A stretch of DNA of 59,874 nt from Elusimicrobiota bacterium. GTDB taxonomy: Bacteria; Elusimicrobiota; Elusimicrobia; Elusimicrobiales; UBA9959. The first letter of the stretch is position 1; the number at the start of each line of letters is the position of its first letter. Of this stretch, positions 1-59,874 are shown piece after piece. The notes below the pieces were generated by a model. It made no database searches, had not been told where the DNA came from, and was given only the letters and a program-made list of their open reading frames with translations. The position numbers and the translations under genes were made by a program. The DNA lies in the NCBI GenBank assembly GCA_030651035.1, contig JAUSCK010000076.1, forward strand, positions 1 to 59,874. Direction: 5' to 3'.

Positions 1-311
1 TCTCCTCCTAACCGCGGATACAAGCCTAAGGTCATTGTATAATTAAAACCCAACCCAAGCAAGTAAAGAAAACACCTGCCCCAAAAACTTCCTCTCAACA
101 ATAAAAAGAACAGAAAAATACGGAAAAGCACACAAAAAGAAGGTAAGAGTCGCTCGTAGAGGTGCTATAGTACTATAATGTAAAGTACAAATAGGATGCA
201 TACAGCAAAACTAGACCATTAAAGTATAAAAAGCACGTAGCGATTTGTCATACTAGGCATTAACGACGAAAGCAGCAGGCAAAAAACCTCGTAGCAGTAC
301 CGGGTGCCATA

Positions 312-1304
312 ATGGGATTAAAAGAGTATCTTAGGTCACAAACTTTAATCAACCGTAAGTTGCGAATACGCTCAGGCAGAATCCTGCACAGGGTGCACGT
401 AGAGCTAACTGGCTCATTACTGCTTATATTAATCGCTATATGGGCAATACATAGCAAAAAAGAGATAAGAGTTCCGAATATTACGGGCAAATCCATGGCA
501 GAAGCCAAACAGATACTTTCCAAAGCCCGTTTAGTTCTGAGAATAGCTGGCTACAAATACGATGAGTCCGTCCACAAAGACATCGTATTATATCAGACTC
601 CCGACGCAGGAATGTCCGTACGTGAAGGCCGGATAGTAAAAGTGCTTTTCAGCAAGGGCTGTGAATTAGTTGCCGCCCCTAATTTAAGCGGACTCCCTTT
701 GCGCTCTGCAAAATTATTACTGAGTAAACATCAACTTTTACTAGGTGAGGTTTCCGAAAGCTATTCATTGAAGGCAACGACAGGAACAATACTTACACAA
801 AACCCCCCCACAGATCAGAGTGTACCCAAAAACACCTTGGTAAAAGTTGCAATTTCTGCCGGTATCCCTCCTCCAGGAATAGTATTAATGCCCGATTTTC
901 GTCAAAAAGAAAAAGACGAGGCTGAGCAGTGGGCGTCCGAGAATAGCGCACAAATTAATATAGCCGAGGATCCCGGTTCCGCTTTGCCAGGTGGAACAAT
1001 AATAGATCAACAACCCGATGCCGACTCTGTTCTCTCGGCAGATTCAGAAATAATAATAACCGTTAGTTCGAACAAATCCGTTTCAGACTATGATAGGGTA
1101 TTTCAGGTGCACCACGAGCTAGCAGAAAGCGGCGCGCCGCAGCATATCCGCATGGAGGTACACGGGCAGCATGGGAGCAGAGAAATCTTTAACGGATTAC
1201 GTAACCCAGGAGCTAAAATAGATGTATCCATCCCATATGCCGGAGAAGCAAAGGTGCTAATATTTGCAAACGGCATCCTTGTAGAGGAACGAGAATTAAA
1301 ATGA
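312..1304 (+). CDS. PASTA domain-containing membrane protein (three PASTA repeats, no kinase domain)
   Basis: Hydrophobic N-terminal stretch (SLLLILIAIWAI), then three PASTA-like starts (VPNITGKSMAEAKQIL, APNLSGLPLRSAKLLL, MPDFRQKEKDEAEQWA), each followed by QxP motifs. Start codon uncertain; no clear SD. Confidence 0.8.
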   Translation: MGLKEYLRSQTLINRKLRIRSGRILHRVHVELTGSLLLILIAIWAIHSKKEIRVPNITGKSMAEAKQILSKARLVLRIAGYKYDESVHKDIVLYQTPDAGMSVREGRIVKVLFSKGCELVAAPNLSGLPLRSAKLLLSKHQLLLGEVSESYSLKATTGTILTQNPPTDQSVPKNTLVKVAISAGIPPPGIVLMPDFRQKEKDEAEQWASENSAQINIAEDPGSALPGGTIIDQQPDADSVLSADSEIIITVSSNKSVSDYDRVFQVHHELAESGAPQHIRMEVHGQHGSREIFNGLRNPGAKIDVSIPYAGEAKVLIFANGILVEERELK

Positions 1305-1526
1305 ACCGTTGTCTGTCTCGATATTACGAGAATATTTTTTTACAAACTCGTACATTTTTATAGAGGTGCTAGTAGTATATACGAGGAATATTTACACTTA
1401 TTTGAAAGGTGGCTCCGCTCAAGAAGCTTTAAATGGTCTTTTGCCCTGTGGTTGGCAAAAATCGCGCCGTTGCATGGCTAAAAACAACCGCGTATACGAA
1501 ACATGGTGAGGCCATATCCCACATCC

Positions 1527-2261
1527 TTATGGTGTATTTTTAATTACACGGAACAGTTCTAGTATTCGTGCGGACAGTTTTTTAGGTAGCTCTATACTAA
1601 TTACGGCGTAAAGGTCGCCACGCCCACCCTCTGGCAGCGGCATGCCTTTTCCTTTAAGGCGAAGCCTCTTCCCTGAGGAGGTCCCGGGCGGAAGCTTAAT
1701 CTTGACCTCACCGTCAGGAAGCGCTGCCGAAATCTTTGTCCCCAGAGCCGCATCCCAGGGCGTTACCGGAACTTTAACATCGATGTCGTCGCCATTTACA
1801 ACCACTCCTTCTTCAGGAGCTATGCGTATTTTAAGAAACAAGTCGCCGGTACTCGCGCCGATAGTTTTACCCTGGCCGCGCAATCGTAGAATTTTGCCGC
1901 CACGGATGTCCTTGGGGAATTTCACGTTTATATTTCTTGTAACCGGTTTGCGTCCGTCACGTGAAGCGAGAGAGATCATTTTGCTGTCACCTTTAATAAT
2001 ATCTTCAAGCGTAAGCTGCAAATCCGCCTCCTGATCAAGATCGGAGCGACTGCTCATTAAGGGCTCCGCCCCATCTTTCTTGCGGCATTCCCCCGCCTCT
2101 TCCCTATCTTTAGATCCGCATTCTGGGCATCTGGTATCGCCGCAACTAAAACAATAACATGTTTTACACTTTCCACATTCATAAACTCTAAACCAAGTAC
2201 CCCCGGCCAGTCCGCCGTCAGGTTTATGCCCGCAATTCGGGCACTTATTAAACTTCGTCAT
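1527..2261 (-). CDS. Zn-finger + DnaJ C-terminal (CbpA-like) domain protein, lacking a J domain
   Basis: N-terminus has four CxxC pairs (CPNC, CGKC, CFSC, CPEC). C-terminal two-thirds match the DnaJ_C pattern (LRLRGQG...GDLFLKI...VPVTPWDAALG...GTSSGKRLRLKGKG...GDLY). No HPD motif. Start moved to ATG 2261 because GGAGG lies at 2270-2266. Confidence 0.75.
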   Translation of the reverse strand: MTKFNKCPNCGHKPDGGLAGGTWFRVYECGKCKTCYCFSCGDTRCPECGSKDREEAGECRKKDGAEPLMSSRSDLDQEADLQLTLEDIIKGDSKMISLASRDGRKPVTRNINVKFPKDIRGGKILRLRGQGKTIGASTGDLFLKIRIAPEEGVVVNGDDIDVKVPVTPWDAALGTKISAALPDGEVKIKLPPGTSSGKRLRLKGKGMPLPEGGRGDLYAVISIELPKKLSARILELFRVIKNTP

Positions 2262-2378
2262 GTAACCTCCTTCAAACAACTTACTGCCTTACCAATGCTG
2301 TCGTTGCCGCTTGAAAAGGACGAGCCTGACGTGAAAAAAGTGACCTGCGGTTTTTCCCTAAAAACTGGCACACTAGAA

Positions 2379-4763
2379 TTATGCCGTCTCCACCCATAGC
2401 AACTCATTGCCCTTTGTAATAATTTGACCTTGCTCTTTCCATTTTAAAATTTGCTCTCTTGCCAGGGGAAGCTTGCTTAAAGCATCTCTTGGAGACAATT
2501 TACACTCCAAAACAAGATAGCCGGAAAACGCCTGTAGAAGATCTGATTCAGGAATTTCCCGTGTGTGGAAGTTATCTGAATCGTTGAATGTCTCCTGCAT
2601 AATTGCGAATGCTTTATCTAAACTTTTACACTCATTAGTATACTCCGGGGTAGATTTTGGCCCAAAAAAGCGATTAATGGCGGCTTTTATCCGCTCACCC
2701 CTGAAAAGCCATTCGTTAGGGCCGTCCACATATGCCATTTTAAGCTCCGCCCCCGGCGGGTATTCTCTGGGCGGCTTGACATTGGTTCCCCGGCAGCGCT
2801 CAAAAACAACTCTGCTGAAAAATAAAGCGTGATCGAAGTTCGCAAAGTCGAAGTCAACTGCAATGAACTTAGCGTTCAGGATAGTTGCATTTTTAAAGGA
2901 AAAATGTGAAAGATCACGTCTTTTACTATCAGCAATTGGGCGAAATTCCATATCCTCGATTCTTTTCCCCTCATAAGCATCTTTTTTAAGATAGTCATGC
3001 AATTGCAAGCCTCGGACAATGTTTTCTGACACAATTCCTAACGGGTTGTTTCCTGCGGCTTCGAGGACATCCTTGCGCTTATCAAGGGACGGTAGCTCTG
3101 TATCTATTAGCAGCGCTAGTTGGTGAAACACCTCTTCCGGGATGTTTTTCCCCCATCCCATGAGAAGTCTTTTTTCACTAGGGAATATTCTATCCCCCGT
3201 AATGTCTCTAAGCAAAAACCTCGCGAAATAGTACGCGGCAAAAACCTCGTGTGGGAACGGAGAATCTACTGTTTGAAATGGTCCGCTCGCGAGCGATTCC
3301 GCAGAATTCGACTCAATTTCGCCTAAATATTCGGTCAGCAACTCTTTATACCATTCCGCTATGGCGCCTACTGATATTCCTTCAAGTATTTTCCTGTAGT
3401 AACCTACGGCAAAAACCTCATAGGCTTTATCAAATTGCGCCCCATCTAGTTCTTTATGCTTAAGGCGCTCCCGGGAAACCATAAGCTTGGCAGCTTCTTT
3501 TATAAATTCGTATTTATTTGTAGGACGCTTGCCATATGTGTACATTCGCCTGAGGGATTCCAGATATACCGGGGTCTGGAATAATTCCTGCAGCTCAGGA
3601 TTGTTTATAAACTCTGCCGCCCACGCAACAAACGTTGCCGAACTTGTTTTCTCGGGGGGGTTTTTTTCGATCCAATTCTCTATGTCATATTTACGGAATT
3701 TCTCTACGCGAAACATGTTGCTTGTCACCTTGGTGCCCTTATTGCGAATATCACCTGCTAATTTCAAATGTCCGGCCGTCTGGCGTATAAAAGTGTCCCG
3801 CCCGGTTAAGATTGTTTTTACTCCGTGGATATGCGTAGCATGCGCGTTCATTAAAATGGCATACGATTTTTTAGCAACCGGGGTCTCCCCGCGCATCATT
3901 TCATCATACCCATCAAATATAAGCACTATTTCCCCGATCCTCCATAACTGCAAAAGAGCATTTTTTGTTATTCGGATCTCATTGCCCGCTGGCTCCTTTT
4001 GCATCAACTCTATATGCCTTCTGATCATTTCCTCCATATCAGCAGGCGAATTTTCCGAAAACTGTATCAAAAGCGGCGCCCTTGCGTTTGGCTCATTTTT
4101 CGTATATGACATATACATGCTATCGCACATGATCATTGCAGAAATTGTTTTACCTATACCTGCGGGACCGATTATTGTGGTTAAATCATTCTGGCCGCTA
4201 CTATAATACTCCGTCAAGTGTTTTGCGTGAAATGCTTTCGCCTGAGCCTCAGGCTTGTCCTCATAATTTTCATTAACTTCTATGAACCGTGGCGTTATTT
4301 GATACAGTTTCGACATTCTTGAATATATCCACCCCTGCTGCGCATAGAGAAAGGGAGAAAGAAACTCATAATACAGTTCATGTGCCGTTCCGTACCTAGG
4401 AGCTAGTTTAAGTATTTTCTCAAACCCTGTCCTGAGCACCTGCTCCGTCTCTCTCCAGTTTCTTTGTTTTGTCCATTCCTTAGCCAAAAGAATCCTTACG
4501 ATGTCTGGCTGGTGCTCAGCAATATTTTCAAAGTAAGCATCGCTCTCGAAAAGATTAGATGCAGTTTCATGCCTGATCACATTGATAATAGGACAGTCCC
4601 CACGCAGATCTTTAATACATAGTGTTTTCTCGTCAAGAACACTATCCCTATAAAAGCTTTCAAATTCTGCTTTATTTTCTCCGAGCGGATCTTTATTAGG
4701 GTGGAGGTACGCAAAGTAAAACTCGGCAATCGGGCGCAAGTATCCGGCAGGTTCATTGGCCAT
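2379..4763 (-). CDS. NACHT/STAND-family NTPase with pentapeptide-like C-terminal region
   Basis: Walker A GPAGIGKT, NACHT-type Walker B LIFDGYDE, sensor ILTGR, later PVYL. C-terminal LSHFSFKNATILNAKFIAVDFDFANFDHALF resembles pentapeptide repeats. Starts 2 nt after the stop of the upstream gene. Confidence 0.75.
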   Translation of the reverse strand: MANEPAGYLRPIAEFYFAYLHPNKDPLGENKAEFESFYRDSVLDEKTLCIKDLRGDCPIINVIRHETASNLFESDAYFENIAEHQPDIVRILLAKEWTKQRNWRETEQVLRTGFEKILKLAPRYGTAHELYYEFLSPFLYAQQGWIYSRMSKLYQITPRFIEVNENYEDKPEAQAKAFHAKHLTEYYSSGQNDLTTIIGPAGIGKTISAMIMCDSMYMSYTKNEPNARAPLLIQFSENSPADMEEMIRRHIELMQKEPAGNEIRITKNALLQLWRIGEIVLIFDGYDEMMRGETPVAKKSYAILMNAHATHIHGVKTILTGRDTFIRQTAGHLKLAGDIRNKGTKVTSNMFRVEKFRKYDIENWIEKNPPEKTSSATFVAWAAEFINNPELQELFQTPVYLESLRRMYTYGKRPTNKYEFIKEAAKLMVSRERLKHKELDGAQFDKAYEVFAVGYYRKILEGISVGAIAEWYKELLTEYLGEIESNSAESLASGPFQTVDSPFPHEVFAAYYFARFLLRDITGDRIFPSEKRLLMGWGKNIPEEVFHQLALLIDTELPSLDKRKDVLEAAGNNPLGIVSENIVRGLQLHDYLKKDAYEGKRIEDMEFRPIADSKRRDLSHFSFKNATILNAKFIAVDFDFANFDHALFFSRVVFERCRGTNVKPPREYPPGAELKMAYVDGPNEWLFRGERIKAAINRFFGPKSTPEYTNECKSLDKAFAIMQETFNDSDNFHTREIPESDLLQAFSGYLVLECKLSPRDALSKLPLAREQILKWKEQGQIITKGNELLWVETA

Positions 4764-4765
4764 CG

Positions 4766-5620
4766 CTATTTCTCCGTACTCTGAGCAGATTTGTTTAGAA
4801 TAACCCGCGCTGACGCATCCATTTCCTCTATTAGCTTAGCCGCCCAAGCGTCATTCCCAGCTCCCCACAAGGCAAGTAACCTAACATTCGGTGGACGGTT
4901 GTGTGTAACCTTTTCTATTTCGGGATGTCCTCCCCATCCCACTTCTACCGCCCATAGATCTTCCCCGTCAGTATTTCTTACTTGAGTGTCTTCCTTCCTG
5001 GCAAGACTAAATGTGAACCCGGGAATTTCCTCGTAAATCTTCTTTTTCACGCTATCAAAATCAACAGCGCGCCCAGCCCTGAATCCCCATATTTTGAAAG
5101 GCTGATTCTTGCGGTATAAATAGAGTTTTTCAATCGGGCGCAACCCGGAAAATGCTTTCAGTTCAGAAAATGTTTTCAAGGTATGCTTGAGGGCACTTCC
5201 GGAGTCGGTAGAATAGGCTTGCCATTTAGGCGTCAATTGTGGAAGCGGCACTGATGCTACCGCCTCAGTGATTAACGGAATCCATTCTTCAGGAAACTTC
5301 TTAGAGTCCAATATGGTTAAGGTAGGGAGAAGGCTGCGCAAATCGCTGTCATGCTTTGCAAGCGTAAAGAGAAATGATCTTAAAACTTGGCCTACGGTAT
5401 GCGCCCCGCTGCATAGTGGTCCCCCTCCGGGCATTCGACTAAACCTCGAAAAGATCTCACCGCTGTAAAAGGCCTTTAAATTTGGACTAATCTTAAGCAA
5501 TGGATTCAGTGCGGCGAGCAGATTTATAAGGTCTCTTTCTTTACTTCGGTTCTCTTTCTCGAAAAAGAATAAGTCGGGATCCAGGCACACGCCGCGAAAC
5601 ATCGGGTTAACAGTAGTCAT
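4766..5620 (-). CDS. Hypothetical protein, 284 aa, in an operon between an ABC-type ATPase and a NACHT NTPase
   Basis: Long ORF with 6-nt and 2-nt gaps to its neighbours on the same strand. No family confidently recognised. Confidence 0.75.
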   Translation of the reverse strand: MTTVNPMFRGVCLDPDLFFFEKENRSKERDLINLLAALNPLLKISPNLKAFYSGEIFSRFSRMPGGGPLCSGAHTVGQVLRSFLFTLAKHDSDLRSLLPTLTILDSKKFPEEWIPLITEAVASVPLPQLTPKWQAYSTDSGSALKHTLKTFSELKAFSGLRPIEKLYLYRKNQPFKIWGFRAGRAVDFDSVKKKIYEEIPGFTFSLARKEDTQVRNTDGEDLWAVEVGWGGHPEIEKVTHNRPPNVRLLALWGAGNDAWAAKLIEEMDASARVILNKSAQSTEK

Positions 5621-5626
5621 CTCGTA

Positions 5627-7318
5627 CTAGCTCCCCATCTTTTTATATCCGGCCTGTAATGCTTTAACAGAGTCTTTCGAGGCTTGGTCAAAAAAGCCAT
5701 CGGGCCATTCTTCTATACGCCCATATTTGTCAATGATGATAGGCTGCATATCCGAGTATTTTCCATTTTTATGAATAAAGTATATCCCGACCTTGTCAGA
5801 TAATTCTGTTCCCGGGGATTGGGCGATATGTATTGCCAAGCGATTAATTATATGCTCGCTATGAGTTTCCAGCAATATTTGTCTCCCCGCCGATATGATG
5901 GAAACAAAGAAATCTGATAGTTTTGACTGCAGCATAGGGTGCAGGTGCAGCTCCGGCTGTTCTATTAAAAGGGTATCCCCGCGTTTTGATAGCAGCCCGC
6001 TAACAAGTATCGGCAACACTTGGCTCGCTCCAACCCCTACCTCATTAAGCGTCCGACTTTTTGTGGAGCCGATAGGAATAATGTTGAAAGTATCGCCACC
6101 TGCCACTGATTCACCTATCTCCAGATATCGCACCCAGGCGTTTACCGCTTCATTTAAGGTTGTTTTAGTATCCCGGCGAAAAACTTGCGATTGGTCAGGA
6201 GGCGCAAAATAGCTGATTATCTGCTCCCCCTGCGCCTCTAAGACTTTGGCGGCAAATTCCCCCTCAACGCCCACGTCATAAGGATTTCGCGCAGATTCAT
6301 AGGCATAAGAGAGGGCAGGTTTTCGCCTAAGCGGGCCCAGATACCGAATCCTGTTATTAACAGTTGAAAGAATAAGAATAGCTACTCCAAGTTCCGCAGA
6401 TAAATCATTAATCGGGATTGCCTCGTACACATATTCTTTAAAATCTGCTGATTTTCTCTGCCTCAAGAAATTAATTAACTTTTCCGCGTTCTCCACAGAA
6501 GATATGTCTCCCATGAATTCTTCCCAAATAGGCTGCATTTCAGGCTTGCATAAGGGGAGCGAGAAGGCTACCCTGAATGCCTGGAATATGGTTTCAAAGT
6601 GGGGGGCCAACCCAATCTGCCCGTACAACTTACGCGTTAAATATTCAACGGCATCAAACCGGGTCACAACATATTCTGGAATAAGGTCTTGTGATGAGAA
6701 CTGAACCCCGGCTATACTGGCACTCGCAAACAATATATCGTCCAAGCCTGTCGGCGAATCACCTTTGAACCGAGACTTTGCAAGCCAACCGGGGGCAAAT
6801 TGAACATTGCGAAACTCGGCAACGTATGGAACACACTTGACCCCGGCGTTGACAATTCCGGGCAGGACAGTCTCTGAATGGGCTGGGTCCCAGGAAAGGC
6901 TTATCCCGGAAATTAAATTGCCGCTGGTATCCTGGCAATCTATGACCATAGACAGGAAATGAGGAACCTTGTCTGGACCATAGGACAATCCAGCGGCATC
7001 GAATTTTATTGTTAATTCAGCACGGGTAGCGGTATGAGTATCAGAATGCGGGAGGTCTACCGTTATTGAAATCTCAGCTGTTTTTTCCTGGGAATCTTCG
7101 TTTATAAGATTTTCTACTTTCCCAAGCTGCACAAACTCGCCATTTAGTATTAGTGGGGCAAAACCTTTTGTCATGCATGACTGTGCAATTACAGCAAGCC
7201 CATGCAGAATGGTGCTTTTACCTCCGCTATTCGTGCCGGTAAAAACGGTAAGATCCTTTAGGTCGAAAGTTTTGTGTTCAAAGGATTTAAACCTACCCAG
7301 AGAAATTTTCCTAAACAT
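5627..7318 (-). CDS. ABC-type (AAA_15/AAA_21-like) ATPase with DUF3696-like C-terminus
   Basis: Walker A FTGTNSGGKST, signature-like VGVGASQ, Walker B LLIEQPELHLHP, H-loop ETHSEH, C-terminal IDKYGRIEEWPDGFFDQ typical of DUF3696 proteins. Start set at ATG 7318 with GGAGG at 7327-7323. Confidence 0.85.
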   Translation of the reverse strand: MFRKISLGRFKSFEHKTFDLKDLTVFTGTNSGGKSTILHGLAVIAQSCMTKGFAPLILNGEFVQLGKVENLINEDSQEKTAEISITVDLPHSDTHTATRAELTIKFDAAGLSYGPDKVPHFLSMVIDCQDTSGNLISGISLSWDPAHSETVLPGIVNAGVKCVPYVAEFRNVQFAPGWLAKSRFKGDSPTGLDDILFASASIAGVQFSSQDLIPEYVVTRFDAVEYLTRKLYGQIGLAPHFETIFQAFRVAFSLPLCKPEMQPIWEEFMGDISSVENAEKLINFLRQRKSADFKEYVYEAIPINDLSAELGVAILILSTVNNRIRYLGPLRRKPALSYAYESARNPYDVGVEGEFAAKVLEAQGEQIISYFAPPDQSQVFRRDTKTTLNEAVNAWVRYLEIGESVAGGDTFNIIPIGSTKSRTLNEVGVGASQVLPILVSGLLSKRGDTLLIEQPELHLHPMLQSKLSDFFVSIISAGRQILLETHSEHIINRLAIHIAQSPGTELSDKVGIYFIHKNGKYSDMQPIIIDKYGRIEEWPDGFFDQASKDSVKALQAGYKKMGS

Positions 7319-7529
7319 TGTTCCTCCTGCATAACACTTTGCCGCAAAACCAGCCAACCTGTAGAAAAAGCGGTCGAATATCAGGGAAGCCCTCTAACCA
7401 TCTATATTACTTTTCCCCTGCTTGGTCAATAGCTATCTAAAAAGGGCTTTATTTCCAGTCTAATGCGTCCAGGCTAGGCGTATTTCTCCAGTCAAAACGT
7501 CTTGCTATTAACAATGACTAGACCACTTA

Positions 7530-8813
7530 TTACCTTTCACTACCCTTTGTGCGCCATATTATATGGCTAGACATTTTTATTACGCTCTTTTTCTTCGCCA
7601 ATGCCGCCTCCGCTGTAGCGCTCATTATGGTTATGCTGCCAAGCGAAAGGTCCCCTTTATGCTCAGAAAGAGCTGCCGCAACTTCGTCTGTAAGCATTAC
7701 CAGACCACAGAGGCTCAAACGCCCCTTGTTTAAAGCCAAAGACTCCGCAGCTTTTTTTGAAAGCGTGGTTAGACTAGGAAGGATTAATTCGCCAGTATGC
7801 TGAGAGAGGGCCGCCGCGGCGTAATCTGTTAGCGTAATAAGACCGCCTAACAGGAGTCCCCCTTGCTTCTTTGCTAAAGCATCAGCCGCCTGGTCTGTAA
7901 GCGTGGTTAAACCGCTGAGAGCGAGGCGACTGTCAAGGTCAAAGAGACTGTCGCTCCCCGTGTGCTTCGCTAACGCCTCTGCTACCTCGCTGTTGAGCGT
8001 GGTCAGACCTTCTAGATGCACCCCGCCCTCACACTTTGCCAGGGTTTTTGCCGCCCCGGAGGAAAGCGCGGTCAGCCCATTAAGGTGGATTTCGCCTCTA
8101 TTTTTCGCCAGCGCTTCCGCCGCGTGGTCGCTTAATGTGGTCAAACCGTTAAGGTAGAGCTCGCCTTCGTGCTTTCCCAGCGCCTCCGCCACTTCGTCCG
8201 TTATCGCAGTTAAGCCGTCCAGTGAGAGCCCGCCGCAGGGGTCTTTGTGTTTAGCCAGCGCCGTTGCAATTTTACCTGAAATTTCTGTCAAGCCATTGAG
8301 GGTGAGCCCGCCTACCCCGCCCTCCTCGCACTCATTCGACGCCAGCGCCTCAGCAGCTTTATCTGTAAGCGTGGTCAGGCCGTCAAGAAAAAGCCCTCCG
8401 ACATTTTTGGCCAGTGACTCTGCGGCTTGGTCAGTCAGCATGAGCAATCCATTAAGCAAGAGCGTTTGTTTGTGCTTGCCCAAAGCTGCCGCTGCTTTGT
8501 CACTCAATGAAGTTAACCCGTTAAGAAAAAGATCGTCATTATTTTTAGCTAATGATTCAATCGCGGTATCTGTAAGCGTTACCAGACCGTCGAGCCTTAG
8601 CCCGCACCCCCTGTGTTTTCCCAGAGCTTTCGCAACTTGATCGGTAAGCGAGCGCAGGCCGTTGAGTTCGAGTATGTTTTGATTCTTCGCAAGCGCCTCT
8701 GCCACTTGTACCGTGATGGCAGTCAAACCGTTTAGAGATAGATCGTCTTGCTCTTCCACCAGCTCCGCCGCTGCCTCTACCGTTATTTTAGTCAAGTCGT
8801 TATGGTCTCTCAT
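7530..8813 (-). CDS. Leucine-rich-repeat-like solenoid protein (16 repeats of about 23 aa)
   Basis: Sixteen tandem units with consensus LxLxGLTxLTDxAAEALAKxxGx counted in the translation, plus a partial N-terminal unit. No signal peptide. Confidence 0.85.
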   Translation of the reverse strand: MRDHNDLTKITVEAAAELVEEQDDLSLNGLTAITVQVAEALAKNQNILELNGLRSLTDQVAKALGKHRGCGLRLDGLVTLTDTAIESLAKNNDDLFLNGLTSLSDKAAAALGKHKQTLLLNGLLMLTDQAAESLAKNVGGLFLDGLTTLTDKAAEALASNECEEGGVGGLTLNGLTEISGKIATALAKHKDPCGGLSLDGLTAITDEVAEALGKHEGELYLNGLTTLSDHAAEALAKNRGEIHLNGLTALSSGAAKTLAKCEGGVHLEGLTTLNSEVAEALAKHTGSDSLFDLDSRLALSGLTTLTDQAADALAKKQGGLLLGGLITLTDYAAAALSQHTGELILPSLTTLSKKAAESLALNKGRLSLCGLVMLTDEVAAALSEHKGDLSLGSITIMSATAEAALAKKKSVIKMSSHIIWRTKGSER

Positions 8814-8903
8814 GCCGCAATCCCCCAGTCCTGTATACCACTCTATTGTACCCTTTTCTTTTATTTTCAGAACGCTAAAGCCTGTGCGTCTTTGCAGGCC
8901 TCC

Positions 8904-9842
8904 CTAGCGCAGATGCGAAGCCTTTGGATCGTGTTTTTTATAGTTCTCGGCGGCAAGATCCTGCGACGTAGTGACATAACAATAGAAGCACCCTCCGGGG
9001 CAGGTGTTGTCCATACCTATGTCCACGGTCTTCACGCAGCGGCAACTTTCCCGCGACGGGCCGGCAGGAAAGGCGGCTATCTGCCAATTTATTACAGGGC
9101 CATACGGCTCAAACAATTCGGCGCCGCAGCATTGGGCTGGCGTGAATTTATCCGTATATTCGCTGTTGCAGCAGACGTGCAACTGGATGCCGTAGGCTTT
9201 GGCTATAGCTTCCAGTTCATGGAGCAGCGTTATCTCCTGCTCACCTACCGCGCGCAAGTTAGGATATTTTTTATATATCGCCTCGCGCTGCTTATTAGTC
9301 TGCCGCCAGGCGATTTCGTGGCCTTCCGGGACTTTGTCTATAGCTTTCTGGTAGGGCTCGGTAAAACTAACGTTCACAACGCGCGTATGGCCGGCCAGGC
9401 TCGCCGCGATTTCTTTGAAGTTTTTGCGGTGCCAGGCATGGGTATAGACCTTGGTTGAGATTAAAATCGGGTCATAGCGCCATTGAATACACTCTGGCGC
9501 CGGGAGAGATTTGGCGACTTTTATAAAGTCTTTTATAACCGCCGCGCGGGCCGGGATTCCTGACTCTATATCTTTCCCGTAGCCGGTTATTGTGTACTGG
9601 AAAACATAGGGCACCTTTTCTTTCCGCAGGGCTTTCAGCTCGGCTTGAAAAGGGCCTGAATACTTAGTCCAAAAAAGATATCCCAACACCTCCGCAGGCT
9701 CAAGGGAAGCCCGGAAGAAACCTGCAGGCCCCCCGCCGAACACGGTTCTGTATTCTGCGAATCCAGCTTTCCTCCGGGCCCGGAACCACTTGGCGTAATA
9801 ATGCGGGATGTCAGTCCGCCGGGAAGCGCTTACAATATGCAT
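8904..9842 (-). CDS. DUF1848-family protein (radical-SAM-like, C-terminal CxxxCxxC)
   Basis: Family-typical N-terminus IVSASRRTDIP, QWRYDPI, and C-terminal DIGMDNTCPGGCFYCY. Confidence 0.85.
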   Translation of the reverse strand: MHIVSASRRTDIPHYYAKWFRARRKAGFAEYRTVFGGGPAGFFRASLEPAEVLGYLFWTKYSGPFQAELKALRKEKVPYVFQYTITGYGKDIESGIPARAAVIKDFIKVAKSLPAPECIQWRYDPILISTKVYTHAWHRKNFKEIAASLAGHTRVVNVSFTEPYQKAIDKVPEGHEIAWRQTNKQREAIYKKYPNLRAVGEQEITLLHELEAIAKAYGIQLHVCCNSEYTDKFTPAQCCGAELFEPYGPVINWQIAAFPAGPSRESCRCVKTVDIGMDNTCPGGCFYCYVTTSQDLAAENYKKHDPKASHLR

Positions 9843-9888
9843 ACGTTAAATCCTATACAATACAGATTCCGCCTTATGAATTCTTTTA

Positions 9889-10770
9889 TTACTTTCCCTT
9901 GTCCTGCACAACCTCGATCCGCGCCACTATCTCCAGGAAGAACTCAGGGGACCAGAGTGCGAGCGATGATTTGTCCTTAACGAAGCGATCCACCTCTTGC
10001 CGGGCCTGGTTCACATCCAGCTTATTGATAGCGGTATGCAGCAGGCCGAGCAGGTCGGGCCGGGTCAGGGGGGCGGCGCCGGTCCAGTCGCCGGAGTGCC
10101 GCAGGCGTGCCTCCAGGTGGCTAAGGCGCAACCGCGGATGATGGCCGAGATACCAGACCAGGTCATACCAGTCGCGGCCCTTAACCCGCGTCTTCCACTT
10201 CCGGCACAGCAGCGCGTGCATCTTTCCGGCGAAGAGGTCGGGCAGGCTGTATACCCGCACGGCAAAGGGCACCGGCAGCAGGACCGCGCGGCTCTCCGTC
10301 TCGAACCCGCCGGGCGGAGCGGTGTCCACCTCCAGCTTGATCTTCAGCACTTCCTGCGCGTGCAGCTGCCGGGCCAGGCCGGCGTTGATCTTGACGACGA
10401 TTAACTGTTGCAGGGTGTTGGCTTTCAGAAAGGCGGATTCGATGGCGGATTGCGGGTTGCGCTTGCGGGCCTCAAAAGAGACGTCAAACCCAAAGCTGTC
10501 CAGTTCCCGGCGAAGCGCATCCCCATAGGCGCCGAGGGAGAAGCCCCTGTCTGGCGCAAGGAGCGAAAAATCCAGATCCTCGGAATATCGGTCCAGCCCG
10601 TATAGCACACGCAGAGCTGTGCCGCCGTAGAAAGCGGCGTGCTCAAAGAACTTGCCGCGCCAGAGGCCCAGCAAAGCGATCTGCTGGAGGATTTCCCGCA
10701 GCGCGCTGACATATTCGTCGCTGGTCCGGCAGTTATAGCGCTCGATCATTTGTTGGATGGCTTCGTTCAT
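9889..10770 (-). CDS. abiEii: AbiEii-family nucleotidyltransferase toxin (type IV TA)
   Basis: FYGGTAL, RYSEDLDF, KLEVD, GKMHALL and KGRDWYDL motifs. Start moved to ATG 10770 (MNEAIQQ) with GAGG upstream. Confidence 0.9.
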   Translation of the reverse strand: MNEAIQQMIERYNCRTSDEYVSALREILQQIALLGLWRGKFFEHAAFYGGTALRVLYGLDRYSEDLDFSLLAPDRGFSLGAYGDALRRELDSFGFDVSFEARKRNPQSAIESAFLKANTLQQLIVVKINAGLARQLHAQEVLKIKLEVDTAPPGGFETESRAVLLPVPFAVRVYSLPDLFAGKMHALLCRKWKTRVKGRDWYDLVWYLGHHPRLRLSHLEARLRHSGDWTGAAPLTRPDLLGLLHTAINKLDVNQARQEVDRFVKDKSSLALWSPEFFLEIVARIEVVQDKGK

Positions 10771-10795
10771 TGATGCCTCGCGTTTATGTTGCTTG

Positions 10796-11446
10796 TTATA
10801 ATGGACCACCCGATTGCCGCGCCAGGCGCCGCACCAGCATGGTGATCTTTCTCGCCGCGAAGGCGCCGGCAATGGCGGCGAGCCGGCCCGTGTCCAGCGA
10901 AGACAGCTGTTGCGCGTCCAGGCGCAGATCTTCGGTCAGGTAGGCGTTAAATTCCTTGTGGCTGGCCGGACTAAAGCGCTTGTCCGTCCACACCTTGTCC
11001 ACAAGCGCCTTCTCGGGCGAGGCCATCAGCCACCGGGCATCGCCTTCGCCCGACCAACGGATGCCGGGCGCATAGCGTCGCGGCGGAAAGTGCCGGTAGG
11101 TGAACACCCCGAACGGCGTGTTGAACCGCCGGCTCCCGCCTGTGGTGACCGACGTCACGTTCTCCACGCGCTCCGGTAGCATTCCGTAGTGGCTCAAGGC
11201 ATAGTCGAGGCTGACATACGAGGGGCCGTAGATCAGATTGGCCAGAAGTTCGCGGCTAAGCGGGGCGCGGCGGTAGCGCTCGCCTAACACGTAGAGCCCC
11301 TTGCGCACACGGATCAAACTGCCGTCGGCCAACAGCCTGCCGATACGATCCCTCGGCTTGGCATAGCCATGCAGATAGGACACCAGTTGCTGGTAGTCCA
11401 GCACATCTGTGCGCGCCTGTTCACGGATGTCCATTATTGTAATCAC
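10796..11446 (-). CDS. abiEi: AbiEi-type antitoxin / transcriptional regulator
   Basis: N-terminal wHTH-like segment (LIRVRKGLY), then YGPSYVSLDYALSHYGMLPE and ASPEKALVD. Directly upstream of abiEii. Start is GTG 11446 or ATG 11434. Confidence 0.85.
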   Translation of the reverse strand: MITIMDIREQARTDVLDYQQLVSYLHGYAKPRDRIGRLLADGSLIRVRKGLYVLGERYRRAPLSRELLANLIYGPSYVSLDYALSHYGMLPERVENVTSVTTGGSRRFNTPFGVFTYRHFPPRRYAPGIRWSGEGDARWLMASPEKALVDKVWTDKRFSPASHKEFNAYLTEDLRLDAQQLSSLDTGRLAAIAGAFAARKITMLVRRLARQSGGPL

Positions 11447-11452
11447 GGTAAG

Positions 11453-11481
11453 AGTTTACAGTATTATCGGTGGTATGTCCA
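11453..11481 (-). promoter_or_regulatory. Predicted sigma70 promoter of abiEi-abiEii
   Basis: Minus strand reads TGGACA (11481-11476), 17 nt, TAAACT (11458-11453), 6 nt, GTG (11446). Confidence 0.6.
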
Positions 11482-11497
11482 GTATAGATGGACATAC
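11473..11497. promoter_or_regulatory. Inverted repeat overlapping the abiE -35 box, candidate AbiEi operator
   Basis: Perfect 9-bp arms: GTATGTCCA (11473-11481), 7-nt spacer, TGGACATAC (11489-11497). Confidence 0.6.
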
Positions 11498-11654
11498 TGC
11501 CATAATTACCACAGACTACGGGACGCTACACCATAACTCGATACTACCAAAAAATCTCTACTGTTATGCCCACCATCCGGCCTAATTTAGTAGAATAACA
11601 GGGTTAACGGCTAAAAAGGCCGATATATATCAATTTATATATTTAGAGGATAAT

Positions 11655-12725
11655 ATGCCTGAAAAAGATAAGAAAATGCGTTTCGGGGTGATTGGGGCCG
11701 GCAAGCTGGGCGGGTTCCACACCAATACGCTTTCCAAAATGCCCGAGGTGGAGCTGGTGGGCGTCTCCGACCCCAATTTGCTGAACGCGCAGGTGCTGGC
11801 CTGGCGGCACAACTGCGTGGCCTACAAGACGGAGGAAGAGCTGCTGGGCCAGGTGGACGCCATAGTGGTGGCCGCCCCCACCGAGTACCACGCCGAGATA
11901 GGCATAAAGGCGCTGGAGGCCGGGGTGCACGTGCTGATGGAAAAGCCCATCGCCAATTCAGAAGAGGGCGCCCGCAAGCTGCTGGAGCTGGCTGAAAAGA
12001 AGAAGGTGGTCCTGCAGGTGGGCCACTCCGAGCGCTTCAACTCCGCGGTGGTGGAGGCGATGAAGCACGTGAAGAACCCGCGCTATATCACCATAGAGCG
12101 CCTGGGCCCCTACGACCCGCGCGTGGCCGCCACCGGCGTCACGCTGGACCTGATGATCCACGACCTGGACATCCTCCTGACGATGATGGATTCCGAGATA
12201 GAGAAATTCGAGGCGATCGGCGCCAGCATGCTCTCCAACCACGAGGACATCTGCAACGTGCGCATCAAGTTCAAAAACGGCTGCCTGGCAGACGTCACCG
12301 CCAGCCGCGCCAGCATGGAGGCCTCCCGCCGCATGCGCATCTACCAGCAGGATTCTTACATCTCGGTGGACTATGTGAGCGCCCGCCTGAAGATCTACAC
12401 CAAGAAGAACCCGGTGATAAAGTCCCTCAAGGACATAGAGATCACGTACCCCAAGTTGGAGGCGAAGCAGCCGATAAGGGAAGAGCTTTACCACTTTATT
12501 GACTGCATAAAGACCGCCAAAACGCCCACGCCCAGCGGCGAGAAGGGCCTGAAGGCGCTGCGCCTGGCCCTGGAGATCACCGACCAGATGCGGCGCTTCG
12601 AGGTTTCCGGCTCCAAGACGGAAGAAGCGGAGGAATCCCTGTCCCGCAACCTATCAGACATCGGCAAGGCGACTAAAGTTCTCGTAGAAGAGGGACTAAA
12701 AAACGCGGGAATAGATAAGCACTGA
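11655..12725 (+). CDS. Gfo/Idh/MocA-family NAD-dependent oxidoreductase (possibly GnnA-like)
   Basis: GVIGAGKLG Rossmann motif, EKP motif, GHSERFN and DLMIHDLD. Directly upstream of lpxB. Confidence 0.9.
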   Translation: MPEKDKKMRFGVIGAGKLGGFHTNTLSKMPEVELVGVSDPNLLNAQVLAWRHNCVAYKTEEELLGQVDAIVVAAPTEYHAEIGIKALEAGVHVLMEKPIANSEEGARKLLELAEKKKVVLQVGHSERFNSAVVEAMKHVKNPRYITIERLGPYDPRVAATGVTLDLMIHDLDILLTMMDSEIEKFEAIGASMLSNHEDICNVRIKFKNGCLADVTASRASMEASRRMRIYQQDSYISVDYVSARLKIYTKKNPVIKSLKDIEITYPKLEAKQPIREELYHFIDCIKTAKTPTPSGEKGLKALRLALEITDQMRRFEVSGSKTEEAEESLSRNLSDIGKATKVLVEEGLKNAGIDKH

Positions 12726-12727
12726 TT

Positions 12728-12846
12728 TTCACCGCAGAGGCGCAGAGGTCGCAGAGAACAGAAAAACAAAACATCTTCTTCCTATCAGCTACAATTGATT
12801 TTTTCTACTCTGCCCCACTCCGCGACCTCCGCGACCTCTGCGGTGA
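12728..12846. repeat. Palindromic intergenic repeat element, copy 1
   Basis: Left arm TTCACCGCAGAGGCGCAGAGGTCGCAGAG (12728-12756); imperfect inverted right arm CTCCGCGACCTCCGCGACCTCTGCGGTGA (12818-12846); AT-rich spacer. Confidence 0.85.
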
Positions 12847-12865
12847 TATGCGGCAATTAAATTTT

Positions 12866-14014
12866 ATGGCTATAACCGCACCTACGAACAAGAACATACT
12901 GGTAGTGGCCGGCGATCCTTCGGGCGACTTGCACGCGGCCACCCTTATTAAAGCGCTGCGGGCCAAGGACCCTGAGATCACCGTCACCTCCATGGGCGGG
13001 GTGCGCATGCAGGAAGTCTCCTCGCATTTCATCTACAACCTGGTCTCCGTGGGAGCCGTCGGGTTCGCGGAACCCTTTAAGAATTTTTTTCTCTGGCTCA
13101 AGCTGATAAAGCTGGTGCGCCGCTACATGGAAGACAAGCGGCCGGCCTGCGTGATAGCCGTGGATTTCTACGGCTTCAACAACCAGGTGCTGGGCCTGGC
13201 CGCGCACCGCAAGATACCGGCGTTCTATTACATCAGCCCCCAGGTCTGGGCCTCCCGCCCCGGCCGCGCAGCAAGAATCGCAAAGCTCACGAAAGAGATC
13301 TTCGTCATTTTCCCGTTCGAGGAGGCGCTTTACAAGAAAGTGCAGGGCAACGCCACCTTCGTCGGCCACCCGCTGCTGGACCTCATGCCTGAGCCGGTCA
13401 GCAAGGATTTCCCCCCCGCCGGCGGAGAATGGAAGATAGGCATATTGCCCGGCTCGCGCAAGGCCGAGATCTCGCGCCACCTGCCGCTTTTTGTAAAGGC
13501 TTTCTACCGCATAAAGGAGCAGCATCCCGCGGCCAAGGCTTACCTGTTCGCGGTGCCTGAATTCCCGGACGAGAATATAGTGCCGGCGCTTGAAAGCATC
13601 GAGAAATACTGGTCCAAGGACATAGAGATAGTGCGCGAGAAGGACTACAAGATCCGCTCCCGGATGGATTTCGCCTTCACCTGCTCAGGCACGGCAACCC
13701 TCGAGAACGCGCTGTTGGGCGTGCCGATGGCGGTGGCCTACAAGATGTCGCGCTTCACCTGGGAAATAGCCAAGCGCGTGGCTAACACGCAATACGTATC
13801 GCTGGTCAACATCCTGCTGAAGCGGCCGGTAGTGAAGGAGCTGCTGCAGGAAAAAGCCACCGAGGAGAACCTGGCGCAGGAAGCTTTCTCCTTCATAAAC
13901 AACCCGCCGCGCATGCAGGCCGCCCGCAAGGAGCTTATCGGCCTGCGCGACATGCTGGGCTCGCACGGGGCCGCCGAGCGCGCCGCGCAGAAGATAATCT
14001 CCCACCTGAGCTGA
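12866..14014 (+). CDS. lpxB: Lipid-A-disaccharide synthase
   Basis: VAGDPSGDLHA, VDFYGFN, YYISPQVWASRPGR, FVGHPLLD, LPGSRKAE and SGTATLE motifs. Start is ATG 12866 (ORF track gives 12848). Confidence 0.95.
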   Translation: MAITAPTNKNILVVAGDPSGDLHAATLIKALRAKDPEITVTSMGGVRMQEVSSHFIYNLVSVGAVGFAEPFKNFFLWLKLIKLVRRYMEDKRPACVIAVDFYGFNNQVLGLAAHRKIPAFYYISPQVWASRPGRAARIAKLTKEIFVIFPFEEALYKKVQGNATFVGHPLLDLMPEPVSKDFPPAGGEWKIGILPGSRKAEISRHLPLFVKAFYRIKEQHPAAKAYLFAVPEFPDENIVPALESIEKYWSKDIEIVREKDYKIRSRMDFAFTCSGTATLENALLGVPMAVAYKMSRFTWEIAKRVANTQYVSLVNILLKRPVVKELLQEKATEENLAQEAFSFINNPPRMQAARKELIGLRDMLGSHGAAERAAQKIISHLS

Positions 14015-14015
14015 T

Positions 14016-15779
14016 ATGACCGAACCCGTCGAGAACACCGTGGCAGACAAGGCCAGGTTCAAAGTGCTGACCAGGGCGCTGATCCAATACCTGAAACCGC
14101 ACAAGGTACGGCTGCTACAGGCCGCGGTATCGATGGTGATCCTGGCTGCGATAAAGAACGCGGTAATTTACATCTCCGGCCCGGTCGTAAAGGGCGTGTT
14201 CATGGACAAGAACATGGACATGCTGCGGCTGATAGTCATCGGCCTGCCGTTCATGTTCGTGCTGCGCATGGCAGTGGAATATATCAACGGCTACCTGACC
14301 AGCTGGCTGGGCCAGCGCGTGGTGCAGAAGATCCGCGAGGACCTGTTCGAGCACATACACAGGCTCTCTCTCGAGTTCTACTGGCGCAAGCGCTCGTCGG
14401 ACGTGATGAGCCGCGTCATCAACGACCTGAACAACGTGCAGAACACCGTGCAGTTCATCCCCCTTTACGGCATACGCGACGTAGTGACCGTAGTGGCCTG
14501 CGTCGGCCTGCTGTTCTACCTCAACTGGCGGCTGGCGCTGGTGGCGGTGGTGGTGCTGCCGCTGATAGCCGCGCTGCTGGGCGTGCTGGGCAAGAAGATG
14601 CGCAAGGCCTCGGCCGAGAGCAACGTGATAGTGGGCGAGATCTCGCACAAGTTCCAGGAAAGCCTGCAGGGCATCATTGTAGTGAAGGCCTTCAACTACG
14701 AGGAGCAGGCCATCGCCAGGTTCAGGGTGGCCAACGACGCCTACTTCTCCAAGATGATGCGCTACCTGCGCGCCACCGCGATGAGCGGCCCGGTGATGGA
14801 GTTCATCAGCGGCATGGTGATGGTAGCCATCATCTATATGAGCGGCCAGGCCATCTTCAACGGCACAATGGCGGTCGAGCATTTCGTTTCTTTCGCGATA
14901 GCCTACGTGACCGCCTACGTGCCGCTCAAGAACATAGGCAACCTGAACTCCAAGCTGCAGCAGGGCCTGGCGGCCTGGGAGCGCATCTACCAGATACTCG
15001 AGGAGAAGCCCGCCGTCATCATCAAGGCCAGCACCAAGAACATAAAAGAGCTGGACGGCAGGATAGAGTTCCGGGACGTCAGCTACAAGTATCCCTCGCG
15101 CGACACCCAGGTTCTCCAGAACCTATCGTTCAAGATCAACCCCGGCGAAGTAGCGGCCTTTGTGGGACCGTCCGGCTCCGGCAAGACCACTATCATACAC
15201 CTGCTGCTGCGCTTCTTCGACCCCCTCACCGGCCGGGTGGAGGTGGACGGGCACGACATGCTTGACCTCGACACCACCGACCTGCGCGCGCACATGGGCC
15301 TGGTCACGCAGGACACTATACTTTTCGACGACACCGTGGTGGGCAACATCAAGATAGGCATGCCCGGCGCCTCCATGGACGAGGTGATAGACGCGGCCAA
15401 GGCCGCCGACGCCCACGCCTTTATAACCGCCATGCCGCAGGGCTACGACACAAGGCTGGGCGAGCGCGGCGTCAAGCTTTCCGGCGGGCAGCGCCAGCGA
15501 CTGGCCATAGCCCGCGCGATAATAAAGAAGCCGAAGATACTGCTGCTGGACGAGGCCACCTCCAACCTGGACACCGCCAGCGAGCAGGCCGTGCAGGCCG
15601 CGATAGAGCGCGTCCTCACCGGCAGGACCGTGATAATGGTGGCGCACAGGCTATCGACGGTAAGGAACGCGGATAAAATTTTCGTATTGAAGAAGGGCGA
15701 ACTGGCCGAGACCGGCACGCACGAGGAACTGCTCGCGCGCGGCGGCATCTATAAAGGCCTGTACGAAGCGCAGACATAG
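14016..15779 (+). CDS. msbA: MsbA-like ABC exporter (lipid A flippase candidate)
   Basis: Six-TM N-terminal half, Walker A GPSGSGKT, signature LSGGQRQR, LDEATSNLD, AHRLST. Starts 1 nt after the lpxB stop. Confidence 0.85.
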   Translation: MTEPVENTVADKARFKVLTRALIQYLKPHKVRLLQAAVSMVILAAIKNAVIYISGPVVKGVFMDKNMDMLRLIVIGLPFMFVLRMAVEYINGYLTSWLGQRVVQKIREDLFEHIHRLSLEFYWRKRSSDVMSRVINDLNNVQNTVQFIPLYGIRDVVTVVACVGLLFYLNWRLALVAVVVLPLIAALLGVLGKKMRKASAESNVIVGEISHKFQESLQGIIVVKAFNYEEQAIARFRVANDAYFSKMMRYLRATAMSGPVMEFISGMVMVAIIYMSGQAIFNGTMAVEHFVSFAIAYVTAYVPLKNIGNLNSKLQQGLAAWERIYQILEEKPAVIIKASTKNIKELDGRIEFRDVSYKYPSRDTQVLQNLSFKINPGEVAAFVGPSGSGKTTIIHLLLRFFDPLTGRVEVDGHDMLDLDTTDLRAHMGLVTQDTILFDDTVVGNIKIGMPGASMDEVIDAAKAADAHAFITAMPQGYDTRLGERGVKLSGGQRQRLAIARAIIKKPKILLLDEATSNLDTASEQAVQAAIERVLTGRTVIMVAHRLSTVRNADKIFVLKKGELAETGTHEELLARGGIYKGLYEAQT

Positions 15780-15795
15780 GAACGCAGATACTATT

Positions 15796-15890
15796 TTTCA
15801 CCGCAGAGGCGCAGAGGTCGCAGAGTTCGGAAAAATATTTTTTTATCCTCTCGTTCTGTTCTCTGCGACCTCTGCGTCTCAGCGGTGAAA
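15796..15890. repeat. Palindromic intergenic repeat element, copy 2
   Basis: Same 29-mer at 15797-15825. Right arm CTCTGCGACCTCTGCGTCTCAGCGGTGA (15861-15888) is its reverse complement with 2 mismatches over 28 nt. Confidence 0.85.
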
Positions 15891-15916
15891 CTCGGCAAGC
15901 TGCTTAGTTATATAAA

Positions 15917-16636
15917 ATGGTAATTCTTTTCAGCATTTTAGCGGTTATTTTCACGCTGACGGGGGCGGGGGCTGTGCTTAAGTTCGGCGGCTTCAGCAAG
16001 AAAGTGCTGGCGCGCGCTTTGGCCTACGCCGCCGGCGTGCTGATCTCCGTCGCCCTGTTGGACATAATCCCGGCCGGCTTCAGCCTGAACGCGAACGCCC
16101 TCTCGTACGGCGCGCTGACGGCGCTGCTGGCCCTTTTCACCCTTGAGAACTTCGCCGCTTACAGCTCCTGCAGCGAATTCATGGAGGACTGCGAGGTCCA
16201 CACTTTCGGGACGGTGGCGCTGGCGGCCATGGGGCTGCACTCGCTGCTGGATGGTTTTAACATAGCGGTCGGCTTCGCCCCCGGCACTATCTCGGGGGTC
16301 AATGTCTCTCTAGGCGTGATACTGCACAAGTTCGCCGACGGCGTAACGCTGGCCTCCCTGCTCCTGCACGCCGGCTGAACGCCGCGCCAGGCGGTCAGCT
16401 GCAGCCTGTTCCTGGCCGCGGCCACCCCGGCCGGCGCCCTTATAGCGGCCCCCCTCATCAAGGACCTGCCGCCCGGAGCGGAGGCCTTCCTGCTGGGCCT
16501 CAGCGGCGGCTCATTTCTTTACATAGCCATGGCCGACATCCTGCCGCGCCTGCACAAGACCTACGACCGCCTTACCCCGGCTATTTTCCCGCTGGGCTTC
16601 GCCACGGTATTCCTGCTGCGCCTGCTCGGAGAATAA
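15917..16636 (+). pseudogene. ZIP (ZupT/GufA) metal transporter interrupted by an in-frame TGA at 16376-16378
   Basis: HSLLDG and HKFADG ZIP motifs before the TGA. The same frame continues TPRQAVSCSLFLAAATPAGAL...GGSFLYIAMADILPRLH...LLGE to TAA 16634-16636, giving a typical 239-aa ZIP. Confidence 0.8.
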
Positions 16637-16643
16637 ACAACAT

Positions 16644-18086
16644 ATGGAACTGGACGAACTGCTTGCAAAATTCCGCGAATACTCCCAGCAGGACACCACT
16701 GTCCTGGAATACGCCTGGAACTACTCCGTCGAGGCCCACCTCGAGCAAAAGCGCGCCTCGGGCGAGATGTACTTCGTGCACTGCGCGGCGGTGGCCGAGA
16801 TACTGGTGGGCTACAAGATGGACCTGGAAACGGTGGCGGCCGGCCTGATGCACGACGTGCTCGAGGACACCAAGATCCCCCACGAGACCTTCAGGAAAGA
16901 ATTCGGCGACGAGATCTACGCGCTGGTGGCCGGCGTCACCAAGATAGAGACGCTGAAGTTCTCCTCGCGCGACGAGGCCCAGGCGGAGAACTGGCGCAAG
17001 ATGATACTGGCCACGGCCAAGGACATCCGCGTGATAGTGATAAAGCTGGCCGACCGGCTGCACAACATGCGCACGCTGAACTTCCTCACGCGCGAGAAGC
17101 AGCTGGAGATAAGCCACGAGACCATCTCCCTTTACGCCCCGCTGGCCCAGCGCCTGGGCATTTTCCAGCTGAAGTCCCAGCTGGAGGACCTCTCCTTCAA
17201 GTACCTGCACCCCGACGAATACCAGAGCCTGCTGGCCAAGGTGCAGCTGCGCTACGCCATGAGCGAGAAGCTGCTGGAGGATTTCAAGACCGGGCTCGAG
17301 AAGCATATCAGCGGCACCCAGATCCCCTGCCGGGTGCTCTCCCGCGCCAAGAACATCTACTCCATTTACCGCAAGATGCTCCGCCAGGAAAAGCCCTTCG
17401 AGGAGATCCAGGACGCGCTGGGCGTGCGCATCATCACCGACAACGTCATAAACTGCTATGCGCTGCTGGGCACGGTGCATTCCATTTTCAAGCCGGTAGC
17501 CGGTTCTTTCACCGACTATATAGCCGTGCCCAAGATGAACCTGTACCAGAGCCTGCACACCAGCGTGATGGCCGCGTCCGGCGAGGTGATAGAGATACAG
17601 ATCCGCACCGAGGAGATGCACCGCACCTCCGAATACGGCATAGCCGCGCACTGGCGCTACAAGATGGGCGAGAAGGGCGCCGACCGCCACCTGGACGAGA
17701 AGCTCAACTGGCTGCGGCAGTGGATGGAATGGCTGCAGGACCTCTCCAGCCCGCGCGAATTCATAGAGAGCTTTAAGACGGACCTGGAGCTGGACCAGAT
17801 CTTCATCTTCACCCCGAAGGGGGACGTGAAGCCGCTGCCGGTGGGCGCCACGCCCTTGGACTTCGCCTACATAATACACTCGGACATCGGCGACACCTGC
17901 ATAGGCGCCAAGGTCAACAACAAGATGGCCCGGCTGGACGCGCCGCTGAAGAGCGGCGACCTCTGCGAGATAATAACCCGCAGGAATTCCGCCCCCAAGA
18001 AGGACTGGCTCACGTCGGTAAAGACGGCCGGCGCCCGCTCCCATATCCGCAAGTACCTGCGCGAGCACGGGCAGCTGGAGGATTAA
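16644..18086 (+). CDS. rel: RelA/SpoT-family (p)ppGpp synthetase/hydrolase, short form (HD-SYNTH-TGS)
   Basis: HDVLEDT and KLADRLHNMRTL (hydrolase); YQSLHT and EIQIRT (synthetase); FTPKG...TPLDFAY..HSDIG (TGS). Ends at 480 aa. Confidence 0.93.
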   Translation: MELDELLAKFREYSQQDTTVLEYAWNYSVEAHLEQKRASGEMYFVHCAAVAEILVGYKMDLETVAAGLMHDVLEDTKIPHETFRKEFGDEIYALVAGVTKIETLKFSSRDEAQAENWRKMILATAKDIRVIVIKLADRLHNMRTLNFLTREKQLEISHETISLYAPLAQRLGIFQLKSQLEDLSFKYLHPDEYQSLLAKVQLRYAMSEKLLEDFKTGLEKHISGTQIPCRVLSRAKNIYSIYRKMLRQEKPFEEIQDALGVRIITDNVINCYALLGTVHSIFKPVAGSFTDYIAVPKMNLYQSLHTSVMAASGEVIEIQIRTEEMHRTSEYGIAAHWRYKMGEKGADRHLDEKLNWLRQWMEWLQDLSSPREFIESFKTDLELDQIFIFTPKGDVKPLPVGATPLDFAYIIHSDIGDTCIGAKVNNKMARLDAPLKSGDLCEIITRRNSAPKKDWLTSVKTAGARSHIRKYLREHGQLED

Positions 18087-18109
18087 TTTAATGCTCAGGA
18101 ATTTAAAAG

Positions 18110-18138
18110 TTCACCGCAGAGGCGCAGAGGTCGCAGAG
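18110..18138. repeat. Intergenic repeat element, copy 3 (left arm only)
   Basis: Exact TTCACCGCAGAGGCGCAGAGGTCGCAGAG; no full right arm before the next gene. Confidence 0.85.
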
Positions 18139-18163
18139 GAAGAATGGTGAATCCGGGAAAGTT

Positions 18164-18178
18164 GCCGCCAAAGGCGGC
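18164..18178 (+). terminator. Small GC hairpin between rel and the radical SAM cluster
   Basis: GCCGCC-AAA-GGCGGC followed by GTAATTT; weak U-tract. Confidence 0.35.
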
Positions 18179-18194
18179 GTAATTTAAATACCAT

Positions 18195-19637
18195 ATGAGG
18201 CGTCCCGAAGTACTCCTTTTCAAGAGCCGCAGCCTGGCCTCCAAGGTGACGGGAAGCACCCCGCCGCTGGGGCTGCTTTATATAGCCGCCGCCCTGCGCG
18301 AACGGCTGAACGCCGGCGTCCGCGTGATAGACGCCAACCTCGAAGCCGATCCGCTGAAAGCCCTGAGGGACGCCGTACGCTCGGCCAGGCCCGACGTGGT
18401 GGGCATAAGCGCGCTGACCGCCGAGGCTTTCCTCGCCCACGCCGCCGCGGCCGCCGTAAAAGCCGAAAGCCCCGGCACGCCGGTGGTGATGGGCGGCCCG
18501 CACCCGTCTTCCGACCCCGACCTCGCGCTGAAAGACCCCAACATCGACGCGGCCGTCATAGGCGAGGGAGAGGACACTTTCACCGAGCTGGCCCGGCTTA
18601 TAGCTGAGGAGGGCCCCGGCTGGAAAAAGCCGGAGCTCCTGCGCGCCGTGGACGGCCTGGCCTACGCGGCCGAGGGTAAAACCTGGGCCTCAAAACCCCG
18701 CGCGCCCATAGAGGACCTGGACGCCCTGCCTTTCCCGGCGTGGGACCTCATAGATTACAAGCGCTACTGGACGCGCGGCAGCATGGCCAGCGCGGGCATC
18801 CGGCCCTACCTCACGATGTTCACCTCGCGCGGCTGCCCCTACCGCTGCGTCTACTGCCACCAGCTCTTCGGCAAGACCTTCCGCGCCCGCTCCCCCGAAA
18901 GCGTGGCCGAAGAAACGGCGAGGCTGATGAAGATGGGCGCCGGCGACATAGAGATACTCGACGACATAGCCAATTTCAAGCAGGACCGCTTCGACCGGAT
19001 CCTGGAGCTGCTGCTGGAGCGCGGCCTGCACCCGGCCCTGAGCTTTCCCAACGCCATCCGCGCCGACCTCATGCAGGAGCATTCCATCGACCTCCTGAAG
19101 CGGGTGGGCGTCGGCGAGGTCTCGGTGGCGGTGGAGACCGCGTCCGGGCGCCTCCAGGCGCTGCTGGGGAAGAACCTCTCGCTGGAAAAAGTGACCCGCA
19201 CCATAAACCTGCTGGCCGACAGGCGCATCTTCACCCGCGGCTTCTTCATGCTGGGTTTCCCCACCGAGACGGAGGAGGAACTGCGCTCCACCATCAGCTT
19301 CGCGCACTCCTCGCGCCTGCACCTGGCCCTTTTCTTCACCCCGAACCCCTTCCGCAATACCGGGCTTTACGACATGTTCGCCAAAGCCGGCAAGCTCCCC
19401 AAAGACGCCGGCACGATAGACTACGAGTATTACGGCTCGCCGTTCAACGCCAGCGAAGTCCCGGACGCCAGGTACCGCCTGCTTTACCGCTGGGCCTATT
19501 ACGGCTTTTATTTAAACCCGCTGCGCGCCCTGCGCATAGCGCGCGACAGGCCCTCTGTGGCGGATATCCCCGTGCGGGCCTGGAAACTGCTGCGCAACGT
19601 CGTCTCCTTCCGCCGCCTGAAGGAGACCGCCGCATGA
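18195..19637 (+). CDS. B12-binding radical SAM protein 1
   Basis: N-terminal cobalamin-binding domain (PPLGLLYIAA...VMGGPHP...GEGE) and SRGCPYRCVYC (CxxxCxxC). Confidence 0.93.
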   Translation: MRRPEVLLFKSRSLASKVTGSTPPLGLLYIAAALRERLNAGVRVIDANLEADPLKALRDAVRSARPDVVGISALTAEAFLAHAAAAAVKAESPGTPVVMGGPHPSSDPDLALKDPNIDAAVIGEGEDTFTELARLIAEEGPGWKKPELLRAVDGLAYAAEGKTWASKPRAPIEDLDALPFPAWDLIDYKRYWTRGSMASAGIRPYLTMFTSRGCPYRCVYCHQLFGKTFRARSPESVAEETARLMKMGAGDIEILDDIANFKQDRFDRILELLLERGLHPALSFPNAIRADLMQEHSIDLLKRVGVGEVSVAVETASGRLQALLGKNLSLEKVTRTINLLADRRIFTRGFFMLGFPTETEEELRSTISFAHSSRLHLALFFTPNPFRNTGLYDMFAKAGKLPKDAGTIDYEYYGSPFNASEVPDARYRLLYRWAYYGFYLNPLRALRIARDRPSVADIPVRAWKLLRNVVSFRRLKETAA

Positions 19638-21166
19638 AAGTCCTGATGCTCACGCCGCAGCCCCTTTATAGGCGCTGGCCCACCACGCCCGACACCACCA
19701 AGATGGTGACCAATGCCGCCCCGGTCACCATGCCGCAGCTGGCTGCGGCGCTGAAGGGTCACGAGGTGCGCATCCTCGACGGGAACGTTTACGACATACC
19801 GCTTAAAGAGTACGCGGCCCTTATACGCTGGGCCGACGTAGTGGGGATGAACGTGATGTGCTCTTACGCCGCACTGAACACCGAATTAAATCTACGCTTC
19901 ATTAAGAAGCTCAGACCCGGCCTGCCCGTGGTCATGGGCGGCCACCACCCGACTTTCCAGGACGCCGAGTGGCTGGAGCGCGGGGCCGACGCCGTAGTCC
20001 GCCGCGAGGGCGAAATTACCTTCCCGGAGCTGGTGGACGCCCTGGGCGGCAAGCGCGATATCGCCGGCGTGGCCGGCGTCTCCTGGCGTGACCGGGACGG
20101 CGGTATACACCGCAACCAGGACCGCCCTTTCATAAAAGACCTGGACTCGCTGCCGCTGCCGCGCTGGGATTTGGTGGATTTTTCCGGCTACTACCTTTAT
20201 TTCCGCAAGCCGGGCCGCTCGGCCTGCGTCGAGACCGGCCGCGGCTGCGAACAGCACTGCGCCTTCTGTCAGGTGGGGCCCATGTGGAACAATACCCACC
20301 GCTTCAAATCCCCCGAGCGGGTGCTAGAGGAGATGCGCCTGCTGAAGAAGCACGACGTGACCCAGGTCTTCATCGTCGACGACAACTACGGCTCCACCCT
20401 GGACACAGCGCGACAGGCCAGGGTTTACGAGGGGATGCGCAGGGAAAACTTCAACTTCGACTGGGGCGGCTTTTTCCGGCACGACTACATTCACGCCAAT
20501 CACGGCCTGCTGAAGGAGGCCGCCGCCGCCGGCCTGAAATTCGCCTGCGTCGGCTTCGAGAGCGTCGAGACAGCGGACATGAAGCAGTTCAACAAGGGCA
20601 ATGCCGCTTTCAACGGCGCGCCTTCCTACGAGGAGGAATACCGCTTCCTGAAGAGCGCCGGAATAGCGGTGTTCGGCTTCATGGTGATAGGCTACCCCGG
20701 GCAGAGCCAGGCCGCGGCCATGCAGACCATAGAGAACGCCCACCGTTTCTGCGACTACCCCGTAGTCACCGTGTATAAACCCCTGCCGGGCACCGCCGGC
20801 TACCGCAAAACGAAGCAGGACGGGCTGCTGGCCAAGGAAATGTTCTACCACGACTCCTTCACCGTGGCGGTGCGCGGCACCAGGCCCATACTGGCCGCCT
20901 ATAATAAATTTTTCGTGCGCTACCTCGCCAACCCGGTAAGGCTGCTGCGCAACCTCCTCGACCCGAAGCTGCGAGCGGTGGAGACGTCCATAATCACCTG
21001 GTTCGCACTGGGCCTGGCCCGGGCCAACCGGCAGAACCTGGCCGACTTCTTCTGGTTCCTCTTCAAGGGCCGCAAGAGCGGTGAAGAAGAAGTTATAGAG
21101 CATTTGCGGAAAAAATATCTCTCCGAGGAAAATATCGGGCGCCTGGCGCGCAAGGCAAATTTATGA
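19634..21166 (+). CDS. B12-binding radical SAM protein 2
   Basis: True start ATG 19634 overlaps the previous stop (ATGA). MGGHHPT, REGE and GRGCEQHCAFC motifs. The 18740 start in the ORF track is a GC-rich extension. Confidence 0.92.
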   Translation: MKVLMLTPQPLYRRWPTTPDTTKMVTNAAPVTMPQLAAALKGHEVRILDGNVYDIPLKEYAALIRWADVVGMNVMCSYAALNTELNLRFIKKLRPGLPVVMGGHHPTFQDAEWLERGADAVVRREGEITFPELVDALGGKRDIAGVAGVSWRDRDGGIHRNQDRPFIKDLDSLPLPRWDLVDFSGYYLYFRKPGRSACVETGRGCEQHCAFCQVGPMWNNTHRFKSPERVLEEMRLLKKHDVTQVFIVDDNYGSTLDTARQARVYEGMRRENFNFDWGGFFRHDYIHANHGLLKEAAAAGLKFACVGFESVETADMKQFNKGNAAFNGAPSYEEEYRFLKSAGIAVFGFMVIGYPGQSQAAAMQTIENAHRFCDYPVVTVYKPLPGTAGYRKTKQDGLLAKEMFYHDSFTVAVRGTRPILAAYNKFFVRYLANPVRLLRNLLDPKLRAVETSIITWFALGLARANRQNLADFFWFLFKGRKSGEEEVIEHLRKKYLSEENIGRLARKANL

Positions 21167-22701
21167 ACCTGCTTCTGACCACCCCGCTGCGTCTCGTACC
21201 CCGCTTCATGTCGGCCAACGATTTCCCCATGGTCTGGGGCCCTCACCCGCCAATCACCCTCGTGCAGCTGGCCGCGATGGCCGGGCCTTCCTGGAAAGTC
21301 CGCGTACTCGACCCCATCGCCTCGCCTGTAAGCCTCGCCGATTTCGGGCGGTGGATCGCGGAGGCCGATGCCCTGGGCGTCACCTGCTCCGCCTCGCAGC
21401 TGGCTCTGAACGCGGAAATAACCATAAAGCTGGCCCGCCGGCTCAGGCCCGACCTCCCCATTATCATGGGCGGCCACCACCCATCTTTTTATCCTGAGGA
21501 GTGGCTGTCGCGCGGCGCTTCCGTCATAGTCCGCGGCGAAGGGGAGCAGACCATCGCCGAGCTGCTGGAAAGGATCGAAAAGAAGCGGGGGTATCACGGT
21601 GTCGACGGAATATCCTTCCTCGAAGGCGGCAAGGTGGTGCGGACTCCGGACAGGAAGCCGGTGCATGACCTCGACGCCCTGCCTTTCCCCCGCTGGGACC
21701 TGATGGATTTGCGCGGCTACCGGCAGTTCACGCGCCGCGGCGGCCTCACCGTTTCGATGGAAACCTCGCGCGGCTGCACCAACAGCTGCTCTTTCTGCCT
21801 GGCCTCGCGCATGTGGGACGGCAAGCAGCGCTACCGTTCCATCCCGAACGTCATAGAGGACCTGAAACGGCTGCAGGCCATGGGCGCTGACCAGCTGCTT
21901 TTCGTAGGCGACGGCTTCGGCAACCCGACGGACTACCACTCGGAGCTCATGCGCGAGATGATAAAAGCCGGCATAGACATGCACTGGATGTCCTTCATGC
22001 GCGTGGACTCCATATTAAATGATCCCGGCCTGCCGGAGCTCATGGCCCGCTCGGGCTGCAAATCGGTGTTCGTCGGGTTCGAATCCCCGCGGCAGGAGCT
22101 GCTTAAGAGCTGGAAGAAAGGCCCCTCCGGAGCCGCCGACGTCTCGAAGTACCCAGAAGTGTTCCGGCTTCTGGACCAGGCCGGGATCCTGGTCTTCGGT
22201 TTCCTGCTGGTGGGCCATCCCGACGAGCGGCCGGAGGACATCCCGGAGACTATGCGGCTTAACCGGCAGTGGTGCGATATCCCGCTGGTAAACGCGCTGC
22301 AGCCCATGAAAGGTACCCCTGATTACGAGGACTACGAACGGCGGGGAATACTGGCCAAGAACATGTTCTATCACGACGTGCGCATCCCGAGCCTGAAAGG
22401 CGTAGAGAAGCACGTCCCGATAGCCATGCGTATTTTCCTGCTCCAGATACTCTTCGAGTTTCCGTTCCAGCTCTTTTCTGCGAAGGAAACCAAGCGCCGG
22501 TTCATCCGGCATATGTACAGCTTCCTCGCCAGGGAGTTCCTGGCCGCTTCTCTGGACGGCATACTGGACTACCTGATGCTGCTGAACTTCAAGGGACTAA
22601 GCCCGGCCGAGCTGCAGGACACTATTGTCCGGAAGCATACTACCGGGAAGAGGCTGGACGCCCTGGCGCGGCGCGCCGGCTGGAAGCCGGACCGTCAATA
22701 A
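21163..22701 (+). CDS. B12-binding radical SAM protein 3
   Basis: ATGA overlap with the previous gene; MGGHHPS, RGEGE and SRGCTNSCSFC motifs. Confidence 0.92.
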   Translation: MNLLLTTPLRLVPRFMSANDFPMVWGPHPPITLVQLAAMAGPSWKVRVLDPIASPVSLADFGRWIAEADALGVTCSASQLALNAEITIKLARRLRPDLPIIMGGHHPSFYPEEWLSRGASVIVRGEGEQTIAELLERIEKKRGYHGVDGISFLEGGKVVRTPDRKPVHDLDALPFPRWDLMDLRGYRQFTRRGGLTVSMETSRGCTNSCSFCLASRMWDGKQRYRSIPNVIEDLKRLQAMGADQLLFVGDGFGNPTDYHSELMREMIKAGIDMHWMSFMRVDSILNDPGLPELMARSGCKSVFVGFESPRQELLKSWKKGPSGAADVSKYPEVFRLLDQAGILVFGFLLVGHPDERPEDIPETMRLNRQWCDIPLVNALQPMKGTPDYEDYERRGILAKNMFYHDVRIPSLKGVEKHVPIAMRIFLLQILFEFPFQLFSAKETKRRFIRHMYSFLAREFLAASLDGILDYLMLLNFKGLSPAELQDTIVRKHTTGKRLDALARRAGWKPDRQ

Positions 22702-24182
22702 AGCTCGTTCCCCCGCCGTCCTACAGGGTCGCAGCCGAAAAGGGCCTCGAGCCTGTCCGGCATCTTTTCTGAAAGGATAGCAAGCACCGCCATCGCCAGC
22801 TTTATCTTCTCCTCGAATAACCTGCAGCTCCTGGCGTGCGGCCTGGAAATATCCCCGTTGAAATAATGGTTTATATTGAGGCAGGAGCCGGTGGTCCCGC
22901 AGACGCTGAAGATGCGGCAGCTGGCGCATTCCCTGAATCTTTTTTCTGTTTTCTTCAGCAGGGAGAGATATTTTTCCCTGTTCACCCCGGAGCGCACGTT
23001 CCCAAGAGAAAAGGCTTTTATCCCTATAAAGGAAGTGCAGGGGAATATTTCCCCATCGGACGAAACGGCGATCTGCCCCTGTGCCGCGGGGCATCCGCCT
23101 ATAACCTGGTTGTTGTAATACAGCCTCTGCATCAGCTTAAAGAATCTGTTGAAGAATGTTTTCCCGTAATCGAGGGCGCCGCTGACGGCCTCTTCCGAGT
23201 ATTTTCCGGCCAGCAGCTCATATTCCCTGAACATCCTGCGAAAATCCTGTTCCTTCTGAAAAAAAACAGACTCCCTTTCCGGGGTTATCCTGTGACACGC
23301 ATCTTCTGTTTCAAATATTTCCACGCGCTCGAAGCCCATGCTTTTCAGATTATTATAAAGCGCGACCATGTCCGTGTAATACGGCGTGACGGTCGTTCTG
23401 CCTACAAGCCTCCGCCTCGTTGCCGGGCGCATTTTCCCCAGATTTTCAGCTATAGCGGCGAAGCTGCCTTTACCGTCGTGAAAAGGCCTGTTCCGATCGT
23501 GAATCCTCCCGGGGCCGTCCACGCTTACCGCTATCTGCACACCGAAGCCAAGAAGCTTCTCAGCCAGCTCCGGGGTCAGAAGTGTCCCGTTCGTGGCGAG
23601 TAAAAAATGGAACCTTATTTTTTTCTTCTTTTCCAGCGCCTTGCAGTATTCCACCGTGCCGAGAAGGGCAGGAAGGTTTTTAAGGGGTTCTCCGCCGTAG
23701 AAATCCACCACCAGCTGTTTTTCCCCCTGGCTCATTTCAACCAGCAGGTCTACGGCCCGCGCAGCCGTTTCCACGGACATCGGCGGGAGACAGTCGGCTT
23801 CAGCTCCGGGGGCGGTCTTTTTTTTCTCAAAACCTTCGTTTGAATATTTACCGGTATCGTTCCAGCAGTAAATGCAGCGAAGGTTGCAGTCGGAGGTTAT
23901 ATTCAGCGTCAGGTCGGTCAGCCTGGCCGAGGCTTCCGGGACTTCCGGTTTTGTGGTACGGAGCGGGAACAGCGCGGAAATCTCCGCAGGGATGGAAAGC
24001 CTCCGGGCGAGCTTTTCCGCCGCCGCCGCTGAAACTTTCCCGTTCCGTTTTTTTATCTCGTAATTCCACTTTTTAAGGGAATTAAAAACCCCGGTGGGCA
24101 GTTCGTAGAAATCTCCGGTTCCTGTCGAGACGCCTATGCTACGCCCTAATTTTTTAAAAAGATAAGCCGGCTCTTGTTTCAT
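22695..24182 (-). CDS. Radical SAM/SPASM peptide maturase (SCIFF/CteB-like architecture)
   Basis: LTLNITSDCNLRCIYC, DFYGGEPL, TNGTLL, SVDG. Seven-Cys SPASM motif C-x12-G-x4-C...C-x2-C-x5-C-x5-C-x18-C. N-terminal RRE-like segment. RBS GAGGAG at 24192-24187. Confidence 0.92.
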   Translation of the reverse strand: MKQEPAYLFKKLGRSIGVSTGTGDFYELPTGVFNSLKKWNYEIKKRNGKVSAAAAEKLARRLSIPAEISALFPLRTTKPEVPEASARLTDLTLNITSDCNLRCIYCWNDTGKYSNEGFEKKKTAPGAEADCLPPMSVETAARAVDLLVEMSQGEKQLVVDFYGGEPLKNLPALLGTVEYCKALEKKKKIRFHFLLATNGTLLTPELAEKLLGFGVQIAVSVDGPGRIHDRNRPFHDGKGSFAAIAENLGKMRPATRRRLVGRTTVTPYYTDMVALYNNLKSMGFERVEIFETEDACHRITPERESVFFQKEQDFRRMFREYELLAGKYSEEAVSGALDYGKTFFNRFFKLMQRLYYNNQVIGGCPAAQGQIAVSSDGEIFPCTSFIGIKAFSLGNVRSGVNREKYLSLLKKTEKRFRECASCRIFSVCGTTGSCLNINHYFNGDISRPHARSCRLFEEKIKLAMAVLAILSEKMPDRLEALFGCDPVGRRGNELY

Positions 24183-24199
24183 AAGTCTCCTCGCATAAA

Positions 24200-24229
24200 G
24201 CGAAAGTCCCCGCGTTGCGGGGACTTCGC
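24200..24229 (-). terminator. Stem-loop between the putative precursor peptide and the SPASM gene
   Basis: AAGTCCCCGC-GTT-GCGGGGACTT (10-bp perfect stem, extendable to 13 bp with one bulge). On the minus strand it is followed only by TTTAT, so termination is probably leaky. Confidence 0.6.
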
Positions 24230-24250
24230 CGATTCAATATTTAATCGGTT

Positions 24251-24361
24251 TTACCAAAGAACCCTGCCGGAACGGCAGTACCGCGATAGTTTCTTCTCTG
24301 TTTTCCCGGTTTTGTTTAGTTTTTTAACTGTCTTCACTATCGGCTTTGTGATTGTGGGCAT
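24251..24361 (-). CDS. Putative RiPP precursor peptide, 36 aa: MPTITKPIVKTVKKLNKTGKTEKKLSRYCRSGRVLW
   Basis: Translated by hand (below the ORF-track cutoff). ATG 24361, TAA 24253-24251, GGAGG at 24370-24366, near-consensus promoter upstream. Lies 68 nt upstream of the SPASM maturase on the same strand. Confidence 0.8.
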   Translation of the reverse strand: MPTITKPIVKTVKKLNKTGKTEKKLSRYCRSGRVLW

Positions 24362-24391
24362 TTTGCCTCCATATAGCGTACTGTTAGTAAT

Positions 24392-24420
24392 AGTATAAGA
24401 CATAATCCGGCGGATGTCAA
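24392..24420 (-). promoter_or_regulatory. Near-consensus sigma70 promoter for the precursor peptide-SPASM transcript
   Basis: Minus strand reads TTGACA (24420-24415), 17 nt, TATACT (24397-24392). Confidence 0.75.
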
Positions 24421-24538
24421 TACGTAGTTTTCTCTGGCCTTTATTTTCAATAATATCGGGCGTTTACCCTAATCGGATAAGCCGCCGCCTCCCGATAAAA
24501 GCGGTTTAACCAAGCCTCAAACCCGAAAGAGCACAAAT

Positions 24539-24558
24539 TGATATAATCATACATATCA
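24539..24558 (+). promoter_or_regulatory. Extended -10 promoter for the downstream radical SAM operon, overlapped by a short inverted repeat
   Basis: TG-A-TATAAT at 24539-24547; TGATAT-N8-ATATCA at 24539-24558. Confidence 0.5.
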
Positions 24559-24616
24559 GCCTTTCCTAAACATAGCACGCGGGCTTCAATTTTTTCGCGG
24601 TGGACGGAGAAACAAC

Positions 24617-26077
24617 ATGAAAATATTATTTTTAGAACCTCTCCATATATTCTGGGAGTTTTTCAGGGGCCTGACGCCCTCGCATTCCCTCATCTACCTC
24701 GCCGCGGTAGCGCGCCGGGAATTCGAGGTAAAAGTCTTCGACGCATGCATGGAAAAGGAAAACCCCTGGGACAAAACGGCCGAATACCTGGAAAAAGAGC
24801 GCCCCGAGATCGTCGCCATAACGGGCTCGATAACGGGATTCTGGCCCGATACGCTGAACTGCGCGAAGCTGGTCCGCGAAATACTGCCTAAAGCCCGGAT
24901 TATAACCGGCGGCTACACAGCTTCGGTATTCTGGGCGGACGCCCTGAGGGACGGGGCCGCTGACTACGTGGTCCTGGGCGAAGGTGAACTTACGCTGATG
25001 GAGCTTTTGAGGGCGCTGAAAGAGAATAAAACGGATTTTTCCGGCATACTCGGCCTGGCTTACCTTAAGGACGGCGCGCCGGTGAAAAACGCGCCGAGGC
25101 CGTTAATGCAGAACCTCGACGAACTGCCCCCGCCCGCTTACGACCTGTTTCCCATGGAGCATTACGGGCTGGCGCCGTTCGGCGGCAAAGCGGGTTTTAC
25201 CGTAACCTTTGCGAGGGGTTGTCAGCACACCTGCGTGTTCTGCTCCGAAACTGTTTTATGGCGGCACACCTGGCGCGGACATACCCCGCAATACATGGTG
25301 GACACTCTTGAAGTTTTAAATAAAAAATACGGCAAAAGGATATTTTACGTAGGTGACAACGATTTTCTGCACGACGAGGAGCGGACCAAAGCCTTCATCG
25401 CGCTGATGCGTGAAAGACGGCTCGACGTGAAAATGTGGATACAGACCACCTGCGCCAACCTCATTAAAAACGAAAAGCATCTCAAGAATCTCAGGGAAAT
25501 CGGCGTTTACCAGGTAATGTTGGGGATCGAGACCAACAACCCCGAGGGGCTCAAGCGCCTCAACAAGCCTCAGACGCTGGAAACCGTAAACAAGGCGGTC
25601 GCCATCGCGAACACCCACGATTTCATCGTGATGGGGATGCTCATGTGGGGCGCCCCTTGGGACACAAAAGCCGGCCTGCATGACACGTTCAAATTCCTCT
25701 CTGAAAATTGCGACATAATCGGGCCCGATTTCACGACCCCGTGGCCCGGAACGCCTTATTACGCGGAATGCGAAAAGGCGGGCGCGATCGAGGTCCGCGA
25801 CCTTTCCAAATACAATATGATGAACTGCATTACCCGCACCGCCGAGCTTTCGGCTGCGGAATCCGACGCCTATTACAAGAGCGTGGTCGGCAAAGCGCTG
25901 ATCTTCAACAAGAAATCCCTGTATAATTTCTTCTTCTCAAGCAAACTCCTTTACCGCACCTACTTCATGATGTTCGTAAAGATGGGCTGGAGTTTTGTAA
26001 CAGGGAAGCCCTGGCGCCAGAAAAATTACCAGAGTTTCGAGGATTTTATCAGCAAGAGGCGCGGGGTCGCGCGTTAA
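24617..26077 (+). CDS. B12-binding radical SAM protein 4
   Basis: HSLIYLAA, IITGGYTA, GEGE and ARGCQHTCVFC motifs; GGAG RBS. Confidence 0.92.
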   Translation: MKILFLEPLHIFWEFFRGLTPSHSLIYLAAVARREFEVKVFDACMEKENPWDKTAEYLEKERPEIVAITGSITGFWPDTLNCAKLVREILPKARIITGGYTASVFWADALRDGAADYVVLGEGELTLMELLRALKENKTDFSGILGLAYLKDGAPVKNAPRPLMQNLDELPPPAYDLFPMEHYGLAPFGGKAGFTVTFARGCQHTCVFCSETVLWRHTWRGHTPQYMVDTLEVLNKKYGKRIFYVGDNDFLHDEERTKAFIALMRERRLDVKMWIQTTCANLIKNEKHLKNLREIGVYQVMLGIETNNPEGLKRLNKPQTLETVNKAVAIANTHDFIVMGMLMWGAPWDTKAGLHDTFKFLSENCDIIGPDFTTPWPGTPYYAECEKAGAIEVRDLSKYNMMNCITRTAELSAAESDAYYKSVVGKALIFNKKSLYNFFFSSKLLYRTYFMMFVKMGWSFVTGKPWRQKNYQSFEDFISKRRGVAR

Positions 26078-26105
26078 ACCACGGCGCACCGCGGAGAAAG
26101 TGAAT

Positions 26106-26654
26106 ATGCTAAAAATTCCGGACCTGATGAACAAGATCTTCACCCGCAGAAGAATTCTCACGGCGATATCTCTGCTGCCGCTTGCTGTTTTCCTCAAGGT
26201 CGCGCGTCACTACGGCCTCACGGAGGACGCCTGGATGAGGGCCTTCCTGGCCGGCGCGGCCCTCTCCGCCGCCCTCATGGCGGTTTTCGCGGCCATCAGG
26301 GTTCCGCTCAGGGATATCCTGCTCGCCCTGGGGCTGCTGTTCATTTCAGGCGCGGCGGCCTTCCTGGCTGACCTCAGGCCGGTGCTGGCCGTGTATGAGC
26401 GGTTCCAGGGTTCGGTCTTCCTTGTCTGGTATCTACTGGTCAGGGCCGTTTTTTATTTCGCGCCCGAACTGCTCTCCGTTTTTGCTTTCGACCCGTATGA
26501 GAGGGCCCCCGGGCTGGCCGCGGCTCTCACGGCTGGCGTCTTCGTGTGGTCTCTTTTCCACAGGGACATCCTGGTTTCCACAGTCCTGCCGATGACTCTG
26601 ATGATGATCCTGCTTTCCCTGGCCGGGCGCGCCCCCTCTTCGGAAGGCGGATAG
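26106..26654 (+). CDS. Integral membrane protein of unknown function
   Basis: About five to six hydrophobic segments; operonic between rSAM 4 and the FAD oxidoreductase. ATG 26106 preferred over GTG 26100 on SD spacing. Confidence 0.7.
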   Translation: MLKIPDLMNKIFTRRRILTAISLLPLAVFLKVARHYGLTEDAWMRAFLAGAALSAALMAVFAAIRVPLRDILLALGLLFISGAAAFLADLRPVLAVYERFQGSVFLVWYLLVRAVFYFAPELLSVFAFDPYERAPGLAAALTAGVFVWSLFHRDILVSTVLPMTLMMILLSLAGRAPSSEGG

Positions 26655-26661
26655 GCCCGGC

Positions 26662-28218
26662 ATGAAAAAAGTCCCCGGACAATATGACGCGGTGATAATA
26701 GGCGCGGGGCCCGGAGGCCTTTCCGCCGGGCTTTCGCTCGTCCGCAGGGGCTGGAAAGTCCTGATAGCCGAAAAGAACGGGGTCCCCGGAGGGAACTGCA
26801 CTTCCCGCAAGGTGGGCGGCTACACTTTCGACCTGGCGGTGCACCAGCTTTCGGGTATAGGCGGGGGCGGCATCTGCGCCGGCATCCTGCGTGAATACGG
26901 CTTGTCCGATAAGATGGAATTCAGGCAGGTAGACCCTTTCCTGGTGGTGGATATGCCGGACCGTTCCTATACGCTGCGCGGCAGCCGGAATGAGTTCCGG
27001 GACGAACTGCTTAAAGATTTCCCCGGGGAAAAGAAAGATATAGACCTCATGCTGTCCGGGCTGGATTCCCTCAAGAAGGACGCGCTGCTGGCCCAGCGCC
27101 TGCTTCACGGCGGTGACCCGGCAGTGAATGGAATGATCGCCAAAACGGTGGACTGGCTGAAGATAGCGACCTTCCCGTTCACATTCCTATGGGGTTTGGT
27201 TTCAGGAATACCGTTCAGCGCCGATGCCATGCTGCGGCGCTGGGTAAGCAACGAGAAGCTGCGCGCGGTAGTGCACGCCTCCTGGGTGTACCTTGGCCTT
27301 CCTCCTAAGCGTATTTCCGGGGTGATGATGGATGTTTTCCTGGCCATGCAGCACATGGAACATACCTACTACCCGGTGGGGAGCTCTCAAAAATTGGCGG
27401 ACATAATGGCGGAAGCCTTCCGCGCGAACGGAGGGGAGTTGCTGCTTAACTCCCCGGTCAGGAAAATCCTAACGGAAAAGGGGCGCGCCTGCGGCGTGGA
27501 GCTGGCCGGCGGCCGGACGGCCAGCGCGGGGATAGTTATTTCCAACGCCGACGCGCTCCACACCTACCGGCAGCTGCTGGAGCCGGGAGCGGCCCCGGCG
27601 GGATTTATGCCGCGGCTTGAACGGATGAAACTCTCCATGGGTCCCTTCCGCGTCTGCCTCGGCCTGGACTACGACGTAGCCGCGCACGGGATGGACCACC
27701 ACGAGTACATGATCTTCCCTGGTTATGACCATGAGGCGGCGTACGGCGCAATGGAGCGTGGTGAACCCGTCGCCATGAGCGTCTATTCGCCCACAAAAAT
27801 ATGTCCGGAGCTGGCTCCGCCCGGCCACAGTACGCTTATACTGACCACGATGCTTCCATGGCGGCCGGAAAAGGACTGGCGCGGGCGCACCGAAGCGCTG
27901 GCGGCGGAAATGATAGCGCTGGCGGAGAAAAAAAGGTTGCCGGGCCTGGCGCGGCATATAGTGGTAAAACAGATACTGACGCCTGAGGGTCTGCGGGACC
28001 TGACCAACACCGCCGAGGGCTCCATGTACGGCTGGGCTAATACCCCCGAACAGACGCTCTCATTGCGCCTCTCCATGAAGTCGCCTGTGCCGGGCCTCTA
28101 TCATACGGGACACTGGACCAGACCAGGGACCGGTGTGACCACCGCCATTCTTTCAGGCTGGATGCTCGGCAACAGGCTTAACAGCCTGGTCGGAAAGATT
28201 TTTGATAAGCTGTTTTAA
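26662..28218 (+). CDS. FAD-dependent oxidoreductase, phytoene desaturase (COG1233) family
   Basis: IIGAGPGGL, EKNGVPGG, GYTFDLAVH, YPVGSSQKLA, VISNAD, TPEGL...GSMYG and PGLYHTGHWTRPGTGVT motifs. Confidence 0.88.
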   Translation: MKKVPGQYDAVIIGAGPGGLSAGLSLVRRGWKVLIAEKNGVPGGNCTSRKVGGYTFDLAVHQLSGIGGGGICAGILREYGLSDKMEFRQVDPFLVVDMPDRSYTLRGSRNEFRDELLKDFPGEKKDIDLMLSGLDSLKKDALLAQRLLHGGDPAVNGMIAKTVDWLKIATFPFTFLWGLVSGIPFSADAMLRRWVSNEKLRAVVHASWVYLGLPPKRISGVMMDVFLAMQHMEHTYYPVGSSQKLADIMAEAFRANGGELLLNSPVRKILTEKGRACGVELAGGRTASAGIVISNADALHTYRQLLEPGAAPAGFMPRLERMKLSMGPFRVCLGLDYDVAAHGMDHHEYMIFPGYDHEAAYGAMERGEPVAMSVYSPTKICPELAPPGHSTLILTTMLPWRPEKDWRGRTEALAAEMIALAEKKRLPGLARHIVVKQILTPEGLRDLTNTAEGSMYGWANTPEQTLSLRLSMKSPVPGLYHTGHWTRPGTGVTTAILSGWMLGNRLNSLVGKIFDKLF

Positions 28219-28224
28219 CCGCAC

Positions 28225-29643
28225 ATGGCAAAGATCCTCCTGACCAATCCGCCCTGGCAATCTTTCCACACCCTGCAGGTGCTGTTCCCCAATATCCCGC
28301 CGCTGGGACTGCAGATAGTGGCCGGTGTGCTGCGCGCAGCGGGGCACGAGGCTTTGGTGGCCGACGTGCAGCATCTGCGCCCTCTGCACCCTGAATTTAT
28401 AAAGGCGATAGAGGAATTCAAGCCGGACATAATAGGCTTCTCCAATTCGGAACTGCCCAATGCGCCGATGGTGGTGAAGGTGGCGCGTGAAGTGAAGCGC
28501 CGCTACCCCGGGGTGAAGCTGCTGGCCGGCGGACAGGCGCCGAGCTTCCGCCCCGAACTTTTCCTCGGGCCGGCCGGGCCTTTCGACGCGGTGGCGCTCT
28601 ATGAGGCCGAGAGCACGGTGGTACGCATAGTTGACGCGCTGGCCTCAGGCGCCCCGCTGGACAATCTGCCGGGCTGCGCCTGGTGCGCGCCGGACGGATG
28701 CCTCAGGCGTTCCGCCGAGGAGCGCGTGATCTGCGACCTGGATACCCAGCCGATGCCTTACTGGGAGGGCTCGCTGAAGAAATCCGCTTTCTCCGACGGG
28801 CTGTTCGCCGCCCTGGAAACTTCGCGGGGCTGCCCCTTCCGCTGCGCCTTCTGCTCCGTACCAGGCTATTACGGCGCGCCGCGCTACAAGTCGGCCGCGC
28901 GCATACTCGGGGAGCTGCGCAGGCTGAAGGCGCTGGGCGTGGCTGAATTCTCGATAAACGACGATTCTTTCGCCACCCGCCCGCAGGTAGTGCTGGAGAT
29001 CTTCGAGACCATGCTGCGCGAGCGCATGAATTTGCGCTTCGGCGTGCAGATAAGGGCCGACATCATCGTCGCCCACCCGGCCCTGATCGAGTTGGGCGCG
29101 CGTGCGGGTATGTTCATGGCCGTAGTCGGGTTCGAGGGCTACACTTCCGCCGTGCAGGAGGAGTCCAACAAAGGCAACTCCGCGGCGATAAACCGGGAGG
29201 CGTCACGGATACTGCGCCGCAACGGCGTAGCCGTATACGGCACGCACGTGTTCGGCGGGCCGCAGAGCGGGCTCAAGGACAGCCTGGCGACTTTTCTTTA
29301 CGGCCGCCTCAACTCAGATATATTCCGCATGACCATTTATACACCTGTACCGGGGTCCCGGCTCTACGATGACCTGGCTGATTCCTCACAACTGACTTCA
29401 GAGAACCCGGCTGATTTTTACGAGGGGAAATATCTCATAAAGGGCGCGCATAACCCCCTGGTGATACAGTTGAGCTATTACTTCCTGCTCGCGCTGCACT
29501 ACGCCCTGCCGGACACGCTTTTCAAGCTCTTCCACCCTGACGAAGTCATACGCTGCTTCATGCGGCGGGCCTACTGCGGGGCCGTATATTTCGTGCTGGG
29601 CCAGGCCAGCTCCCTTTTCAAAAGGGGGTCTAGATCCGCTTGA
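28225..29643 (+). CDS. B12-binding radical SAM protein 5
   Basis: PPLGLQIVAG, LAGGQAPS, YEAE and SRGCPFRCAFC motifs. Confidence 0.92.
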   Translation: MAKILLTNPPWQSFHTLQVLFPNIPPLGLQIVAGVLRAAGHEALVADVQHLRPLHPEFIKAIEEFKPDIIGFSNSELPNAPMVVKVAREVKRRYPGVKLLAGGQAPSFRPELFLGPAGPFDAVALYEAESTVVRIVDALASGAPLDNLPGCAWCAPDGCLRRSAEERVICDLDTQPMPYWEGSLKKSAFSDGLFAALETSRGCPFRCAFCSVPGYYGAPRYKSAARILGELRRLKALGVAEFSINDDSFATRPQVVLEIFETMLRERMNLRFGVQIRADIIVAHPALIELGARAGMFMAVVGFEGYTSAVQEESNKGNSAAINREASRILRRNGVAVYGTHVFGGPQSGLKDSLATFLYGRLNSDIFRMTIYTPVPGSRLYDDLADSSQLTSENPADFYEGKYLIKGAHNPLVIQLSYYFLLALHYALPDTLFKLFHPDEVIRCFMRRAYCGAVYFVLGQASSLFKRGSRSA

Positions 29644-31076
29644 AGCGCCCCTCCGTACTTCTCATTAAAAGCCGCAGCGTGGTGTCCAAGATAAAGGGCA
29701 CTACGCCGCCGCTCGGCATACTTTACATAGCCGCCTGCCTGCGCCAGCGCCTGGGCGCCGAAGTGCGCGTCGTGGACGCAATGTTCGAACCGGACGCCGC
29801 CGCGACCGTGCTTGCGGCGCTGCGCGAGCAGCAGCCCGACGTGGTCGGCATAAGCGCGCTGACCGCCGAATCTTTCCTGGCACACAAGCTGGCCTCCGCC
29901 GTTAAGGGAGCCAGCCCCGGCACACCGGTGGTGATGGGCGGGCCGCACCCGACCTCCGACCCGGATAGCGCGCTCTCGGACTCTAATGTGGACGCGGTCG
30001 TGATGGGAGAAGGCGAGGAAACTTTCACCGAACTTGTACGCGTGATAGCTGAAGAAGGCCCGCGCTGGCGCGAACCGGCAACGCTGCGGGCAGTGGACGG
30101 GATCGCCTTCAGCCATGAGGGCAAGACCGAGCTTACCAGACACCGCGCCCCTATAACGGACCTTGATTCCCTTCCGTTCCCGGCCTGGGACCTGATCGAC
30201 TATAAAAAGTTCTGGAAGGCCGGCGGCATGGCCACGGTAGGCGTAAGGCCCTACCTCCCCATTTTCACCTCCCGCGGCTGCCCGTACCACTGTGTGTTCT
30301 GCCACCAGATCTTCGGCAAAGCGTTCCGCGCCCGCTCGCCGGAGAACGTGGCTGACGAAGTGGCGCAGATACACAAGCTGGGCACCAGGAACATCGAGGT
30401 ACTGGATGATATTTCCAATTTCGACCCGGATCGTTTCGACCGCATGCTGGAACTATTGCTTGAGCGGGAGCTGCGGTCGGTGCTGAGCTTCCCTAACGCC
30501 ATACGCGCGGACCTTATCCGCGAATCCTCCATCGACCTGCTGAAGCGGGTGGGCGCCGGCGAAGTGTCGGTGGCCGTGGAAACAGCCTCGGAGCGCCTCC
30601 AGAAACTGCTAAAAAAGAACCTCTCCCTCGACAAGGTCAGCCGCACTATAGACATGCTGGCGAACAGGCGTATTTTTACCCGCGGTTTCTTCATGCTTGG
30701 CCTGCCTACGGAAACCGAGGAGGAGCTGCGCGCCACTATACGGTTCGCGCACGCCTCGCGCCTGCACCTCGCGCTCTTCTTTAACCCCAACCCGTTCCAC
30801 AATACCGAGATGTACGAGATGTTCAAGAAGGCCGGCAAGCTGCGCTCCGACGTCAGCACGATAGATTTTGAATATTTCGGGGCGCCTTTCAACGCCAGCG
30901 ACATGCCCGACAGCACCTACCGCATGCTTTACAGGTGGGCTTATTACGGATTTTACCTGAACCCCGCCCGGGCTTACCGCATAGCCCGGGACGGGCCTTT
31001 CGGCTGGGACATACCCGCGCGCGTCTACGGGCTGTTCCGCAACTACACGTCTTTCCGCCGCCTCAAGGAGAGTTGA
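29640..31076 (+). CDS. B12-binding radical SAM protein 6 (paralog of 18195-19637)
   Basis: PPLGILYIAA, MGGPHP and SRGCPYHCVFC motifs. 27 of the first 38 residues are identical to protein 1. Confidence 0.93.
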   Translation: MKRPSVLLIKSRSVVSKIKGTTPPLGILYIAACLRQRLGAEVRVVDAMFEPDAAATVLAALREQQPDVVGISALTAESFLAHKLASAVKGASPGTPVVMGGPHPTSDPDSALSDSNVDAVVMGEGEETFTELVRVIAEEGPRWREPATLRAVDGIAFSHEGKTELTRHRAPITDLDSLPFPAWDLIDYKKFWKAGGMATVGVRPYLPIFTSRGCPYHCVFCHQIFGKAFRARSPENVADEVAQIHKLGTRNIEVLDDISNFDPDRFDRMLELLLERELRSVLSFPNAIRADLIRESSIDLLKRVGAGEVSVAVETASERLQKLLKKNLSLDKVSRTIDMLANRRIFTRGFFMLGLPTETEEELRATIRFAHASRLHLALFFNPNPFHNTEMYEMFKKAGKLRSDVSTIDFEYFGAPFNASDMPDSTYRMLYRWAYYGFYLNPARAYRIARDGPFGWDIPARVYGLFRNYTSFRRLKES

Positions 31077-32509
31077 TGAAAAAGATCCTTATGCTCCAGC
31101 CGCTGCGCGTTTACAGGCGCTGGCCCATGCCGGACGATTTCACCGGGCTGCTGGGAAATTCCCCCACGCTGGCCTTCGCCCAGTTAAGGGGCACGCTCAG
31201 GAACTACGAGTCTGAATTCATGGACGGGCTGGCCGGGAACTTCACTCTCGGTGAACTGACCCGCCGGGCGCAATCGGCCGACGTCGTGATGCTGAACGCG
31301 CATTCCAGCATAGGCGCGCTCAACGTCGAGTTCAACCTGCGCCATATCCTGGACACGGCGCCCGGCAAGCCCGTGATCCTGGGCGGCCACCACGCTACCG
31401 CCTACGATTTCGAATGGCTCGGCCGCGGGGCTCATTTCGTGGTGCGCAACGAGGGCGAGGAAACCATAGACGAGCTCATGGCCGCCATAGAGAAGGGCGG
31501 GCCTTACGGCGGGATCGCCGGGCTTTCCTGGCGCGACGCCGAACGGAATTTCCACCGCAACCCGGCCAGGCCGCTGATCTCCGACCTCGACAGCCTGCCC
31601 ATGCCGGACTGGAAGATCTACGACCCCTCGCTCTATTACCTGCCCCTCGCCATCCCCGGCTATTCCACCACGGCCGAAACCTCGCGCGGCTGCATGCACC
31701 GCTGCCGCTTCTGCGCGGCCAGCGAGATGTGGGGGCACACCCAGCGCTTCAAGAGCCCCGAGCGCGTGCTCGAGGAGCTGCGCGCCGTGCGCAAGCTGGG
31801 CTTCACCAAGATCTGGTTCTCCGACGACAACTTCGGGGCCGAGCCCGAGCGCTACACGAAGATCTACGAGGGGATGATCCGCGAGAACCTGGGCCTGCGC
31901 TTCGCCAGCTTCCTGCGCTGCGACACCGTGACCCGCTCCCCCGAGACGATGAAGCTGGCCTACAGGGCCGGCATGCGCGGGGCGCTGCTGGGCATAGAGA
32001 GCCCGGTGAACCGCATCCTGAAGGATTTCGCCAAGGCCAACGACCATGAGACCACCGTGAAAGCGGTGGAGGTCCTGCGCGGAGCCGGGATCTTCATAGC
32101 GGGCTTCATGATAGTGGGCTACCTGGACGAAACCCAGGCGGAGACCGAGGCGACCTTCAGGGCGGCCGACGAGCTGACCGACTATCCCATCATCTCTATT
32201 TTCGAGCCCCGCATGGGCACGGCCGATTTTACGCGCGCCACCGCGAAACTGGACCTGCCGGGCGGGGACATGTTCTACCACAACACGGTGAAGTTCATCC
32301 CGAGTAAGGCTAGCACCATCAACGATTACAGGGATTTTTACCGCGGGTACATGACGAGCCCCAAGCAGCTGAGGAAGGCGCTGTTCGGAACCCCGGTCCA
32401 GCGGGACTGGTACCGCACTTTGTACCTGAATATGGCGAAATCGGTACTGTCCGTCACTCCCACCAAGGCGGCCCATCCGTGGGAGATGGTTCGCGCCATC
32501 TACCGCTGA
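31076..32509 (+). CDS. B12-binding radical SAM protein 7 (paralog of 19634-21166)
   Basis: Start ATG 31076 overlaps the previous stop (TGATG). N-terminus MKKILMLQPLRVYRRWP resembles protein 2 (MKVLMLTPQPLYRRWP). LGGHHAT and SRGCMHRCRFC motifs. Confidence 0.92.
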   Translation: MKKILMLQPLRVYRRWPMPDDFTGLLGNSPTLAFAQLRGTLRNYESEFMDGLAGNFTLGELTRRAQSADVVMLNAHSSIGALNVEFNLRHILDTAPGKPVILGGHHATAYDFEWLGRGAHFVVRNEGEETIDELMAAIEKGGPYGGIAGLSWRDAERNFHRNPARPLISDLDSLPMPDWKIYDPSLYYLPLAIPGYSTTAETSRGCMHRCRFCAASEMWGHTQRFKSPERVLEELRAVRKLGFTKIWFSDDNFGAEPERYTKIYEGMIRENLGLRFASFLRCDTVTRSPETMKLAYRAGMRGALLGIESPVNRILKDFAKANDHETTVKAVEVLRGAGIFIAGFMIVGYLDETQAETEATFRAADELTDYPIISIFEPRMGTADFTRATAKLDLPGGDMFYHNTVKFIPSKASTINDYRDFYRGYMTSPKQLRKALFGTPVQRDWYRTLYLNMAKSVLSVTPTKAAHPWEMVRAIYR

Positions 32510-32531
32510 CAGCGCCTCCCGCATAGGAGAA

Positions 32532-33899
32532 CTACTCGCGGGCGACGCTCTCCAGGAACTTAAGGTTGCGCACTATTTCGCTTTCAGGAAAGTGCTCCGT
32601 CGAGTACCCCATGTCGTACTTCCCTTCCTGCGCCAGGAAATCCTCCAGCGTCCTTCGCCGCAGGGTAATTCCGTACTTCCCGGGGTTCTCGAAAAGCGGG
32701 GAACCCGGCTCCAGCGAAAACACGTAGACCCCTGCCCTGTCCGCGTTGAACAGGCGCTTGATCCTGCGCATGAGGGCCGCCGTTGCCAGGAGGTCCCGGC
32801 GGGTTTCAAAAGGCAGACCCGAGGTGAACCCGGTCCAGATATTTATCCCCAGGCCCGCGGCGTGCCGCAGGATAGCGATGAGCTGCTCGTTCGTATAGAA
32901 CCGGCCCCTGTTGAGGCGGCGGACCTTTTCAGAGCCGCTGCCGGCAAAGATCGTGATCCTGGACCCCGGAGCCAGCGCCCTGCTGAACCACCGGAGCAGG
33001 TTTTTCGAAGGCAGGCCGCACAGCTCCACCTTCAGGACCGGCTTAAGTTTTATTTCCAGCAGCCGTCTGAAAAGCTCCACATAATACGCGTCGCCGGGCA
33101 GCGGGCTCAGCGGGAGCTGTATCTCCGTTATCCCCCGGGCGGCCAGCTTCGCGAAGTCGGCGGCGACGGAGGCGGGAGCTTTTACCGCCGCGCGTGGCCT
33201 GCCGTTGAAGTTTTTCTGGAAGTCCCTGCCGCCGCCGCAGGCCGAGCAGTTGTCGGCGCAGCCCCTGCCGTGCACGTAAGTGAACATCCCGTCCTCAAAG
33301 CAGACGCCGTGGTAGGGCGTGGCGTTCCTGTTCAGAACGTAGTTAAGGCCGGTGAGGTCCAGCCCGGCCAGCATCGCCGGGCCGGCGAAGTAACCAATCG
33401 GGTTGAGGACAGCCCCGTTTCCCACCCGCCAGGCCAGGTTCTTAACCGCGCTGAAATCTGCGCCCCCGCGCTTCAGCCGCCGCAACAGCTCCAGCAGCGG
33501 GACCTCGGCGTCGCCGCGTATCACGAAATCTATGCCCCTGAATTTTTCCAGGATAGCCGCGGCGAAATAGGAAGCCGTGAAACCGCCGACGGCGATCTTA
33601 ACGCCGGGGTTTTCTTTTTTTATTTTTTTGGCCAGCAGCAGCGCGGTCCCGGCCTGCTGATGCCAGTGGACCGGGATGCAGACCAGCTTAACGCGCCGCT
33701 CCCTTATAAGCTCCGCCAGCCTGAATTCCCCGCGGGCCGCGCCCGGCAGGTTGATGATGGCGGACCTGACCCCTTTCTTGCCGAGGTAGCCGGCCATTGC
33801 CAGCAGGCCGGCCGGCATTATCGGGAGGCCGGTCTTTTTCCCGGCGCGGGAGCCGGAATAAACGAACAGGCAGTCGAGGTTTAGAGCTGAAGTAGACAT
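32532..33899 (-). CDS. B12-binding radical SAM protein 8
   Basis: MPAGLLAMAG, VGGFTAS, RGDAE and GRGCADNCSAC motifs. Convergent with protein 7. Confidence 0.88.
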   Translation of the reverse strand: MSTSALNLDCLFVYSGSRAGKKTGLPIMPAGLLAMAGYLGKKGVRSAIINLPGAARGEFRLAELIRERRVKLVCIPVHWHQQAGTALLLAKKIKKENPGVKIAVGGFTASYFAAAILEKFRGIDFVIRGDAEVPLLELLRRLKRGGADFSAVKNLAWRVGNGAVLNPIGYFAGPAMLAGLDLTGLNYVLNRNATPYHGVCFEDGMFTYVHGRGCADNCSACGGGRDFQKNFNGRPRAAVKAPASVAADFAKLAARGITEIQLPLSPLPGDAYYVELFRRLLEIKLKPVLKVELCGLPSKNLLRWFSRALAPGSRITIFAGSGSEKVRRLNRGRFYTNEQLIAILRHAAGLGINIWTGFTSGLPFETRRDLLATAALMRRIKRLFNADRAGVYVFSLEPGSPLFENPGKYGITLRRRTLEDFLAQEGKYDMGYSTEHFPESEIVRNLKFLESVARE

Positions 33900-33974
33900 A
33901 AGACCGCTTAGAGCGGGCGGCTACCGCTATGATACAAAAAGCGGCGCGTATTACATATCGGGAAAGCAAAAATA

Positions 33975-33980
33975 TATAAT
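33975..33980 (+). promoter_or_regulatory. -10 box immediately upstream of aconitase (possible leaderless transcript)
   Basis: TATAAT at 33975-33980, 7 nt before ATG 33988; no SD-like sequence upstream. Confidence 0.4.
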
Positions 33981-33987
33981 ATATTAC

Positions 33988-35922
33988 ATGAAACAAAATA
34001 TCGTAGAAAAGATCCTTTCCGCGCACCTCCGTGAGGGAACCCTCGGCGGAGGCGGCGAAATCGGCCTGCGCATCGACCAGACCTTGACACAGGACGCCAC
34101 CGGCACCATGGCCTACCTGCAGTTCGAAGCCATGGGCCTGAAAGAGATAAAAACGGATCTATCGGTTTCCTACGTGGACCACAATACTGTCCAGGTGGGT
34201 TTTGAAAATTCCGACGACCATAAGTACCTGCAGAGCGTGGCCGCGAAATACAGCGTCATTTATTCCAGGCCGGGCAACGGCATCTGCCACCAGGTGCACC
34301 TGGAGCGCTTCGGCAAGCCCGGCACCACCCTGCTTGGTTCCGACAGCCACACCCCGACGGGCGGCGGCATAGGCCAGGTGGCCATGGGCGCCGGCGGCCT
34401 GGACGTGGCCGTGGCTATGGGCGGCGGCCTGTTCTACACCGCGGCCCCTAAAGTCTACCTGGTGCGGCTGGCCGGAGAGCTCGGACCCTGGGTGAGCGCC
34501 AAGGACGTGGTTCTTAAGATGCTCGAACTCCTGACCACCAAAGGCAACGTGGGCGTGATGCTGGAATACGGCGGGCCCGGCGTGAAGAAGCTCTCGGTGC
34601 CGCAGCGCGCCACCATCGCCAACATGGGCGCCGAGATGGGCGTGACTACTTCCGTTTTCCCTTCCGACAGCGTCACCAGGAAATTCCTGAAGGCGCAGGG
34701 CCGCGAGGCCGATTGGACCGGGCTTAAAGCTGACCGGGGCGCAAAATATGCCCGGGTGATCGACCTGGACCTCTCGTCGCTTGAGCCGCTGGCGGCCTGC
34801 CCGCACAGCCCCGGCATTATCAAAAAGATCTCCGAGCTGGAAGGCAAGCCGGTAGACCAGGTCTGCATAGGCTCCTGCACCAACTCCTCCTACAAGGACA
34901 TGATGACGGTGTCCCTGATAATGAAGGGCCGCAAGGTGAATCCCGACGTGAGCCTGGGCGTGGCGCCCGGCTCGCGCCAGGTGCTGCAGCTGATGGCCCG
35001 CAAGGGCGCGCTGTCGGACCTGCTGGACTCCGGCGCCCGCATACTGGAGAGCGCCTGCGGCTTCTGCATAGGCAACCATTTCTCGCCCAAAAGCGGCGCC
35101 GTGTCCCTGCGCACTTCCAACCGCAACTTCGAGGCCCGCAGCGGCACGGCCGACGCGCAGATCTACCTGGTCAGCCCCGAGGTGGCCGCCGTGGCCGCCC
35201 TCACCGGTAAATTCACCGACCCGCGCAAGGCCGGCATAGAATACCCCGCCGTAAAAGAGCCCGCCTCCTTCCTGGCGGACGACTCCATGTTCATAAAGCC
35301 GTCCCCCGGGGGGGCGATGACCGCGGTCTCCCGCGGCCCCAATATAGGCGAGCCGCCCAGGAACGAAAAGATGCCCGAGAAGCTCAGCGGCGCCGTGATG
35401 ATAGTGGTGGGCGACAAGATAACCACCGACCACATCATGCCCGCCGGCGCGCGCCTGAAGTACCGCTCCAACGTGCCGAAATACGCGCAGTTCGTGTTTG
35501 AGAACGTGGACGGCGGCTTCCCGAAGCGCTGCCTTGAAAGCAAGGCCGCCGGCGCGCATAACATCATCGTGGCGGGGGAATCCTACGGCCAGGGCTCCAG
35601 CCGCGAGCACGCGGCCATGTGCCCGATGTACCTGGGAGTGAAAGCGGTGGTGGCCAAATCTTTCGAGCGCATACACGCCGCGAACCTGCTCAATTTCGGT
35701 ATAGCGCCGCTGACCTTCAAAAACCCGGCGGATTACTCCGGCATACAGTCGGGCGACAAGCTGACCTGCGCGGACTGGCGCGCAGCGGCGGCCGAAGGGA
35801 AGCCTGTGCTGCTCAAAAACGAACGCACCGGCGCCTCCATAGAATGCGTTTGCGCGCTTTCCGCGCGCCAGAGAGCCATCCTGACGTCGGGCGGCCTCCT
35901 CAACCATACCACGGGCAAATAA
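33988..35922 (+). CDS. Aconitate hydratase (short single-chain aconitase family)
   Basis: TQDATG, DHN, GICHQVH, GSDSHT, IGSCTN, SACGFCIG, ITTDHI and YGQGSSREHA motifs. Confidence 0.93.
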   Translation: MKQNIVEKILSAHLREGTLGGGGEIGLRIDQTLTQDATGTMAYLQFEAMGLKEIKTDLSVSYVDHNTVQVGFENSDDHKYLQSVAAKYSVIYSRPGNGICHQVHLERFGKPGTTLLGSDSHTPTGGGIGQVAMGAGGLDVAVAMGGGLFYTAAPKVYLVRLAGELGPWVSAKDVVLKMLELLTTKGNVGVMLEYGGPGVKKLSVPQRATIANMGAEMGVTTSVFPSDSVTRKFLKAQGREADWTGLKADRGAKYARVIDLDLSSLEPLAACPHSPGIIKKISELEGKPVDQVCIGSCTNSSYKDMMTVSLIMKGRKVNPDVSLGVAPGSRQVLQLMARKGALSDLLDSGARILESACGFCIGNHFSPKSGAVSLRTSNRNFEARSGTADAQIYLVSPEVAAVAALTGKFTDPRKAGIEYPAVKEPASFLADDSMFIKPSPGGAMTAVSRGPNIGEPPRNEKMPEKLSGAVMIVVGDKITTDHIMPAGARLKYRSNVPKYAQFVFENVDGGFPKRCLESKAAGAHNIIVAGESYGQGSSREHAAMCPMYLGVKAVVAKSFERIHAANLLNFGIAPLTFKNPADYSGIQSGDKLTCADWRAAAAEGKPVLLKNERTGASIECVCALSARQRAILTSGGLLNHTTGK

Positions 35923-35962
35923 AAAGAAAGCAGCAGCCCTGAGAAAGCGAATGCAACAAGAA

Positions 35963-35994
35963 AACCCGGATCCTTCAACTGAAGGATCCGGGTT
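35963..35994. terminator. Intrinsic terminator-like hairpin after aconitase
   Basis: AACCCGGATCCTTCA-AC-TGAAGGATCCGGGTT: 15-bp perfect arms, A-rich upstream, TTAATT downstream. Confidence 0.75.
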
Positions 35995-36037
35995 AATTGC
36001 GCGAGGGCATGACCATATTTCATAAGATATCCGTTAT

Positions 36038-37093
36038 ATGCCGCACAGGACGATCAGAACTTTATTGGCAAAGCTCGCGGGCCCCGCGCTTCCCCTCAGG
36101 GAAACTGCCGCGCAGAAGCTCCGCTTAGCCCTGCAGCTGATCTTCCTGGCGCTGATCCTGGCGATCGGATTCGAATTCCGCAATTTTGTCTCCTCCATCC
36201 TGGAAGGGGGCGCGCTTTCCCGGCGCCCACCGGGCGTGGACGGCTTCCTGCCCATCAGCGCGCTCATGAACCTGCGCCTTTTCGCGTTCTCGGGCGAGCT
36301 CCACCGCGCGCACCCGGCCGGGCTCTTCATCTTGCTGGCGATAATCGCCATGTCCTTCGTGATCGGCAAATCCTTTTGCGGCTGGCTCTGCCCGTTCGGC
36401 TTAATCTCCGAGCTGCTTTACAAGGCGCGGAAATTAGCTTCCCCCTCCCTCAAGCCCCCGCCCGCCTGGCTCGATTACACGCTCGGCGCCTTAAAATACA
36501 TCATCCTGGCGTTCTTCGTCTATATAATTTTCTTCGCCATGGACGCGGCGGCGGTCAAGGCTTTCCTCGACGGGGATTACAACAAGATCTCGGACGTAAA
36601 GATGTACTACTTTTTCGCCCGCATTACCCCGCTGGCCGCCTTCATAACGGCCCTGCTTTTCCTGCTCAGTTTTTTTGTCCCGTACTTCTGGTGCCGCTTC
36701 CTCTGCCCGTACGGCGCGCTGCTGGGCCTGGTCTCCCTGGCGAGCCCCGTTAAAATAAAGCGCGACGCCGGCGCCTGCGTGAGCTGCGGCCTTTGCGCCG
36801 CGGCCTGCCCCCAGGCCATAGCGGTGGACAAGGCGGCCTCGGTTTTATCCGACGAATGCACCGCCTGCGCGCTCTGCCTGGATATCTGCCCCGCGCCCGG
36901 GGCGCTTGAATTGCGGGTAATGGGAACCGGGTTGAAGATAAAAACAAGGCTCCTGCCTTTCCTGGCGGCGTTTATTTTCTGCCTTATCACCGGCCTTGCG
37001 ATGCTAAGCGGGAATTGGCGGGGCGAGGTCAGCGACGACGACTACCGGCGCTTAACGGTGGATTGCGATACCCTGGACCATCCGCGGTGGTAG
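36038..37093 (+). CDS. NapH/MauN-like membrane 4Fe-4S binding protein
   Basis: Two CxxxCP motifs (FCGWLCPFG, WCRFLCPYG), ferredoxin motifs CVSCGLCAAACP and CTACALCLDICP, and multiple TM helices. Confidence 0.88.
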   Translation: MPHRTIRTLLAKLAGPALPLRETAAQKLRLALQLIFLALILAIGFEFRNFVSSILEGGALSRRPPGVDGFLPISALMNLRLFAFSGELHRAHPAGLFILLAIIAMSFVIGKSFCGWLCPFGLISELLYKARKLASPSLKPPPAWLDYTLGALKYIILAFFVYIIFFAMDAAAVKAFLDGDYNKISDVKMYYFFARITPLAAFITALLFLLSFFVPYFWCRFLCPYGALLGLVSLASPVKIKRDAGACVSCGLCAAACPQAIAVDKAASVLSDECTACALCLDICPAPGALELRVMGTGLKIKTRLLPFLAAFIFCLITGLAMLSGNWRGEVSDDDYRRLTVDCDTLDHPRW

Positions 37094-37117
37094 TAGGCTG
37101 GGTGAAAGCGGCCCCGG

Positions 37118-37357
37118 TCAATGGAGCTTGAGCGCGCCGAGCTTCCCGCCCGCCAGCTGGCCGGCCACATCGGCTAAAATAAGCAGCGGCACCGCGCGCC
37201 AGCCAAAACCGGAGAATATCCTTAAGGCAAGGACAAAAGGCACCGGGAGATGCACATACAGCAGCCAAGGTACGGAAAAAGTCACGGTTTTGCTTCTCAG
37301 ATAACCGAAGGGCAGGTTAAAGAGAAAAACCACGAGCAGCAGCAGGTACAGGGGCAT
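37118..37357 (-). CDS. Small membrane protein
   Basis: 79 aa, three hydrophobic helices, FNLPFGY...WLLYVHLPVPF pattern. Confidence 0.65.
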   Translation of the reverse strand: MPLYLLLLVVFLFNLPFGYLRSKTVTFSVPWLLYVHLPVPFVLALRIFSGFGWRAVPLLILADVAGQLAGGKLGALKLH

Positions 37358-37453
37358 TACTTAATATTTTACTATTATCGGCCCGCAATATGCGGGCGGC
37401 ACGGGCTATTCTTTTACGGCTTCCCGGAAACAGCGGGCGGGCGGGCTGGGTTT

Positions 37454-38302
37454 TCAGGGCCTTCCATTCTTCCCCGCAGCGGGAACCTGCTGAGAGCCGG
37501 TTTTTTCAAGCGTGGAGTAATCAAGCTCGCTGCCCAGCACGCTGTGCGGTATGAAATACACAGCCGCGGTGGCCAGGAACGCGGCCAGGACCCACTTGCG
37601 CAGATTAGCCCCGCCCCGCATCACGGAGACCGCCGCGGCGGCCCAGAAAATAAGCGGGAGCAGGGTCTTGTTGTCGGTGAGGTCGTGGCCGAAAGGGAAG
37701 CCGGTCCAGTAGGCGCCGAAAGCGTAATGCTGGGTAAGCGGGCCGAGAATGAACCCGCCGGCGGCCAGGAAAGCCAGGTTAAGGAAGATTACGGATTTCA
37801 TTATAGGCCAGTTCATCAGAGCTGAAAGCGCCAGCCTTACCGAGATCATCATGAAGAAGAACATGAAGAAGATATGCGGAGCCAGGACCCACGCCGGCAC
37901 GGCCCCTTTAAAGCGTGTCACCACCTTCTGCGGCCCGATAAGGCTCCTGGCCCCGTTTTCCACGGCGTAAACGGCATATTCCAGTTTGCCTGCCGGGGGC
38001 TGGTCGGGGGCGAAGGCGCAGGGCCGGTCCGGCGACGCGGTAAAAGGGACGGCGGTTACGGGATCGCTGGTTTTATAGCGCTTCCATTCAATTATTCCCG
38101 AAAGCGGTTTATCTGTTTTTAGTTTCAAACCGCAGTCGTTCGCGCCTATGGTGCAGCTCCTGGGCAGCCGGTAGGAAACTTTAACTCCGGAAGCGGTAAG
38201 CAGCGAGCCCCGCGCAGGGTAGGTGGGCCCCGTCGCCCGCTGGAAAACGGCAAAGCCCGCGGTTATCAGGAAACTTAAGAGCCAAAGTAATATTTTTTTC
38301 AT
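37454..38302 (-). CDS. Membrane protein with a periplasmic domain, downstream of tatC
   Basis: N-terminal TM, soluble region, then four TMs (HIFFMFF...GPLTQHYAFG..WTGFPFGHDLTDNKTL). 4 nt from the tatC stop. Confidence 0.75.
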   Translation of the reverse strand: MKKILLWLLSFLITAGFAVFQRATGPTYPARGSLLTASGVKVSYRLPRSCTIGANDCGLKLKTDKPLSGIIEWKRYKTSDPVTAVPFTASPDRPCAFAPDQPPAGKLEYAVYAVENGARSLIGPQKVVTRFKGAVPAWVLAPHIFFMFFFMMISVRLALSALMNWPIMKSVIFLNLAFLAAGGFILGPLTQHYAFGAYWTGFPFGHDLTDNKTLLPLIFWAAAAVSVMRGGANLRKWVLAAFLATAAVYFIPHSVLGSELDYSTLEKTGSQQVPAAGKNGRP

Positions 38303-38306
38303 TTTA

Positions 38307-39029
38307 TTATTTCACCTTTCCGCGCGACCGCCCGGCGAACCTGGAAACCCAGATGCTTAACTCGTATAAGAGCAGCATCGGCGCGGCAAAAAGAAGCATA
38401 TTGAAAATATCCGAGGTGGGCGTAATCATTGCCGCCGCCACCAATATCCCCACAATGGCGTAACGGTATTTTTGGCGCAGGAAGCGATAATCGAGAACCC
38501 CCAGTCTGCTGAGCACATAGCTTAGGACCGGCATTTCAAAAACAAGGCCGGTACCCAGCACGGTCCAGACGATAAAAGAAATATAGCTCTGCGCCGAGAT
38601 CAGCGGCTGGAGGTCCGGCCCGGCGAAGCCGAGCAGGAACTTAAGCGCCGGAGGGATAAGGATGAAATAGGAGAACAGCGCCCCTGACACAAAGAACGCC
38701 GTAATGAACGCGACAAAAAGGAAGGGGCCGCTTTTTAGCCTGCCGGGGACAGCCGGCTCCACGAACTTCCAGGCCTGGTACAGCAGGAAGGGCATGGAAA
38801 GCATCAGCCCGGCGGCAAAGGAGATATTAAGGTAGACAGCCAGGGCCTCGGTCGGGGAAAAGAACACCAGCTTATCTACAGCGCCGGCAATGGGCCGCTT
38901 TAAAATCCCGAACAGGAAAGAGGAATAATTGAAGGAAACCGCGACCGAGAGGACAAAAAACACCAGCGAGACCAGCAATCTCTTTCTTAGCTCTTCAAAA
39001 TGAAGGCTGAGCGGCCTTTCGGAATCCAT
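38307..39029 (-). CDS. tatC: Twin-arginine translocase subunit TatC
   Basis: LSLHFEELRKRL, SPTEAL, YQAWKFVEP, FEMPV and AAMITPTSD motifs. Confidence 0.95.
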   Translation of the reverse strand: MDSERPLSLHFEELRKRLLVSLVFFVLSVAVSFNYSSFLFGILKRPIAGAVDKLVFFSPTEALAVYLNISFAAGLMLSMPFLLYQAWKFVEPAVPGRLKSGPFLFVAFITAFFVSGALFSYFILIPPALKFLLGFAGPDLQPLISAQSYISFIVWTVLGTGLVFEMPVLSYVLSRLGVLDYRFLRQKYRYAIVGILVAAAMITPTSDIFNMLLFAAPMLLLYELSIWVSRFAGRSRGKVK

Positions 39030-39035
39030 GTAAGG

Positions 39036-39224
39036 CTACTTCTTTTCTGTTACTTCGGGCACGGCCCCCTCCTCGGAGAAACCTTCTTTCACGCCTTTTT
39101 TTAATTCCCTTACCGTTTGTCCCAGCGACCTGGCCAGCTCGGGAAGTTTCTTGGTCCCGAAAAGCAGCACGCCGACAAGCCCGATAAGCAGCAGCTCCGG
39201 GGTATCCATTCCAAATATTCTCAT
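39036..39224 (-). CDS. tatA: Twin-arginine translocase subunit TatA/E
   Basis: PELLLIGLVGVLLFGTKKLPELARSLG. Start at ATG 39224 with GGAGG at 39233-39229. Confidence 0.9.
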   Translation of the reverse strand: MRIFGMDTPELLLIGLVGVLLFGTKKLPELARSLGQTVRELKKGVKEGFSEEGAVPEVTEKK

Positions 39225-39367
39225 ATTACCTCCAAGCCCCGTCCGGGGCTCTATAAGGGCCAACACCTGCGTATCGCCGCGTCAAAAGCCGCCCCTTCGA
39301 ACTGCCTGACGCTGTCCTAATTATACAAATTCAAACCCCACCGCGGAGTTTCCCGGCCTGCAGGCTC

Positions 39368-40690
39368 CTAGCGTCCCGGTGGGCCGGGATCAACCCACCG
39401 CGCGCCCTGGGGACGGAAGCCTGCGCCGAAATCCGGCTTCGGGATCCCGCCGGGTTCCATCCCGGCCTCGGCGGTATACGGCACACCGCCCAGCCTCAGC
39501 CGGCCGGTGAGAATGGGAACTGCGGCTTTAAGGATAGCCGTGTAAATAAAAAATCCGAAAGCCCATACGCCCACGCAGATGAGGGTTTCATTCAGCGTAG
39601 GCAGATACTCCACTATCTCGCCTAGCGGATTCGGGATAAAAGCCGGTATGATAAAGCCCATTCCTTTCTCTATCCACACGCCGACAACCGCAAACACGCA
39701 GGCCAGGTTCAGCCACTTCATGCTGCGCGAAGCGGGCAGCATCAGCAGCGCGATCGCCACCGCCTCAATTGCCAGCGCGGTCCAGATCCAGGGAACCAGC
39801 CCGTTATGCCCGTGCAGGCCGAACATGAGATACTGCATGTGCACGGCGTGCTCGTCGGGGATATAGAGCTCCTTGAACAGCTCGCTGGCGAAAAGGAAGA
39901 GGTTTATAGCTATCGCCACCTGCACCACGTTCCTGAGGCGCAGCATCGCCGCGTCGGCAATGCGGTAGGCGGTGAATTTGCGTATAAGCTGAAGCGTGAG
40001 TATTATGAAGGCGGGACCCGCGGTGAAGGCCGAGGCCAGGAAGCGGGGGGCTATGATCGAGGAATGCCAGAAGGGCCGCGCGGCCAGCCCCTGGTACAGG
40101 AAAGCGGTAACGGTATGTATGCTGACGGCCCAGACTATGGAAAGCAGGACGAACGGGATATACAGGATTTTCAACGGCTCCTTTCTGAGGAACTTCATAT
40201 AAAGGAGGTAGCCGGCTACATAGGCGTTAATGAACAGGTAGCCGTTGAGGACTATGACGTCCCAGGAAAGCATGGAATCAGGCCAGTTGAACTTGCCCAG
40301 GGGCGGCGGCGCCATATGCCAGACCCTCTCCGGGCGGCCGAGGTCCACCGAAACGAACAGTATGCACATCACGATAGAGGCGATAGCCAGGAGCTCGCCG
40401 AAGATGACGACGTCGTGCAGCGGCTCGTCGTGGTAGACGTAAACCGGGATGACCATCATTACCGCGGCGGCGGCCATGCCCACCAGGAAGGTGAAATTGG
40501 CTATATAAAGGCCCCAGGAAACGTGGTCAGACATGCCCGTGGTGCCGAGGCCGTGCACGAGCTGCACGCTGTAGGCGTTCAGCCCCGCCAGCGAAAGCAG
40601 CGCGAGGCCGGACATCCAGGCGTAATAGCGCCAGTCGCCGTCGAGGACCTCGGCGGCGGAAAGGCGGAGGAATTTAAAAAGGTTAAACAT
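39368..40690 (-). CDS. NrfD/PsrC/DsrP-family quinol-interacting membrane subunit (module 2)
   Basis: SWGLYIANFTFLVG, VDLGRPER and APRFLASAF motifs; about 10 TMs. Start at ATG 40690 overlaps the upstream stop. Confidence 0.9.
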   Translation of the reverse strand: MFNLFKFLRLSAAEVLDGDWRYYAWMSGLALLSLAGLNAYSVQLVHGLGTTGMSDHVSWGLYIANFTFLVGMAAAAVMMVIPVYVYHDEPLHDVVIFGELLAIASIVMCILFVSVDLGRPERVWHMAPPPLGKFNWPDSMLSWDVIVLNGYLFINAYVAGYLLYMKFLRKEPLKILYIPFVLLSIVWAVSIHTVTAFLYQGLAARPFWHSSIIAPRFLASAFTAGPAFIILTLQLIRKFTAYRIADAAMLRLRNVVQVAIAINLFLFASELFKELYIPDEHAVHMQYLMFGLHGHNGLVPWIWTALAIEAVAIALLMLPASRSMKWLNLACVFAVVGVWIEKGMGFIIPAFIPNPLGEIVEYLPTLNETLICVGVWAFGFFIYTAILKAAVPILTGRLRLGGVPYTAEAGMEPGGIPKPDFGAGFRPQGARWVDPGPPGR

Positions 40691-41636
40691 CGGTGAAATA
40701 ATAGAACCTGGGTATGGTTCCCCTTTCCTGTTTAAGTATGAAGACGCGCTTGTCGCGTATGATCGCGGCGATCTCGCTGTCAGGGTCAAGCAGGTTCCCG
40801 AACTTCCTTGAGCCGGTGGGGCAGACCTCGAGGCAGGCGGGATATTTCCCCGCGCGCGTCCGGTGCAGGCAGAAGGTGCATTTTTCCATCACGCCTACCT
40901 GCCTGGGCCTGTTCGAAAGGTAGCCCATCTCCGGGTTCAGATCTTCCTTGGGCAGGTAAGGCTCTTTAAAATTGAACCTGCGGGCATGGTAGGGGCAGGC
41001 GGCCGCGCAATAACGGCAGCCTATGCACCAATTATAGTCCACCACTACAATGCCGTCGGGCTCCCGCCAGGTGGCTTTAACGGGACAAACCTTTGTGCAA
41101 GGGGGTTTTTCGCAATGATGGCATTGCACCGGCATGTAATAATGCCCCTTCTTCGGCACCTGGCCCTCATAATCGGTGTTTGAAGTTTCCACGTTCACGG
41201 CGCCCTTTTCCATTTCCAGGACGCTAATGTAATGTATCTGCGGGTCCCGGGACTGGTTGTTTTCGTTCACGCAGGCGTAAACGCATTTCCTGCAGCCTAT
41301 GCAGCGCCCCATGTTCAGGGCGTAGGCGAATTGCACGCCGTCCAGAGGCGGCTGGGCGGTAAGATGAGGAGTGACCCCGTACTTTTCCCGGACCTCGGCG
41401 GAGATCCGCCCGAGTATCTCCTTTTTTTCTTCGGGAGTAAGCTCGGTATAGTGCTTCTGCAGGAACTGCCGCAGGGTCGGGATCTGCGTAAGGTCTTTAA
41501 GCGGGGAAAGGGCCGCCGCCGCAGCAGCAGCAGCGCCAGCCGCGGCAACCGCCAGGAACTGGCGCCGGGTGACGCCGGAACCGTAGGGTTTCGGGTGGAA
41601 ATAGGGGGAGTCGTGCTGATCTTTTTCGTCAGCCAT
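40683..41636 (-). CDS. NrfC/DsrO-like 4x[4Fe-4S] protein with internal Tat motif (module 2)
   Basis: TRRQFL followed by an Ala-rich helix; CIGCRKCVYAC, CHHCEKPPCTKVC, CIGCRYCAAAC and CTFC...ACLEVC. Confidence 0.92.
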   Translation of the reverse strand: MADEKDQHDSPYFHPKPYGSGVTRRQFLAVAAAGAAAAAAAALSPLKDLTQIPTLRQFLQKHYTELTPEEKKEILGRISAEVREKYGVTPHLTAQPPLDGVQFAYALNMGRCIGCRKCVYACVNENNQSRDPQIHYISVLEMEKGAVNVETSNTDYEGQVPKKGHYYMPVQCHHCEKPPCTKVCPVKATWREPDGIVVVDYNWCIGCRYCAAACPYHARRFNFKEPYLPKEDLNPEMGYLSNRPRQVGVMEKCTFCLHRTRAGKYPACLEVCPTGSRKFGNLLDPDSEIAAIIRDKRVFILKQERGTIPRFYYFTDV

Positions 41637-42253
41637 CAGTGTTTAACCCCGGGAGCCGTATATTTCCGCGGAGCCGGCGCGGCGAGCATCGGCTTGAACG
41701 CGGGGGAGTGCGGATCGTGGCAGGCGATGCAGGGCAGCTGCTTCTGCTCACCCGCGGCCTTATTCCAATAGCCGTTGCGGCGGCCGTGCGTGCCGCTGGT
41801 CCAGTCCCTGTAAGTGGTGCCGTGACACTTCCGGCAAAGCGTTTCTACCTTTAAATAAGGGATCTGCCCCCCCCCGTCCTCCGCGAAAAAATCGCGCTTA
41901 GCGTTATTGTGGCAGTTGAAGCAGCGGTTATTGGGGCCGTGCTTTAAAACCACCTTGCTGTGAACTTCTGGCGCCACCCTGGGGTCGCTTGAAGACGGCC
42001 CGGCGGAGGGGTCGTGGCAATCGCCGCAGGCCATACCCTCGGTCTCCAGCCTTTTTTTAAGGGTCCGGGCCGGCGAAATATCGTAATACTGCGGCTTCAC
42101 CACGAAGGCGGGCCCGCCGTGGCCGGCGGCATGCCGGTTAGAATAAAAGAACCAGGCCGCCGCTACGAAAGCCGCGCTGACCGCCAGTAGCAGCCAGTAA
42201 GGAATTTCCGTGTTGCGGAAAGCGTCGGTTTTTTCCCAATCGTGTTCGGCCAT
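41636..42253 (-). CDS. Membrane-anchored tetrahaem cytochrome c (module 2)
   Basis: N-terminal TM; four CxxCH motifs (CGDCH, CFNCH, CRKCH, CIACH). Confidence 0.9.
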   Translation of the reverse strand: MAEHDWEKTDAFRNTEIPYWLLLAVSAAFVAAAWFFYSNRHAAGHGGPAFVVKPQYYDISPARTLKKRLETEGMACGDCHDPSAGPSSSDPRVAPEVHSKVVLKHGPNNRCFNCHNNAKRDFFAEDGGGQIPYLKVETLCRKCHGTTYRDWTSGTHGRRNGYWNKAAGEQKQLPCIACHDPHSPAFKPMLAAPAPRKYTAPGVKH

Positions 42254-42308
42254 AAAAGAAGAAGAGGGCGGCGGCTGAATCTATTGCAGCTGTCCCGTCC
42301 CTGCCAGG

Positions 42309-43529
42309 TTAAGCGGCCGTGGTGGGCGACTTCGAATGGCTCTCTTTTTCCCAAGGGGGGAGCAGGTAAAGGAGTACTGCGAGGATAACCAGGGGGAGCA
42401 GCTCCACGATTATGGCGCTAAACAATCCCTCGCGGCCCACAAGATGCATTTTGTAGGTGGTGAAACCCCTCAGGCTCTTGGAGAAGAACTGCCCGCCTAT
42501 CACGACATTCCACCTCATGGCAAAGATGCCTATCAGGGCAAGGGAGCCTGAGAGCATATAAAAAACCTTGCGCACTTTTTCGGGAAGCTCCACTACCTGC
42601 GTAAGGCCCAGCAGGAACATGGGGGTGAGAGAGCCCAGCATGATCTGGATCAGCATCATGCTGACGAGCAGCTTGCCCTCCACCAGCAGGGTGATGATGT
42701 CGAAATGCTCTTCGGCCTCGTACGCGGTCTGAAGGCTCTCCAGCATCTCCAGCGAAAAGGCCACGATAATAGCCGTCAGCAGGAATTTCCCTATGGTGTC
42801 CAGGCAGGGCATATCAATGACCACGTCGCGTGCCCAGCAAAGGAACATATAGATAAGCATAACGGCCGCAATGCCCGAAGCCATGGCAGAAAAAATAAAG
42901 ATTATGGGCATCAGGGGGCTGGACCACCAGGGGTTGGCCTTGAGAGAACCGAAGATAAACCCCACATAGCCGTGCAGCAGGAGGGCAGAGGGCAGGCCAA
43001 CGACCGTCAGTATCTTGCCCAATTTCTCATCTATCGCAAGGGAGCGCGGAGAAATATTGTCCACGCCTAAAGTGAGGACTTTATAAAAGATGCGCTTGGG
43101 CCAGAAAGTTTCGGAGCGGGACCACTCCACTATCTGCTTGCGATAGTCCAGCCACACCTCCATAAGGAGAACCACCATCAGGTACCACAGGTAGACGAAG
43201 CCGAACATAGCCATGGCCGAAGAGGTATGCGGAGTCATCAGTATCGATATACCCCGCTCCGGATGCCCGAGGTGCAGGTTGAGGGGAAGCGTAGCCACAA
43301 GCAGGAAAGCCAGGGCCACAAGCAGGGAAAGGCGGTAAATAGGTTTTATGGCCTTCACGTTAAATACCCGCTCCAGGGAGGCAAGCACGAAGGCGCCGGC
43401 CACTAGTCCCGTAATGTAAGGGTAAAGGACGATAAGAATGCTCCACTGCAGTTCCAGTTCGTTCGGGTAGATGAAACCGGAAACCAGGGGCAGGGCGTTG
43501 CGCAGTGACTCGATCAATGACATGTCCAT
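42309..43529 (-). CDS. NrfD/PsrC-family membrane subunit (module 1)
   Basis: WSILIVLYPYITGLVAG, LHLGHPER and NPWWSSPLMPIIF motifs; multiple TMs. Confidence 0.9.
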   Translation of the reverse strand: MDMSLIESLRNALPLVSGFIYPNELELQWSILIVLYPYITGLVAGAFVLASLERVFNVKAIKPIYRLSLLVALAFLLVATLPLNLHLGHPERGISILMTPHTSSAMAMFGFVYLWYLMVVLLMEVWLDYRKQIVEWSRSETFWPKRIFYKVLTLGVDNISPRSLAIDEKLGKILTVVGLPSALLLHGYVGFIFGSLKANPWWSSPLMPIIFIFSAMASGIAAVMLIYMFLCWARDVVIDMPCLDTIGKFLLTAIIVAFSLEMLESLQTAYEAEEHFDIITLLVEGKLLVSMMLIQIMLGSLTPMFLLGLTQVVELPEKVRKVFYMLSGSLALIGIFAMRWNVVIGGQFFSKSLRGFTTYKMHLVGREGLFSAIIVELLPLVILAVLLYLLPPWEKESHSKSPTTAA

Positions 43530-44290
43530 TAGCGAACCTCCTTATCGAGCCCTTTGTAGAGCAGCTTGGGTTCGGTTCCCATGCTGGCCTTCAACACATT
43601 CGTTGTTTCCGTTTCATAGAACTTCGTAATTGCGCTTTTGGGGTCGCTAAGGTCCCCGAACATGCGCGCTCCAGTGGGACAGACCTCCACGCAGGCTGTA
43701 TTGAGGCCTTTTTTTATGCGGTGGTAACAAAGCGTGCATTTGTCGGCCACATGGAGCACCGGGTGGAAATAGCGGCAGCCGTAAGGGCAGGCCTGGATGC
43801 AGTAGCGGCAGCCGATGCAGTATTTGCGGTCCACCAGCACCACGCCGTCCTCGGTCTTGAAGGTGGCGCCAACGGGGCAGACCTGTTCGCAGGGGGAATT
43901 CTCGCAGTGACCGCACAGCTTGGGCACAAAAAAGCTTTTCGTGACGGTTTCCGGGTCGTGCGGGGGCAGGAAGGGGTCCATCCCGCCGTTAGGGGAATCC
44001 ACGTTGACCTCACCGTTGCGCCGTATTATGTAGCGCTCTACCCAGGTGCGGAAATAAAAAGCCTCGCGGGGAACCTCGTTCTCCGTCTTGCAGGCGTCAG
44101 CGCAGCGGCCGCAGCCGATGCACTTTGTTATGTCCACGGCGAAGCCCCAGTAGGGCTTCTTTCTTTTCCAGGGCGGCTCGCGGAAGAATTTATCGGCGGC
44201 GTGGAGCGGGGTGGAAAACACCCGCGTCGCCATAACCAGCGCGGCACCGGCGGCAGTTTTCAGGAATTGTTTGCGGCTGAAGTTTTTCAT
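43529..44290 (-). CDS. NrfC-like 4x[4Fe-4S] protein with RK-variant Tat signal (module 1)
   Basis: SRKQFLK signal; CIGCGRCADAC, CGHCENSPCEQVC, CIGCRYCIQAC and CTLC...ACVEVC. Confidence 0.92.
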   Translation of the reverse strand: MKNFSRKQFLKTAAGAALVMATRVFSTPLHAADKFFREPPWKRKKPYWGFAVDITKCIGCGRCADACKTENEVPREAFYFRTWVERYIIRRNGEVNVDSPNGGMDPFLPPHDPETVTKSFFVPKLCGHCENSPCEQVCPVGATFKTEDGVVLVDRKYCIGCRYCIQACPYGCRYFHPVLHVADKCTLCYHRIKKGLNTACVEVCPTGARMFGDLSDPKSAITKFYETETTNVLKASMGTEPKLLYKGLDKEVR

Positions 44291-44329
44291 ATTGGCTCGT
44301 GAAATAAGATCGTTAGGATTTAGCGCCTG

Positions 44330-44782
44330 TCACTTGGGCTGGTGCGGCTGATGGCACTGGTTGCAGGCCATTCCGCGGTTATGCTCCTCCAGGTCTACCT
44401 GGGGAAATTTGGCCGGCCGGGACAGGGACTTTCCGTGGCAATTCCCGCAGAAAGCCCGCATTTCGTTTTCCTTGGGCTTACTTGGCTTGACCGTCTTGGG
44501 GCTGTCGACGTGGGCCTGGAGCGCGCCGTGGCAGCTTTCGCAGCTCATATGCCGGTGGCTGGACTTGGCCTTGTCGGAGGCCTGCTGCGCGTGGCACTTC
44601 TTGCAGGCAGGTTCTCCCGCGTAGTGCCGCGGCAGCGCGAGAACGTCGTCCACGGCATTAGCGCGGTAATGGCCCAGCTTGCCGAAACTTTCTGGGACAA
44701 GGAAGCTCCGCACCAAAAGGAAGCCGACAAGCGCGGCAACAAAAATAATAATAACACGCAATAAGTGCTGGGCATCTTTCAT
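44330..44782 (-). CDS. Membrane-anchored tetrahaem cytochrome c (module 1)
   Basis: N-terminal TM; four CxxCH motifs (CKKCH, CESCH, CGNCH, CNQCH). Confidence 0.9.
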   Translation of the reverse strand: MKDAQHLLRVIIIFVAALVGFLLVRSFLVPESFGKLGHYRANAVDDVLALPRHYAGEPACKKCHAQQASDKAKSSHRHMSCESCHGALQAHVDSPKTVKPSKPKENEMRAFCGNCHGKSLSRPAKFPQVDLEEHNRGMACNQCHQPHQPK

Positions 44783-44996
44783 GTTTATATTTTACCTTAA
44801 AGTGCAGGGTATTTAAAAATCCTGGCGGAGGTCCCGCTGCCTGGCGGCCAGTAAGAATGGACTTAAGCAGCAGGCGCTGCTGCCGGGATAGCCGTGGATG
44901 GATACGGGAGCAACACCCCGGCGGTACCGCGAGGAACAGATATGCTGTGTTATTGCCGGGATCAAGCCCCGAACGGCTCCCGCCGCCTTATCCCTC

Positions 44997-45251
44997 TTAT
45001 ACGCCCTGGTCCATCCGCGCCTTTTTTCCGACAAGATAGCTCAACTCCATAAGCGTTACCGGCCAAAGCCCTATAAAGATCCCCCACCGTTCCGCGTGCG
45101 CCGCCCGTAAAACCGCCTGCATCGCGGGGTCGGAGACAGCGCTGATGACCTGCCAGCCGATCTCCAATCTCGCGCCGAAATACCACATCACCCACGACAG
45201 CGGAATGGAAAGGATTCCCAGCCAAAAAAGCACTTGAGACATTTGTTTCAT
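44997..45251 (-). CDS. Small membrane protein (84 aa)
   Basis: ATG 45251 with GGAGG at 45260-45256; two hydrophobic segments, the second ERWGIFIGLWPVTL. Confidence 0.65.
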   Translation of the reverse strand: MKQMSQVLFWLGILSIPLSWVMWYFGARLEIGWQVISAVSDPAMQAVLRAAHAERWGIFIGLWPVTLMELSYLVGKKARMDQGV

Positions 45252-45406
45252 GTTACCTCCGTGAGTATTAGTTGACGTTCCGGATTGAGCAGCTATGGAT
45301 GTAAAACCCGCCACCTAACCTGCTTTCATCATACAAAATCACTTAGGTCTTGCAACGAAATAAAAAAAGGTATCCTGTCACGTCCGCAAGACGCCGAAAA
45401 TGACCT

Positions 45407-45449
45407 GGCGCCCGGCTCTGCATATTCAGGCGGCCGGCGCCGGTTTTTT
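45407..45449 (+). terminator. Terminator-like hairpin plus T6 in the leader of the acetate kinase fusion
   Basis: GGCGCCCGGC (45407-45416) pairs with GCCGGCGCC (45433-45441) with one bulge; TTTTTT at 45444-45449. Confidence 0.45.
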
Positions 45450-45528
45450 CGTATCATTATTAAGACAGCGGGCCCTTCTTGATCGGCGGCGTTATGCGGC
45501 TGGTGATCTCAAAAAGGACGGAACGACC

Positions 45529-47838
45529 ATGGACACTTTAAAATTCCTGAAGGAACAGCCTTTATTCGCGGATCTCGCCCCGGAGACGATCGCCGGCGTG
45601 CTCAAAGATTCGCACGTAGAAAGCTACAAGCGCGGCGACATGATAATAGCGCAGGGCGAGCCCGGCTGGTTCCTCGGCGTCATGCTGGAGGGCGGGGCCG
45701 AGGCGGCCATAACCGACCAGCTCGGCGAAAGAAGGCGGCTGGGCGCCGTCAGCCCCGGGGGCGTAATAGGCGAGATGTCGCTGATGACGGGTGAGCCCAC
45801 CTCGGCGGACGTCATCGCGCTGACGGACTGCCGGATGCTGCTGGTGCCGCAGGACATCTTCACCCGCTGCCTGGTGGCCAATCCCCAGGCGATACGCTTT
45901 CTTTCCAGGATGATAGCTGAAAGGTTCGCCGAGCGGGAAAACGTGCGGGTGGAAGCCGCGCGCAAAGGCGCGGCGGCGGAGGACCCGTACGGCCTCTCCC
46001 TGCGCACGCGGGAGGCGATGAACCTGCTGGTAATAAACTGCGGGAGCTCATCCATAAAATATTCTTTTTATGACACGGCGGACGAGCGCGGCTACGCGGA
46101 GGGCCAGATAGAGCGCATAGGCCAGGAGAACGCCTCCCACGCCTACCGCGGCCCCAAGGGCGCCGTCCGCGCCGAGCTGGGGAAAACGGACCATACGGGC
46201 GCCATGAAGGCGCTGGTAGCGGCCATAACGCACCCCGGGCAGGGCGTTCTCCGCGACATAAAAGAGCTTTCGGCCATCGGGCACCGCGTGGTACACGGCG
46301 GGGACCGCTACAGCAGCGCGGTAGTCGTAGACGGCGAGGTGATCAGAGCGATAGAGGAGGCGGCCGCTTTCGCGCCGCTGCACAATCCCGTGAACCTGCT
46401 GGGCATCAAGGCCGCGCAGGAAGCCTTTCCCGGCGTTCCGAACGTGGCGGTGTTCGACACGGCGTTCCACGCGCGCATGCCGCCCTCCGCCTTCCTGTAC
46501 GCCCTGCCCTACGAATACTATGAGCGCGACAGGATAAGGCGCTACGGCTTCCACGGCACCTCCCACAAATACGTCTCGCTGGCCGCCGCCACCTTCCTCG
46601 GCAAACGGGTCGGCGAGCTCAAGATAATCTCCTGCCACCTCGGCAACGGCGCTTCCATAGCCGCCATCGAGCACGGCCGGTCGGTGGATACCAGCATGGG
46701 GATGACGCCGGTGGAGGGCCTGATAATGGGCACGCGGTCGGGCGATGTGGACGCCGGCGTCCTTGTCCACCTGGCGCGCAAGGAAGCCCTGACCCCGGAC
46801 AAGCTCGACGAGCTGGTGAACAAGCGCTCGGGGCTGCTGGGCCTCTCCGGGGTTTCCAGCGATATGCGGGAAGTGCAGAAAGCGGCCGGCGAGGGCAACC
46901 GGCGCGCCCTGCTGGCCCTGCGGGCTTTTTCTTTCCGCGTGCGGAAATACATCGGGGCCGGGCTGGCGGCCACCGGCGGGCTGGACGCGCTTATCTTTAC
47001 GGGCGGGATAGGCGAGGGCAGCGCCGAGGTGCGGGCGCTGGCCACGCAGGGCTTGGCGGGACTGGGCATAGCCATAGATGAAGAGAAGAACCGCGGCGCC
47101 AGGCTGGACCGCGCCCGCGTGGCGGAGATAACCGGGCAGGGCTCGAAAGCGCGGGTCCTGGTAGTCCATACCGACGAATCGCGGATGATAGCCCGGGAAA
47201 CTATCCGCGCCCTGGGCCGCGACCAGGTGGCTGACCTTATCCACAACAACGCTACACCCATACCCATCGAGGTCTCCGCCCGCCACGCGCACTTATGCCG
47301 GGAACATGTAGAGGCGCTTTTCGGCCCGGGCTACAGCCTGACGGCGCGCAACGAGCTTTCGCAGCCGGGCCAGTTCGCCTGCGAGGAGACCGTAACCCTG
47401 GTCGGCCCCAGGGACAGGGTAGAAAAAGTGCGGATACTGGGTCCGGAACGCAAAGAAAGCCAGGTAGAGATCTCGATGACGGAGGAGTACGCCCTTGGAA
47501 TACACGCCCCCATAAGGATATCCGGCGACCTGGAGGGCACACCGGGGCTGACCCTGGAGGGGCCTAAGGGGACGCTGGCCCTGGAAAAGGGCGTTATCCT
47601 GGCCCAGAGGCACATTCATATGTCTCCCGGCGAAGCGCTCTCGTTCGGCCTGAGGGACAGGGACGTGGTCCAGGTTAAGGTGCAGGGCGGCAGGGAACTC
47701 GTTTTCGGAGACATAGCGGTACGCGTGCACCCCGACTTCAGACTTGCCCTGCATCTCGACACCGACGAGGCTAACGCCGCGGAAATACGGACCGGCCAGT
47801 CCGGCACCCTGGCCTCGCTGCAGCACCGCCGGCACTGA
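45529..47838 (+). CDS. cNMP-binding domain + acetate kinase + PduL phosphotransacylase fusion
   Basis: Crp-type N-domain (GEMSLMTGEPTSADV). AckA motifs VINCGSSSIK, GHRVVHGG, APLHNP, RRYGFHGTSH, HLGNGAS and FTGGIGE. PduL repeats EVSARHAHL and AQRHIHMS...HLDTDEANA. Start ATG 45529. Confidence 0.92.
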   Translation: MDTLKFLKEQPLFADLAPETIAGVLKDSHVESYKRGDMIIAQGEPGWFLGVMLEGGAEAAITDQLGERRRLGAVSPGGVIGEMSLMTGEPTSADVIALTDCRMLLVPQDIFTRCLVANPQAIRFLSRMIAERFAERENVRVEAARKGAAAEDPYGLSLRTREAMNLLVINCGSSSIKYSFYDTADERGYAEGQIERIGQENASHAYRGPKGAVRAELGKTDHTGAMKALVAAITHPGQGVLRDIKELSAIGHRVVHGGDRYSSAVVVDGEVIRAIEEAAAFAPLHNPVNLLGIKAAQEAFPGVPNVAVFDTAFHARMPPSAFLYALPYEYYERDRIRRYGFHGTSHKYVSLAAATFLGKRVGELKIISCHLGNGASIAAIEHGRSVDTSMGMTPVEGLIMGTRSGDVDAGVLVHLARKEALTPDKLDELVNKRSGLLGLSGVSSDMREVQKAAGEGNRRALLALRAFSFRVRKYIGAGLAATGGLDALIFTGGIGEGSAEVRALATQGLAGLGIAIDEEKNRGARLDRARVAEITGQGSKARVLVVHTDESRMIARETIRALGRDQVADLIHNNATPIPIEVSARHAHLCREHVEALFGPGYSLTARNELSQPGQFACEETVTLVGPRDRVEKVRILGPERKESQVEISMTEEYALGIHAPIRISGDLEGTPGLTLEGPKGTLALEKGVILAQRHIHMSPGEALSFGLRDRDVVQVKVQGGRELVFGDIAVRVHPDFRLALHLDTDEANAAEIRTGQSGTLASLQHRRH

Positions 47839-47965
47839 CCGCGCTATACGGCCCCGCCGGACGAAGACGCCCGCTTTTTTGTATTATTAATAATGGCGGG
47901 AACGGGAGTTTTTTCCTGAATATCTTTAAGCGGCGGAATGAGCTAAGCGAAGGAAAAACGATAAT

Positions 47966-49449
47966 ATGACAAAAAAAGAAGATCCGATCCTTTACCGCCC
48001 CTGGGCCGAGCTGAAACAGCTGCAGAATAAAAAGCTGCACCAGTTCGTCACAAGGCACCTGTATCCCTTCAGCCCTTATTACCGCAAACTTTTCGACGAC
48101 AATAAGATCGACCCCCGCGGCATAAGGACGGCGGAAGACCTCCGCCGCATACCCTTTACCTCCAAGCAGGACTTCCGGAACGCCATTGAAAAGGACCCGG
48201 CCAAAGGAACCCTCGCCTTCTGCCTCCAGCCCGACAAGGACACTATAAAAAAATATCTCCCCAAGCTGGAGCTCGCGAAGATCATGCTCCAGCGCGCGCT
48301 TAAAGGCGAGGCCGGCCTCAAAGCCATGCTGGAGAAAGAATATAAACCCATCTTCCTGACTTCCACCGCCGGGACTACCAGCACCCCGATGCCGTTCCTT
48401 TATTCGGATTACGATATACAGAACCTGAAAGTCTACGGCGGCAGAATGATAGCCACGATAGGCATACAGAACGAAAGACTGGTTAACATGTTCCCTTACG
48501 CCCCGCACCTGGCCTTCTGGCTGGCCGTCCTGGGCGGGCTCTCAGCCAATGTCTTCGTGCTCAGCACCGGCGGCGGGAAGACCATGGGTACGGAAGGCAA
48601 TATCCGCACCATCCTTAAGATGAAACCGCAGTTCCTGCTCGGCGTGCCGAGCTACGTTTACCACGTGCTTAAAACCGCGCGCGCGGAAAACCTGGACATG
48701 AGTTTCCTGAACCGGATCATATTAGGCGCGAGCCCGGTCCCCAACGGCTTCAAAAATAAAATAGCGTCGCTGTTGAAAGAGATGGGGGCTTCTGACATAA
48801 GAGTGTTCGGCACCTACGGCTTCACCGAGGCGCGCGGCGCCTGGGCTGAATGCCCCACCGAGATAAGCGTCTCGAGCGGCTACCATACCTCGCCGGATAA
48901 AGAGATCTTTGAAGTAGTAGACCCGGTTACCGGGGAAGTGAAAGGCGAGGGCGAGGACGGGGAACTGGTATATACCGGCATAGACGCCCGCGGGACCTGC
49001 GTGCTGCGCTACCGCACGGGGGACCTGGTAAAAGGCGGGATCACCTACACCCCCTGCCCGCATTGCGGCAAGACCGTCCCCAGGATCTCCAGCCATCTGA
49101 CGCGCGCCTCGAACATAAAGAACGTCCAGCTCTCCAAGATCAAAGGCTCCCTCGTGAACCTCAACGACCTGGAGCGCTTCCTGGACGACAGGCCTGAAAT
49201 AAGCGAGTGGCAGATAGAAATACGCAAGAAGAACGACGACCCTTTCGAGGTGGACGAGCTGGTGCTGAATGTCTGTCTTCTGGGGAAAGTGGATAAGGAT
49301 AGCTTCTCCCACCTCCTGAATGAAGAAGTGCTCAGCAACGCCGAAGTCTCTTTCAACGCTATCCACTATGTCACCCACCAGGAGATTTCAGATAAGATAG
49401 AGGTGGAATCGGCGGTAAAGGCGAAAAAGATAGTAGATAAGAGGCCAAC

Positions 49450-49453
<4 letters not shown>
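47966..49453 (+). CDS. Phenylacetate-CoA ligase (PaaK)-like acyl-CoA synthetase
   Basis: LRRIPFTSKQDFR, P-loop variant TSTAGTTSTP, YGFTE and LRYRTGD motifs. Confidence 0.85.
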
Positions 49454-51861
<2,408 letters not shown>

Positions 51862-51884
51862 TGGCAAGGATTAGGAGGAGCGCA

Positions 51885-53108
51885 ATGAATAACACCCAGA
51901 GAGAGCTGTTGAAGAATGTGGTTCTCGTCGACGCCGGCGGCAGCGCGGGCGTCCGCACCGCGGTCTCGAGAGCGAAAAAGGGCGGCTTCAAAGCCGTCAG
52001 GTCGGACGACCTTGCCGCGCACGTGATAAAAGGCATCCTGGAAAGGACCAAGCTGGATCCGCTCAAGCTGAGCGAAGTAAGGCTGGGCTGCGCCTTCCCC
52101 GAAGGCGAGCAGGGCATGCAGCCGGCCCGGATGTCGGTCTTCGCCGCCGGCCTGCCGGTGGACGTCACGGCGCTTACCATTAACCGCTACTGTTCCTCCG
52201 GGCTCCAGTCTATCGTCGACGAAATCGCTTATATCGCCTGCGGCATGAAAACAATTTCCATCGCCGGCGGCATGGAGAGCATGACTATGATCCCGATGGG
52301 CGGGGTCAAGTTCGCTCCTAACCCGCGCCTTGTGGAAGAATGGCCGGAAACCTACATGTCGATGGGGCTGACCGCGGAGCTGCTGGCCGCGCAGGACGGG
52401 AATACCAGGGAAGAGCAGGACGCCTTCGCCCTGGAATCCCACAAGAAAGCCGTGAAAGCTTTGGACGCGGGCAAATGGAAGAACGAGATCCTGCCCTATA
52501 CCGTCAGGGAAATCGGCCTGGGCGGTAAAGTTAAAGAATTTATCGTGGACACAGACGAATGTCCGCGAAGGGAAACCACAATGGAGGACCTGGCCAAGTT
52601 AAAGCCCGTATTCCAGGAGAAGGGCACTGTGACAGCCGGCAATTCCTCGCAGATGAGCGACGGCGCGGCGGTGGTTATGATCACGACGCTGGAAGAGGCG
52701 GCCAGGAACGGCCTGAAGCCCGCCGCCAGGCTGGTCAGCTACGAAGTCGCCGGCGTCGCCCCTGAAATAATGGGCATCGGCCCTGTAGAAGCCATCCCCC
52801 GCGCGCTGGCTACCGCCGGCCTGAAGATAGAGGACATGGATATCATAGAGCTCAACGAGGCTTTCGCTTCGCAGTCTATCTCTGTCATCAAGAGGCTGAA
52901 GAAAGATAAAGGGATCAATATCCCCTTGGACAAGCTCAATGTGGACGGCGGCGCGCTCGCCCTGGGCCACCCGCTGGGCTGCACCGGCGCCTACCTCGCG
53001 ATAAAAGGCATCAACGAATGCCGCCGCCGCAAGGGCAAATACGTAATGGTAACAATGTGCATCGGCGGAGGCATGGGCGCCGCCGGGATATTTGAAGTAC
53101 TTTACTAG
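51885..53108 (+). CDS. Acetyl-CoA C-acyltransferase (thiolase)
   Basis: INRYCSSGLQS, NSSQMSDGAA, NEAFASQ, GHPLGCTG and MCIGGGMG motifs. Start 51885 preferred (AGGAGG upstream). Confidence 0.93.
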   Translation: MNNTQRELLKNVVLVDAGGSAGVRTAVSRAKKGGFKAVRSDDLAAHVIKGILERTKLDPLKLSEVRLGCAFPEGEQGMQPARMSVFAAGLPVDVTALTINRYCSSGLQSIVDEIAYIACGMKTISIAGGMESMTMIPMGGVKFAPNPRLVEEWPETYMSMGLTAELLAAQDGNTREEQDAFALESHKKAVKALDAGKWKNEILPYTVREIGLGGKVKEFIVDTDECPRRETTMEDLAKLKPVFQEKGTVTAGNSSQMSDGAAVVMITTLEEAARNGLKPAARLVSYEVAGVAPEIMGIGPVEAIPRALATAGLKIEDMDIIELNEAFASQSISVIKRLKKDKGINIPLDKLNVDGGALALGHPLGCTGAYLAIKGINECRRRKGKYVMVTMCIGGGMGAAGIFEVLY

Positions 53109-53146
53109 GACAACGAACCGCAGTTAGGCGCAAGTCCCGGCCGGCT

Positions 53147-54205
53147 TCATAAAGCTTTAACCCAATCATAATTGTAGGCCACATGTTTGGGTACCAGCTG
53201 GCTGTCCTTCTCGTAAACTTCGCATTCCTTTTTCGCGGCGGGCAGTACCTCTTTCAAATATTTCCTGACCAGGTCGGCTTTATTATCCTGGTCCCAGCCG
53301 CTGCCGCTGAACCAGAACGGCCTCTCGGGAACGGCGGCGAGCAGCGCCTTGGCCCCCGCGCTTAAGTCCCTGGAGCTCAGCTTTTCCAGGTAGGGCAGAA
53401 TATTCTTATGGGTATTGACCGCGACTATGAACCGGGACAGGATATAAGCCGCGAAATCGGGGCCTTCGATCGGAAGCCCCAGGGTATTCATGGTCAAGAG
53501 CACCCCAAGCCCACTCCCGCCGTTCGGAACCACGCCTTTCACCGCTTCAGAAGAGATCCTCTTTATTTCCGCTGATAATTCTTTGACCAGGTCGTCTGTT
53601 AATTTATATTTATTCATTACCGATCTTTTCAGGCCAGGAACCTCATCGGCATCTCTCGTTAAATTCTCCTTGACGGCCGAGAGCAAGAACTTCCTTACCT
53701 TTACATCCTTCAGGTAAGCGGCGGAATTATCATCCAGATACTGCATGAATTTCCTGTCAATATCCTCATAGCCCGAATCAAGGACTAGACTATAGATAGA
53801 GGCGGGATCGATCTTGACCAGCACGGCTGCGATGTCTTCGATCTCGCTGCGGTCGTAAAAATCCCGTGCTTTTATGGCGGAGAGACCGGCCTTGATCATC
53901 ACTTTCTTAAAATTTCCATTCTCTTCGAGGAAGGCAAAACCGGTGGCCAGGTTTTTTGACAAGTGGTAGGCGCTGCCGCCCCCCCGGGGCTTATCCAGCT
54001 CCTTCTCCACCAGCGCGGTCGCCGCCGTCAGCGCCATGTTCTTCCATTCTTCGGTCCGCTCGCTGGGAGCGATGTTTTTCATTTTCAGAATGGCTTCTGT
54101 ATACTCTTTCTCCTCCATCAAAACCCTTAGATCTTTCATAGTATAGCTCCCTTGCGCCGATGCGGACTGTGAGAAAAATAGAATCAAAAGAGTGAGAAAT
54201 TTCAT
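53147..54205 (-). CDS. Secreted hypothetical protein (alpha-helical)
   Basis: Signal peptide MKFLTLLILFFSQSASA; 352-aa ORF; no family recognised. Confidence 0.75.
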   Translation of the reverse strand: MKFLTLLILFFSQSASAQGSYTMKDLRVLMEEKEYTEAILKMKNIAPSERTEEWKNMALTAATALVEKELDKPRGGGSAYHLSKNLATGFAFLEENGNFKKVMIKAGLSAIKARDFYDRSEIEDIAAVLVKIDPASIYSLVLDSGYEDIDRKFMQYLDDNSAAYLKDVKVRKFLLSAVKENLTRDADEVPGLKRSVMNKYKLTDDLVKELSAEIKRISSEAVKGVVPNGGSGLGVLLTMNTLGLPIEGPDFAAYILSRFIVAVNTHKNILPYLEKLSSRDLSAGAKALLAAVPERPFWFSGSGWDQDNKADLVRKYLKEVLPAAKKECEVYEKDSQLVPKHVAYNYDWVKAL

Positions 54206-54354
54206 ATGGCCCTCCGGATAAAAATTATTTTAGGATAAAAAGCCCCATTCTTACCCCCGTTACTTCTGATAATTATTCCCGATATCCTGGGCGTCCTTAG
54301 CGTACCGGCGTAATTCCAATTGCCGGCATCAGGGCGTACCGCGTCGGGGCCGGG

Positions 54355-54792
54355 TCAGAATGGGGAATTTCCGCGGATGGCCAGCAGAGCCAGTCCGCCG
54401 GAAGCGCGCCGGCGGAAAATAAATTCGCAGCGGCCTTCCTCGAGCTTATGGTTTCCCTGCTCGTCGGTGAAACTGCGGTTCCAATGGGCGGAGACGGAAA
54501 CCTCGCCGCCCTCGGCCAGGACGGTGTCCACGATGATGTCGACGGTCAGCTGGTGGTTGCGCAGAAGGAACTCGCGTGTGCGCTCACGGAAAGCCTCATA
54601 GCCGGAGAAGTCTTTGTGGTCGAACCGCCCAAAGAAGTCTTCGGCCTGCCCGCTTTGGAATTCAGCGGTCATCCCGGAGATAGCGCCGCGGGCTTCAGCT
54701 TCCAGGGGGTTGGCGCTGCGCGTGCCGGCGGTCCCGCAGGCGGCCAGGGCCAGTACGGATGCTGCGGCGGTGAACAAAAATAGATTTCGCAT
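54355..54792 (-). CDS. Lipoprotein with NTF2/SnoaL-like domain
   Basis: Lipobox LAAC; helix followed by beta-rich DIIVDTVLAEGGEVSVSAHWNRSF...GRCEFIF. ATG 54792 is 4 nt from the upstream stop. Confidence 0.7.
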   Translation of the reverse strand: MRNLFLFTAAASVLALAACGTAGTRSANPLEAEARGAISGMTAEFQSGQAEDFFGRFDHKDFSGYEAFRERTREFLLRNHQLTVDIIVDTVLAEGGEVSVSAHWNRSFTDEQGNHKLEEGRCEFIFRRRASGGLALLAIRGNSPF

Positions 54793-54796
54793 AGGT

Positions 54797-56029
54797 TTAA
54801 AAAGCATTGGACCCGCTCGGCTGATACTTGTAACTGAATTCCAGGGCGCACCCGCTTAGCGCCAGTTCAACAGAGTTGATCCGCAAAACCGCGTATTTGC
54901 CCGCACCAGTCTTGAACGCGTAGCACTCCCCTACATTAGGGGTGGCAGAGTTCCCTGAAACTATGCCGGGCGCAGAGGCGACAGAACCCAGACTACAATT
55001 TCCTATGGAAACTATTGCACCTCCAGAGAGAGGCCTAAGCGTTCCATCTCCAAACCTAAAGATGTCCGCTGACCTGTCCAAGCCGGTGCTATCGAAGGTC
55101 TTCCTGGATTGTGTTTCGAACTGGAAGGCGGCACCGGGTAGGCTGGAAATACACGGGAACGATGCTACGATGGCCGTGCCGAATAGAGTGCTCTGAAGCC
55201 CGGGGACCGAGCTGGCAGCCGCCGAAAGGGAATGCTGACCTGCGTCCATCGGATTCTCCGTGGAAGTCAGGGAATTGCCGAAGATGATAGGCTTTTCCAT
55301 CTTATAAAGCCTTACTTTCCCGTCCTCATCGCGAAAGGTGTAGTTGGAACGTCCGCTGAATGTTTTATTAACGCCCTGCTCATTGACGACAGTGAGGTTA
55401 TAATGGAACTCAACGGCGGCCATATCGCCCTGGGCCACGACACTATCGGGGGTTATGCTGAGGTTGACGGAGCTGTAGGTGCGAAAATCCTTAACCAGGG
55501 CGTCTTCGAAAGTGGAAACATCTCCGGAGAAGTTCTGGGAAACCAGCTTCATAAAAGCGGTCCGGCGCTTTGCACTGTAAGCTTCGGCGAGTTCCTGCAG
55601 CGTCTGCTTGGCCTGTATAAAAAGAATACCGAGTCCGAGCTGGAAAGCCGGGGCCGGGGCAATTTTTTCTCGGTCATTGGTAACCTTGCCGCCTGCCTTT
55701 TCACCAGTCAGAACATGAACTATATCGGCATCGTCCCACCTCCCCACCTTAGTGGCGCCGGTAATCGGAGCGCCAACTGGTACCGTAATAGAGTGAGCAG
55801 CTCCGGTTAAGTCCGCGTCATTTGCTTTCTTAATTGTCCCGGGGGTTCCCGCGCAGGGTCCGCAGAAAGGGCCCACCCAGGTAGCGCCCCTGTCATTGCT
55901 GACCAGGTGGCAGGTCTTGGTGCCGCCGCTGCAAGCCTTGGTGAAGTCGTCGCCGATCAACTGTTTAGCGTAGGCGCCTGAAGGGACACACAAACACAGG
56001 ATAGTTACCAGTTTAAAAATTATGTTCAT
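54797..56029 (-). CDS. Exported multidomain protein with a central NTF2-like domain
   Basis: Signal peptide; Cys-containing N-terminal region; central segment similar to the downstream lipoprotein; C-terminal beta domain CYAFKTGAGKYAVLRI...FSYKYQ. Confidence 0.75.
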   Translation of the reverse strand: MNIIFKLVTILCLCVPSGAYAKQLIGDDFTKACSGGTKTCHLVSNDRGATWVGPFCGPCAGTPGTIKKANDADLTGAAHSITVPVGAPITGATKVGRWDDADIVHVLTGEKAGGKVTNDREKIAPAPAFQLGLGILFIQAKQTLQELAEAYSAKRRTAFMKLVSQNFSGDVSTFEDALVKDFRTYSSVNLSITPDSVVAQGDMAAVEFHYNLTVVNEQGVNKTFSGRSNYTFRDEDGKVRLYKMEKPIIFGNSLTSTENPMDAGQHSLSAAASSVPGLQSTLFGTAIVASFPCISSLPGAAFQFETQSRKTFDSTGLDRSADIFRFGDGTLRPLSGGAIVSIGNCSLGSVASAPGIVSGNSATPNVGECYAFKTGAGKYAVLRINSVELALSGCALEFSYKYQPSGSNAF

Positions 56030-56041
56030 AAAGGTTATCTC

Positions 56042-57655
56042 CTAAAAGCGGTTCGTAAGCCCCGCTTCCCAAATCGTTTCCTTGAAATTCTGGCTGGTGG
56101 TGTCGAACCGGTTATCGTTCTGCCTGTAGCGCAGCGTAACGCGGTGGTCAGGCTTCTTGAGGATATTATACCCGATAGAAGCTGACGCCGACCTGCGGTC
56201 CGAGCCGGGGTTGATCCCGGTTAGAACCAGGTTGCGCGAGTAGCCGGCACCGGCGTCCAGCCCCCAGGGGGACTCGCAGGCGACGTTCGCCATTATAAGC
56301 CCGGCCTGGTCGGTACTGTTGAGCAGGGTGTCCCGGTCATGCTGCAGGTTGTAGCGCAGGCTTGGCATCAGCTTCCAGCCAGCGGCGAGCTGGTGCATGG
56401 AGCTGGCGCCTATGCCGAAGATATGGTGTTTGCCGTTCACCGTCTTGTCTGTGCGGTCTTCGTTCTGGAATTCATAGTCCAGGTTGAGATTCACCGGCCC
56501 TAAGCGGTCGGCGTAATTCGCAAGGATGCTGCGGGTGCGGGAGCGGATGCCGGTAAGGGAGGTCGTCACTTCGCGCTGGCGGGCTTTCAGCTCGGCTGAG
56601 AGATCGGGTCTCCAGTCGGGGGCTTCATAGCGCAGTCCGGTTTCAGGCATAGCGGTAGTATAAACAGAGACGCCTGTGGTACGGTCAAGATTGTTATGGA
56701 ACCAGGTGTAATTGACCACCCAGCGCCATGCCCCGGCAAACGTCAGCTTATTCTGGGTACGGGCCCTGATAAGGTCGGGCGAAGCCGCGCCGCCATTCGT
56801 AGCGAACCCTGAGCCTACCCGCTCTAACTCGTTTTGGGTCTTGAAGCGCTTGTAGGCATAGTCGCCCTTGACCAGGTGCGCCCAGCCCTGCTGGCTGCTG
56901 TCGGCGGCGCCGGGGTTGTTATTATCCGTCTTGGCGAAAGAGGATTCGCCGTAGAAGTGCAGCTTGCGGAAAGCGGGCAGGCTCCAGTCTATCGCGGCGA
57001 GGCGCTGGTCCTGTTCTACGGCGGTGGTGTTAAGGCGGGCCCGGCTGTCTTTGGCCAGTACTAAACTCGCTCCTACAAAGGCTTCGTTTTCAAAGCTCTT
57101 TGCGGCGCGCAGGCCGTAGAACATGCGGTTCACGGTTTCCGACCGTTTGTGGGTCCAAAGGTCGTCCCAATTGGGGTTTGCTATCCCTGCCAGCGCCGTC
57201 AGGTCTAATTGGTCGCTGAGCCTGTGCGTGTAGCGGCTTCCTTTAAGAGCGGCGCCCAGGGAATACTGGCTGAAGGAGGCAAAATAATCTCCGGCTACCG
57301 CCGATTGGCGCGCGTTCTCTTCTTTTAAGTAGAAGCGTTTGAGATTAAAGTGACTGGCCTCTATGCGCTTGTCGTCAGAATACCTGCCGTCGAGAGCGCC
57401 CTCCCAGGCGGTATCGCCGGTAGTGGTGTTGTAGAGGATCCCGAGGTCGTCCGTGGCGCGGCTGCCGGGCGTAAGGAAGGAGCCGGCGGGGCTGGCGCCG
57501 GTGATCTTGTTATTAGTATGAAGGAACTGGTTCTGGATGGCCAGCGTGGCATTATCCAGTTCAAGCGCCTGGGCTGAAGGCGCTGTAAAAGCCAAAGAGA
57601 CAGTGAGCGCGGACAACAGGGCGCGCGCGCGGCAGAAGGTTCTAGTTGTTTTCAT
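56042..57655 (-). CDS. Outer-membrane beta-barrel protein
   Basis: Signal peptide ending AQA; many alternating hydrophobic/polar strands; C-terminal WEAGLTNRF with terminal Phe. Confidence 0.75.
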   Translation of the reverse strand: MKTTRTFCRARALLSALTVSLAFTAPSAQALELDNATLAIQNQFLHTNNKITGASPAGSFLTPGSRATDDLGILYNTTTGDTAWEGALDGRYSDDKRIEASHFNLKRFYLKEENARQSAVAGDYFASFSQYSLGAALKGSRYTHRLSDQLDLTALAGIANPNWDDLWTHKRSETVNRMFYGLRAAKSFENEAFVGASLVLAKDSRARLNTTAVEQDQRLAAIDWSLPAFRKLHFYGESSFAKTDNNNPGAADSSQQGWAHLVKGDYAYKRFKTQNELERVGSGFATNGGAASPDLIRARTQNKLTFAGAWRWVVNYTWFHNNLDRTTGVSVYTTAMPETGLRYEAPDWRPDLSAELKARQREVTTSLTGIRSRTRSILANYADRLGPVNLNLDYEFQNEDRTDKTVNGKHHIFGIGASSMHQLAAGWKLMPSLRYNLQHDRDTLLNSTDQAGLIMANVACESPWGLDAGAGYSRNLVLTGINPGSDRRSASASIGYNILKKPDHRVTLRYRQNDNRFDTTSQNFKETIWEAGLTNRF

Positions 57656-57684
57656 AAAGTTGCAATCTCCGGTATCTTAACCGC

Positions 57685-59874
57685 TCAGCTCGGATTAGTG
57701 TGAGAACACCCGTAAGTATTATTGACCCTGACGGCATTGGCACCGGGAGCGATGATCACCGTCGCGCCGGGCGAATAAGATGCCGCGTTCCAGACTGCCG
57801 GAATAGCGGGGCCTGAAGTATCAACCTTTCGGCCCCCCATAGCTCCGGTAGCCCCGCCGGCGCCGCTCGCGGGGCAGGAGAGCGGAGCGCTGAACTGCGG
57901 ATTTGACGGCAGGGCTTCGCTTACTGTACAGGAGGTGCCGATAGGCAGCCCTGATATTGTCTCTGAATCGTCCCGGCCAAGGCGCAGTAATTTGCTGAAG
58001 CCGTTATTGCAGGCCACTGTAACCTGGAAACCGCCGGCCGGGTCGGGGGCCTGCTCGGTGGGCAGCAGGTCTCTTACTTTTTTCGTCACAGTAAGGGTGC
58101 CGGTCTCGTCGCAGAGAAGCTCATTCTCGATCACGAATTTTGTGCCTATCCCCCCCTCCTGGTCGTTGGGATAGCTGGTCTCCCAATGGCAGGATTTAGG
58201 CGCGACCGGCGGGACCTCGGAAATAAAGCAGATGCTCTTGGATGGAATGGTAATGGTCTGCTGCAATTTATCAGGGCTGGTAAGCGGCACAAGCTGCTGA
58301 GGGCCGCCGGACTTACAGTTCAGCTTCACCTGGAACGGCGTGACCGGCGTGGGCGTATGAGTTCTGTTCCTGATCTTCTTGGTCACGGTGATGGTCCCGG
58401 TTTCGGGGCCCTCGTCACAGGTCCAGGTGTTGAGCACGGCGCGGGTGATGCTCGTGGCGGGACCGGGCGCGGCGTTTTTCTGGCCGCCGGGAGCGGACTT
58501 CAGCGAGTTGGCGGCTAAAGCCGGGAAAGCTGCTGTCTGGCCGCCAGGGTAGGAGGTCGCCCAGGAGCAGCCCTGCTTCTTCAGCGCCGCGGTAAGGGCC
58601 GGTGCCTGCTCGGTGATAGTACAGACCGAGTTAGCCGGGATATTGTTAACGGTCTGGGTGAAGCTGTTAGCGTTCGAGAGCGAGAGCTGCACGTTAGGCC
58701 CGCTGGTGGAGCAGTTGACCTGCACCAGGAAAGGATCCGCCGGCGGGGTTATAGCGGAGTGTGCGACTATGGTCTTTACTACGGTAAGGGAGCCTGTTCC
58801 CGTTACGGGGCCGGCGCCGCCGCCAGTGCCGGTGCCTGTGCTTTCATCGCAGGACCAGATATTGAGCACAGTGCGCGTTATGCCGGTAACGGGACTGGGC
58901 CCGGCGTTCTTCTGCCCGGCAGAAACCGGCAGCATCGAGTTAGCGGCTGAAGCGGGGATAGTTGCCGTCTGGCCTCCGGGGTAGGAGGTCGCCCAGGAGC
59001 AGCCCTGCCTCTTCTGTGCGGCTGTCACAAGCGGCGCCTGCTCGGTAATAGTACAAACCGAGTTCGCCGGGATATTATTAACCGTCTGTGTGAAGCTGTT
59101 GCTCCCGGAGAGAGAAAGCAGCAGGTTAGGCCCCGAGGTGAGGCAGTTGACCTGAACCTTAAATGGGGCTGTGGGCAGCGGGCCGGTTGTGTGGTTAACC
59201 ACCGTCTTTATAACGGTTAGCGCGCCGGTGGGCGGAACGGGGGTGGTCCAACTGCAGCAGGCGGCGCCGGCGATGGCGGACGGGCAGGTGTGATTCCAGC
59301 CCAGGCCGTCGTTGTAGCTGGCGGGGGTTCGCCAGTTATAACGGCATTCGTTGGCGTTGTTTTTATAACACTGGTCGATGGGTACATTATTGGCGTAGGT
59401 GCTGCCGTTATTATAGGCCGGCACGTGAGCCGGGTCGGCGCAGGAAATGGTAGTGGTATTGGAACAGTTGGGATTCCACATGCACTTCAGGACCGCATTC
59501 ACATTGCATTGTGCCTGGGGGGCGGCGGCACATGCGGAAATCAGCGCAGGGGCGTTGTATGATGAGGAAGGGATGGCGCTCCAGTCCGGCGTACAGCAAG
59601 GAGATGGGGCCTGAGCGCAGGCCCAGGTGTTGCGCACGGTGCGCGTTAACGCGGTTGCCGGATTCGACATGGTGGCAGTCTGACCAGTAGGATAGGCGGT
59701 GTTCCAGCTGCAACCCAGCGCTAACTGCGCTGGCGTTACCACGGGCGCAACCTCGCTGATCGTGCAGGCTGCATTAGCAGGCACCGAGGAAACAGTCTGC
59801 GTGAAGCTGTTGGCGTTAGACAGTGACAGCAGCGCGCTAGGGCCGGGGCTGGGGCAGGTCACCTGCACCAGGAA
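57685..59874 (-). CDS. Large surface repeat protein (DUF5979/CnaB-like modules plus a Cys-rich insert), 5-prime end outside the window
   Basis: Five modules (first partial) with LTVxK...F.VxVxC...CTxxE...CxW/N...N; two are near-identical at DNA level (about 58540-58730 vs 58960-59160). The frame is open to the window edge (FLVQVTC). Confidence 0.8.
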   Translation of the reverse strand, partial: FLVQVTCPSPGPSALLSLSNANSFTQTVSSVPANAACTISEVAPVVTPAQLALGCSWNTAYPTGQTATMSNPATALTRTVRNTWACAQAPSPCCTPDWSAIPSSSYNAPALISACAAAPQAQCNVNAVLKCMWNPNCSNTTTISCADPAHVPAYNNGSTYANNVPIDQCYKNNANECRYNWRTPASYNDGLGWNHTCPSAIAGAACCSWTTPVPPTGALTVIKTVVNHTTGPLPTAPFKVQVNCLTSGPNLLLSLSGSNSFTQTVNNIPANSVCTITEQAPLVTAAQKRQGCSWATSYPGGQTATIPASAANSMLPVSAGQKNAGPSPVTGITRTVLNIWSCDESTGTGTGGGAGPVTGTGSLTVVKTIVAHSAITPPADPFLVQVNCSTSGPNVQLSLSNANSFTQTVNNIPANSVCTITEQAPALTAALKKQGCSWATSYPGGQTAAFPALAANSLKSAPGGQKNAAPGPATSITRAVLNTWTCDEGPETGTITVTKKIRNRTHTPTPVTPFQVKLNCKSGGPQQLVPLTSPDKLQQTITIPSKSICFISEVPPVAPKSCHWETSYPNDQEGGIGTKFVIENELLCDETGTLTVTKKVRDLLPTEQAPDPAGGFQVTVACNNGFSKLLRLGRDDSETISGLPIGTSCTVSEALPSNPQFSAPLSCPASGAGGATGAMGGRKVDTSGPAIPAVWNAASYSPGATVIIAPGANAVRVNNTYGCSHTNPS

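Follow-up and report, generated by a model that had tools for sequence, protein, structure and literature searches.

The window, a 59,874-nt stretch of DNA from an uncultured groundwater Elusimicrobiota bacterium (GCA_030651035.1 JAUSCK010000076.1:1-59874), carries three co-directional ORFs on its minus strand, here termed genes A, B and C (Table 1). This one instance of the locus comes from a metagenome-assembled genome and lies at a contig edge. Genes A and B are separated by 6 nt (5621–5626) and genes B and C by 2 nt (4764–4765), exactly the tight three-gene operon layout described in an earlier, sequence-only reading of this DNA. Each gene has its own ribosome-binding site, and the arrangement of the gene B stop codon (TAG, 4766–4768) and the gene C start codon (ATG, 4761–4763) is that of translationally coupled genes. 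Scanning of the block revealed promoter-like and terminator-like sites at a frequency no higher than in shuffled sequence. A frame of the length of gene B (285 codons) would be open by chance in this base composition with p ~3e-7. AGGAGG precedes the gene A ATG, and a longer ORF that starts at a TTG codon and reaches 7357 was considered unlikely; the hairpin at the end of gene C is unconvincing as a terminator, the 3′ region folding no better than shuffles (z = +1.16). GC content (0.44–0.47) and GC3 (0.45–0.47) are uniform across the three genes, compared with a GC3 of 0.77–0.84 in the AbiEii, GFO and LpxB genes and ~0.80 in host genes, which agrees with the AT-rich composition noted earlier; the base composition of this low-GC islet is foreign, and the stretch was probably acquired horizontally.

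Table 1. Positions of genes and sequence elements at the locus, in window coordinates
Feature	Position	Strand	Basis
Gene A, 563-aa NsnB-family ABC ATPase with C-terminal DUF3696 tail	5627–7318	−	Pfam, PADLOC and motifs
Gene B, 284-aa orphan, presumed adaptor-plus-effector partner	4766–5620	−	6 nt after gene A; position and size
Gene C, 794-aa divergent NACHT (NLR-like STAND) NTPase	2379–4763	−	Pfam and motifs
Shine–Dalgarno sequence AGGAGG	7323–7328	−	4 nt 5′ of gene A ATG at 7318; direct sequence reading
Promoter-like pair TTGACC...TATAGA	~80–110 nt upstream of gene A, in the 211-nt spacer	−	Inferred only; absent from consensus-scan list
Ribosome-binding site GGAG for gene C	4772–4775	−	In gene B 3′ end, 9 nt before gene C start; direct reading
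Weak hairpin and T-run	2367–2385	−	Overlaps gene C stop; scan match at chance frequency

Pfam matched the gene A product to AAA_15 (7.7e-23), AAA_21 (5.4e-17) and DUF3696 (1.9e-12), confirming the earlier call of an ABC ATPase with a DUF3696 domain. Comparison with PADLOC models gave NsnB as the best match (1.1e-75, 253.6 bits), ahead of HEC-03 (3.4e-43) and PDC-M55A (2.2e-41), with weaker matches to AriA (4.8e-25, 87 bits) and PtuA (7e-10, 37 bits); the NCBIfam PtuA model scored 28 bits against a cut-off of 500. The protein contains a Walker A motif (GTNSGGKS at 28), a signature-like motif (GVGASQ at 428), a Walker B motif (LLIEQPE at 450), an H-loop (THS at 485) and the sequence WPDGFF at 538, and every invariant column of the family alignment is kept. 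Judged by these similarities, gene A is not an unplaced stand-alone ABC ATPase, as first read, but a member of the NsnB family, which supplies the transducer of both the named Menshen system and the two-gene HEC-03 system. Menshen consists of NsnA, NsnB and NsnC (Millman et al. 2022, analysed by Li et al. 2025, PMC12065111); NsnC is hypervariable (its N-termini fall into 35 families, with 81 sequences left ungrouped, and its effectors into 15), and the sensor and effector modules are swapped freely (PMC12065111). HEC-03 (Payne et al., 10.1101/2024.01.29.577857) is an experimentally validated anti-phage pair of an ABC ATPase and a PIN protein, both of which are required.

Gene A also contains a lineage-specific insert of ~210 aa (residues ~100–312) that matched neither of two family HMMs, one built for the sensor-less class and one for NsnA-linked ATPases. 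The whole protein scored 376 bits with the former (82 long-insert sensor-less ATPases) versus 256 bits with the latter (16 NsnA-linked ATPases), and it is at most ~32% identical to any member of the sensor-less class. In a quick maximum-likelihood tree, gene A fell outside that class, on a long branch sister to a clade with the NsnA-linked ATPases (aLRT 92), a position that could reflect the loss of NsnA from an ancestral three-gene Menshen.

The middle gene, previously left without assignment, indeed matched no family in Pfam (PIN domains included), PADLOC (E <= 0.1) or NCBIfam, nor did its fragments in a lenient Pfam scan. No homologue was found in a word-indexed search of 5.8 billion clusters, in 60 relatives or among the ORFs of 240 related loci, and a full HMMER search over 1.84 billion representatives returned only a 45-residue match (E 2.8e-4); because E-values in these searches are database-wide, relatives scoring under ~50 bits would be missed. 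Profile comparison with five NsnC/partner families gave nothing significant. Aligned by hhalign with the most common partner family (alignment A2; probability 0.2%), gene B covered only 17–20 N-terminal columns, in which its 'GVCLDPDL' strand lies over the 'vIDP' start of that family, a non-significant correspondence. A single-sequence AlphaFold2 model was unusable (pLDDT 42.5). Gene B is presumed, by analogy with NsnC, to be the partner of the gene A ATPase; this assignment comes from position and size only, because the protein has no family similarity and its structure could not be modelled. In that role it would be an outlying form, as yet the only one of its kind, of the hypervariable adaptor-plus-effector protein.

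Gene C was recognized as a NACHT protein, in line with the sequence-only reading, by the motifs GPAGIGKT at 199, LIFDGYDE at 281 and ILTGR at 318, although its Pfam NACHT match (E 8e-6, 26.2 bits) lies 0.5 bit below the cut-off of 26.7. The D[GAS]hDE signature defines NACHT (10.1101/2022.07.19.500537). The protein comprises an N-terminal region that matched no family (1–190), the NACHT domain (~190–370), a region free of family matches (~370–600), a short pentapeptide-repeat stretch (~615–660) and a C-terminal region that again matched no family. The Pentapeptide_3 match was sub-threshold on both the full protein (0.0033) and a fragment (0.0008). Lenient Pfam scanning of fragments detected no recognizable effector domain in the N-terminal 190 aa, and the protein may therefore need an effector from another gene. 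No PADLOC model matched gene C, so current defence-finding models miss it. Its homologues were likewise absent from the word-indexed clusters, the 60 relatives, 400 genomes of the phylum and PDB sequences, and its single-sequence AlphaFold2 model was unusable (pLDDT 39.1). Bacterial NACHT proteins have been reported to carry effector-associated adaptor domains at their N-termini (10.1101/2022.07.19.500537); no domain common to genes B and C, or to A and C, was detected.

Around the block, an AbiEii gene (9889–10872, 4.9e-33) lies 2.5 kb away. The defence context that had been proposed from AbiE and base composition is well supported in itself, but the AbiEii gene lies outside the acquired piece, because its GC3 is host-like. 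The gene upstream of gene A (7530–8813, 427 aa, 211 nt away) encodes a repeat protein with an LRR-like pattern of 23-residue period; we ruled it out as a hidden NsnA, as it has a higher GC3 and no DUF262 match. DUF262 (PF03235) went unmatched across the entire 96%-complete genome but was matched in control genomes. In bases 1–13,000, scans for Rfam families, tRNAs and repeats identified neither island borders nor RNA components. A DnaJ_C paralogue lacking the J domain adjoins the locus; its N-terminal zinc-ribbon was traced to one relative (G010), whose context is uninformative.

To place the locus among its relatives, we surveyed related ATPase loci. A tightly coupled downstream partner was present in 64 of the 82 genome-derived loci of the family. 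At 84 loci the ATPase scored 185 bits or more to gene A; 76 of these had the same conserved ~340-aa partner family, 5 had other tightly coupled partners, and none had an upstream DUF262 gene. Of the 229 evaluable loci, 93 had the sensor-less module of a long-insert DUF3696 ATPase plus the ~340-aa partner; these come from many phyla and from viral contigs, and BREX-like clusters often enclose them. This partner family is absent from Pfam and PADLOC v2, and its profile matched no PDB sequence. More generally, relatives of gene A were located within BREX, restriction-modification and Hma clusters as well as on viral contigs. A tight third gene follows the ATPase–partner pair at 7 of 60 loci, and each one identified is a component of a different system: PglZ of BREX, an SNF2 helicase, a Schlafen-like protein or a type I R subunit. 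Genes this close together thus need not form a single system. Within 9 kb of ~240 related ATPase loci we found no NACHT-like ORF, and the only STAND neighbour seen, a kinase–nSTAND1 protein (locus L056), comes after a complete NsnA-B-C set. The neighbourhood check thus did not bear out co-occurrence of the three genes elsewhere and, because genes B and C also have no detectable homologues in the collections and genomes searched, a three-part system has no comparative support.

Among named systems, the locus resembles Menshen in its NsnB-family ATPase with a DUF3696 tail, in an unusual Walker B motif (EQ in gene A, EN in the prototype) combined with a GxG-type signature motif, and in a protein of similar size directly after the ATPase, in the position of the hypervariable NsnC. 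Unlike Menshen, it has no ParB-DUF262 sensor gene upstream of gene A or anywhere in the genome, its ATPase carries the ~210-aa insert that NsnA-linked ATPases lack, no inPIN-plus-nuclease architecture is demonstrable in gene B, and a NACHT gene stands last, whereas Menshen begins with its sensor gene. With HEC-03, PDC-M55 and the ~340-aa-partner pairs it shares a two-gene layout lacking NsnA, a long-insert ATPase, tight coupling and a defence-island or embedded context, and this sensor-less class of DUF3696-ATPase pairs gives gene A its best score (376 bits). Gene A matches the ATPase models of HEC-03 and PDC-M55, less strongly than NsnB; however, gene B matched none of the PADLOC partner models of these systems, nor does it belong to the common ~340-aa family, and the gene A insert cannot be aligned to that class.

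Gene C shares with bNACHT proteins (Kibby et al., 10.1101/2022.07.19.500537) a central NACHT domain with Walker A, a D[GAS]hDE Walker B and a sensor-1-like TGR, together with a possible three-part layout, in which the sub-threshold C-terminal pentapeptide element would be of a type listed for bacterial NACHT. It differs in having no PADLOC match, a score just under the Pfam cut-off, an unassigned N-terminal region and no close relative found, and in being translationally coupled to another module, whereas most of the bNACHT proteins that have been tested stand alone. With PARIS (AriA/AriB) and Septu (PtuA/PtuB) the locus shares the AAA_15/AAA_21 folds and, by analogy, may share a logic in which an ABC ATPase oligomer holds and releases a separate effector. 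Yet neither gene B nor gene C is a DUF4435/Toprim AriB, no HNH PtuB is present at the locus, and gene A scores 254 bits with NsnB against 87 with AriA and 37 with PtuA. The earlier suggestion of an undescribed system consequently holds only in part: genes B and C are unmatched in PADLOC, whereas gene A strongly matches a Menshen component.

A defence locus is a plausible reading of the three genes, a new three-part system not a demonstrated one. Of the readings considered we favour, at about even odds, an acquired, co-transcribed defence islet that combines a Menshen/HEC-03-type ATPase–effector pair lacking a sensor gene with an independent bNACHT-type gene. By sequence, genes A and B would correspond to a known kind of module, because gene A is of the NsnB family and a coupled partner is the rule in that family. 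By analogy with models of NsnB–NsnC, PARIS and Septu, the gene A ATPase would oligomerize and keep its partner inactive through the C-terminal DUF3696 tails. The large lineage-specific insert would probably detect a phage cue, upon which the ATP state would change and the gene B protein would be released or activated; the latter may then damage nucleic acid or another essential target and abort the infection. Gene C would most likely work by itself, as is the case for most bNACHT proteins; its C-terminal region, with the short pentapeptide-repeat stretch, would serve for sensing and its unassigned N-terminal region for signalling. The partner role of gene B, this mechanism and the independence of gene C are all inferred, and several observations count against this reading. 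Gene B resembles no NsnC/partner family and its model is poor (pLDDT 42), the N-terminal 190 residues of the NACHT protein hold no effector domain and may depend on another gene's effector, the tree sets gene A beside the NsnA-linked ATPases and not inside the sensor-less class, and the 2-nt B–C junction with its internal ribosome-binding site is how one would expect subunits of a single system to be arranged. Protection, moreover, is predicted from the sequence of a single metagenome-assembled instance.

The close junctions would also suit one integrated three-component system with the NACHT protein in place of the ParB-DUF262 sensor NsnA, an arrangement that we consider unlikely. The NACHT protein would sense phage, oligomerize and trigger the ATPase transducer, which would then release the gene B effector. 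Such a relay is favoured by the translationally coupled 6-nt and 2-nt junctions, ribosome-binding sites inside the block, promoter and terminator signals there that do not exceed chance, equal GC3 in all three genes (0.45–0.47), the NACHT protein's want of a recognizable effector domain, the absence of an NsnA/DUF262 gene from a 96%-complete genome, the place of gene A in the tree and the free swapping of Menshen modules (PMC12065111). It is countered by the lack of a second instance, with 0 NACHT-like neighbours in ~240 related loci and the sole STAND neighbour following a complete NsnA-B-C set, by the nearest ATPase relatives, which work in pairs lacking a separate sensor (two genes suffice for HEC-03), by a gene order unlike that of Menshen, and by the failure to detect any shared or pairing domain between the proteins. 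It seems to us unlikely that an NLR-like NACHT took over from NsnA as infection sensor in a Menshen-type ABC-ATPase/effector relay; in that case the DnaJ_C paralogue lacking the J domain might be a client-binding co-sensor.

Gene B could instead, or in addition, be the effector or adaptor of the NACHT protein, as in bacterial two-gene NLR–effector pairs. The B–C junction (2 nt) is tighter than the A–B junction (6 nt), the NACHT N-terminus has no enzymatic domain, and adaptor domains of the effector-associated kind do occur at bacterial NACHT N-termini (10.1101/2022.07.19.500537). However, known pairs share an effector-associated domain and no homotypic domain was detected between gene B and the NACHT N-terminus, and gene A would be left with no partner although DUF3696 ATPases almost always need one downstream (64 of 82 loci). 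We hold this pairing to be very doubtful. Distinctly unlikely, in our estimate, is that the locus has no active defence role: a mobile islet would carry genes B and C along while they evolve fast or decay, or the block would have some other conflict or regulatory function. Genes B and C are orphans in all homologue searches, both structure predictions failed, the NACHT score falls just under the Pfam cut-off, and the locus comes from the edge of a contig in a single metagenome-assembled genome. Against this stand three long, intact, exactly abutting frames, each with a ribosome-binding site and the shortest open by chance at p ~3e-7, the intact catalytic motifs of both NTPases, and relatives of the ATPase that occur in clusters of BREX, restriction-modification or Hma genes or on viral contigs.

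Were the three genes to act together, they would indicate that bacteria can wire STAND and ABC immune NTPase switches in series, in what would be the first system of this kind, and that a Menshen scaffold can work with sensors of another type than ParB-DUF262. Should they act separately, as we think more likely, the locus would be a further example of a DUF3696-ATPase core tolerating complete partner replacement, together with a highly divergent NACHT protein overlooked by present defence-finding models. The wider value of the survey lies in the sensor-less ATPase and ~340-aa partner module, which is widespread and uncatalogued.

The first gene of the block, gene A, encodes an ABC-type ATPase with Pfam matches to AAA_15, AAA_21 and DUF3696. 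PADLOC assigned it by far the best score to NsnB (1.1e-75, 253.6 bits), followed by the model of the two-gene system HEC-03 (3.4e-43) and by PDC-M55A (2.2e-41), and the AriA, GajA, Old and PtuA models scored far lower. NsnB belongs to Menshen, which has been read as an NsnA sensor (ParB-DUF262), an NsnB transducer (ABC ATPase with DUF3696) and an NsnC effector composed of an inactive PIN-like domain and a nuclease; in AlphaFold 3 models, the DUF3696 tails of the NsnB dimer clasp the N-terminal domain of NsnC, and such an interface is reported with confidence for 23 of 24 NsnB-NsnC models (Li et al., PMC12065111). Comparison with a 16-sequence family alignment revealed that gene A keeps all invariant positions, and with the motifs GTNSGGKS (Walker A), GVGASQ, LLIEQPE, THS and WPDGFF the encoded protein looks functional. 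Approximately 983 homologues were detected, with a full-length identity of at most about 32%. Translation probably starts at the ATG at 7318 and not at 7357, where the TTG of the longest ORF lies: AGGAGG stands 4 nt upstream of this ATG, which is also the point from which family models match and homologues align.

The sequence-only reading had described a tight, low-GC block of three genes, and we recovered the same ORFs, with gaps of 6 nt (A-B) and 2 nt (B-C). GGGGAG precedes gene B, GGAG precedes the gene C ATG within the 3′ end of gene B, and a scan of the block found promoter-like and terminator-like sites at chance level. Together, the short gaps, the internal ribosome-binding sites and the chance-level signals give the block the predicted layout of a single transcript with coupled translation. 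The GC content of the three genes is 0.44-0.47 and their GC3 0.45-0.47, compared with a GC3 of 0.77-0.84 for host genes a few kilobases away (AbiEii, a GFO-family oxidoreductase and LpxB). Because GC3 is also low in the two genes to the left (PASTA and zinc-ribbon/DnaJ_C), the apparently foreign piece covers at least bases 1 to ~7500, up to the contig end. Only one instance of the locus is known, at a contig edge in a metagenome-assembled genome.

Features of the low-GC piece and its flank, with example modules from related loci
Feature	Position	Strand	Remark
PASTA protein, 330 aa	312-1304	plus	one predicted membrane helix, three PASTA domains
Zinc-ribbon/DnaJ_C protein, 244 aa	1527-2261	minus	99 nt after NACHT gene C
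Gene C	2379-4763	minus	ORF, abuts gene B
Gene B	4766-5620	minus	ORF, between genes A and C
Gene A	5627-7318	minus	ORF, abuts gene B
Repeat protein, 427 aa	7530-8813	minus	211 nt upstream of ATPase gene A
DUF1848 protein, AbiEii toxin gene and weak AbiEi-like gene	8904-11446	minus	
Class 2 modules, examples among L008-L255	L019:9001-11965; L006:6255-9219; L024		

We surveyed loci holding relatives of gene A (80 each from reference genomes, metagenomes and viral contigs, plus five contexts found by exact look-up), with neighbouring ORFs called by a simple longest-ORF script. Two classes emerged. In class 1, ATPases of ~390-460 aa follow a DUF262 gene with a DGxQR motif and precede a ~280-aa protein, which is canonical Menshen. 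In class 2, ATPases of ~600-650 aa carry a long insert, and the next gene, at a distance of -20 to +24 nt, encodes a member of one conserved ~340-aa partner family (A2), which matches no Pfam or PADLOC model and bears a C-terminal motif like RRDID.E.HLHYW; no DUF262 gene was found in these loci. Of 229 evaluable loci, 93 had the class 2 module; these span many phyla and include viral contigs (IMG/VR). In the 84 evaluable loci with an ATPase score to gene A of 185 bits or more, the partner was A2 in 76 and another tightly spaced protein in 5, and NsnA was found in none. Overall, a tightly coupled partner followed the DUF3696 ATPase in 64 of 82 loci. Class 2 pairs often lie inside larger defence clusters: in L019, the pair comes after a large Walker-A protein and one of ~950 aa and directly before PglZ, and in the similar L006 cluster the counterpart of the ~950-aa protein is a methyltransferase, followed by the pair and then by SNF2 and SIR2. 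The sole STAND neighbour noticed lies in a Polyangiaceae metagenome-assembled genome (L056:9001-13341), where a 912-aa protein kinase-nSTAND1 protein is encoded 39 nt downstream of a full NsnA-NsnB-NsnC set.

HMM scores and tree disagree on the placement of gene A between the classes. The class HMMs give 376 bits for the sensor-less class versus 256 bits for the canonical one, whereas in a quick maximum-likelihood tree gene A forms a long branch (1.6) and is sister to a clade with NsnA-linked ATPases (aLRT 92), both falling inside a well-supported 27-row clade. Both HMMs align residues 1-100 and 312-561 only, so the ~210-residue insert between them is lineage-specific.

For gene B, a 284-aa ORF, neither Pfam nor PADLOC nor NCBIfam gave a match, even when fragments were scanned at E values up to 10, and neither a word-indexed search nor full HMMER against 1.84 billion representatives gave a homologue. 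It showed no similarity to the five partner families of related loci; the sole hhalign alignment, of its N-terminal GVCLDPDLFFF to the A2 start vIDPxxLa, had a probability of 0.2% and is at most a hint. Its AlphaFold2 model was unusable. The frame would stay open by chance with a probability of ~3e-7 and fits exactly between its neighbours, most DUF3696 ATPases in the survey have a coupled partner, and NsnC-type partners are documented as hypervariable, some of them also resisting modelling for lack of homologues. On these grounds, gene B is best read as the partner of the ATPase, on the basis of position and not of homology.

Gene C, a 794-aa protein, matches Pfam NACHT marginally (26.2 bits, cut-off 26.7), but GPAGIGKT, LIFDGYDE and ILTGR are all present and correctly spaced. 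The D[GAS]hDE signature parts NACHT from other STAND NTPases (Kibby et al., 10.1101/2022.07.19.500537), and by this motif definition gene C is a NACHT protein. Residues ~615-660 have weak matches to pentapeptide repeats, one of the sensor types listed for the C-termini of bacterial NACHT proteins (10.1101/2022.07.19.500537); the N-terminal 190 and last ~130 residues could not be assigned to a family. Searches of PADLOC models and PDB sequences returned no match, the AlphaFold2 model was unusable, and 400 genomes of the phylum contained no gene C. Both gene B and gene C were absent from 60 related genomes.

The locus shares its ATPase with Menshen but lacks NsnA, and it shares the ATPase with HEC-03, PDC-M55 and the A2 module but not their partners. 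In it, a novel partner accompanies a DUF3696-ATPase core, beside a novel divergent NACHT protein; it is thus not a categorically new system. The earlier proposal of an undescribed three-gene anti-phage system holds in part. Two of the findings that it had named as counting against it apply in part: gene A matches a component of a named system (NsnB of Menshen), and the trio recurred in 0 of 240 related loci.

Across the 240 related loci, the flanking 9 kb contained no ORF in which D[GAS]hDE came after a Walker A, and phmmer with gene B or gene C gave no matches; comparative evidence for the trio is absent. Tight spacing is not decisive, because a co-directional third gene lay within 30 nt of the pair in 7 of 60 evaluable cases, and the third genes that were identified are components of other systems (PglZ, an SNF2 helicase, a Schlafen-like protein and a type I R subunit). 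The sensor-less relatives of gene A are two-gene modules, HEC-03 works as two genes by experiment (10.1101/2024.01.29.577857), and most bNACHT proteins tested to date are encoded by solitary genes (10.1101/2022.07.19.500537). Taken together, this speaks for two units on a single transcript. Integration of all three genes into one system would accord with the coupled 2-nt B-C junction, a NACHT protein without a recognisable effector, a genome without a DUF262 protein and the placement of gene A in the tree, but with no trio in the related loci and the only STAND neighbour trailing a complete NsnA-B-C set, we consider it unlikely. That gene B serves the NACHT protein is more doubtful still.

Downstream of gene C, on the same strand and with the same low GC3 (0.465), the zinc-ribbon/DnaJ_C gene follows a spacer with no convincing terminator. 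In its product, which has no J domain, the N-terminus is a Cys-rich zinc ribbon (CPNC...CGKC...CFSC...CPEC), fused to a DnaJ C-terminal client-binding domain (PF01556, 1e-35). Over its DnaJ_C part, the protein shares 49-61% identity with a ~316-aa CbpA/DnaJ-like protein present in every genus relative, the genome's own copy lying on contig C292. Because bNACHT25 requires host DnaJ for sensing phage proteins (PMC12169576), the J-less protein, a single instance, could by analogy be a co-sensor or decoy for the adjoining NACHT protein; bNACHT25 differs in that J-domain function is required there. The PASTA protein, also in the low-GC islet and convergent with the defence genes, has no kinase domain, and its match to the PADLOC PD-T4-6 models is confined to their PASTA tail.

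On the other side, the repeat protein upstream of gene A consists almost entirely of ~17 copies of a 23-residue repeat with the LRR-like pattern LxLNGLTxLTDxxAEALAK (DNA period 69 nt); it had no family match, and its GC3 is intermediate (0.54). No reverse transcriptase gene was evident near the DUF1848 protein, which matches the PADLOC model RTasDUF1848 (1.5e-36) and lies directly downstream of the AbiEii and AbiEi-like genes. The AbiEii toxin gene (4.9e-33) has a host-like GC3, and the adjoining AbiEi-like match is weak (E 0.005).

Follow-up and report, generated by a model that had tools for sequence, protein, structure and literature searches.

The 12 genes at positions 18195-33899 in the DNA of an uncultured groundwater Elusimicrobiota bacterium, eight encoding B12-binding radical SAM (rSAM) enzymes and one a SPASM rSAM enzyme, are tentatively explained as a conserved accessory island of two parts: a line for the tailoring of a membrane lipid and a self-contained RiPP-type unit centered on a 36-aa peptide. 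Lipid tailoring by the F7/B12-rSAM core is the favoured reading on the basis of gene context, from which we infer the substrate class, every reaction, and the choice between one product and two.

Gene content of the island

Pfam searches identify B12-binding and Radical_SAM domains in eight open reading frames of the block (R1, R2, R3, R5, R8, R9, R10, and R11), and CxxxCxxC is present in all nine rSAM genes, in agreement with the counts made in an earlier, sequence-only reading of the window (the whole 59,874-nucleotide stretch analysed). The B12 domain of R10 scores 29.7 bits in hmmscan (cut-off 32.1) and 33 bits, above the cut-off, in the genome scan. The three remaining genes are also as first described: the 36-aa peptide, a membrane protein (M6), and a CrtI/COG1233-type FAD enzyme (F7). 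That reading was likewise right to describe 18195-33899 as free of protease, exporter, ACP, and terpene synthase genes; Pfam finds no ACP, FabZ, or FabF in the block, and no prenyltransferase, SQS_PSY, ACP, or KS gene occurs in or adjoining it. Genes in the block are connected by start-stop overlaps (4 nt for R1/R2 and R2/R3, 1 nt for R9/R10). R1 and R9 are paralogs (70% identity), and most rSAM pairs inside the block share only 22-33% identity. The G+C content of R5 is lower (0.54).

Table 1. Features of the island, with the evidence for each assignment.
Feature	Position	Strand	Evidence
R1, B12-binding rSAM, orthogroup A	18195..19637	+	Pfam; CxxxCxxC at residue 214; identity matrix; tree
R2, B12-binding rSAM, orthogroup B	19634..21166	+	Pfam; tree; 40% identity to R10
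R3, B12-binding rSAM, orthogroup B	21163..22701	+	Pfam; tree
S4, CteB-like rSAM/SPASM peptide maturase	22695..24182	-	Pfam Radical_SAM + SPASM
Stem-loop GAAGTCCCCG-loop-CGGGGACTT, between peptide gene and S4	24203..24227	-	Conserved
36-aa precursor-type peptide MPTITKPIVKTVKKLNKTGKTEKKLSRYCRSGRVLW	24251..24361	-	Five variants; RBS
Promoter-like site TTGACA-N17-TATACT, peptide gene	24392..24420	-	11/12 sigma-70-like
R5, B12-binding rSAM, orthogroup E	24617..26077	+	Pfam; NCBIfam; tree
M6, small polytopic membrane protein, ~182 aa	26106..26654	+	Homolog alignment; 7 nt upstream of F7
F7, CrtI/COG1233-family FAD enzyme	26662..28218	+	Pfam Amino_oxidase; family tree
R8, B12-binding rSAM, orthogroup C	28225..29643	+	Pfam; NCBIfam; tree
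R9, B12-binding rSAM, orthogroup A	29640..31076	+	Pfam; NCBIfam; tree
R10, B12-binding rSAM, orthogroup B	31076..32509	+	Pfam; tree
R11, B12-binding rSAM, convergent with R10	32532..33899	-	Pfam; nearest family TIGR04190 (Ta0216-type)

None of the enzymes of the block reaches a curated NCBIfam cut-off for a characterised family, and consequently every assigned reaction is a guess. BchE is the top weak match for R1, R3, R5, R9, and R10 (99-204 bits, with R5 at 204; cut-off 481), R8 scores 134 bits against HpnR (cut-off 650), and R11 scores 177 bits against TIGR04190 (cut-off 500), a family for which no score above the cut-off is obtained in Sulfolobus acidocaldarius either. The best RiPP C-methyltransferase score among the B12-rSAMs is 106 bits (cut-off 282), and no methyltransferase family cut-off is reached by any of the eight, so the "hyper-C-methylated" product proposed earlier is an assumption. 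Besides methylation, class B enzymes catalyse cyclisation, desaturation, and ring contraction.

Conservation in related genomes

In G237, a member of another genus, R1, R2, R3, R5, the peptide, S4, M6, F7, R9, and R10 lie in this order on one strand, with an AAA_14 insert between S4 and M6 and gene identities of 60-82% to the block. Orthologs of R1 (76-89%) lie directly upstream of an F7 copy in four other Elusimicrobiota, those of R8 (55-85%) lie directly 3' of F7 in eight loci, and those of R9 (66-76%) are found in nine loci. Further orthologs are present for R2 (76% in G237, 62% in G154), R3 (81% in G237, 66% in Elusimicrobiaceae co266), and R10 (61-82% in G003, G280, G237, G154, and co266), and an 80% ortholog of R11 in a groundwater contig occupies the same convergent position after F7-R8-R9. 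The tree places R1 and R9 in orthogroup A, R2, R3, and R10 in orthogroup B, and R8 in orthogroup C, while orthogroup D is found on contig C186 of the same genome, which carries a second island of 13 rSAM genes. Orthogroups A, B, and D each span Elusimicrobiota and Omnitrophota, an Omnitrophota homolog (38-40% identity) grouping with A; orthogroup C is restricted to Elusimicrobiota. Relatives of F7 adjoin B12-rSAMs in 11/11 Elusimicrobiota and 5/5 Omnitrophota loci found, and in relatives a C186-type island is contiguous with the F7 block. The earlier view of a single functional super-cluster is partly supported: the gene set is kept between genera and its core between two phyla, but the block has two nested parts, and at least 10 F7 clusters lack S4 and the peptide.

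The peptide/SPASM unit

The identification of the promoter, peptide, hairpin, and S4 as a new RiPP-type unit is well supported, and this applies to the peptide/SPASM unit only. Five peptide variants share the same C-terminal LSRYCRSGRVLW without change, and among them the 12 codons of the core differ by up to 10 synonymous and 0 non-synonymous substitutions; the peptide is under purifying selection. The peptide is the sole small ORF conserved over 17 loci, has GGAGG 4 nt ahead of its ATG, an RBS that is conserved together with the promoter and hairpin, and matches no NCBIfam family, precursor families included. Its promoter-like site is the best sigma-70-like match within 17900-34200, and the three homologous loci likewise have a TTGACA -35 box. 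The stem sequence is found in 4/4 homologous loci and occurs once in the genome; the stem-loop may act as an attenuator or a processing site.

S4 orthologs (79-84%) are always directly 3' of the peptide gene. S4 resembles the SCIFF/ranthipeptide maturases (CteB, PapB) in its rSAM core, the seven C-terminal Cys of its SPASM domain, and its N-terminal extension, its closest structure is CteB (PDB 5WGG, E 1.5e-41), and its precursor gene is directly upstream with a hairpin between. In contrast to these maturases, S4 falls below every equivalog cut-off (NCBIfam bits: PapB 228, nif11 maturase 217, QhpD 191, SCIFF maturase 180), and unlike SCIFF precursors, the peptide has one Cys rather than about six and contains no downstream Asp, Glu, or Thr acceptor. 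The usual RiPP pattern is also reversed, as the core is invariant and the leader variable. S4 would most likely form one cross-link from the single Cys, and R5, the neighbouring B12-rSAM, may further modify the peptide. R5 orthologs adjoin the peptide in G237 and G004; the G005 ortholog, which has no peptide, neighbours two genes of the U32 family and one F7-like gene. A RiPP derived from the peptide, as first suggested, is well supported for the peptide/SPASM unit, and nothing shows that the peptide is a substrate of all eight B12-rSAMs.

A proposed lipid-tailoring line

The other part comprises the translationally coupled operons R1-R2-R3 and R5-M6-F7-R8-R9-R10 together with the convergent R11, and may carry out the oxygen-independent tailoring of a membrane lipid that is long and hydrophobic and most likely of isoprenoid type. 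It is proposed that F7, with M6 as a partner, would introduce, remove, or isomerise C=C bonds, after which B12-rSAMs of at least four orthogroups (A-D) would methylate, cyclise, or desaturate unactivated carbons. Several observations point to a lipid substrate. F7 matches in NCBIfam and the PDB (4REP, 4DGK) are confined to the CrtI/CrtD/CrtISO lineage (TIGR02734 crtI_fam, 184.6 bits; cut-off 238), and it is closer to the desaturases and isomerases of carotenoids than to sugar oxidases or UDP-galactopyranose mutase. The sister clade of F7 (Myxococcota, Bacteroidota, and one deltaproteobacterium) neighbours FA_hydroxylase, 3-beta-HSD, acyl-AMP ligase, and KAS III genes. M6, which adjoins F7 in nearly all Elusimicrobiota loci examined, is polytopic; it has no match in Pfam or NCBIfam, and its alignment with eight homologs contains 27 invariant columns. 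Extended F7 clusters encode PMT_2-like GT-C membrane proteins and a GT2 whose nearest relatives are polyprenyl-phosphate sugar synthases, and the F7-like cluster of G005 holds two U32 (UbiU/V, TrhP-type) genes. In relatives and in Omnitrophota, the genes for the GT2, the PMT_2-like proteins, and a nucleotidyltransferase adjoin the F7 block without a break, which suggests that the line continues and that the end product may be glycosylated. Two SQS_PSY genes lie on other contigs, and as all genomes of the order have the pair, a C30/C40 isoprenoid backbone would be available. Isoprenoid tails are the substrates of the archaeal B12-rSAMs Grs/Gmm/Cgm/Pgm/Ted and the CrtI-family hydratase Has (bioRxiv 10.1101/2025.10.20.683597; PMC13459092).

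Other observations count against a lipid. SQS_PSY, being present in every genome of the order, does not track F7, and no lipid-synthesis gene lies in or adjoining the block. The best PDB match of R9 is the protein-modifying QCMT, at only 62 bits, the AF2 model of M6 is helical and of low confidence, with no fold assigned from it, and the GT2/GT-C context also fits a glycan. Of the earlier suggestions, an unusual membrane lipid fits the F7/B12-rSAM core best; this core recurs in the absence of the peptide, and the substrate itself is read from context.

Alternative explanations

The position of the peptide and S4 inside the same-strand G237 operon, and beside B12-rSAMs in 5/5 contexts, including four B12-rSAM-like genes in G010 with no F7 nearby, suggests that some or all of the B12-rSAMs could modify the peptide. 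A single RiPP pathway, in which most or all of them act with S4 and F7 to give a heavily C-alkylated, cross-linked product by analogy with polytheonamide, would also suit the core residues Arg, Val, Leu, Trp, and Tyr, which are known class B targets, the similarity of R9 to QCMT, and the weak matches to ApyD and TIGR03975. This pathway is nonetheless unlikely, as F7 clusters with orthogroups A/B/C/D occur in at least 10 genomes from two phyla without S4, the peptide, or another conserved small ORF, the RiPP C-methyltransferase scores are far from the cut-off, and the block contains no leader peptidase or exporter. Furthermore, CrtI-family flavoenzymes are not known to modify peptides. Construction of a new tetrapyrrole- or peptide-derived cofactor by the rSAM suite is improbable. 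Meheust et al. proposed such a role for rSAM genes adjoining a group VI nitrogenase paralog in groundwater Elusimicrobia (bioRxiv 10.1101/765248), and in G004 the R5/peptide-S4/F7-like unit belongs to a large rSAM island in which ~9 kb separates it from a NifH paralog; the intervening DNA contains at least 10 homologs of the rSAM genes of C186. The BchE matches, the resemblance of an invariant core and variable leader to PqqA and MftA, and a weak MftF match of the linked GT2 are also consistent with a cofactor. However, the F7 cluster is present without a NifH paralog in the source genome, G003, G015, G280, G154, and G237, the BchE scores are far under their cut-off, and the block has no tetrapyrrole gene. 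With no NifH paralog in the genome, the cofactor or tetrapyrrole derivative of the sequence-only reading has no direct support here, G004 aside, and that reading's statement that a nitrogenase paralog is missing extends to the whole genome (96% complete).

Little probability is likewise given to the tailoring of a glycan, in which C-methylation or rearrangement of the sugars of a surface glycoconjugate would fall to the B12-rSAMs, in the manner of GenK/Fms7-type enzymes on aminoglycosides, with F7 serving as a sugar or amine oxidase. The glycosyltransferase and nucleotidyltransferase genes of relatives and the presence of AprD4 among the weak PDB and NCBIfam matches fit this explanation; the carotenoid-type affinity of F7, the lack of a sugar-nucleotide gene in the window itself, the M6-F7 coupling, and the lipid context of the F7 sister clade do not, the last two favouring a lipid. 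Finally, the 75 rSAM-domain and 28 B12-domain matches in the genome (~3,950 ORFs) and the low identities within the block could suggest a chance array of unrelated paralogs, for which the earlier reading had named unrelated families and no conserved co-localisation as the signs. Instead, a second genus keeps the gene order and two phyla share the core, the genes are linked by start-stop overlaps, and nine rSAM genes in 12 consecutive genes have P ~7e-14 per position and ~3e-10 genome-wide at the rSAM rate of the genome. Chance is already contradicted and extremely improbable.

Relation to known systems

By analogy of enzyme type, the proposed lipid-tailoring line resembles the archaeal GDGT toolkit (GrsA/B, Gmm, Cgm, Pgm, Ted, and the hydroxyarchaeol synthase Has), which combines several B12-rSAMs with a phytoene-desaturase-family flavoenzyme and, in oxygen-independent reactions, modifies double bonds or unactivated carbons in the tail of a membrane lipid (bioRxiv 10.1101/2025.10.20.683597; PMC13459092). 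In contrast, the block is bacterial and clustered in one operon, no ether-lipid or tetraether-synthase gene is seen here, and R11 remains far below the cut-off of its nearest family. The anammox "ladderane" Cluster I (amxACP, amxFabZ, FabF homologs, a PDH-like flavoenzyme, and the B12-rSAM TIGR04072) similarly pairs a phytoene-dehydrogenase-like flavoenzyme with a B12-rSAM in an anaerobe (PMC13459092), whereas the block has no ACP, FabZ, or FabF and eight B12-rSAMs rather than one, with R1 and R9 at 116-117 bits against TIGR04072 (cut-off 360). Hopanoid tailoring of a squalene-derived lipid, with the B12-rSAMs HpnP, HpnR, and HpnJ, the amine-oxidase-family enzyme HpnE, and the GT2 HpnI, shares a flavoenzyme of the same superfamily, a GT2, and B12-rSAMs, and the organism has SQS_PSY genes; however, its genome has no squalene-hopene cyclase, and the best scores are 134 bits for HpnR and 126 bits for HpnJ (cut-offs 650 and 578). 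The rSAM suite linked to the group VI nitrogenase paralog differs in that the source genome and five other F7-bearing genomes have no such paralog, and the word "phytoene" is not found in searches of Meheust et al. 2020 (bioRxiv 10.1101/765248). That suite comes from the same phylum and habitat and forms dense rSAM arrays, some with B12 domains; the R5/peptide/S4 unit of G004 belongs to such an rSAM island.

Gene Content and Operon Organization

The sequence-only reading had described a dense radical SAM (rSAM) array at 18195-33899, and Pfam searches confirm it. Eight of the 12 genes in this interval (R1, R2, R3, R5, R8, R9, R10, and R11) encode a B12-binding domain (PF02310) followed by a Radical_SAM domain with CxxxCxxC, the arrangement expected of class B enzymes; the B12-binding domain of R10 scores 29.7 against a cut-off of 32.1 in hmmscan and exceeds the cut-off in the genome scan. 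The ninth rSAM enzyme, S4 (minus strand), combines Radical_SAM and SPASM domains, the latter region containing seven further Cys residues, and the CxxxCxxC motif is present in all nine proteins. The remaining genes encode a 36-aa peptide, the small membrane protein M6, and F7, a flavoenzyme with an amine-oxidase/CrtI fold. The genome assembly (4.47 Mb, 320 contigs, 96% complete) holds 75 rSAM-domain and 28 B12-domain matches, and at this rSAM density nine rSAM genes among 12 consecutive genes would be expected about 3e-10 times per genome.

R1, R2, and R3 are coupled by 4-nt start-stop overlaps, while the genes in the series R5-M6-F7-R8-R9-R10 are separated by 28, 7, 6, -4, and -1 nt. S4 and R3 overlap at their 3' ends, and R10 and R11 converge. 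The spacing thus indicates two operons. The cluster is flanked by housekeeping genes (lpxB, an msbA-like ABC transporter gene, relA/spoT, the aconitase gene, and tatC). The interval between relA and the aconitase gene was also checked as a possible insertion site of the cluster; around the latter gene, order differs within the genus. The G+C contents of S4, the intergenic region, and R5 are 0.53, 0.44, and 0.54, compared with 0.60-0.66 for their neighbors.

Two further features of the window were observed. The first 8 kb have a G+C content of 0.45, against 0.56-0.64 across the rest, and may be foreign in origin. An exact 29-mer, TTCACCGCAGAGGCGCAGAGGTCGCAGAG, occurs in three intergenic copies, one of them 57 nt upstream of R1; with 33 copies in the genome, it looks like a dispersed REP-like repeat.

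Features of the cluster, its B12-rSAM orthogroups, and related loci (coordinates refer to the window unless a contig is named; F7' and R10' are additional copies)
Feature	Coordinates	Strand	Content or gene order	Also in Omnitrophota
36-aa peptide ORF	24251-24361	minus	promoter, RBS, hairpin, homologs	
Orthogroup A			R1, R9	yes
Orthogroup B			R2, R3, R10	yes
Orthogroup C			R8	no
Orthogroup D	C186:14495-15961		none in window	yes
Orthogroup E			R5	no
G003, G280			M6-F7-R8-R9-R10	
G015, SKS1.bin115, UBA11179, Ess09-09			R1-F7'-(M6)-F7-R8(-R9)	
G154			R8-R9-R2-R10-R10'-F7	
Groundwater contig			rSAM/methyltransferase fusion-M6-F7-R8-R9, then convergent R11 ortholog (80% identity)	
G237 (different genus)		one strand	R1 R2 R3 R5 peptide S4 (AAA_14/DUF4143 insert) M6 F7 R9 R10; 60-82% identity	
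SQS_PSY-family gene	C205:6133-6957		274 aa	
SQS_PSY-family gene	C143:27739-28890		383 aa	
Second rSAM island (L026, L027)	C186:1-25000		13 rSAM-domain matches	
L015 (G005:C216)	10167-15574		R5 ortholog, Peptidase_U32 genes, F7-like enzyme, B12-rSAM	
L040	G004:C65:20001-40000		rSAM paralogs around NifH-like gene	
Low-G+C segment	1-8000			
29-mer TTCACCGCAGAGGCGCAGAGGTCGCAGAG	12728, 15797, 18110		intergenic	

Conservation of the Cluster

F7 orthologs (at least 61% identity) are rare, occurring in 7 of 401 sampled Elusimicrobiota genomes from four genera of one family, and every ortholog locus found holds the same B12-rSAM orthogroups around F7. The strongest case for conservation of the gene set is G237, a genome from a different genus. 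Named homologs of F7 and R11 assign the window to Elusimicrobiota, and the contigs closest to it derive from groundwater metagenomes. The convergent R11 ortholog on a groundwater contig indicates that R11 is part of the set. Outside the phylum, five Omnitrophota species carry an F7 homolog (41-45% identity) adjoining three to six B12-rSAM genes, including orthogroups A, B, and D, and three of the five also carry a PMT_2/TPR GT-C protein and a GT2 glycosyltransferase. The sequence-only reading had taken a lack of conserved co-localization as the mark of a chance array of paralogs; the sets are instead kept together across genera and phyla.

Variants of the arrangement were also seen. A 571-aa fusion of radical SAM and class I SAM methyltransferase lies directly upstream of M6 in three Elusimicrobiota loci (L011, L017, and L071); the window has no such fusion, and R5 occupies that position. 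In G005, a single operon contains, in order, an R5 ortholog, two Peptidase_U32 genes, an F7-like CrtI enzyme (33% identity), and a B12-rSAM gene. The O2-independent hydroxylases UbiU/V and TrhP belong to the Peptidase_U32 family, and this operon may represent a second version of this type of cluster, one that hydroxylates independently of oxygen.

Relationships of the B12-rSAM Enzymes

Among the rSAM enzymes of the cluster, R1 and R9 share 70% identity and R2 and R10 share 40%, while the remaining pairs share 22-33%. Consequently, the array is old and diverse, save for a single two-gene module that has been duplicated. A phylogeny of 84 B12-rSAMs sampled in this genome and at 20 related loci resolved orthogroups A-E, with R11 as an orphan. 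The eight window enzymes and the C186 '488' enzyme were scored against characterized class B equivalogs (BchE, HpnP/R/J, PhpK, TsrM-type, KedN5, ApyD, QCMT, BzaD, TIGR04072, and TIGR03975), and none reached the NCBIfam cut-off, the best scores being 99-204 bits against cut-offs of 251-750. A proteusin/polytheonamide-type system is likewise not indicated, as the best score to the TIGR03975 C-methyltransferase model is 105.8 against 281.85. The family nearest to R11 is TIGR04190 (177 bits, cut-off 500). An interpretation of TIGR04190 as the GDGT ring synthase family was dropped when a Sulfolobus acidocaldarius control gave no match above the cut-off.

The Peptide/SPASM Unit

The 36-aa ORF is preceded by TTGACA-N17-TATACT, the best sigma-70-like match in the region, and by GGAGG 4 nt before its ATG, and a GC-rich stem-loop lies 20 nt ahead of the S4 RBS. 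Homologs occur directly upstream of S4 orthologs in three other genomes (G004, G010, and G237), and a fifth variant was found in the protein collection. The Lys-rich N-terminal part is variable and the C-terminal core, LSRYCRSGRVLW, is invariant; across its 12 codons, as many as 10 synonymous changes and not one non-synonymous change are seen. Conservation among the peptide loci extends to the -35 box of the promoter, the RBS, and the hairpin stem, the stem being identical in 4/4 loci with no compensatory changes. The ORF is a genuine, strongly selected gene. Its product matches no NCBIfam precursor family and neither an NHLP nor a Nif11 leader.

The closest solved relative of S4 is the SCIFF maturase CteB (5WGG, E 1.5e-41), and its best NCBIfam matches, all under the cut-off, are the PapB, nif11-peptide, QhpD, and SCIFF maturases. 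S4 shares with the thioether maturases CteB, PapB, and QhpD the CxxxCxxC motif, a seven-Cys SPASM domain, and an adjacent precursor gene. In contrast to SCIFF precursors, which contain six Cys in about 45 aa, the peptide here contains one, and S4 scores 180 bits against the TIGR03974 cut-off of 425. We infer that S4 makes one cross-link from this single Cys. The cross-link acceptors of PapB, QhpD, and CteB are Asp, Glu, or Thr, and these residues are absent downstream of the peptide Cys. The peptide and S4 probably form a new RiPP-type unit nested in the F7 line. The unit represents a new precursor family, and its invariant, 12-residue, single-Cys core is tractable for the discovery of new cross-links.

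Whether the peptide also feeds the B12-rSAM enzymes was weighed from its genomic contexts. G237 has the unit embedded in the operon, and a B12-rSAM gene adjoins it in each context; its neighbors in G010 are four B12-rSAM-like genes, F7 being absent from the vicinity. However, at least 10 F7 clusters with orthogroups A/B/C/D, from two phyla, contain neither S4 nor the peptide, and R5 itself occurs in G005 without the peptide, beside the two U32-family genes and the F7-like enzyme. When 17 loci were screened for conserved small ORFs, by a method that misses ORFs shorter than 15 aa or strongly diverged ones, the 36-aa peptide alone was recovered, and the idea that other precursor peptides reside in F7 clusters was rejected. 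We conclude that the core F7/B12-rSAM line can do without the peptide. R5 may act on the peptide. The cluster as observed is real, non-random, and conserved, and its best reading is composite, an F7 line, tentatively assigned to lipids, with a nested peptide/SPASM unit.

F7, M6, and the Substrate of the Core Line

F7 belongs to the amine-oxidase superfamily, with a PF01593 match and an invariant FAD-binding GxGxxG, and its alignments are confined to the CrtI/CrtD/CrtISO lineage (PDB 4REP and 4DGK). It is not recognizably a phytoene desaturase, as it scores 184.6 bits against TIGR02734 (crtI_fam), under the subfamily cut-off of 238.1, and the two SQS_PSY-family genes of the genome lie unclustered on other contigs. 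The F7 family tree pairs the Elusimicrobiota clade with a sister clade from Myxococcota, Bacteroidota, and one deltaproteobacterium, and the Omnitrophota clade branches outside both. Sister-clade members have no B12-rSAM neighbors and stand alone or adjoin lipid-type genes; one is next to FA_hydroxylase and two further CrtI-like genes, and another is next to genes for 3-beta-HSD, acyl-AMP ligase, KAS III, and one rSAM. M6 (182-184 aa) consists almost wholly of hydrophobic helices and has no Pfam or NCBIfam match, even at permissive thresholds; an AlphaFold2 model from eight sequences (pLDDT 59, pTM 0.34) was too poor for a fold search.

The coupling of M6 to F7, the GT2 enzymes, whose best matches are polyprenyl-phosphate sugar synthases, and the GT-C-like proteins also point to a membrane lipid or glycolipid. 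Both SQS_PSY genes occur in 41/41 genomes sampled from the order, even at genome sizes of 1.2-1.7 Mb, and so do not track F7. Their universality means that a head-to-head C30/C40 isoprenoid would be available, and these bacteria seem, from gene content, to make a squalene- or phytoene-type hydrocarbon. Hopanoids are excluded, since the 96% complete genome has no match to squalene-hopene cyclase (PF13243), and the hopanoid enzymes serve as a working analogy by resemblance only. The absence of an ACP noted from sequence was upheld by a domain search of 11655-39029, which found no ACP, FabZ, or FabF domain, unlike anammox ladderane-type Cluster I. Two other systems offer working analogies for the F7 line, again as resemblances only. 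Archaeal B12-rSAMs cyclize, methylate, and desaturate isoprenoid tails, alongside the CrtI-family hydratase Has (bioRxiv 10.1101/2025.10.20.683597), and an anammox cluster pairs a PDH-like enzyme with a B12-rSAM (PMC13459092). An oxygen-independent lipid-tailoring line built around F7 is put forward tentatively, with less confidence than the RiPP-type peptide/S4 unit.

In archaea, and for hopanoids, it is well established that B12-rSAMs functionalize inert lipid carbons without oxygen; to our knowledge, most bacterial cases have no assigned gene. The present analysis defines a compact, conserved bacterial set, one CrtI-family enzyme with three to four B12-rSAM orthogroups, common to Elusimicrobiota and Omnitrophota, so that heterologous expression can address the lipid question directly. 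Should the set prove to make a methylated, cyclized, or desaturated lipid, this product could account for orphan lipid biomarkers in sediments and anoxic groundwater, and new chemistries would be added to class B.

The Wider Island and the Nitrogenase Paralog

Elsewhere in Elusimicrobiota, the genes contiguous with the F7 block encode a GT2 of ~245 aa, a ~500-550-aa membrane or beta-propeller protein or PMT_2-like proteins, an orthogroup-D B12-rSAM, a nucleotidyltransferase, and a second amine-oxidase-family protein, as well as several non-B12 rSAMs, a class V aminotransferase, and an M20 peptidase. The counterparts of these extended island genes in the present genome lie on contigs C186 (13 rSAM-domain matches), C193, and C169. 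Because housekeeping genes flank the window block at either end, the system occupies at least two separate loci in this genome.

The C186 island includes two SPASM enzymes and two B12-rSAMs among its rSAM-domain matches, together with a GT2, a nucleotidyltransferase, a diphthamide-synthase-like ATPase, and a 550-aa membrane/beta-propeller protein. A bolder and rather improbable reading takes the window block and the C186 island, on account of their contiguity in relatives, as one pathway. More than 20 rSAMs, the flavoenzyme, and the glycosyltransferases would then build a single hybrid molecule from the invariant LSRYCRSGRVLW core, a previously undescribed type of cofactor or envelope component derived from the peptide and either lipid-linked or heavily C-alkylated.

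In Elusimicrobia, numerous rSAM genes, a part of them with B12 domains, have been reported beside a group VI nitrogenase paralog, and a tetrapyrrole-type cofactor was proposed as the product of this suite (Meheust et al. 2020, bioRxiv 10.1101/765248). The sequence-only reading had seen no such paralog in the window, and this holds genome-wide, where only weak P-loop matches (34 bits or less) were found and no NifH/D/K-type paralog adjoins rSAM genes. Five other F7-bearing genomes likewise lack a NifH paralog. It is present in G004, G010, and G374 and adjoins rSAM genes only in G004, where it lies ~9 kb from an R5/peptide/S4/F7-like unit, with at least 10 rSAM genes homologous to those of C186 in the intervening DNA. 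The NifH-less F7 genomes and the linkage in G004 place the window in the same variable family of rSAM islands, one that does not depend on the nitrogenase paralog. The island in G004 itself (L040), of the kind reported by Meheust et al. 2020, has at least 10 consecutive rSAM paralogs of ~300-360 aa, related to C186:4938-5855, arranged around the NifH-like gene.

Follow-up and report, generated by a model that had tools for sequence, protein, structure and literature searches.

Radical-SAM/SPASM peptide maturases are a main source of new cross-link chemistry. In the stretch of DNA analysed here (the window, 59,874 nt of an Elusimicrobiota contig), the gene of one such enzyme lies next to a very basic, unannotated open reading frame of 36 aa with a single Cys. 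Is this peptide the substrate of the enzyme and, if so, to which residue would its Cys be joined? The locus offers a small and defined case, with one enzyme, a 26–36-residue substrate, one reactive Cys and five invariant partner residues. Its features are collected in Table 1.

Table 1. Features of the cassette and its surroundings in the window.
Feature	Position	Strand	Basis
Candidate B12-binding radical SAM genes (19748–21166 and 21163–22701), convergent with the maturase gene, alternative partners	19748..22701	+	tree
Radical SAM/SPASM maturase, CteB-like (RRE + rSAM + SPASM), 495 aa	22695..24182	−	ORF, HMM, alignment, structure comparison
SPASM domain, seven invariant Cys (C364, C382, C419, C422, C428, C434, C453)	22824..23093	−	Pfam, alignments
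Radical-SAM cluster motif C99-x3-C103-x2-C106	23865..23888	−	invariant in both homologue alignments
N-terminal RRE-like domain, about residues 1–85, conserved GDFYEL motif	23928..24182	−	AF2 model, Foldseek
GC-rich hairpin GAAGTCCCCGC-AAC-GCGGGGACTTC between the peptide and enzyme genes	24204..24226	−	folding of spacer
Precursor peptide gene, 36 aa + stop, MPTITKPIVKTVKKLNKTGKTEKKLSRYCRSGRVLW	24251..24361	−	RBS, homologue length, conservation
Invariant core Y28-C29-R-S-G-R33-V34-L35-W36, ending at the C-terminus	24254..24280	−	comparison of 43 peptides
GGAGG ribosome-binding site, 4 nt ahead of the peptide ATG	24366..24370	−	sequence motif
Sigma-70-like promoter TTGACA-17-TATACT, 11/12 matches, overlapping the ATG of the 50-aa ORF	24392..24420	−	sequence motif
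Divergent B12-binding radical SAM gene, candidate second tailoring enzyme	24617..26077	+	lower-GC patch, orthologue in L016

A longer ORF of 50 aa (24251–24403, minus strand) was rejected as the precursor because its start falls inside the TTGACA-17-TATACT promoter. The start of the 36-aa gene (24361) follows a GGAGG sequence, as is the case for almost all homologous peptide genes, and both its length and its N-terminus agree with those of the homologues, which measure 26–53 aa. The true precursor gene is the 36-aa ORF 24361–24251 of the minus strand.

Comparison of 43 peptides showed that C29, R33, V34, L35 and W36 are identical in all of them, and that position 28 is aromatic (Y or F), invariant or nearly so. 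The leader is Lys-rich and variable in length, with a conserved h-N-K motif exactly 13 residues N-terminal to the Cys. In none of the 43 peptides was an Asp or Glu found C-terminal to the Cys. Across the 13 core codons of 32 DNA versions, 3098 third-position differences were counted versus 31 at second positions; the core is under protein-level selection and its variation is almost solely synonymous.

Of 42 related loci whose flanks could be seen, 41 have a small ORF ending in [Y/F]C-x3-RVLW no more than about 200 nt from the enzyme gene. This ORF generally lies upstream on the same strand, and in five loci it is convergent and just downstream. In L017, peptide and enzyme share one frame and are separated by a single TAA stop; in an AF2 model of the read-through fusion (62 sequences) the enzyme was confident and the peptide low, SRYCR only reaching a pLDDT of at least 50. 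The core pattern occurs once in the six frames of the 4.47-Mb genome, a motif scan of which returned no additional peptide copy. Taken with the adjacency in 41 of the 42 loci, this single occurrence is not due to chance. Peptide and maturase are a genuine, previously undescribed modified-peptide system, in which, from the sequence comparisons, the 36-aa peptide is very probably the precursor for the adjacent maturase. The first-pass annotation had paired the enzyme with a one-Cys peptide free of downstream Asp/Glu. With adjacency and selection on the core, this pairing stands, and the peptide features recur in the 43 sequences except for two Cys in a sister clade; the boundaries had to be redrawn, to 36 aa instead of 50.

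No significant NCBIfam or Pfam family match was obtained for the peptide (searched to E 10), full-text literature gave no match to CRSGRVLW, and a literature search found neither Omnitrophota nor Elusimicrobia mentioned in such a context in ranthipeptide papers. We rejected the idea that the core motif is the tail of a larger protein, since a peptide profile found four matches only among 1.84 billion representative proteins, all of 30–59 aa. A housekeeping or ribosomal-like small protein was likewise discarded, the cassette being too rare: one of the 151 genomes examined from Elusimicrobiota, to which the window belongs, and 7 of the 251 Omnitrophota genomes encode the enzyme.

Cassette-bearing genomes are labelled Omnitrophota, Elusimicrobiota and other phyla. 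In the window, the cassette sits in a lower-GC patch (GC 0.537 versus 0.60–0.66 in neighbours). Our best explanation includes a cassette that would be rare, compact and horizontally spread. Enzyme identity drops to 36–57% across the family while the peptide core stays invariant. No recognisable partner peptide was found for the distant enzyme relatives L061–L065 (28–34% identity). When ORFs around 46 loci were clustered, no conserved protease, transporter or chaperone emerged near the cassette, the sole widely recurring neighbours being B12-binding radical SAM genes. Since no protease or exporter travels with the cassette, the product may keep its basic leader or use general machinery.

The 71-nt spacer between the peptide and enzyme genes folds with an MFE of −28 kcal/mol (z −4.7). 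Its hairpin is kept in loci L015 and L016, and clear terminators were observed downstream of the peptide in L020, L051, L054 and L057. The hairpin could possibly act as an attenuator. An Rfam search of the window gave no match. The window sequence was detected solely in its own source groundwater metagenome, and three sediment metatranscriptomes of the L017 study contained nothing on the locus.

The maturase ORF carries MSVETAARAVDLL and VDFYGGEPL, and Pfam models for Radical_SAM (PF04055, 56.9 bits, cutoff 29.5), Fer4_12 and SPASM (PF13186, 22.6 bits, cutoff 21.5) all matched above threshold. The CX3CX2C motif and the seven SPASM Cys are invariant across 14 to 62 homologues, and the latter map one-to-one onto the seven of CteB. 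With this arrangement, as reported by Grove et al. in 2017, auxiliary cluster I is left free to take up a substrate Cys. In an AF2 model of the L017 orthologue, the N-terminus forms three beta-strands followed by helices with high pLDDT; G23 and F25 of this region are invariant in the homologue alignment. The model supports an RRE-like (winged helix) domain. By Foldseek, the maturase model aligns over its full length with CteB, which is also the closest PDB entry (sequence E 1.5e-41; target-normalised TM 0.84). The final SPASM spacing is C-x5-C (C428-GTTGS-C434), whereas the CteB equivalent is C-x3-C. This spacing is kept family-wide while the first one alternates between C-x2-C and C-x3-C, giving the pattern C-x2/3-C-x5-C-x5-C. 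Both the CteB/SCIFF layout and the atypical last spacing noted at first reading were thus borne out.

Among curated NCBIfam models, the best matches of the maturase were PapB (NF047865, 228.5 bits, cutoff 340), nif11 (217 bits), QhpD (TIGR03906, 191 bits, cutoff 453) and the SCIFF maturase (TIGR03974, 180 bits, cutoff 425). Other family members scored 229–258 bits with PapB, QhpD scores ranged over 191–238 bits across the family, and relatives scored 180–252 bits with the SCIFF model. PapB, SCIFF, QhpD, nif11 and CcpM were the top matches for main-clade, sister-clade and intermediate enzymes alike. Every curated cutoff was missed, and any function is therefore extrapolated. A placement among sulfatase maturases, which the first-pass annotation had named as an outcome against its proposal, was not observed: the anSME model TIGR03942 gave 70 bits (cutoff 349) versus 228 for PapB. 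By sequence, the maturase is classed as a CteB/PapB/QhpD-like enzyme, nearest to thioether formers.

In a sister clade, of which L051 is an example, the peptide core has two Cys (FCRCGRVLW) and the SPASM loop of the enzymes has an extra Cys. Two-Cys peptides (CRCG) go with the enzyme loop C.GCGSC, and one-Cys peptides with C.[TS]TGSC or CLGSGSC. The number of Cys in the peptide thus appears, from the aligned sequences, to covary with that in the SPASM loop of the enzyme. Neither this clade nor the B12-radical-SAM partner had been picked up in the first-pass annotation.

The cassette was repeatedly found amid neighbourhoods rich in B12-binding radical SAM genes, in the window and in Omnitrophota. 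One lineage of about 520 aa (74–83% identity) lies directly downstream of it in 12 of 38 loci. In the sample of 251 Omnitrophota genomes, this partner lineage was present in 7 of 7 maturase-positive versus 1 of 244 maturase-negative genomes (Fisher p 7e-13, a value that ignores kinship among genomes). A B12-radical-SAM gene within 8 kb was missing at about half of the loci. The peptide is probably tailored further by a B12-dependent radical SAM enzyme, C-methylation being the simplest option, and in the genome of the window the partner is probably one of the flanking paralogues. One candidate (24617–26077) lies in the same lower-GC patch as the cassette, has a 67% orthologue in the equivalent position in L016 and is the top match of the genome to the Omnitrophota partner, at just 32%. 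We did not retain it as an orthologue of that partner, as the tree gave no support: its branch is long and its placement not settled. The genome has no true orthologue of the Omnitrophota partner, and the tree leaves open which local paralogue, if any, takes its place. The pair 19748–22701 is placed as sister to the Omnitrophota partner clade, on long branches and with moderate support (91/85).

Taken as a whole, we find it rather likely that the locus is a RiPP cassette whose product would be a thioether macrocycle tailored by a B12-radical-SAM enzyme. For the chemistry taken by itself, the most likely outcome would be one thioether linking the Cys to the RVLW tail, and we put the chances of thioether chemistry at about even. 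An ordinary Cys thioether is the first choice because the Cys is invariant and the enzyme homologous to thioether formers, though the acceptor would be non-acidic. As for the new cross-link chemistry expected in the first-pass annotation, a radical-SAM substrate with one Cys has a precedent in KgrA, described as a single-Cys sactipeptide precursor (PMC10288494). The leader would be bound on the RRE domain, and the invariant Cys would bind through its thiolate to auxiliary cluster I, at the coordination site left free there. The 5′-deoxyadenosyl radical, produced when SAM is cleaved, would then take a hydrogen from a residue of the invariant R-V-L-W tail. Arg33 (Cys+4) would fit the spacing known from PapB (C-x3-acceptor), and naming any acceptor is a guess. 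The product would be one intramolecular thioether macrocycle, which a B12-dependent radical SAM step could modify further, in the simplest case by C-methylation. Against this model counts the lack of Asp, Glu, Asn or Thr after the Cys, unlike in characterised ranthipeptide and SCIFF substrates. PapB may require a carboxylate acceptor.

The absence of an acidic acceptor for a classical ranthionine would also suit a C-C cross-link of the cyclophane type, in which the ring of Trp36 or of Tyr/Phe28 is joined to an sp3 carbon of Arg33 or Arg30, the Cys serving in metal binding, in recognition or as target of the B12 enzyme. Trp36, Arg33 and the aromatic position 28 are invariant or nearly so, and comparable links are known: Trp-C5 with Arg-C-gamma from WprB, Arg with Tyr from RrrB and Lys with Trp from StrB (PMC11851443). 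We consider this reading unlikely, as the nearest curated families and the nearest structure all belong to Cys-thioether formers, with YhhB (89 bits), DynA (75) and FxsB (62) scoring well below the 228 bits of PapB. Furthermore, no residue outside RVLW is as strictly conserved as the Cys, and a second Cys, where the peptide has one, covaries with a SPASM-loop Cys of the enzyme. That the small ORF is a basic nucleic-acid-binding or regulatory micro-protein, merely co-located with an enzyme acting on something else, is highly improbable. Its N-terminal region resembles H1/Hc1-type Lys/Ala/Pro repeats in L030 and L036, and a weak, non-significant histone-H1-like match was obtained (E 0.32). However, adjacency to the enzyme holds at all but one of the 42 loci in two orientations, the enzyme has a modelled RRE domain, the conserved part is the Cys-containing tail and not the basic region, and the Cys count of the peptide follows the SPASM loop.

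The peptide could alternatively be the precursor of a cofactor or redox mediator, as in the mycofactocin or PQQ routes, its tail being modified, possibly cleaved, and used by, for example, nearby B12-radical-SAM-rich clusters. The constancy of the core at falling enzyme identity would agree with this, as would the lack of an exporter around the loci, the repeated B12-radical-SAM-rich surroundings with their genome-wide co-occurrence, and a Trp that is always the final residue, recalling the tail of MftA, which ends in Val-Tyr. However, the conserved neighbours lend no support to this route, raised in the first-pass annotation: no conserved peptidase, chaperone or dependent oxidoreductase was found near the cassette, and about half of the loci are without a B12-radical-SAM gene inside 8 kb. 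MftC and PqqE are also more distant from the enzyme than the thioether formers are, and neither figures among the 25 NCBIfam matches listed for it. SCIFF peptides are likewise highly conserved and are not known to be cofactors. A cofactor precursor thus seems quite unlikely.

Such a small system, with a natural two-Cys variant that covaries with the enzyme, makes site-of-reaction studies simple, and from its genome-wide tie to one lineage of B12-radical-SAM enzymes a second modification is predicted. That the core never varies in a cassette which is rare, mobile and found in uncultured Omnitrophota and Elusimicrobiota suggests either a cofactor role or a target under strong constraint. The strictly C-terminal Trp, and a core kept constant as enzyme identity goes down to 55%, would be less expected of a typical antibiotic peptide than of a cofactor-like or target-locked molecule. 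More speculatively, and with a small chance only, the tail [Y/F]-C-x3-R-V-L-W-COOH might give an unprecedented product, such as a thioether between the Cys and a carbon of Arg, Val, Leu or Trp, further methylated by a dedicated B12-radical-SAM enzyme, with a cofactor-like or target-locked role. Such a role would explain a core that is unchanging across phylum labels despite a rare and mobile cassette. If the acceptor were indeed Arg, Val, Leu or Trp, the acceptor range of ranthipeptide-type enzymes would be extended.

Among known systems, SCIFF of Clostridia (CteA/CteB, ScfA/ScfB; TIGR03973/TIGR03974) resembles the locus in its two genes, its short and strongly conserved precursor, its maturase with RRE, radical SAM and seven-Cys SPASM domains (CteB being the best PDB match) and the lack of a dedicated protease or exporter. 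Unlike SCIFF, with six Cys in about 45 residues, the peptide has one Cys (two in the sister clade), an extremely basic leader and a core ending in RVLW at the C-terminus. The enzyme also falls below the SCIFF cutoff and differs in its last SPASM spacing, its hosts carry the labels Omnitrophota, Elusimicrobiota and others, and a B12-radical-SAM partner is associated. PapB, the top NCBIfam match, acts on PapA (freyrasin) at repeated C-x3-D motifs with a carboxylate acceptor. Cys29-Arg33 fits this spacing, whereas the enzyme scores below the PapB cutoff and the peptide has a single C-R-S-G-R motif with Arg at the acceptor position. QhpD, which matures the gamma subunit of quinohemoprotein amine dehydrogenase, is likewise a thioether-forming SPASM enzyme. 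Its substrate carries a Cys-Trp-derived cofactor. The score here is below its cutoff, the substrate is a 26–53-aa peptide, and no dehydrogenase subunit gene was found among the recurring neighbours. In mycofactocin biosynthesis, the SPASM enzyme MftC modifies the last residues of the short peptide MftA, which form an invariant aliphatic-aromatic tail. A similar tail ends our peptide; in contrast, its Cys is invariant and MftB/D/E/F-like neighbours were not found. KgrA/KgrC (enteropeptin) provides another radical-SAM-modified peptide with just one Cys, but its enzyme is placed in a sequence-divergent group of sactisynthases (PMC10288494), and the cores are unrelated. Finally, the cyclophane-forming SPASM enzymes WprB, RrrB and StrB crosslink Trp/Tyr and Arg/Lys, residues invariant in the core described here (PMC11851443), yet neither the motifs (WPR, KxxxW) nor the order of residues are those of this core, and the maturase is much nearer to thioether formers.

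Loci encoding related enzymes were fetched from species-representative genomes (78 loci) and scanned in six frames for a peptide gene. Pairing was counted over the 42 loci with an enzyme identity of at least 36% and visible flanks. In 41 of these, a small ORF ending in [YF]C-x3-RVLW-stop was found about 200 nt or less from the enzyme gene, either ahead of it on the same strand or, in five loci, just past it in convergent orientation, and almost all of these ORFs are preceded by a GGAGG-type ribosome-binding site. The exception among main-clade (one-Cys) loci with visible flanks, L022 (8001-9470), has no RVLW peptide in the 17 kb fetched; the gene for it may be at another site in the genome.

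In an alignment of 43 peptides, C29, R33, V34, L35 and W36 (window peptide numbering) are invariant, N16, R30 and G32 nearly so, and the conserved Asn always precedes the Cys by 13 residues. Lengths range from 26 to 53 aa owing to the variable Lys-rich N-terminus. Precursors of 47-53 aa at two loci (L030, 145-303; L036, 7738-7878) carry long N-terminal extensions of AKKK/PAKKK/VKK repeats, akin to histone-H1-like tails, with a single weak, non-significant model match. Across the main clade, the 13-codon core exists in 32 DNA versions, with 3098 differences at third positions, 421 at first (mostly Leu and Arg synonyms) and only 31 at second; this predominance of third-position differences, with few at second positions, reflects selection on the translated product. 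All six frames of the entire 4.47-Mb genome contain the core pattern a single time. A profile search of 1.84 billion representatives returned four proteins only, all of 30-59 aa, so that the core was rejected as the tail of a larger protein. Taken together, these comparisons show, at the level of sequence, a strongly constrained, translated peptide paired with a CteB-type maturase.

Within the window, the sole ORF matching the peptide of the first-pass annotation (24251-24403, 50 aa) was rejected as the peptide gene since its start ATG falls within a promoter. The product from the second ATG is MPTITKPIVKTVKKLNKTGKTEKKLSRYCRSGRVLW (36 aa), and the gene called upstream of an 81%-identical Elusimicrobia enzyme likewise encodes 36 aa. 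A GC-rich hairpin, kept in the two closest loci, separates the peptide and enzyme genes, and clear terminators occupy the corresponding site in several Omnitrophota loci. No Pfam or NCBIfam model matched the peptide, nor did a full-text literature search return anything for its core.

Features of the peptide cassette and its surroundings in the window
Feature	Coordinates	Strand	Remark
Radical SAM/SPASM maturase, 495 aa	22695-24182	-	ORF holds the motifs quoted in the first-pass annotation
Precursor peptide	24251-24361	-	start at 24361, second ATG of the ORF; GGAGG site ahead
Promoter TTGACA-17-TATACT	24420-24392		11/12 positions match
B12-rSAM paralogue 1	18195-19637
B12-rSAM paralogue 2	19748-21166
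B12-rSAM paralogue 3	21163-22701
B12-rSAM paralogue 4 (divergent gene)	24617-26077
184-aa membrane protein	26100-26654		among B12-rSAM paralogues
CrtI-like FAD oxidoreductase	26662-28218		among B12-rSAM paralogues
B12-rSAM paralogue 5	28225-29643
B12-rSAM paralogue 6	29640-31076
B12-rSAM paralogue 7	~31100-32509
B12-rSAM paralogue 8	32532-33899	-
794-aa NACHT-like NTPase; AAA_15/AAA_21 ATPase with DUF3696; DUF1848 protein; AbiEii nucleotidyltransferase	2379-10872	-	defence-like genes

The enzyme proved to be as first annotated, with the expected motifs, Radical_SAM, Fer4_12 and SPASM domains (Pfam search) and a CteB-like seven-Cys SPASM. Its last spacing, C-x5-C, is kept throughout the family, the first being C-x2-C or C-x3-C. 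It scored below every NCBIfam cutoff considered: PapB (228.5 bits; cutoff 340), nif11-type (217; 519), QhpD (191; 453), SCIFF (180; 425) and anaerobic sulfatase maturase (70; 349). As judged by these scores, its nearest NCBIfam kin are thioether-forming SPASM maturases, and the same top matches came up for further members of the family, among them the sister clade and an intermediate form. CteB was the first PDB sequence match (E 1.5e-41), all seven SPASM Cys being aligned. An AF2 model of an Omnitrophota orthologue (pTM 0.84; enzyme portion mostly pLDDT >90) matched CteB from end to end (E 4e-29, TM 0.84 normalised to target), followed by anSME, ChlB, TigE, SuiB and SkfB; in an AF2 read-through fusion, the peptide portion was placed at low confidence.

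Sister-clade enzymes (36-43% identity) are paired with 26-aa two-Cys peptides ending in YRAAFCRCGRVLW or FCGCSRVLW, and their SPASM loop, C-x-G-C-G-S-C, has one extra Cys. The main-clade loop is C-[RG]-[TS]-T-G-S-C, with C-R-S-G in the partner peptides, and the intermediate L058 combines C-L-G-S-G-S-C with a one-Cys peptide. Such covariation, from few independent events, would be expected if the Cys region of the peptide contacts the part of the enzyme around its auxiliary clusters. Both kinds of cassette lie on one Omnitrophota contig (L031, 283-8402), 5 kb apart: the main-clade one has the peptide ...LSRYCRSGRVLW, and next after the sister-clade one, with the peptide ...RAAFCRCGRVLW, comes the conserved B12-binding radical SAM (B12-rSAM) partner.

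The leader would be bound by the RRE domain. According to its structure paper, the seven-Cys arrangement reportedly leaves the auxiliary cluster I site open in CteB, which suggests that the invariant Cys may, by homology, ligate this cluster. Hydrogen abstraction from a residue of the RVLW tail would yield a single thioether ring; Arg33 is a conjectural acceptor, Cys+4 fitting the PapB spacing, and the B12 partner might contribute a methyl group or similar modification. Related enzymes are known to join Trp to Arg, Arg to Tyr and Lys to Trp (PMC11851443), and ranthionines also occur on proteins (PMC13692751). A C-C link at Trp36 or Tyr28 is therefore a real rival to the thioether. A cofactor precursor would also fit the invariant C-terminal tail, the B12-rich context and the failure to find an exporter, but lacks supporting conserved accessory genes; gene clustering around 46 loci revealed no conserved protease, transporter or chaperone.

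The sole recurring neighbour is the partner, a protein of about 520 aa with 74-83% identity across Omnitrophota, whose gene comes immediately after that of the maturase in 12 of 38 loci with enough downstream flank and, when not adjacent, was found elsewhere in the genome. It is part of recurring B12-rSAM-rich neighbourhoods, one of which holds a U32-like protein. Among 251 sampled Omnitrophota it is present in 7/7 maturase-positive versus 1/244 negative genomes (Fisher p 7e-13, ignoring phylogeny). A true orthologue is absent from the window's genome, where the best match (32%) is at 24620-25903. A tree gives full support to the partner clade and moderate support (91/85, long branches) to a sister group that includes the two convergent genes at 19748-22701; it does not resolve the divergent gene.

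More than 100 cluster representatives of the enzyme come chiefly from Omnitrophota and Elusimicrobia metagenome-assembled genomes (taxon labels being the submitters' own); it occurs in 1/151 sampled genomes of the window's phylum. The maturase (GC 0.528), peptide (0.44) and divergent B12-rSAM gene (0.537) form a 3.4-kb patch of lower GC among neighbours at 0.60-0.66. Eight B12-rSAM paralogues lie within 16 kb (18195-33899), with LpxB, an MsbA-like ABC transporter and RelA/SpoT upstream; this cluster may encode a pathway to a lipid or another small molecule, with the peptide cassette inserted in its midst. An 808-aa ORF (18740-21166, +) was rejected as over-extended, B12-binding and Radical_SAM matching only the last ~472 aa (from ~19748). 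The defence-like genes, at GC 0.45-0.52 versus about 0.60 elsewhere, are probably a defence island. At the closest Elusimicrobia locus (L009/L016), an HxsD-family gene overlaps another radical SAM gene about 3-5 kb upstream of the peptide, and a ribonuclease/barstar pair lies downstream.

The first-pass annotation had proposed a maturase paired with a one-Cys substrate and likely new cross-link chemistry. This reading is supported in part: conserved adjacency and core selection uphold the pairing, and the new chemistry is unproven, single-Cys substrates as such having precedent (PMC10288494). The precursor family is undescribed, its maturases are a distinct subfamily, and a B12-rSAM protein is its partner.

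Follow-up and report, generated by a model that had tools for sequence, protein, structure and literature searches.

New families of radical SAM-modified RiPPs are found fairly often. Freyrasin, the PapB product, carries CX3D repeats, the cofactor precursors PqqA and MftA keep a conserved core while their leaders drift, and proteusins such as the polytheonamides combine a ribosomal peptide with a class-B (cobalamin) radical SAM enzyme. In the clostridial ranthipeptide system SCIFF (CteA/CteB), a short precursor gene lies directly before that of a ~450-500-aa radical SAM/SPASM maturase that has an RRE fused to its N-terminus. The RRE of CteB binds the leader as a β-strand, and an open auxiliary cluster binds the substrate Cys (PMC8326336). 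Ranthipeptides and QhpD substrates are reported to use Asp, Glu, Thr and Asn as acceptors, and the conservation of SCIFF without a dedicated protease or exporter has been put forward as an argument against antibiotic function (PMC8326336).

The locus described here lies in a 59.9-kb window (the whole stretch of DNA that was analysed, 59,874 nt) from an Elusimicrobiota genome and shares the SCIFF layout, with a short precursor that has a Lys-rich leader, a maturase of matching size and architecture directly behind it, high conservation of the peptide across many species and no dedicated protease or exporter. Unlike SCIFF, which has six cysteines, the peptides contain one Cys (two in one subtype), are 26-36 aa long, carry their core at the extreme C-terminus with Trp as the last residue, offer no Thr, Asp or Asn acceptor and remain unmatched by the SCIFF precursor model; they occur sporadically in Omnitrophota and Elusimicrobiota, in the sampled genomes strictly together with a B12-dependent radical SAM protein. 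PapB, Nif11-type maturases and QhpD, which use a Cys donor, are likewise related to the maturase; the peptides described here lack the CX3D repeats of freyrasin, and the QhpD substrate is a protein subunit, not a free peptide. Mycofactocin (MftA/MftC) and PQQ (PqqA/PqqE) resemble the new system in their short peptides with a C-terminal core conserved across phyla, their radical SAM/SPASM and RRE logic and their patchy distribution across taxa, and differ from it in core motif, in the Cys that is invariant here, in the MftB/D/E/F or PqqB/C/D genes, which do not recur at our loci, and, for MftA, in a C-terminus ending GVY instead of RVLW. The proteusins, finally, share the class-B enzyme, whereas no nitrile-hydratase-like or Nif11 leader is seen here. 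Taken together with the sequence comparisons below, we consider it likely that 24361..24251 is a genuine translated gene encoding the precursor of an undescribed family of radical SAM-modified peptides, matured by the mechanism proposed in the following sections.

Table 1 Coordinates of the observed and predicted features within the window
Feature	Position	Strand	Details
Precursor peptide gene	24251..24361	minus	36 codons + TAA; translation MPTITKPIVKTVKKLNKTGKTEKKLSRYCRSGRVLW
Predicted sigma-70-type promoter	24392..24420	minus	-35 TTGACA 24420-24415; 17-nt spacer; -10 TATACT 24397-24392
Shine-Dalgarno GGAGG	24366..24370	minus	4 nt 5′ of ATG; read directly
Core L25-W36	24254..24289	minus	LSRYCRSGRVLW; reaches C-terminus
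Leader motif L15-N16-K17 ([LIV]-N-[KR])	24311..24319	minus	N16 exactly 13 residues before Cys29
10-bp GC-rich hairpin	24204..24226	minus	GAAGUCCCCG-CAA-CGGGGACUUU; between peptide stop and SPASM start
Radical SAM/SPASM maturase, 495 aa	22695..24182	minus	gene start 24182; downstream of peptide gene
B12-binding radical SAM protein, 486 aa	24617..26077	plus	divergent from peptide; Pfam B12-binding and Radical_SAM

The probable precursor gene and its expression signals

The 36-aa ORF, the TTGACA-N17-TATACT promoter sequence, the closely spaced GGAGG and the strong stem-loop between the stop codon and the SPASM gene, all put forward in the original prediction, were each found in the sequence (Table 1). 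The gene sits in a 435-nt divergent intergenic region, is present in one copy in its own genome and encodes a very basic peptide, with ~14 Lys/Arg among 36 residues. Gene callers and family libraries miss it.

The promoter-like element matches the consensus at 11 of 12 positions, and its exact pattern occurs once in the window and in none of 100 shuffles. At three other Elusimicrobia loci the -35 box is invariant and the -10 box reads TATAcT or TATAAT at identical spacing, in contrast to the diverged intergenic DNA on either side; the expression signals are kept across four Elusimicrobia loci. Judged by this pattern, TTGACA-17-TATACT would act as a promoter of the sigma-70 type. GGAG is retained in loci L001-L003, and the spacing of 4 nt to the ATG is short. 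The 36-aa start appears to be the right one, as conservation among the relatives begins with M-P-(T/A), directly behind the conserved GGAG. A longer, 50-aa reading from an in-frame ATG at 24403 was rejected, since this ATG falls inside the promoter spacer.

Between the peptide and maturase genes lies a 68-nt spacer with a folding energy of -28 kcal/mol (z = -4.4), which none of 200 shuffles equals. The stem sequence is kept in L001-L003, loci of the second peptide subtype (see below) carry different yet strong hairpins followed by T-runs, and in AT-rich Omnitrophota loci the hairpin is weak or absent. A simple terminator scan did not report the hairpin at 24204-24226, as its T-run is poor here. 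The element is probably a partial terminator or attenuator, going by its sequence: the peptide gene would be driven by its own promoter, with the hairpin letting only some transcripts pass into the maturase gene, so that more peptide than enzyme is made. An Rfam scan of positions 23900-24900 at a permissive threshold gave a best match of 21.6 bits, where the gathering score is 55; with all Rfam matches sub-threshold, an RNA element in place of a gene was rejected.

Conservation of the core, the leader and the peptide subtypes

Collecting short ORFs near homologous maturases had been proposed as a check of the prediction, and we carried it out at the loci of the 50 closest SPASM homologues, which come from Elusimicrobiota, Omnitrophota and one Myxococcales MAG. 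In 46 of these 50 loci, a short ORF ends in [Y/F]C[R/G][S/C][G/S]RVLW-stop. In five, the ORF is convergent with and downstream of the maturase gene, not upstream of it, and for one peptide-less maturase locus the peptide was found on another contig of the same genome. All relatives share C29, R33, V34, L35 and W36 without change (Cys in 53 of 53 peptides), and likewise invariant are an aromatic residue preceding the Cys and a C-terminal Trp with the stop codon immediately after it. The 37 cores identical to the one in the window are encoded by 33 distinct DNA sequences, and variable columns within the core number 4, 1 and 12 of 13 at first, second and third codon positions, including CGN/AGR and CTN/TTR switches.

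The length of 36 codons would by itself be insufficient to set the ORF apart from chance; its conservation in 46/50 loci together with this synonymous-substitution pattern does so. A short frame within a divergent intergenic region with an attenuator-like hairpin behind it could also arise by chance, serve as a leader ORF upstream of the maturase gene or belong to a structured 5′ UTR of that gene, in each case without a peptide product. We regard this as hardly conceivable, because the amino acids stay invariant despite heavy synonymous change, six-fold codon switches included, because the ORF is retained on the convergent side or on another contig, and because no Rfam family reaches its threshold. 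The synonymous-change pattern of the core on its own refutes a chance or leader ORF.

The proposed division into leader and core also held. Variation is seen in the Lys-rich part, invariance in a C-terminal motif of 9-12 residues that includes the Cys (near-invariant core [Y/F]C..(G/S)RVLW). Counting both subtypes, 48 of 53 peptides carry [LIV]-N-[KR] at -13 relative to the Cys; this leader motif is presumed to be the RRE-binding strand, on the model of CteA/CteB (PMC8326336). Among the maturases, those with 37-41% identity go with the subtype ..AAFCRCGRVLW, in which Ser31 is replaced by Cys, and Phe in place of Tyr28 is a natural variant. More distant maturase homologues (≤34% identity) were found without such a peptide.

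Given its many Lys/Arg residues, the weak histone-like matches to its Lys-rich part and the lack of a protease or exporter in the module, the peptide might instead be a small basic protein that is merely co-inherited with the radical SAM enzymes and is no substrate of them; it would then act as a regulator, bind nucleic acids or membranes, or assist these enzymes as an accessory subunit or activator. This appears highly improbable to us, as it is the Lys-rich part that varies and the Cys-bearing C-terminal motif that is invariant, the leader motif keeps a fixed distance from the Cys, the peptide subtype tracks the enzyme clade, and the partner enzyme falls in the peptide-maturase branch and has an RRE-like peptide-binding domain. 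A profile search of PDB chains with the peptide returned a histone tail only (E = 5.8).

In public databases, such peptides form 26 clusters, whose names go no further than 'hypothetical protein'. The core had been described as unlike those of known precursors, and indeed NCBIfam and Pfam scans with four representative peptides (E ≤ 10) gave no precursor family or other relevant match; in the literature searched, including that on Omnitrophota RiPP/SPASM systems and on ranthipeptides and cobalamin, neither the peptide nor a GRVLW core is described. On this sequence evidence, the precursors probably constitute an unnamed, previously undescribed RiPP family, which would add a well-supported member to the radical SAM peptides from the largely uncultured phyla Omnitrophota and Elusimicrobiota. 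Its occurrence is sporadic, in ~4% of sampled Omnitrophota species and <1% of Elusimicrobiota; in the window's own taxonomic family, the peptide, the maturase and the B12-binding radical SAM protein encoded at 24617-26077 are each found in the same two of 41 genomes.

The maturase and the predicted ring chemistry

The maturase passes the Pfam cut-offs for Radical_SAM and SPASM. Its CX3CX2C motif (C99/C103/C106) and seven SPASM cysteines (C364, C382, C419, C422, C428, C434 and C453) are invariant in 24 homologues. CteB (5WGG) is the best PDB match (E = 7e-67, residues 5-467); the alignment is full-length, all seven SPASM cysteines correspond to those of CteB, and residues 5-100 align with its RRE-containing N-terminus. 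In an AF2 model (pLDDT 86.5), the RRE-like N-terminus (residues ~1-75) has the order β-β-β-α-α-α, with strands 6-11, 14-19 and 25-27 and helices 30-45, 52-61 and 66-69 at pLDDT 85-96, and Foldseek again placed CteB best (TM 0.72-0.84). By sequence and model, the enzyme is a full-length homologue of the SCIFF maturase CteB with an RRE-like N-terminus.

Its best NCBIfam matches are PapB (NF047865; 228.5 bits, cut-off 340), Nif11-rSAM (217, cut-off 519), QhpD (191, cut-off 453) and the SCIFF maturase (TIGR03974; 180.2, cut-off 425), all four of them Cys-thioether synthases. As no NCBIfam maturase family is matched at or above its curated cut-off, the chemistry of any of these cannot be transferred with confidence.

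Within these bounds, we propose that the [LIV]-N-[KR] strand of the Lys-rich leader docks on the RRE-like N-terminal domain. The maturase would then abstract a hydrogen within the invariant C-terminal stretch, at R33, V34, L35 or W36, while its open auxiliary Fe-S cluster holds Cys29, and the sulfur would be joined to the carbon that lost the hydrogen to give one small C-terminal thioether ring. The thioether step is suggested by the homology of the maturase to the thioether-forming PapB, QhpD, Nif11 and SCIFF maturases; a point against it is that the invariant core residues C, R, V, L and W include no reported acceptor type.

The peptide could also be a true SPASM substrate that undergoes other chemistry, namely a C-C or C-O cross-link at Tyr28/Trp36 (of the cyclophane, streptide or darobactin type) or MftC-like processing of Val-Leu-Trp, in which oxidative decarboxylation and cyclisation would yield either a peptide-derived redox cofactor or, after release from the scaffold peptide, a small molecule derived from Trp. 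The invariance of the aromatic residue before the Cys and of the stop-adjacent Trp fits this reading, as do the lack of a conserved Asp, Glu, Thr or Asn acceptor in the peptides, the combination of a conserved core with a drifting leader, as known from PqqA and MftA, and matches of the maturase to the cyclophane- or ether-forming families YhhB (89 bits), DynA (75) and FxsB (62), below every family cut-off. Against these stand the Cys present in every peptide, the two- to threefold stronger matches to thioether synthases and the fact that the sole close solved structure is that of a thioether synthase, CteB. MftC and PqqE, moreover, are missing among the 25 best NCBIfam families of the maturase (each listed match being below its cut-off), and clustering of ORFs of at least 90 aa over 51 loci revealed no MftB/D/E/F- or PqqB/C-like gene recurring near the module. 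We regard such alternative chemistry as rather unlikely.

The presumed B12-dependent partner and the surrounding island

On the thioether reading, a further step would be added by a co-inherited B12-dependent radical SAM protein. Orthologues of 24617-26077 (E < 1e-100) are confined, within the window's family, to the two peptide-bearing genomes; the gene type is also present in two further peptide-bearing Elusimicrobia genomes and adjoins the peptide gene in L002, L003 and G212. At 11 loci, a gene for the ~520-aa B12-dependent radical SAM protein known from Omnitrophota (72-87% mutual identity) lies directly 3′ of the maturase gene on the same strand. This protein and the peptide occur in the identical six of 151 sampled Omnitrophota genomes, two of the six having been known carriers already; in three (G301, G397 and G417) the two are encoded on different contigs. 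These co-occurrence counts are phylogenetically non-independent.

A close orthologue of the ~520-aa protein was sought in the window's genome and rejected, the best identity being 30-31%; the relation is one of sister clades only. In a tree, the 24617 clade is sister to the peptide-linked Omnitrophota clade (support 91/94, with two long branches joined). Neither protein reaches the cut-off of TIGR03975, the RiPP C-methyltransferase model (281.85 bits): 24617-26077 scores 105.8 and the Omnitrophota protein 69, a range that also separates them from the proteusin-associated enzymes. The best family match of the B12-dependent proteins is BchE, again below cut-off. By its co-occurrence, we presume 24617-26077 to be a second tailoring enzyme acting on the peptide; the modification, most simply a C-methylation, would be made by this protein here and by the ~520-aa protein directly behind the maturase in many Omnitrophota. 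The product is probably a peptide with a single Cys thioether ring and a B12-dependent tailoring step.

The peptide/SPASM pair lies in the middle of a 15.7-kb island that comprises eight genes for B12-dependent radical SAM proteins, a CrtI-like flavoprotein and a membrane protein. The original prediction had hinted at a link to this surrounding cluster, which stood for 24617-26077 and fell for the other seven B12-dependent radical SAM genes, as only the former tracks the peptide. In a broader version of the link, the whole island would form one cluster and all its enzymes would decorate the peptide, in a polytheonamide-like hyper-modification. The central position of the pair, the synteny of the whole island on a single strand in G212 and the two or three B12-dependent radical SAM genes behind the maturase in several Omnitrophota loci speak for this view. 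Opposed to it, orthologues of 21163-22701 occur in five of the 41 family genomes and those of the CrtI-like gene in seven, of which three and five, respectively, have neither the peptide nor the maturase nor a 24617 orthologue; most peptide loci elsewhere are without such an island, and all B12-dependent proteins here score far below the TIGR03975 cut-off. The phylogenetic distribution of 21163-22701 and of the CrtI-like gene largely contradicts an island-wide cluster, which was rejected as a candidate and which we regard as improbable.

Apart from the B12-dependent protein, the clustering over 51 loci detected no recurrent neighbour such as a protease or transporter. Groundwater Elusimicrobia, among them the L001 genome GWF2_62_30, have been described with a novel nitrogenase paralog and a radical SAM suite (bioRxiv 10.1101/765248). 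G473, G474 and G304 carry NifH-like genes, which are absent from G212, G301, G302 and the window's genome, with none in the window itself; a nitrogenase paralog as a required partner was rejected on account of these absences.

As the core is invariant across phyla, the leader drifts and the module is not accompanied by a protease or exporter, a product that acts on a conserved cellular partner, in the way of a signal or a cofactor, appears likelier than a diversifying antibiotic. A short basic precursor, a frozen core, a single donor Cys, the absence of the usual acceptors and a dedicated B12-dependent radical SAM protein together suggest a new cross-link or tailoring chemistry, and the same combination of traits points to a conserved cellular target over a diversifying antibiotic. 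A more specific version, which we consider unlikely, is that the product, instead of being secreted as a natural product, stays inside the cell as a conserved molecule comparable to mycofactocin or PQQ (a peptide-derived cofactor, a signal or a small Trp-derived compound), and that the module moves horizontally among Omnitrophota, Elusimicrobiota and Myxococcota. In that case, the peptide, the CteB-like radical SAM enzyme and the dedicated B12-dependent protein would form a three-part module, with the molecule built on the invariant C-terminus. With three genes in <3.5 kb, the system is small and suited to heterologous co-expression.

A 36-codon gene and its signals upstream of the maturase

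The elements of the original prediction, namely a 36-aa RiPP-type precursor with a TTGACA-N17-TATACT promoter, a GGAGG 4 nt before the ATG, a strong stem-loop after the stop and a SPASM gene following it, were all found on the minus strand. The promoter sequence matches the consensus at 11 of 12 positions; the window has a single instance of the exact pattern, and 100 shuffles gave none. The promoter would be expected to drive the peptide gene. The spacer between the peptide stop and the maturase folds with -28 kcal/mol (z = -4.4; equalled by 0 of 200 shuffles). Hairpins that throttle read-through between precursor and maturase are common in RiPP operons, and an attenuator role may be inferred for this one. 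The ORF listing had given a 50-aa form starting at ATG 24403. The 36-aa reading is nevertheless the correct one, since that ATG falls within the promoter spacer and conservation among relatives begins at Met-Pro, immediately 3' of a conserved GGAG. The gene is single-copy in its genome.

Features of the peptide locus and of the surrounding island
Feature	Position	Strand	Remark
-35 TTGACA	24420-24415	minus	17-nt spacer to -10
-10 TATACT	24397-24392	minus	
Ribosome-binding site GGAGG	24370-24366	minus	4 nt to ATG
Peptide CDS	ATG 24361, TAA end 24251	minus	36 codons; product MPTITKPIVKTVKKLNKTGKTEKKLSRYCRSGRVLW
10-bp GC-rich hairpin	24226-24204	minus	within 68-nt spacer, peptide stop to maturase
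Maturase gene start	ATG 24182	minus	495 aa; preceded by GAGGAG
B12-rSAM gene	18195-19637		island
B12-rSAM gene	about 19631-21166		island; homology start near 19631
B12-rSAM gene	21163-22701		island
B12-rSAM gene	24617-26077	plus	island
CrtI-family flavoprotein	26662-28218		island
B12-rSAM gene	28225-29643		island
B12-rSAM gene	29640-31076		island
B12-rSAM gene	30935-32509		island
B12-rSAM gene	32532-33899	minus	island

Four Elusimicrobia loci share an unchanged -35 TTGACA and have TATACT, TATAAT or TATAGA as the -10. They also retain the GGAG, the start ATG-CC and the hairpin stem GAAGTCCCCG/CGGGGACTTC, while the intergenic DNA around these signals has diverged.

Conservation and anatomy of the peptide family

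Maturase homologues are numerous in Elusimicrobia and Omnitrophota MAGs; with one genome scanned for each species, 77 maturase loci were obtained. A conserved core in short ORFs beside such homologues had been proposed as a check. At 46 of the 50 closest loci (36-84% maturase identity), the 4 kb searched contain a short ORF whose product has the C-terminus [Y/F]C[R/G][S/C][G/S]RVLW, followed at once by the stop. It closely precedes the maturase on the same strand in 41 of these loci and is convergent, just downstream, in five (L005, L015, L019, L020 and L035). Three of the four loci without it are contig-end truncations (L036, L044 and L048), and for the fourth, L009, the peptide is encoded on a different contig of the same genome. 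The remaining 27 homologues, all of 34% identity or less, yielded no such peptide.

Thirty-seven cores identical to LSRYCRSGRVLW are written by 33 different DNA sequences. Among the 13 core codons, position 3 varies in 12, position 1 in four and position 2 in one; switches between CGN and AGR and between CTN and TTR are among the changes, and each of the three stop codons is used. This pattern of synonymous change rules out both a chance ORF and an RNA motif; Rfam also gave no family above threshold at the peptide region. Identical cores from so many DNA sequences, with mostly third-position changes, show purifying selection at the protein level. The peptide gene is real, strongly selected, tightly linked to its CteB-like maturase and co-varying with it.

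An alignment of 18 representative peptides and a logo of 43 distinct sequences bore out the bipartite organization, with a variable, Lys/Arg-rich leader part preceding a near-frozen C-terminal core (total length 26-53 aa). Invariant in both are the Cys and the C-terminal Arg-Val-Leu-Trp; the Arg directly after the Cys and a Gly are near-invariant, and the residue before the Cys is Tyr or Phe. In 48 of 53 peptides, covering both main subtypes, the Asn of an [LIV]-N-[KR] motif lies exactly 13 residues before the Cys, as would be expected if a recognition domain bound this part of the leader as a strand and so set its distance from the active site. Peptides ending in ..KKLSRYCRSGRVLW are partnered by maturases 53-84% identical to that of the window, and those ending in ..YRAAFCRCGRVLW or ..RARFCGCSRVLW by maturases 37-41% identical; peptide subtype thus tracks enzyme clade. 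Hairpins at second-subtype loci are strong, unrelated in sequence and followed by T-runs; a clear hairpin is mostly missing from AT-rich Omnitrophota loci. A further subtype, ..RTR[FY]CRSGRVLW, was seen at two loci, L047 and L050, the latter from a Myxococcales MAG. The two main subtypes can occur side by side as distinct systems, since L018 has ..LSRYCRSGRVLW and ..AAFCRCGRVLW 5 kb apart (283-387 and 5216-5296). Three peptide genes are present in the Omnitrophota genome G327, and L008 and L039 are two loci of one MAG.

The maturase, its likely chemistry and related systems

The maturase has Radical_SAM and SPASM domains. In 24 homologues, the cysteines of the CX3CX2C motif (C99/C103/C106) and seven C-terminal ones never vary. 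Its top NCBIfam families, PapB (228.5 bits), Nif11-peptide maturase (217), QhpD (191) and SCIFF maturase (180), are all Cys-thioether synthases, none of them reaching its curated cut-off; cyclophane- and ether-forming families score far lower. A profile search of PDB sequences retrieved the SCIFF maturase CteB (5WGG; E = 7e-67) over residues 5-467, N-terminal region included, with one-to-one alignment of the seven SPASM cysteines. In the AlphaFold model (pLDDT 86.5, pTM 0.88) the N-terminal domain comprises three strands and three helices, and CteB chains are the best fold matches (TM 0.72-0.84), followed by anSME. The leader-recognition domain (RRE) of CteB binds the leader of its precursor CteA as a beta-strand, and an open site on its auxiliary cluster binds the substrate Cys (PMC8326336). 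We infer that the maturase binds its peptide leader through an RRE. By homology, Cys29 would most likely form a single thioether with a carbon of one of the invariant residues R33-W36; a different cross-link is a serious rival, because none of these residues is of a known ranthipeptide acceptor type.

SCIFF (CteA-CteB) is the closest system: it has the same architecture and enzyme fold, its peptide is likewise conserved, and it too lacks a protease or exporter. By the tests applied, however, the present system is not a member, as the maturase here scores under the family cut-offs, the peptide matched no precursor model in a model search, its residue set differs (one Cys, no usual acceptor, a C-terminal Trp) and there is a dedicated cobalamin-dependent radical SAM protein (B12-rSAM). 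Mycofactocin, PQQ and proteusin-type families were likewise discarded on their defining features. The literature searched contained no mention of the motif, and the 26 clusters of such peptides in public databases are at most named 'hypothetical protein'. New rSAM-RiPP families turn up regularly, and our data support the original interpretation as a RiPP-type precursor; the peptide would be of a known general kind, RRE-dependent and radical-SAM-modified. With its frozen core, its unusual set of residues and its B12 partner, it is well suited to experimental work.

The B12-rSAM partner, the island and distribution

When all neighbouring ORFs of at least 90 aa at 51 loci were clustered, B12-binding radical SAM proteins (17 loci) were the sole recurrent neighbour. 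At 11 Omnitrophota loci, a ~520-aa B12-rSAM starts directly 3' of the maturase on the same strand, and these proteins are 72-87% mutually identical, also at loci whose maturases share no more than about 40%. Of 151 evenly sampled Omnitrophota genomes, six have the peptide pattern (two known before sampling) and exactly those six the ~520-aa protein, called at E < 1e-120 (raw counts, kinship ignored); in G301, G397 and G417 the two lie on different contigs. Among 41 genomes of the window's family, the peptide, the maturase and the 24617-26077 orthologue each occur only in the window's genome and G212 (raw counts, kinship ignored). The other two peptide-bearing Elusimicrobia genomes have this orthologue at 71% and 67% identity, and it adjoins the peptide in L002, L003 and G212. 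A tree places its clade as sister group of the Omnitrophota ~520-aa proteins (support 91/94, long branches), and no other protein of the window's genome is closer to them. Orthologues of the 21163-22701 and CrtI-like genes spread more widely (5 and 7 of the 41 genomes), most carriers being without the peptide. The functional unit is therefore the peptide, the SPASM maturase and one B12-rSAM lineage, which strictly co-occurs with the peptide and may act as a methylase.

This unit sits inside a larger B12-rSAM/CrtI island (18195-33899), which exists independently of it. The island holds eight B12-rSAM genes, with relA/spoT and aconitase genes at its edges, and its synteny is conserved in G212. 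None of its B12-rSAMs reaches any NCBIfam cut-off, BchE, HpnR or HpnJ being the top matches. As 21163-like and CrtI-like genes also occur in congeners without the peptide, the island probably acts on another substrate, perhaps a lipid. Tree pairings of 18195 with 29640 (100/100) and of the 19631 gene with 30935 (99/95) indicate that a two-gene B12-rSAM unit was duplicated within the island. The ORF at 18740-21166 (GTG start) is over-long, with homology from near 19631. Directly 3' of the 24617-26077 gene, 26100-26654 encodes a protein of 184 aa that has some five hydrophobic segments and matches neither Pfam nor NCBIfam; a 59% identical counterpart lies beside the CrtI-like gene in G212, and none was seen at other peptide loci.

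Among the genomes sampled, 2 of 301 from Elusimicrobiota and 6 of 151 from Omnitrophota have the peptide, as does one Myxococcales MAG (L050); none of six congeners of the window's genome has it. One Omnitrophota carrier has three copies, and L018 has both subtypes. That the core is frozen although its spread is sporadic suggests an accessory module that is mobile and makes a product for a conserved partner. NifH-like proteins also occur in the peptide-bearing genomes of L001 (G473), L002 (G474) and L050 (G304), and were not found in the window's genome, G212 or two Omnitrophota carriers; these proteins represent the 'group VI nitrogenase paralog' setting described for GWF2_62_30 (bioRxiv 10.1101/765248).

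Elsewhere in the window, 39368-44782 (minus strand) encodes, twice in succession, a multihaem cytochrome c together with a 4Fe-4S dicluster protein and an NrfD-like membrane protein, with no catalytic subunit recognised among the genes scanned. The 480-aa RelA/SpoT-family protein at 16644-18086 matches positions 1-451 of the 687-position TIGR00691 (HD, synthetase, TGS) and seems to be without the usual C-terminal region. Finally, 45400-47838 encodes an unusual 812-aa fusion protein in which a cyclic-nucleotide-binding domain is joined to a complete acetate kinase and to a phosphotransacylase of the PduL type.
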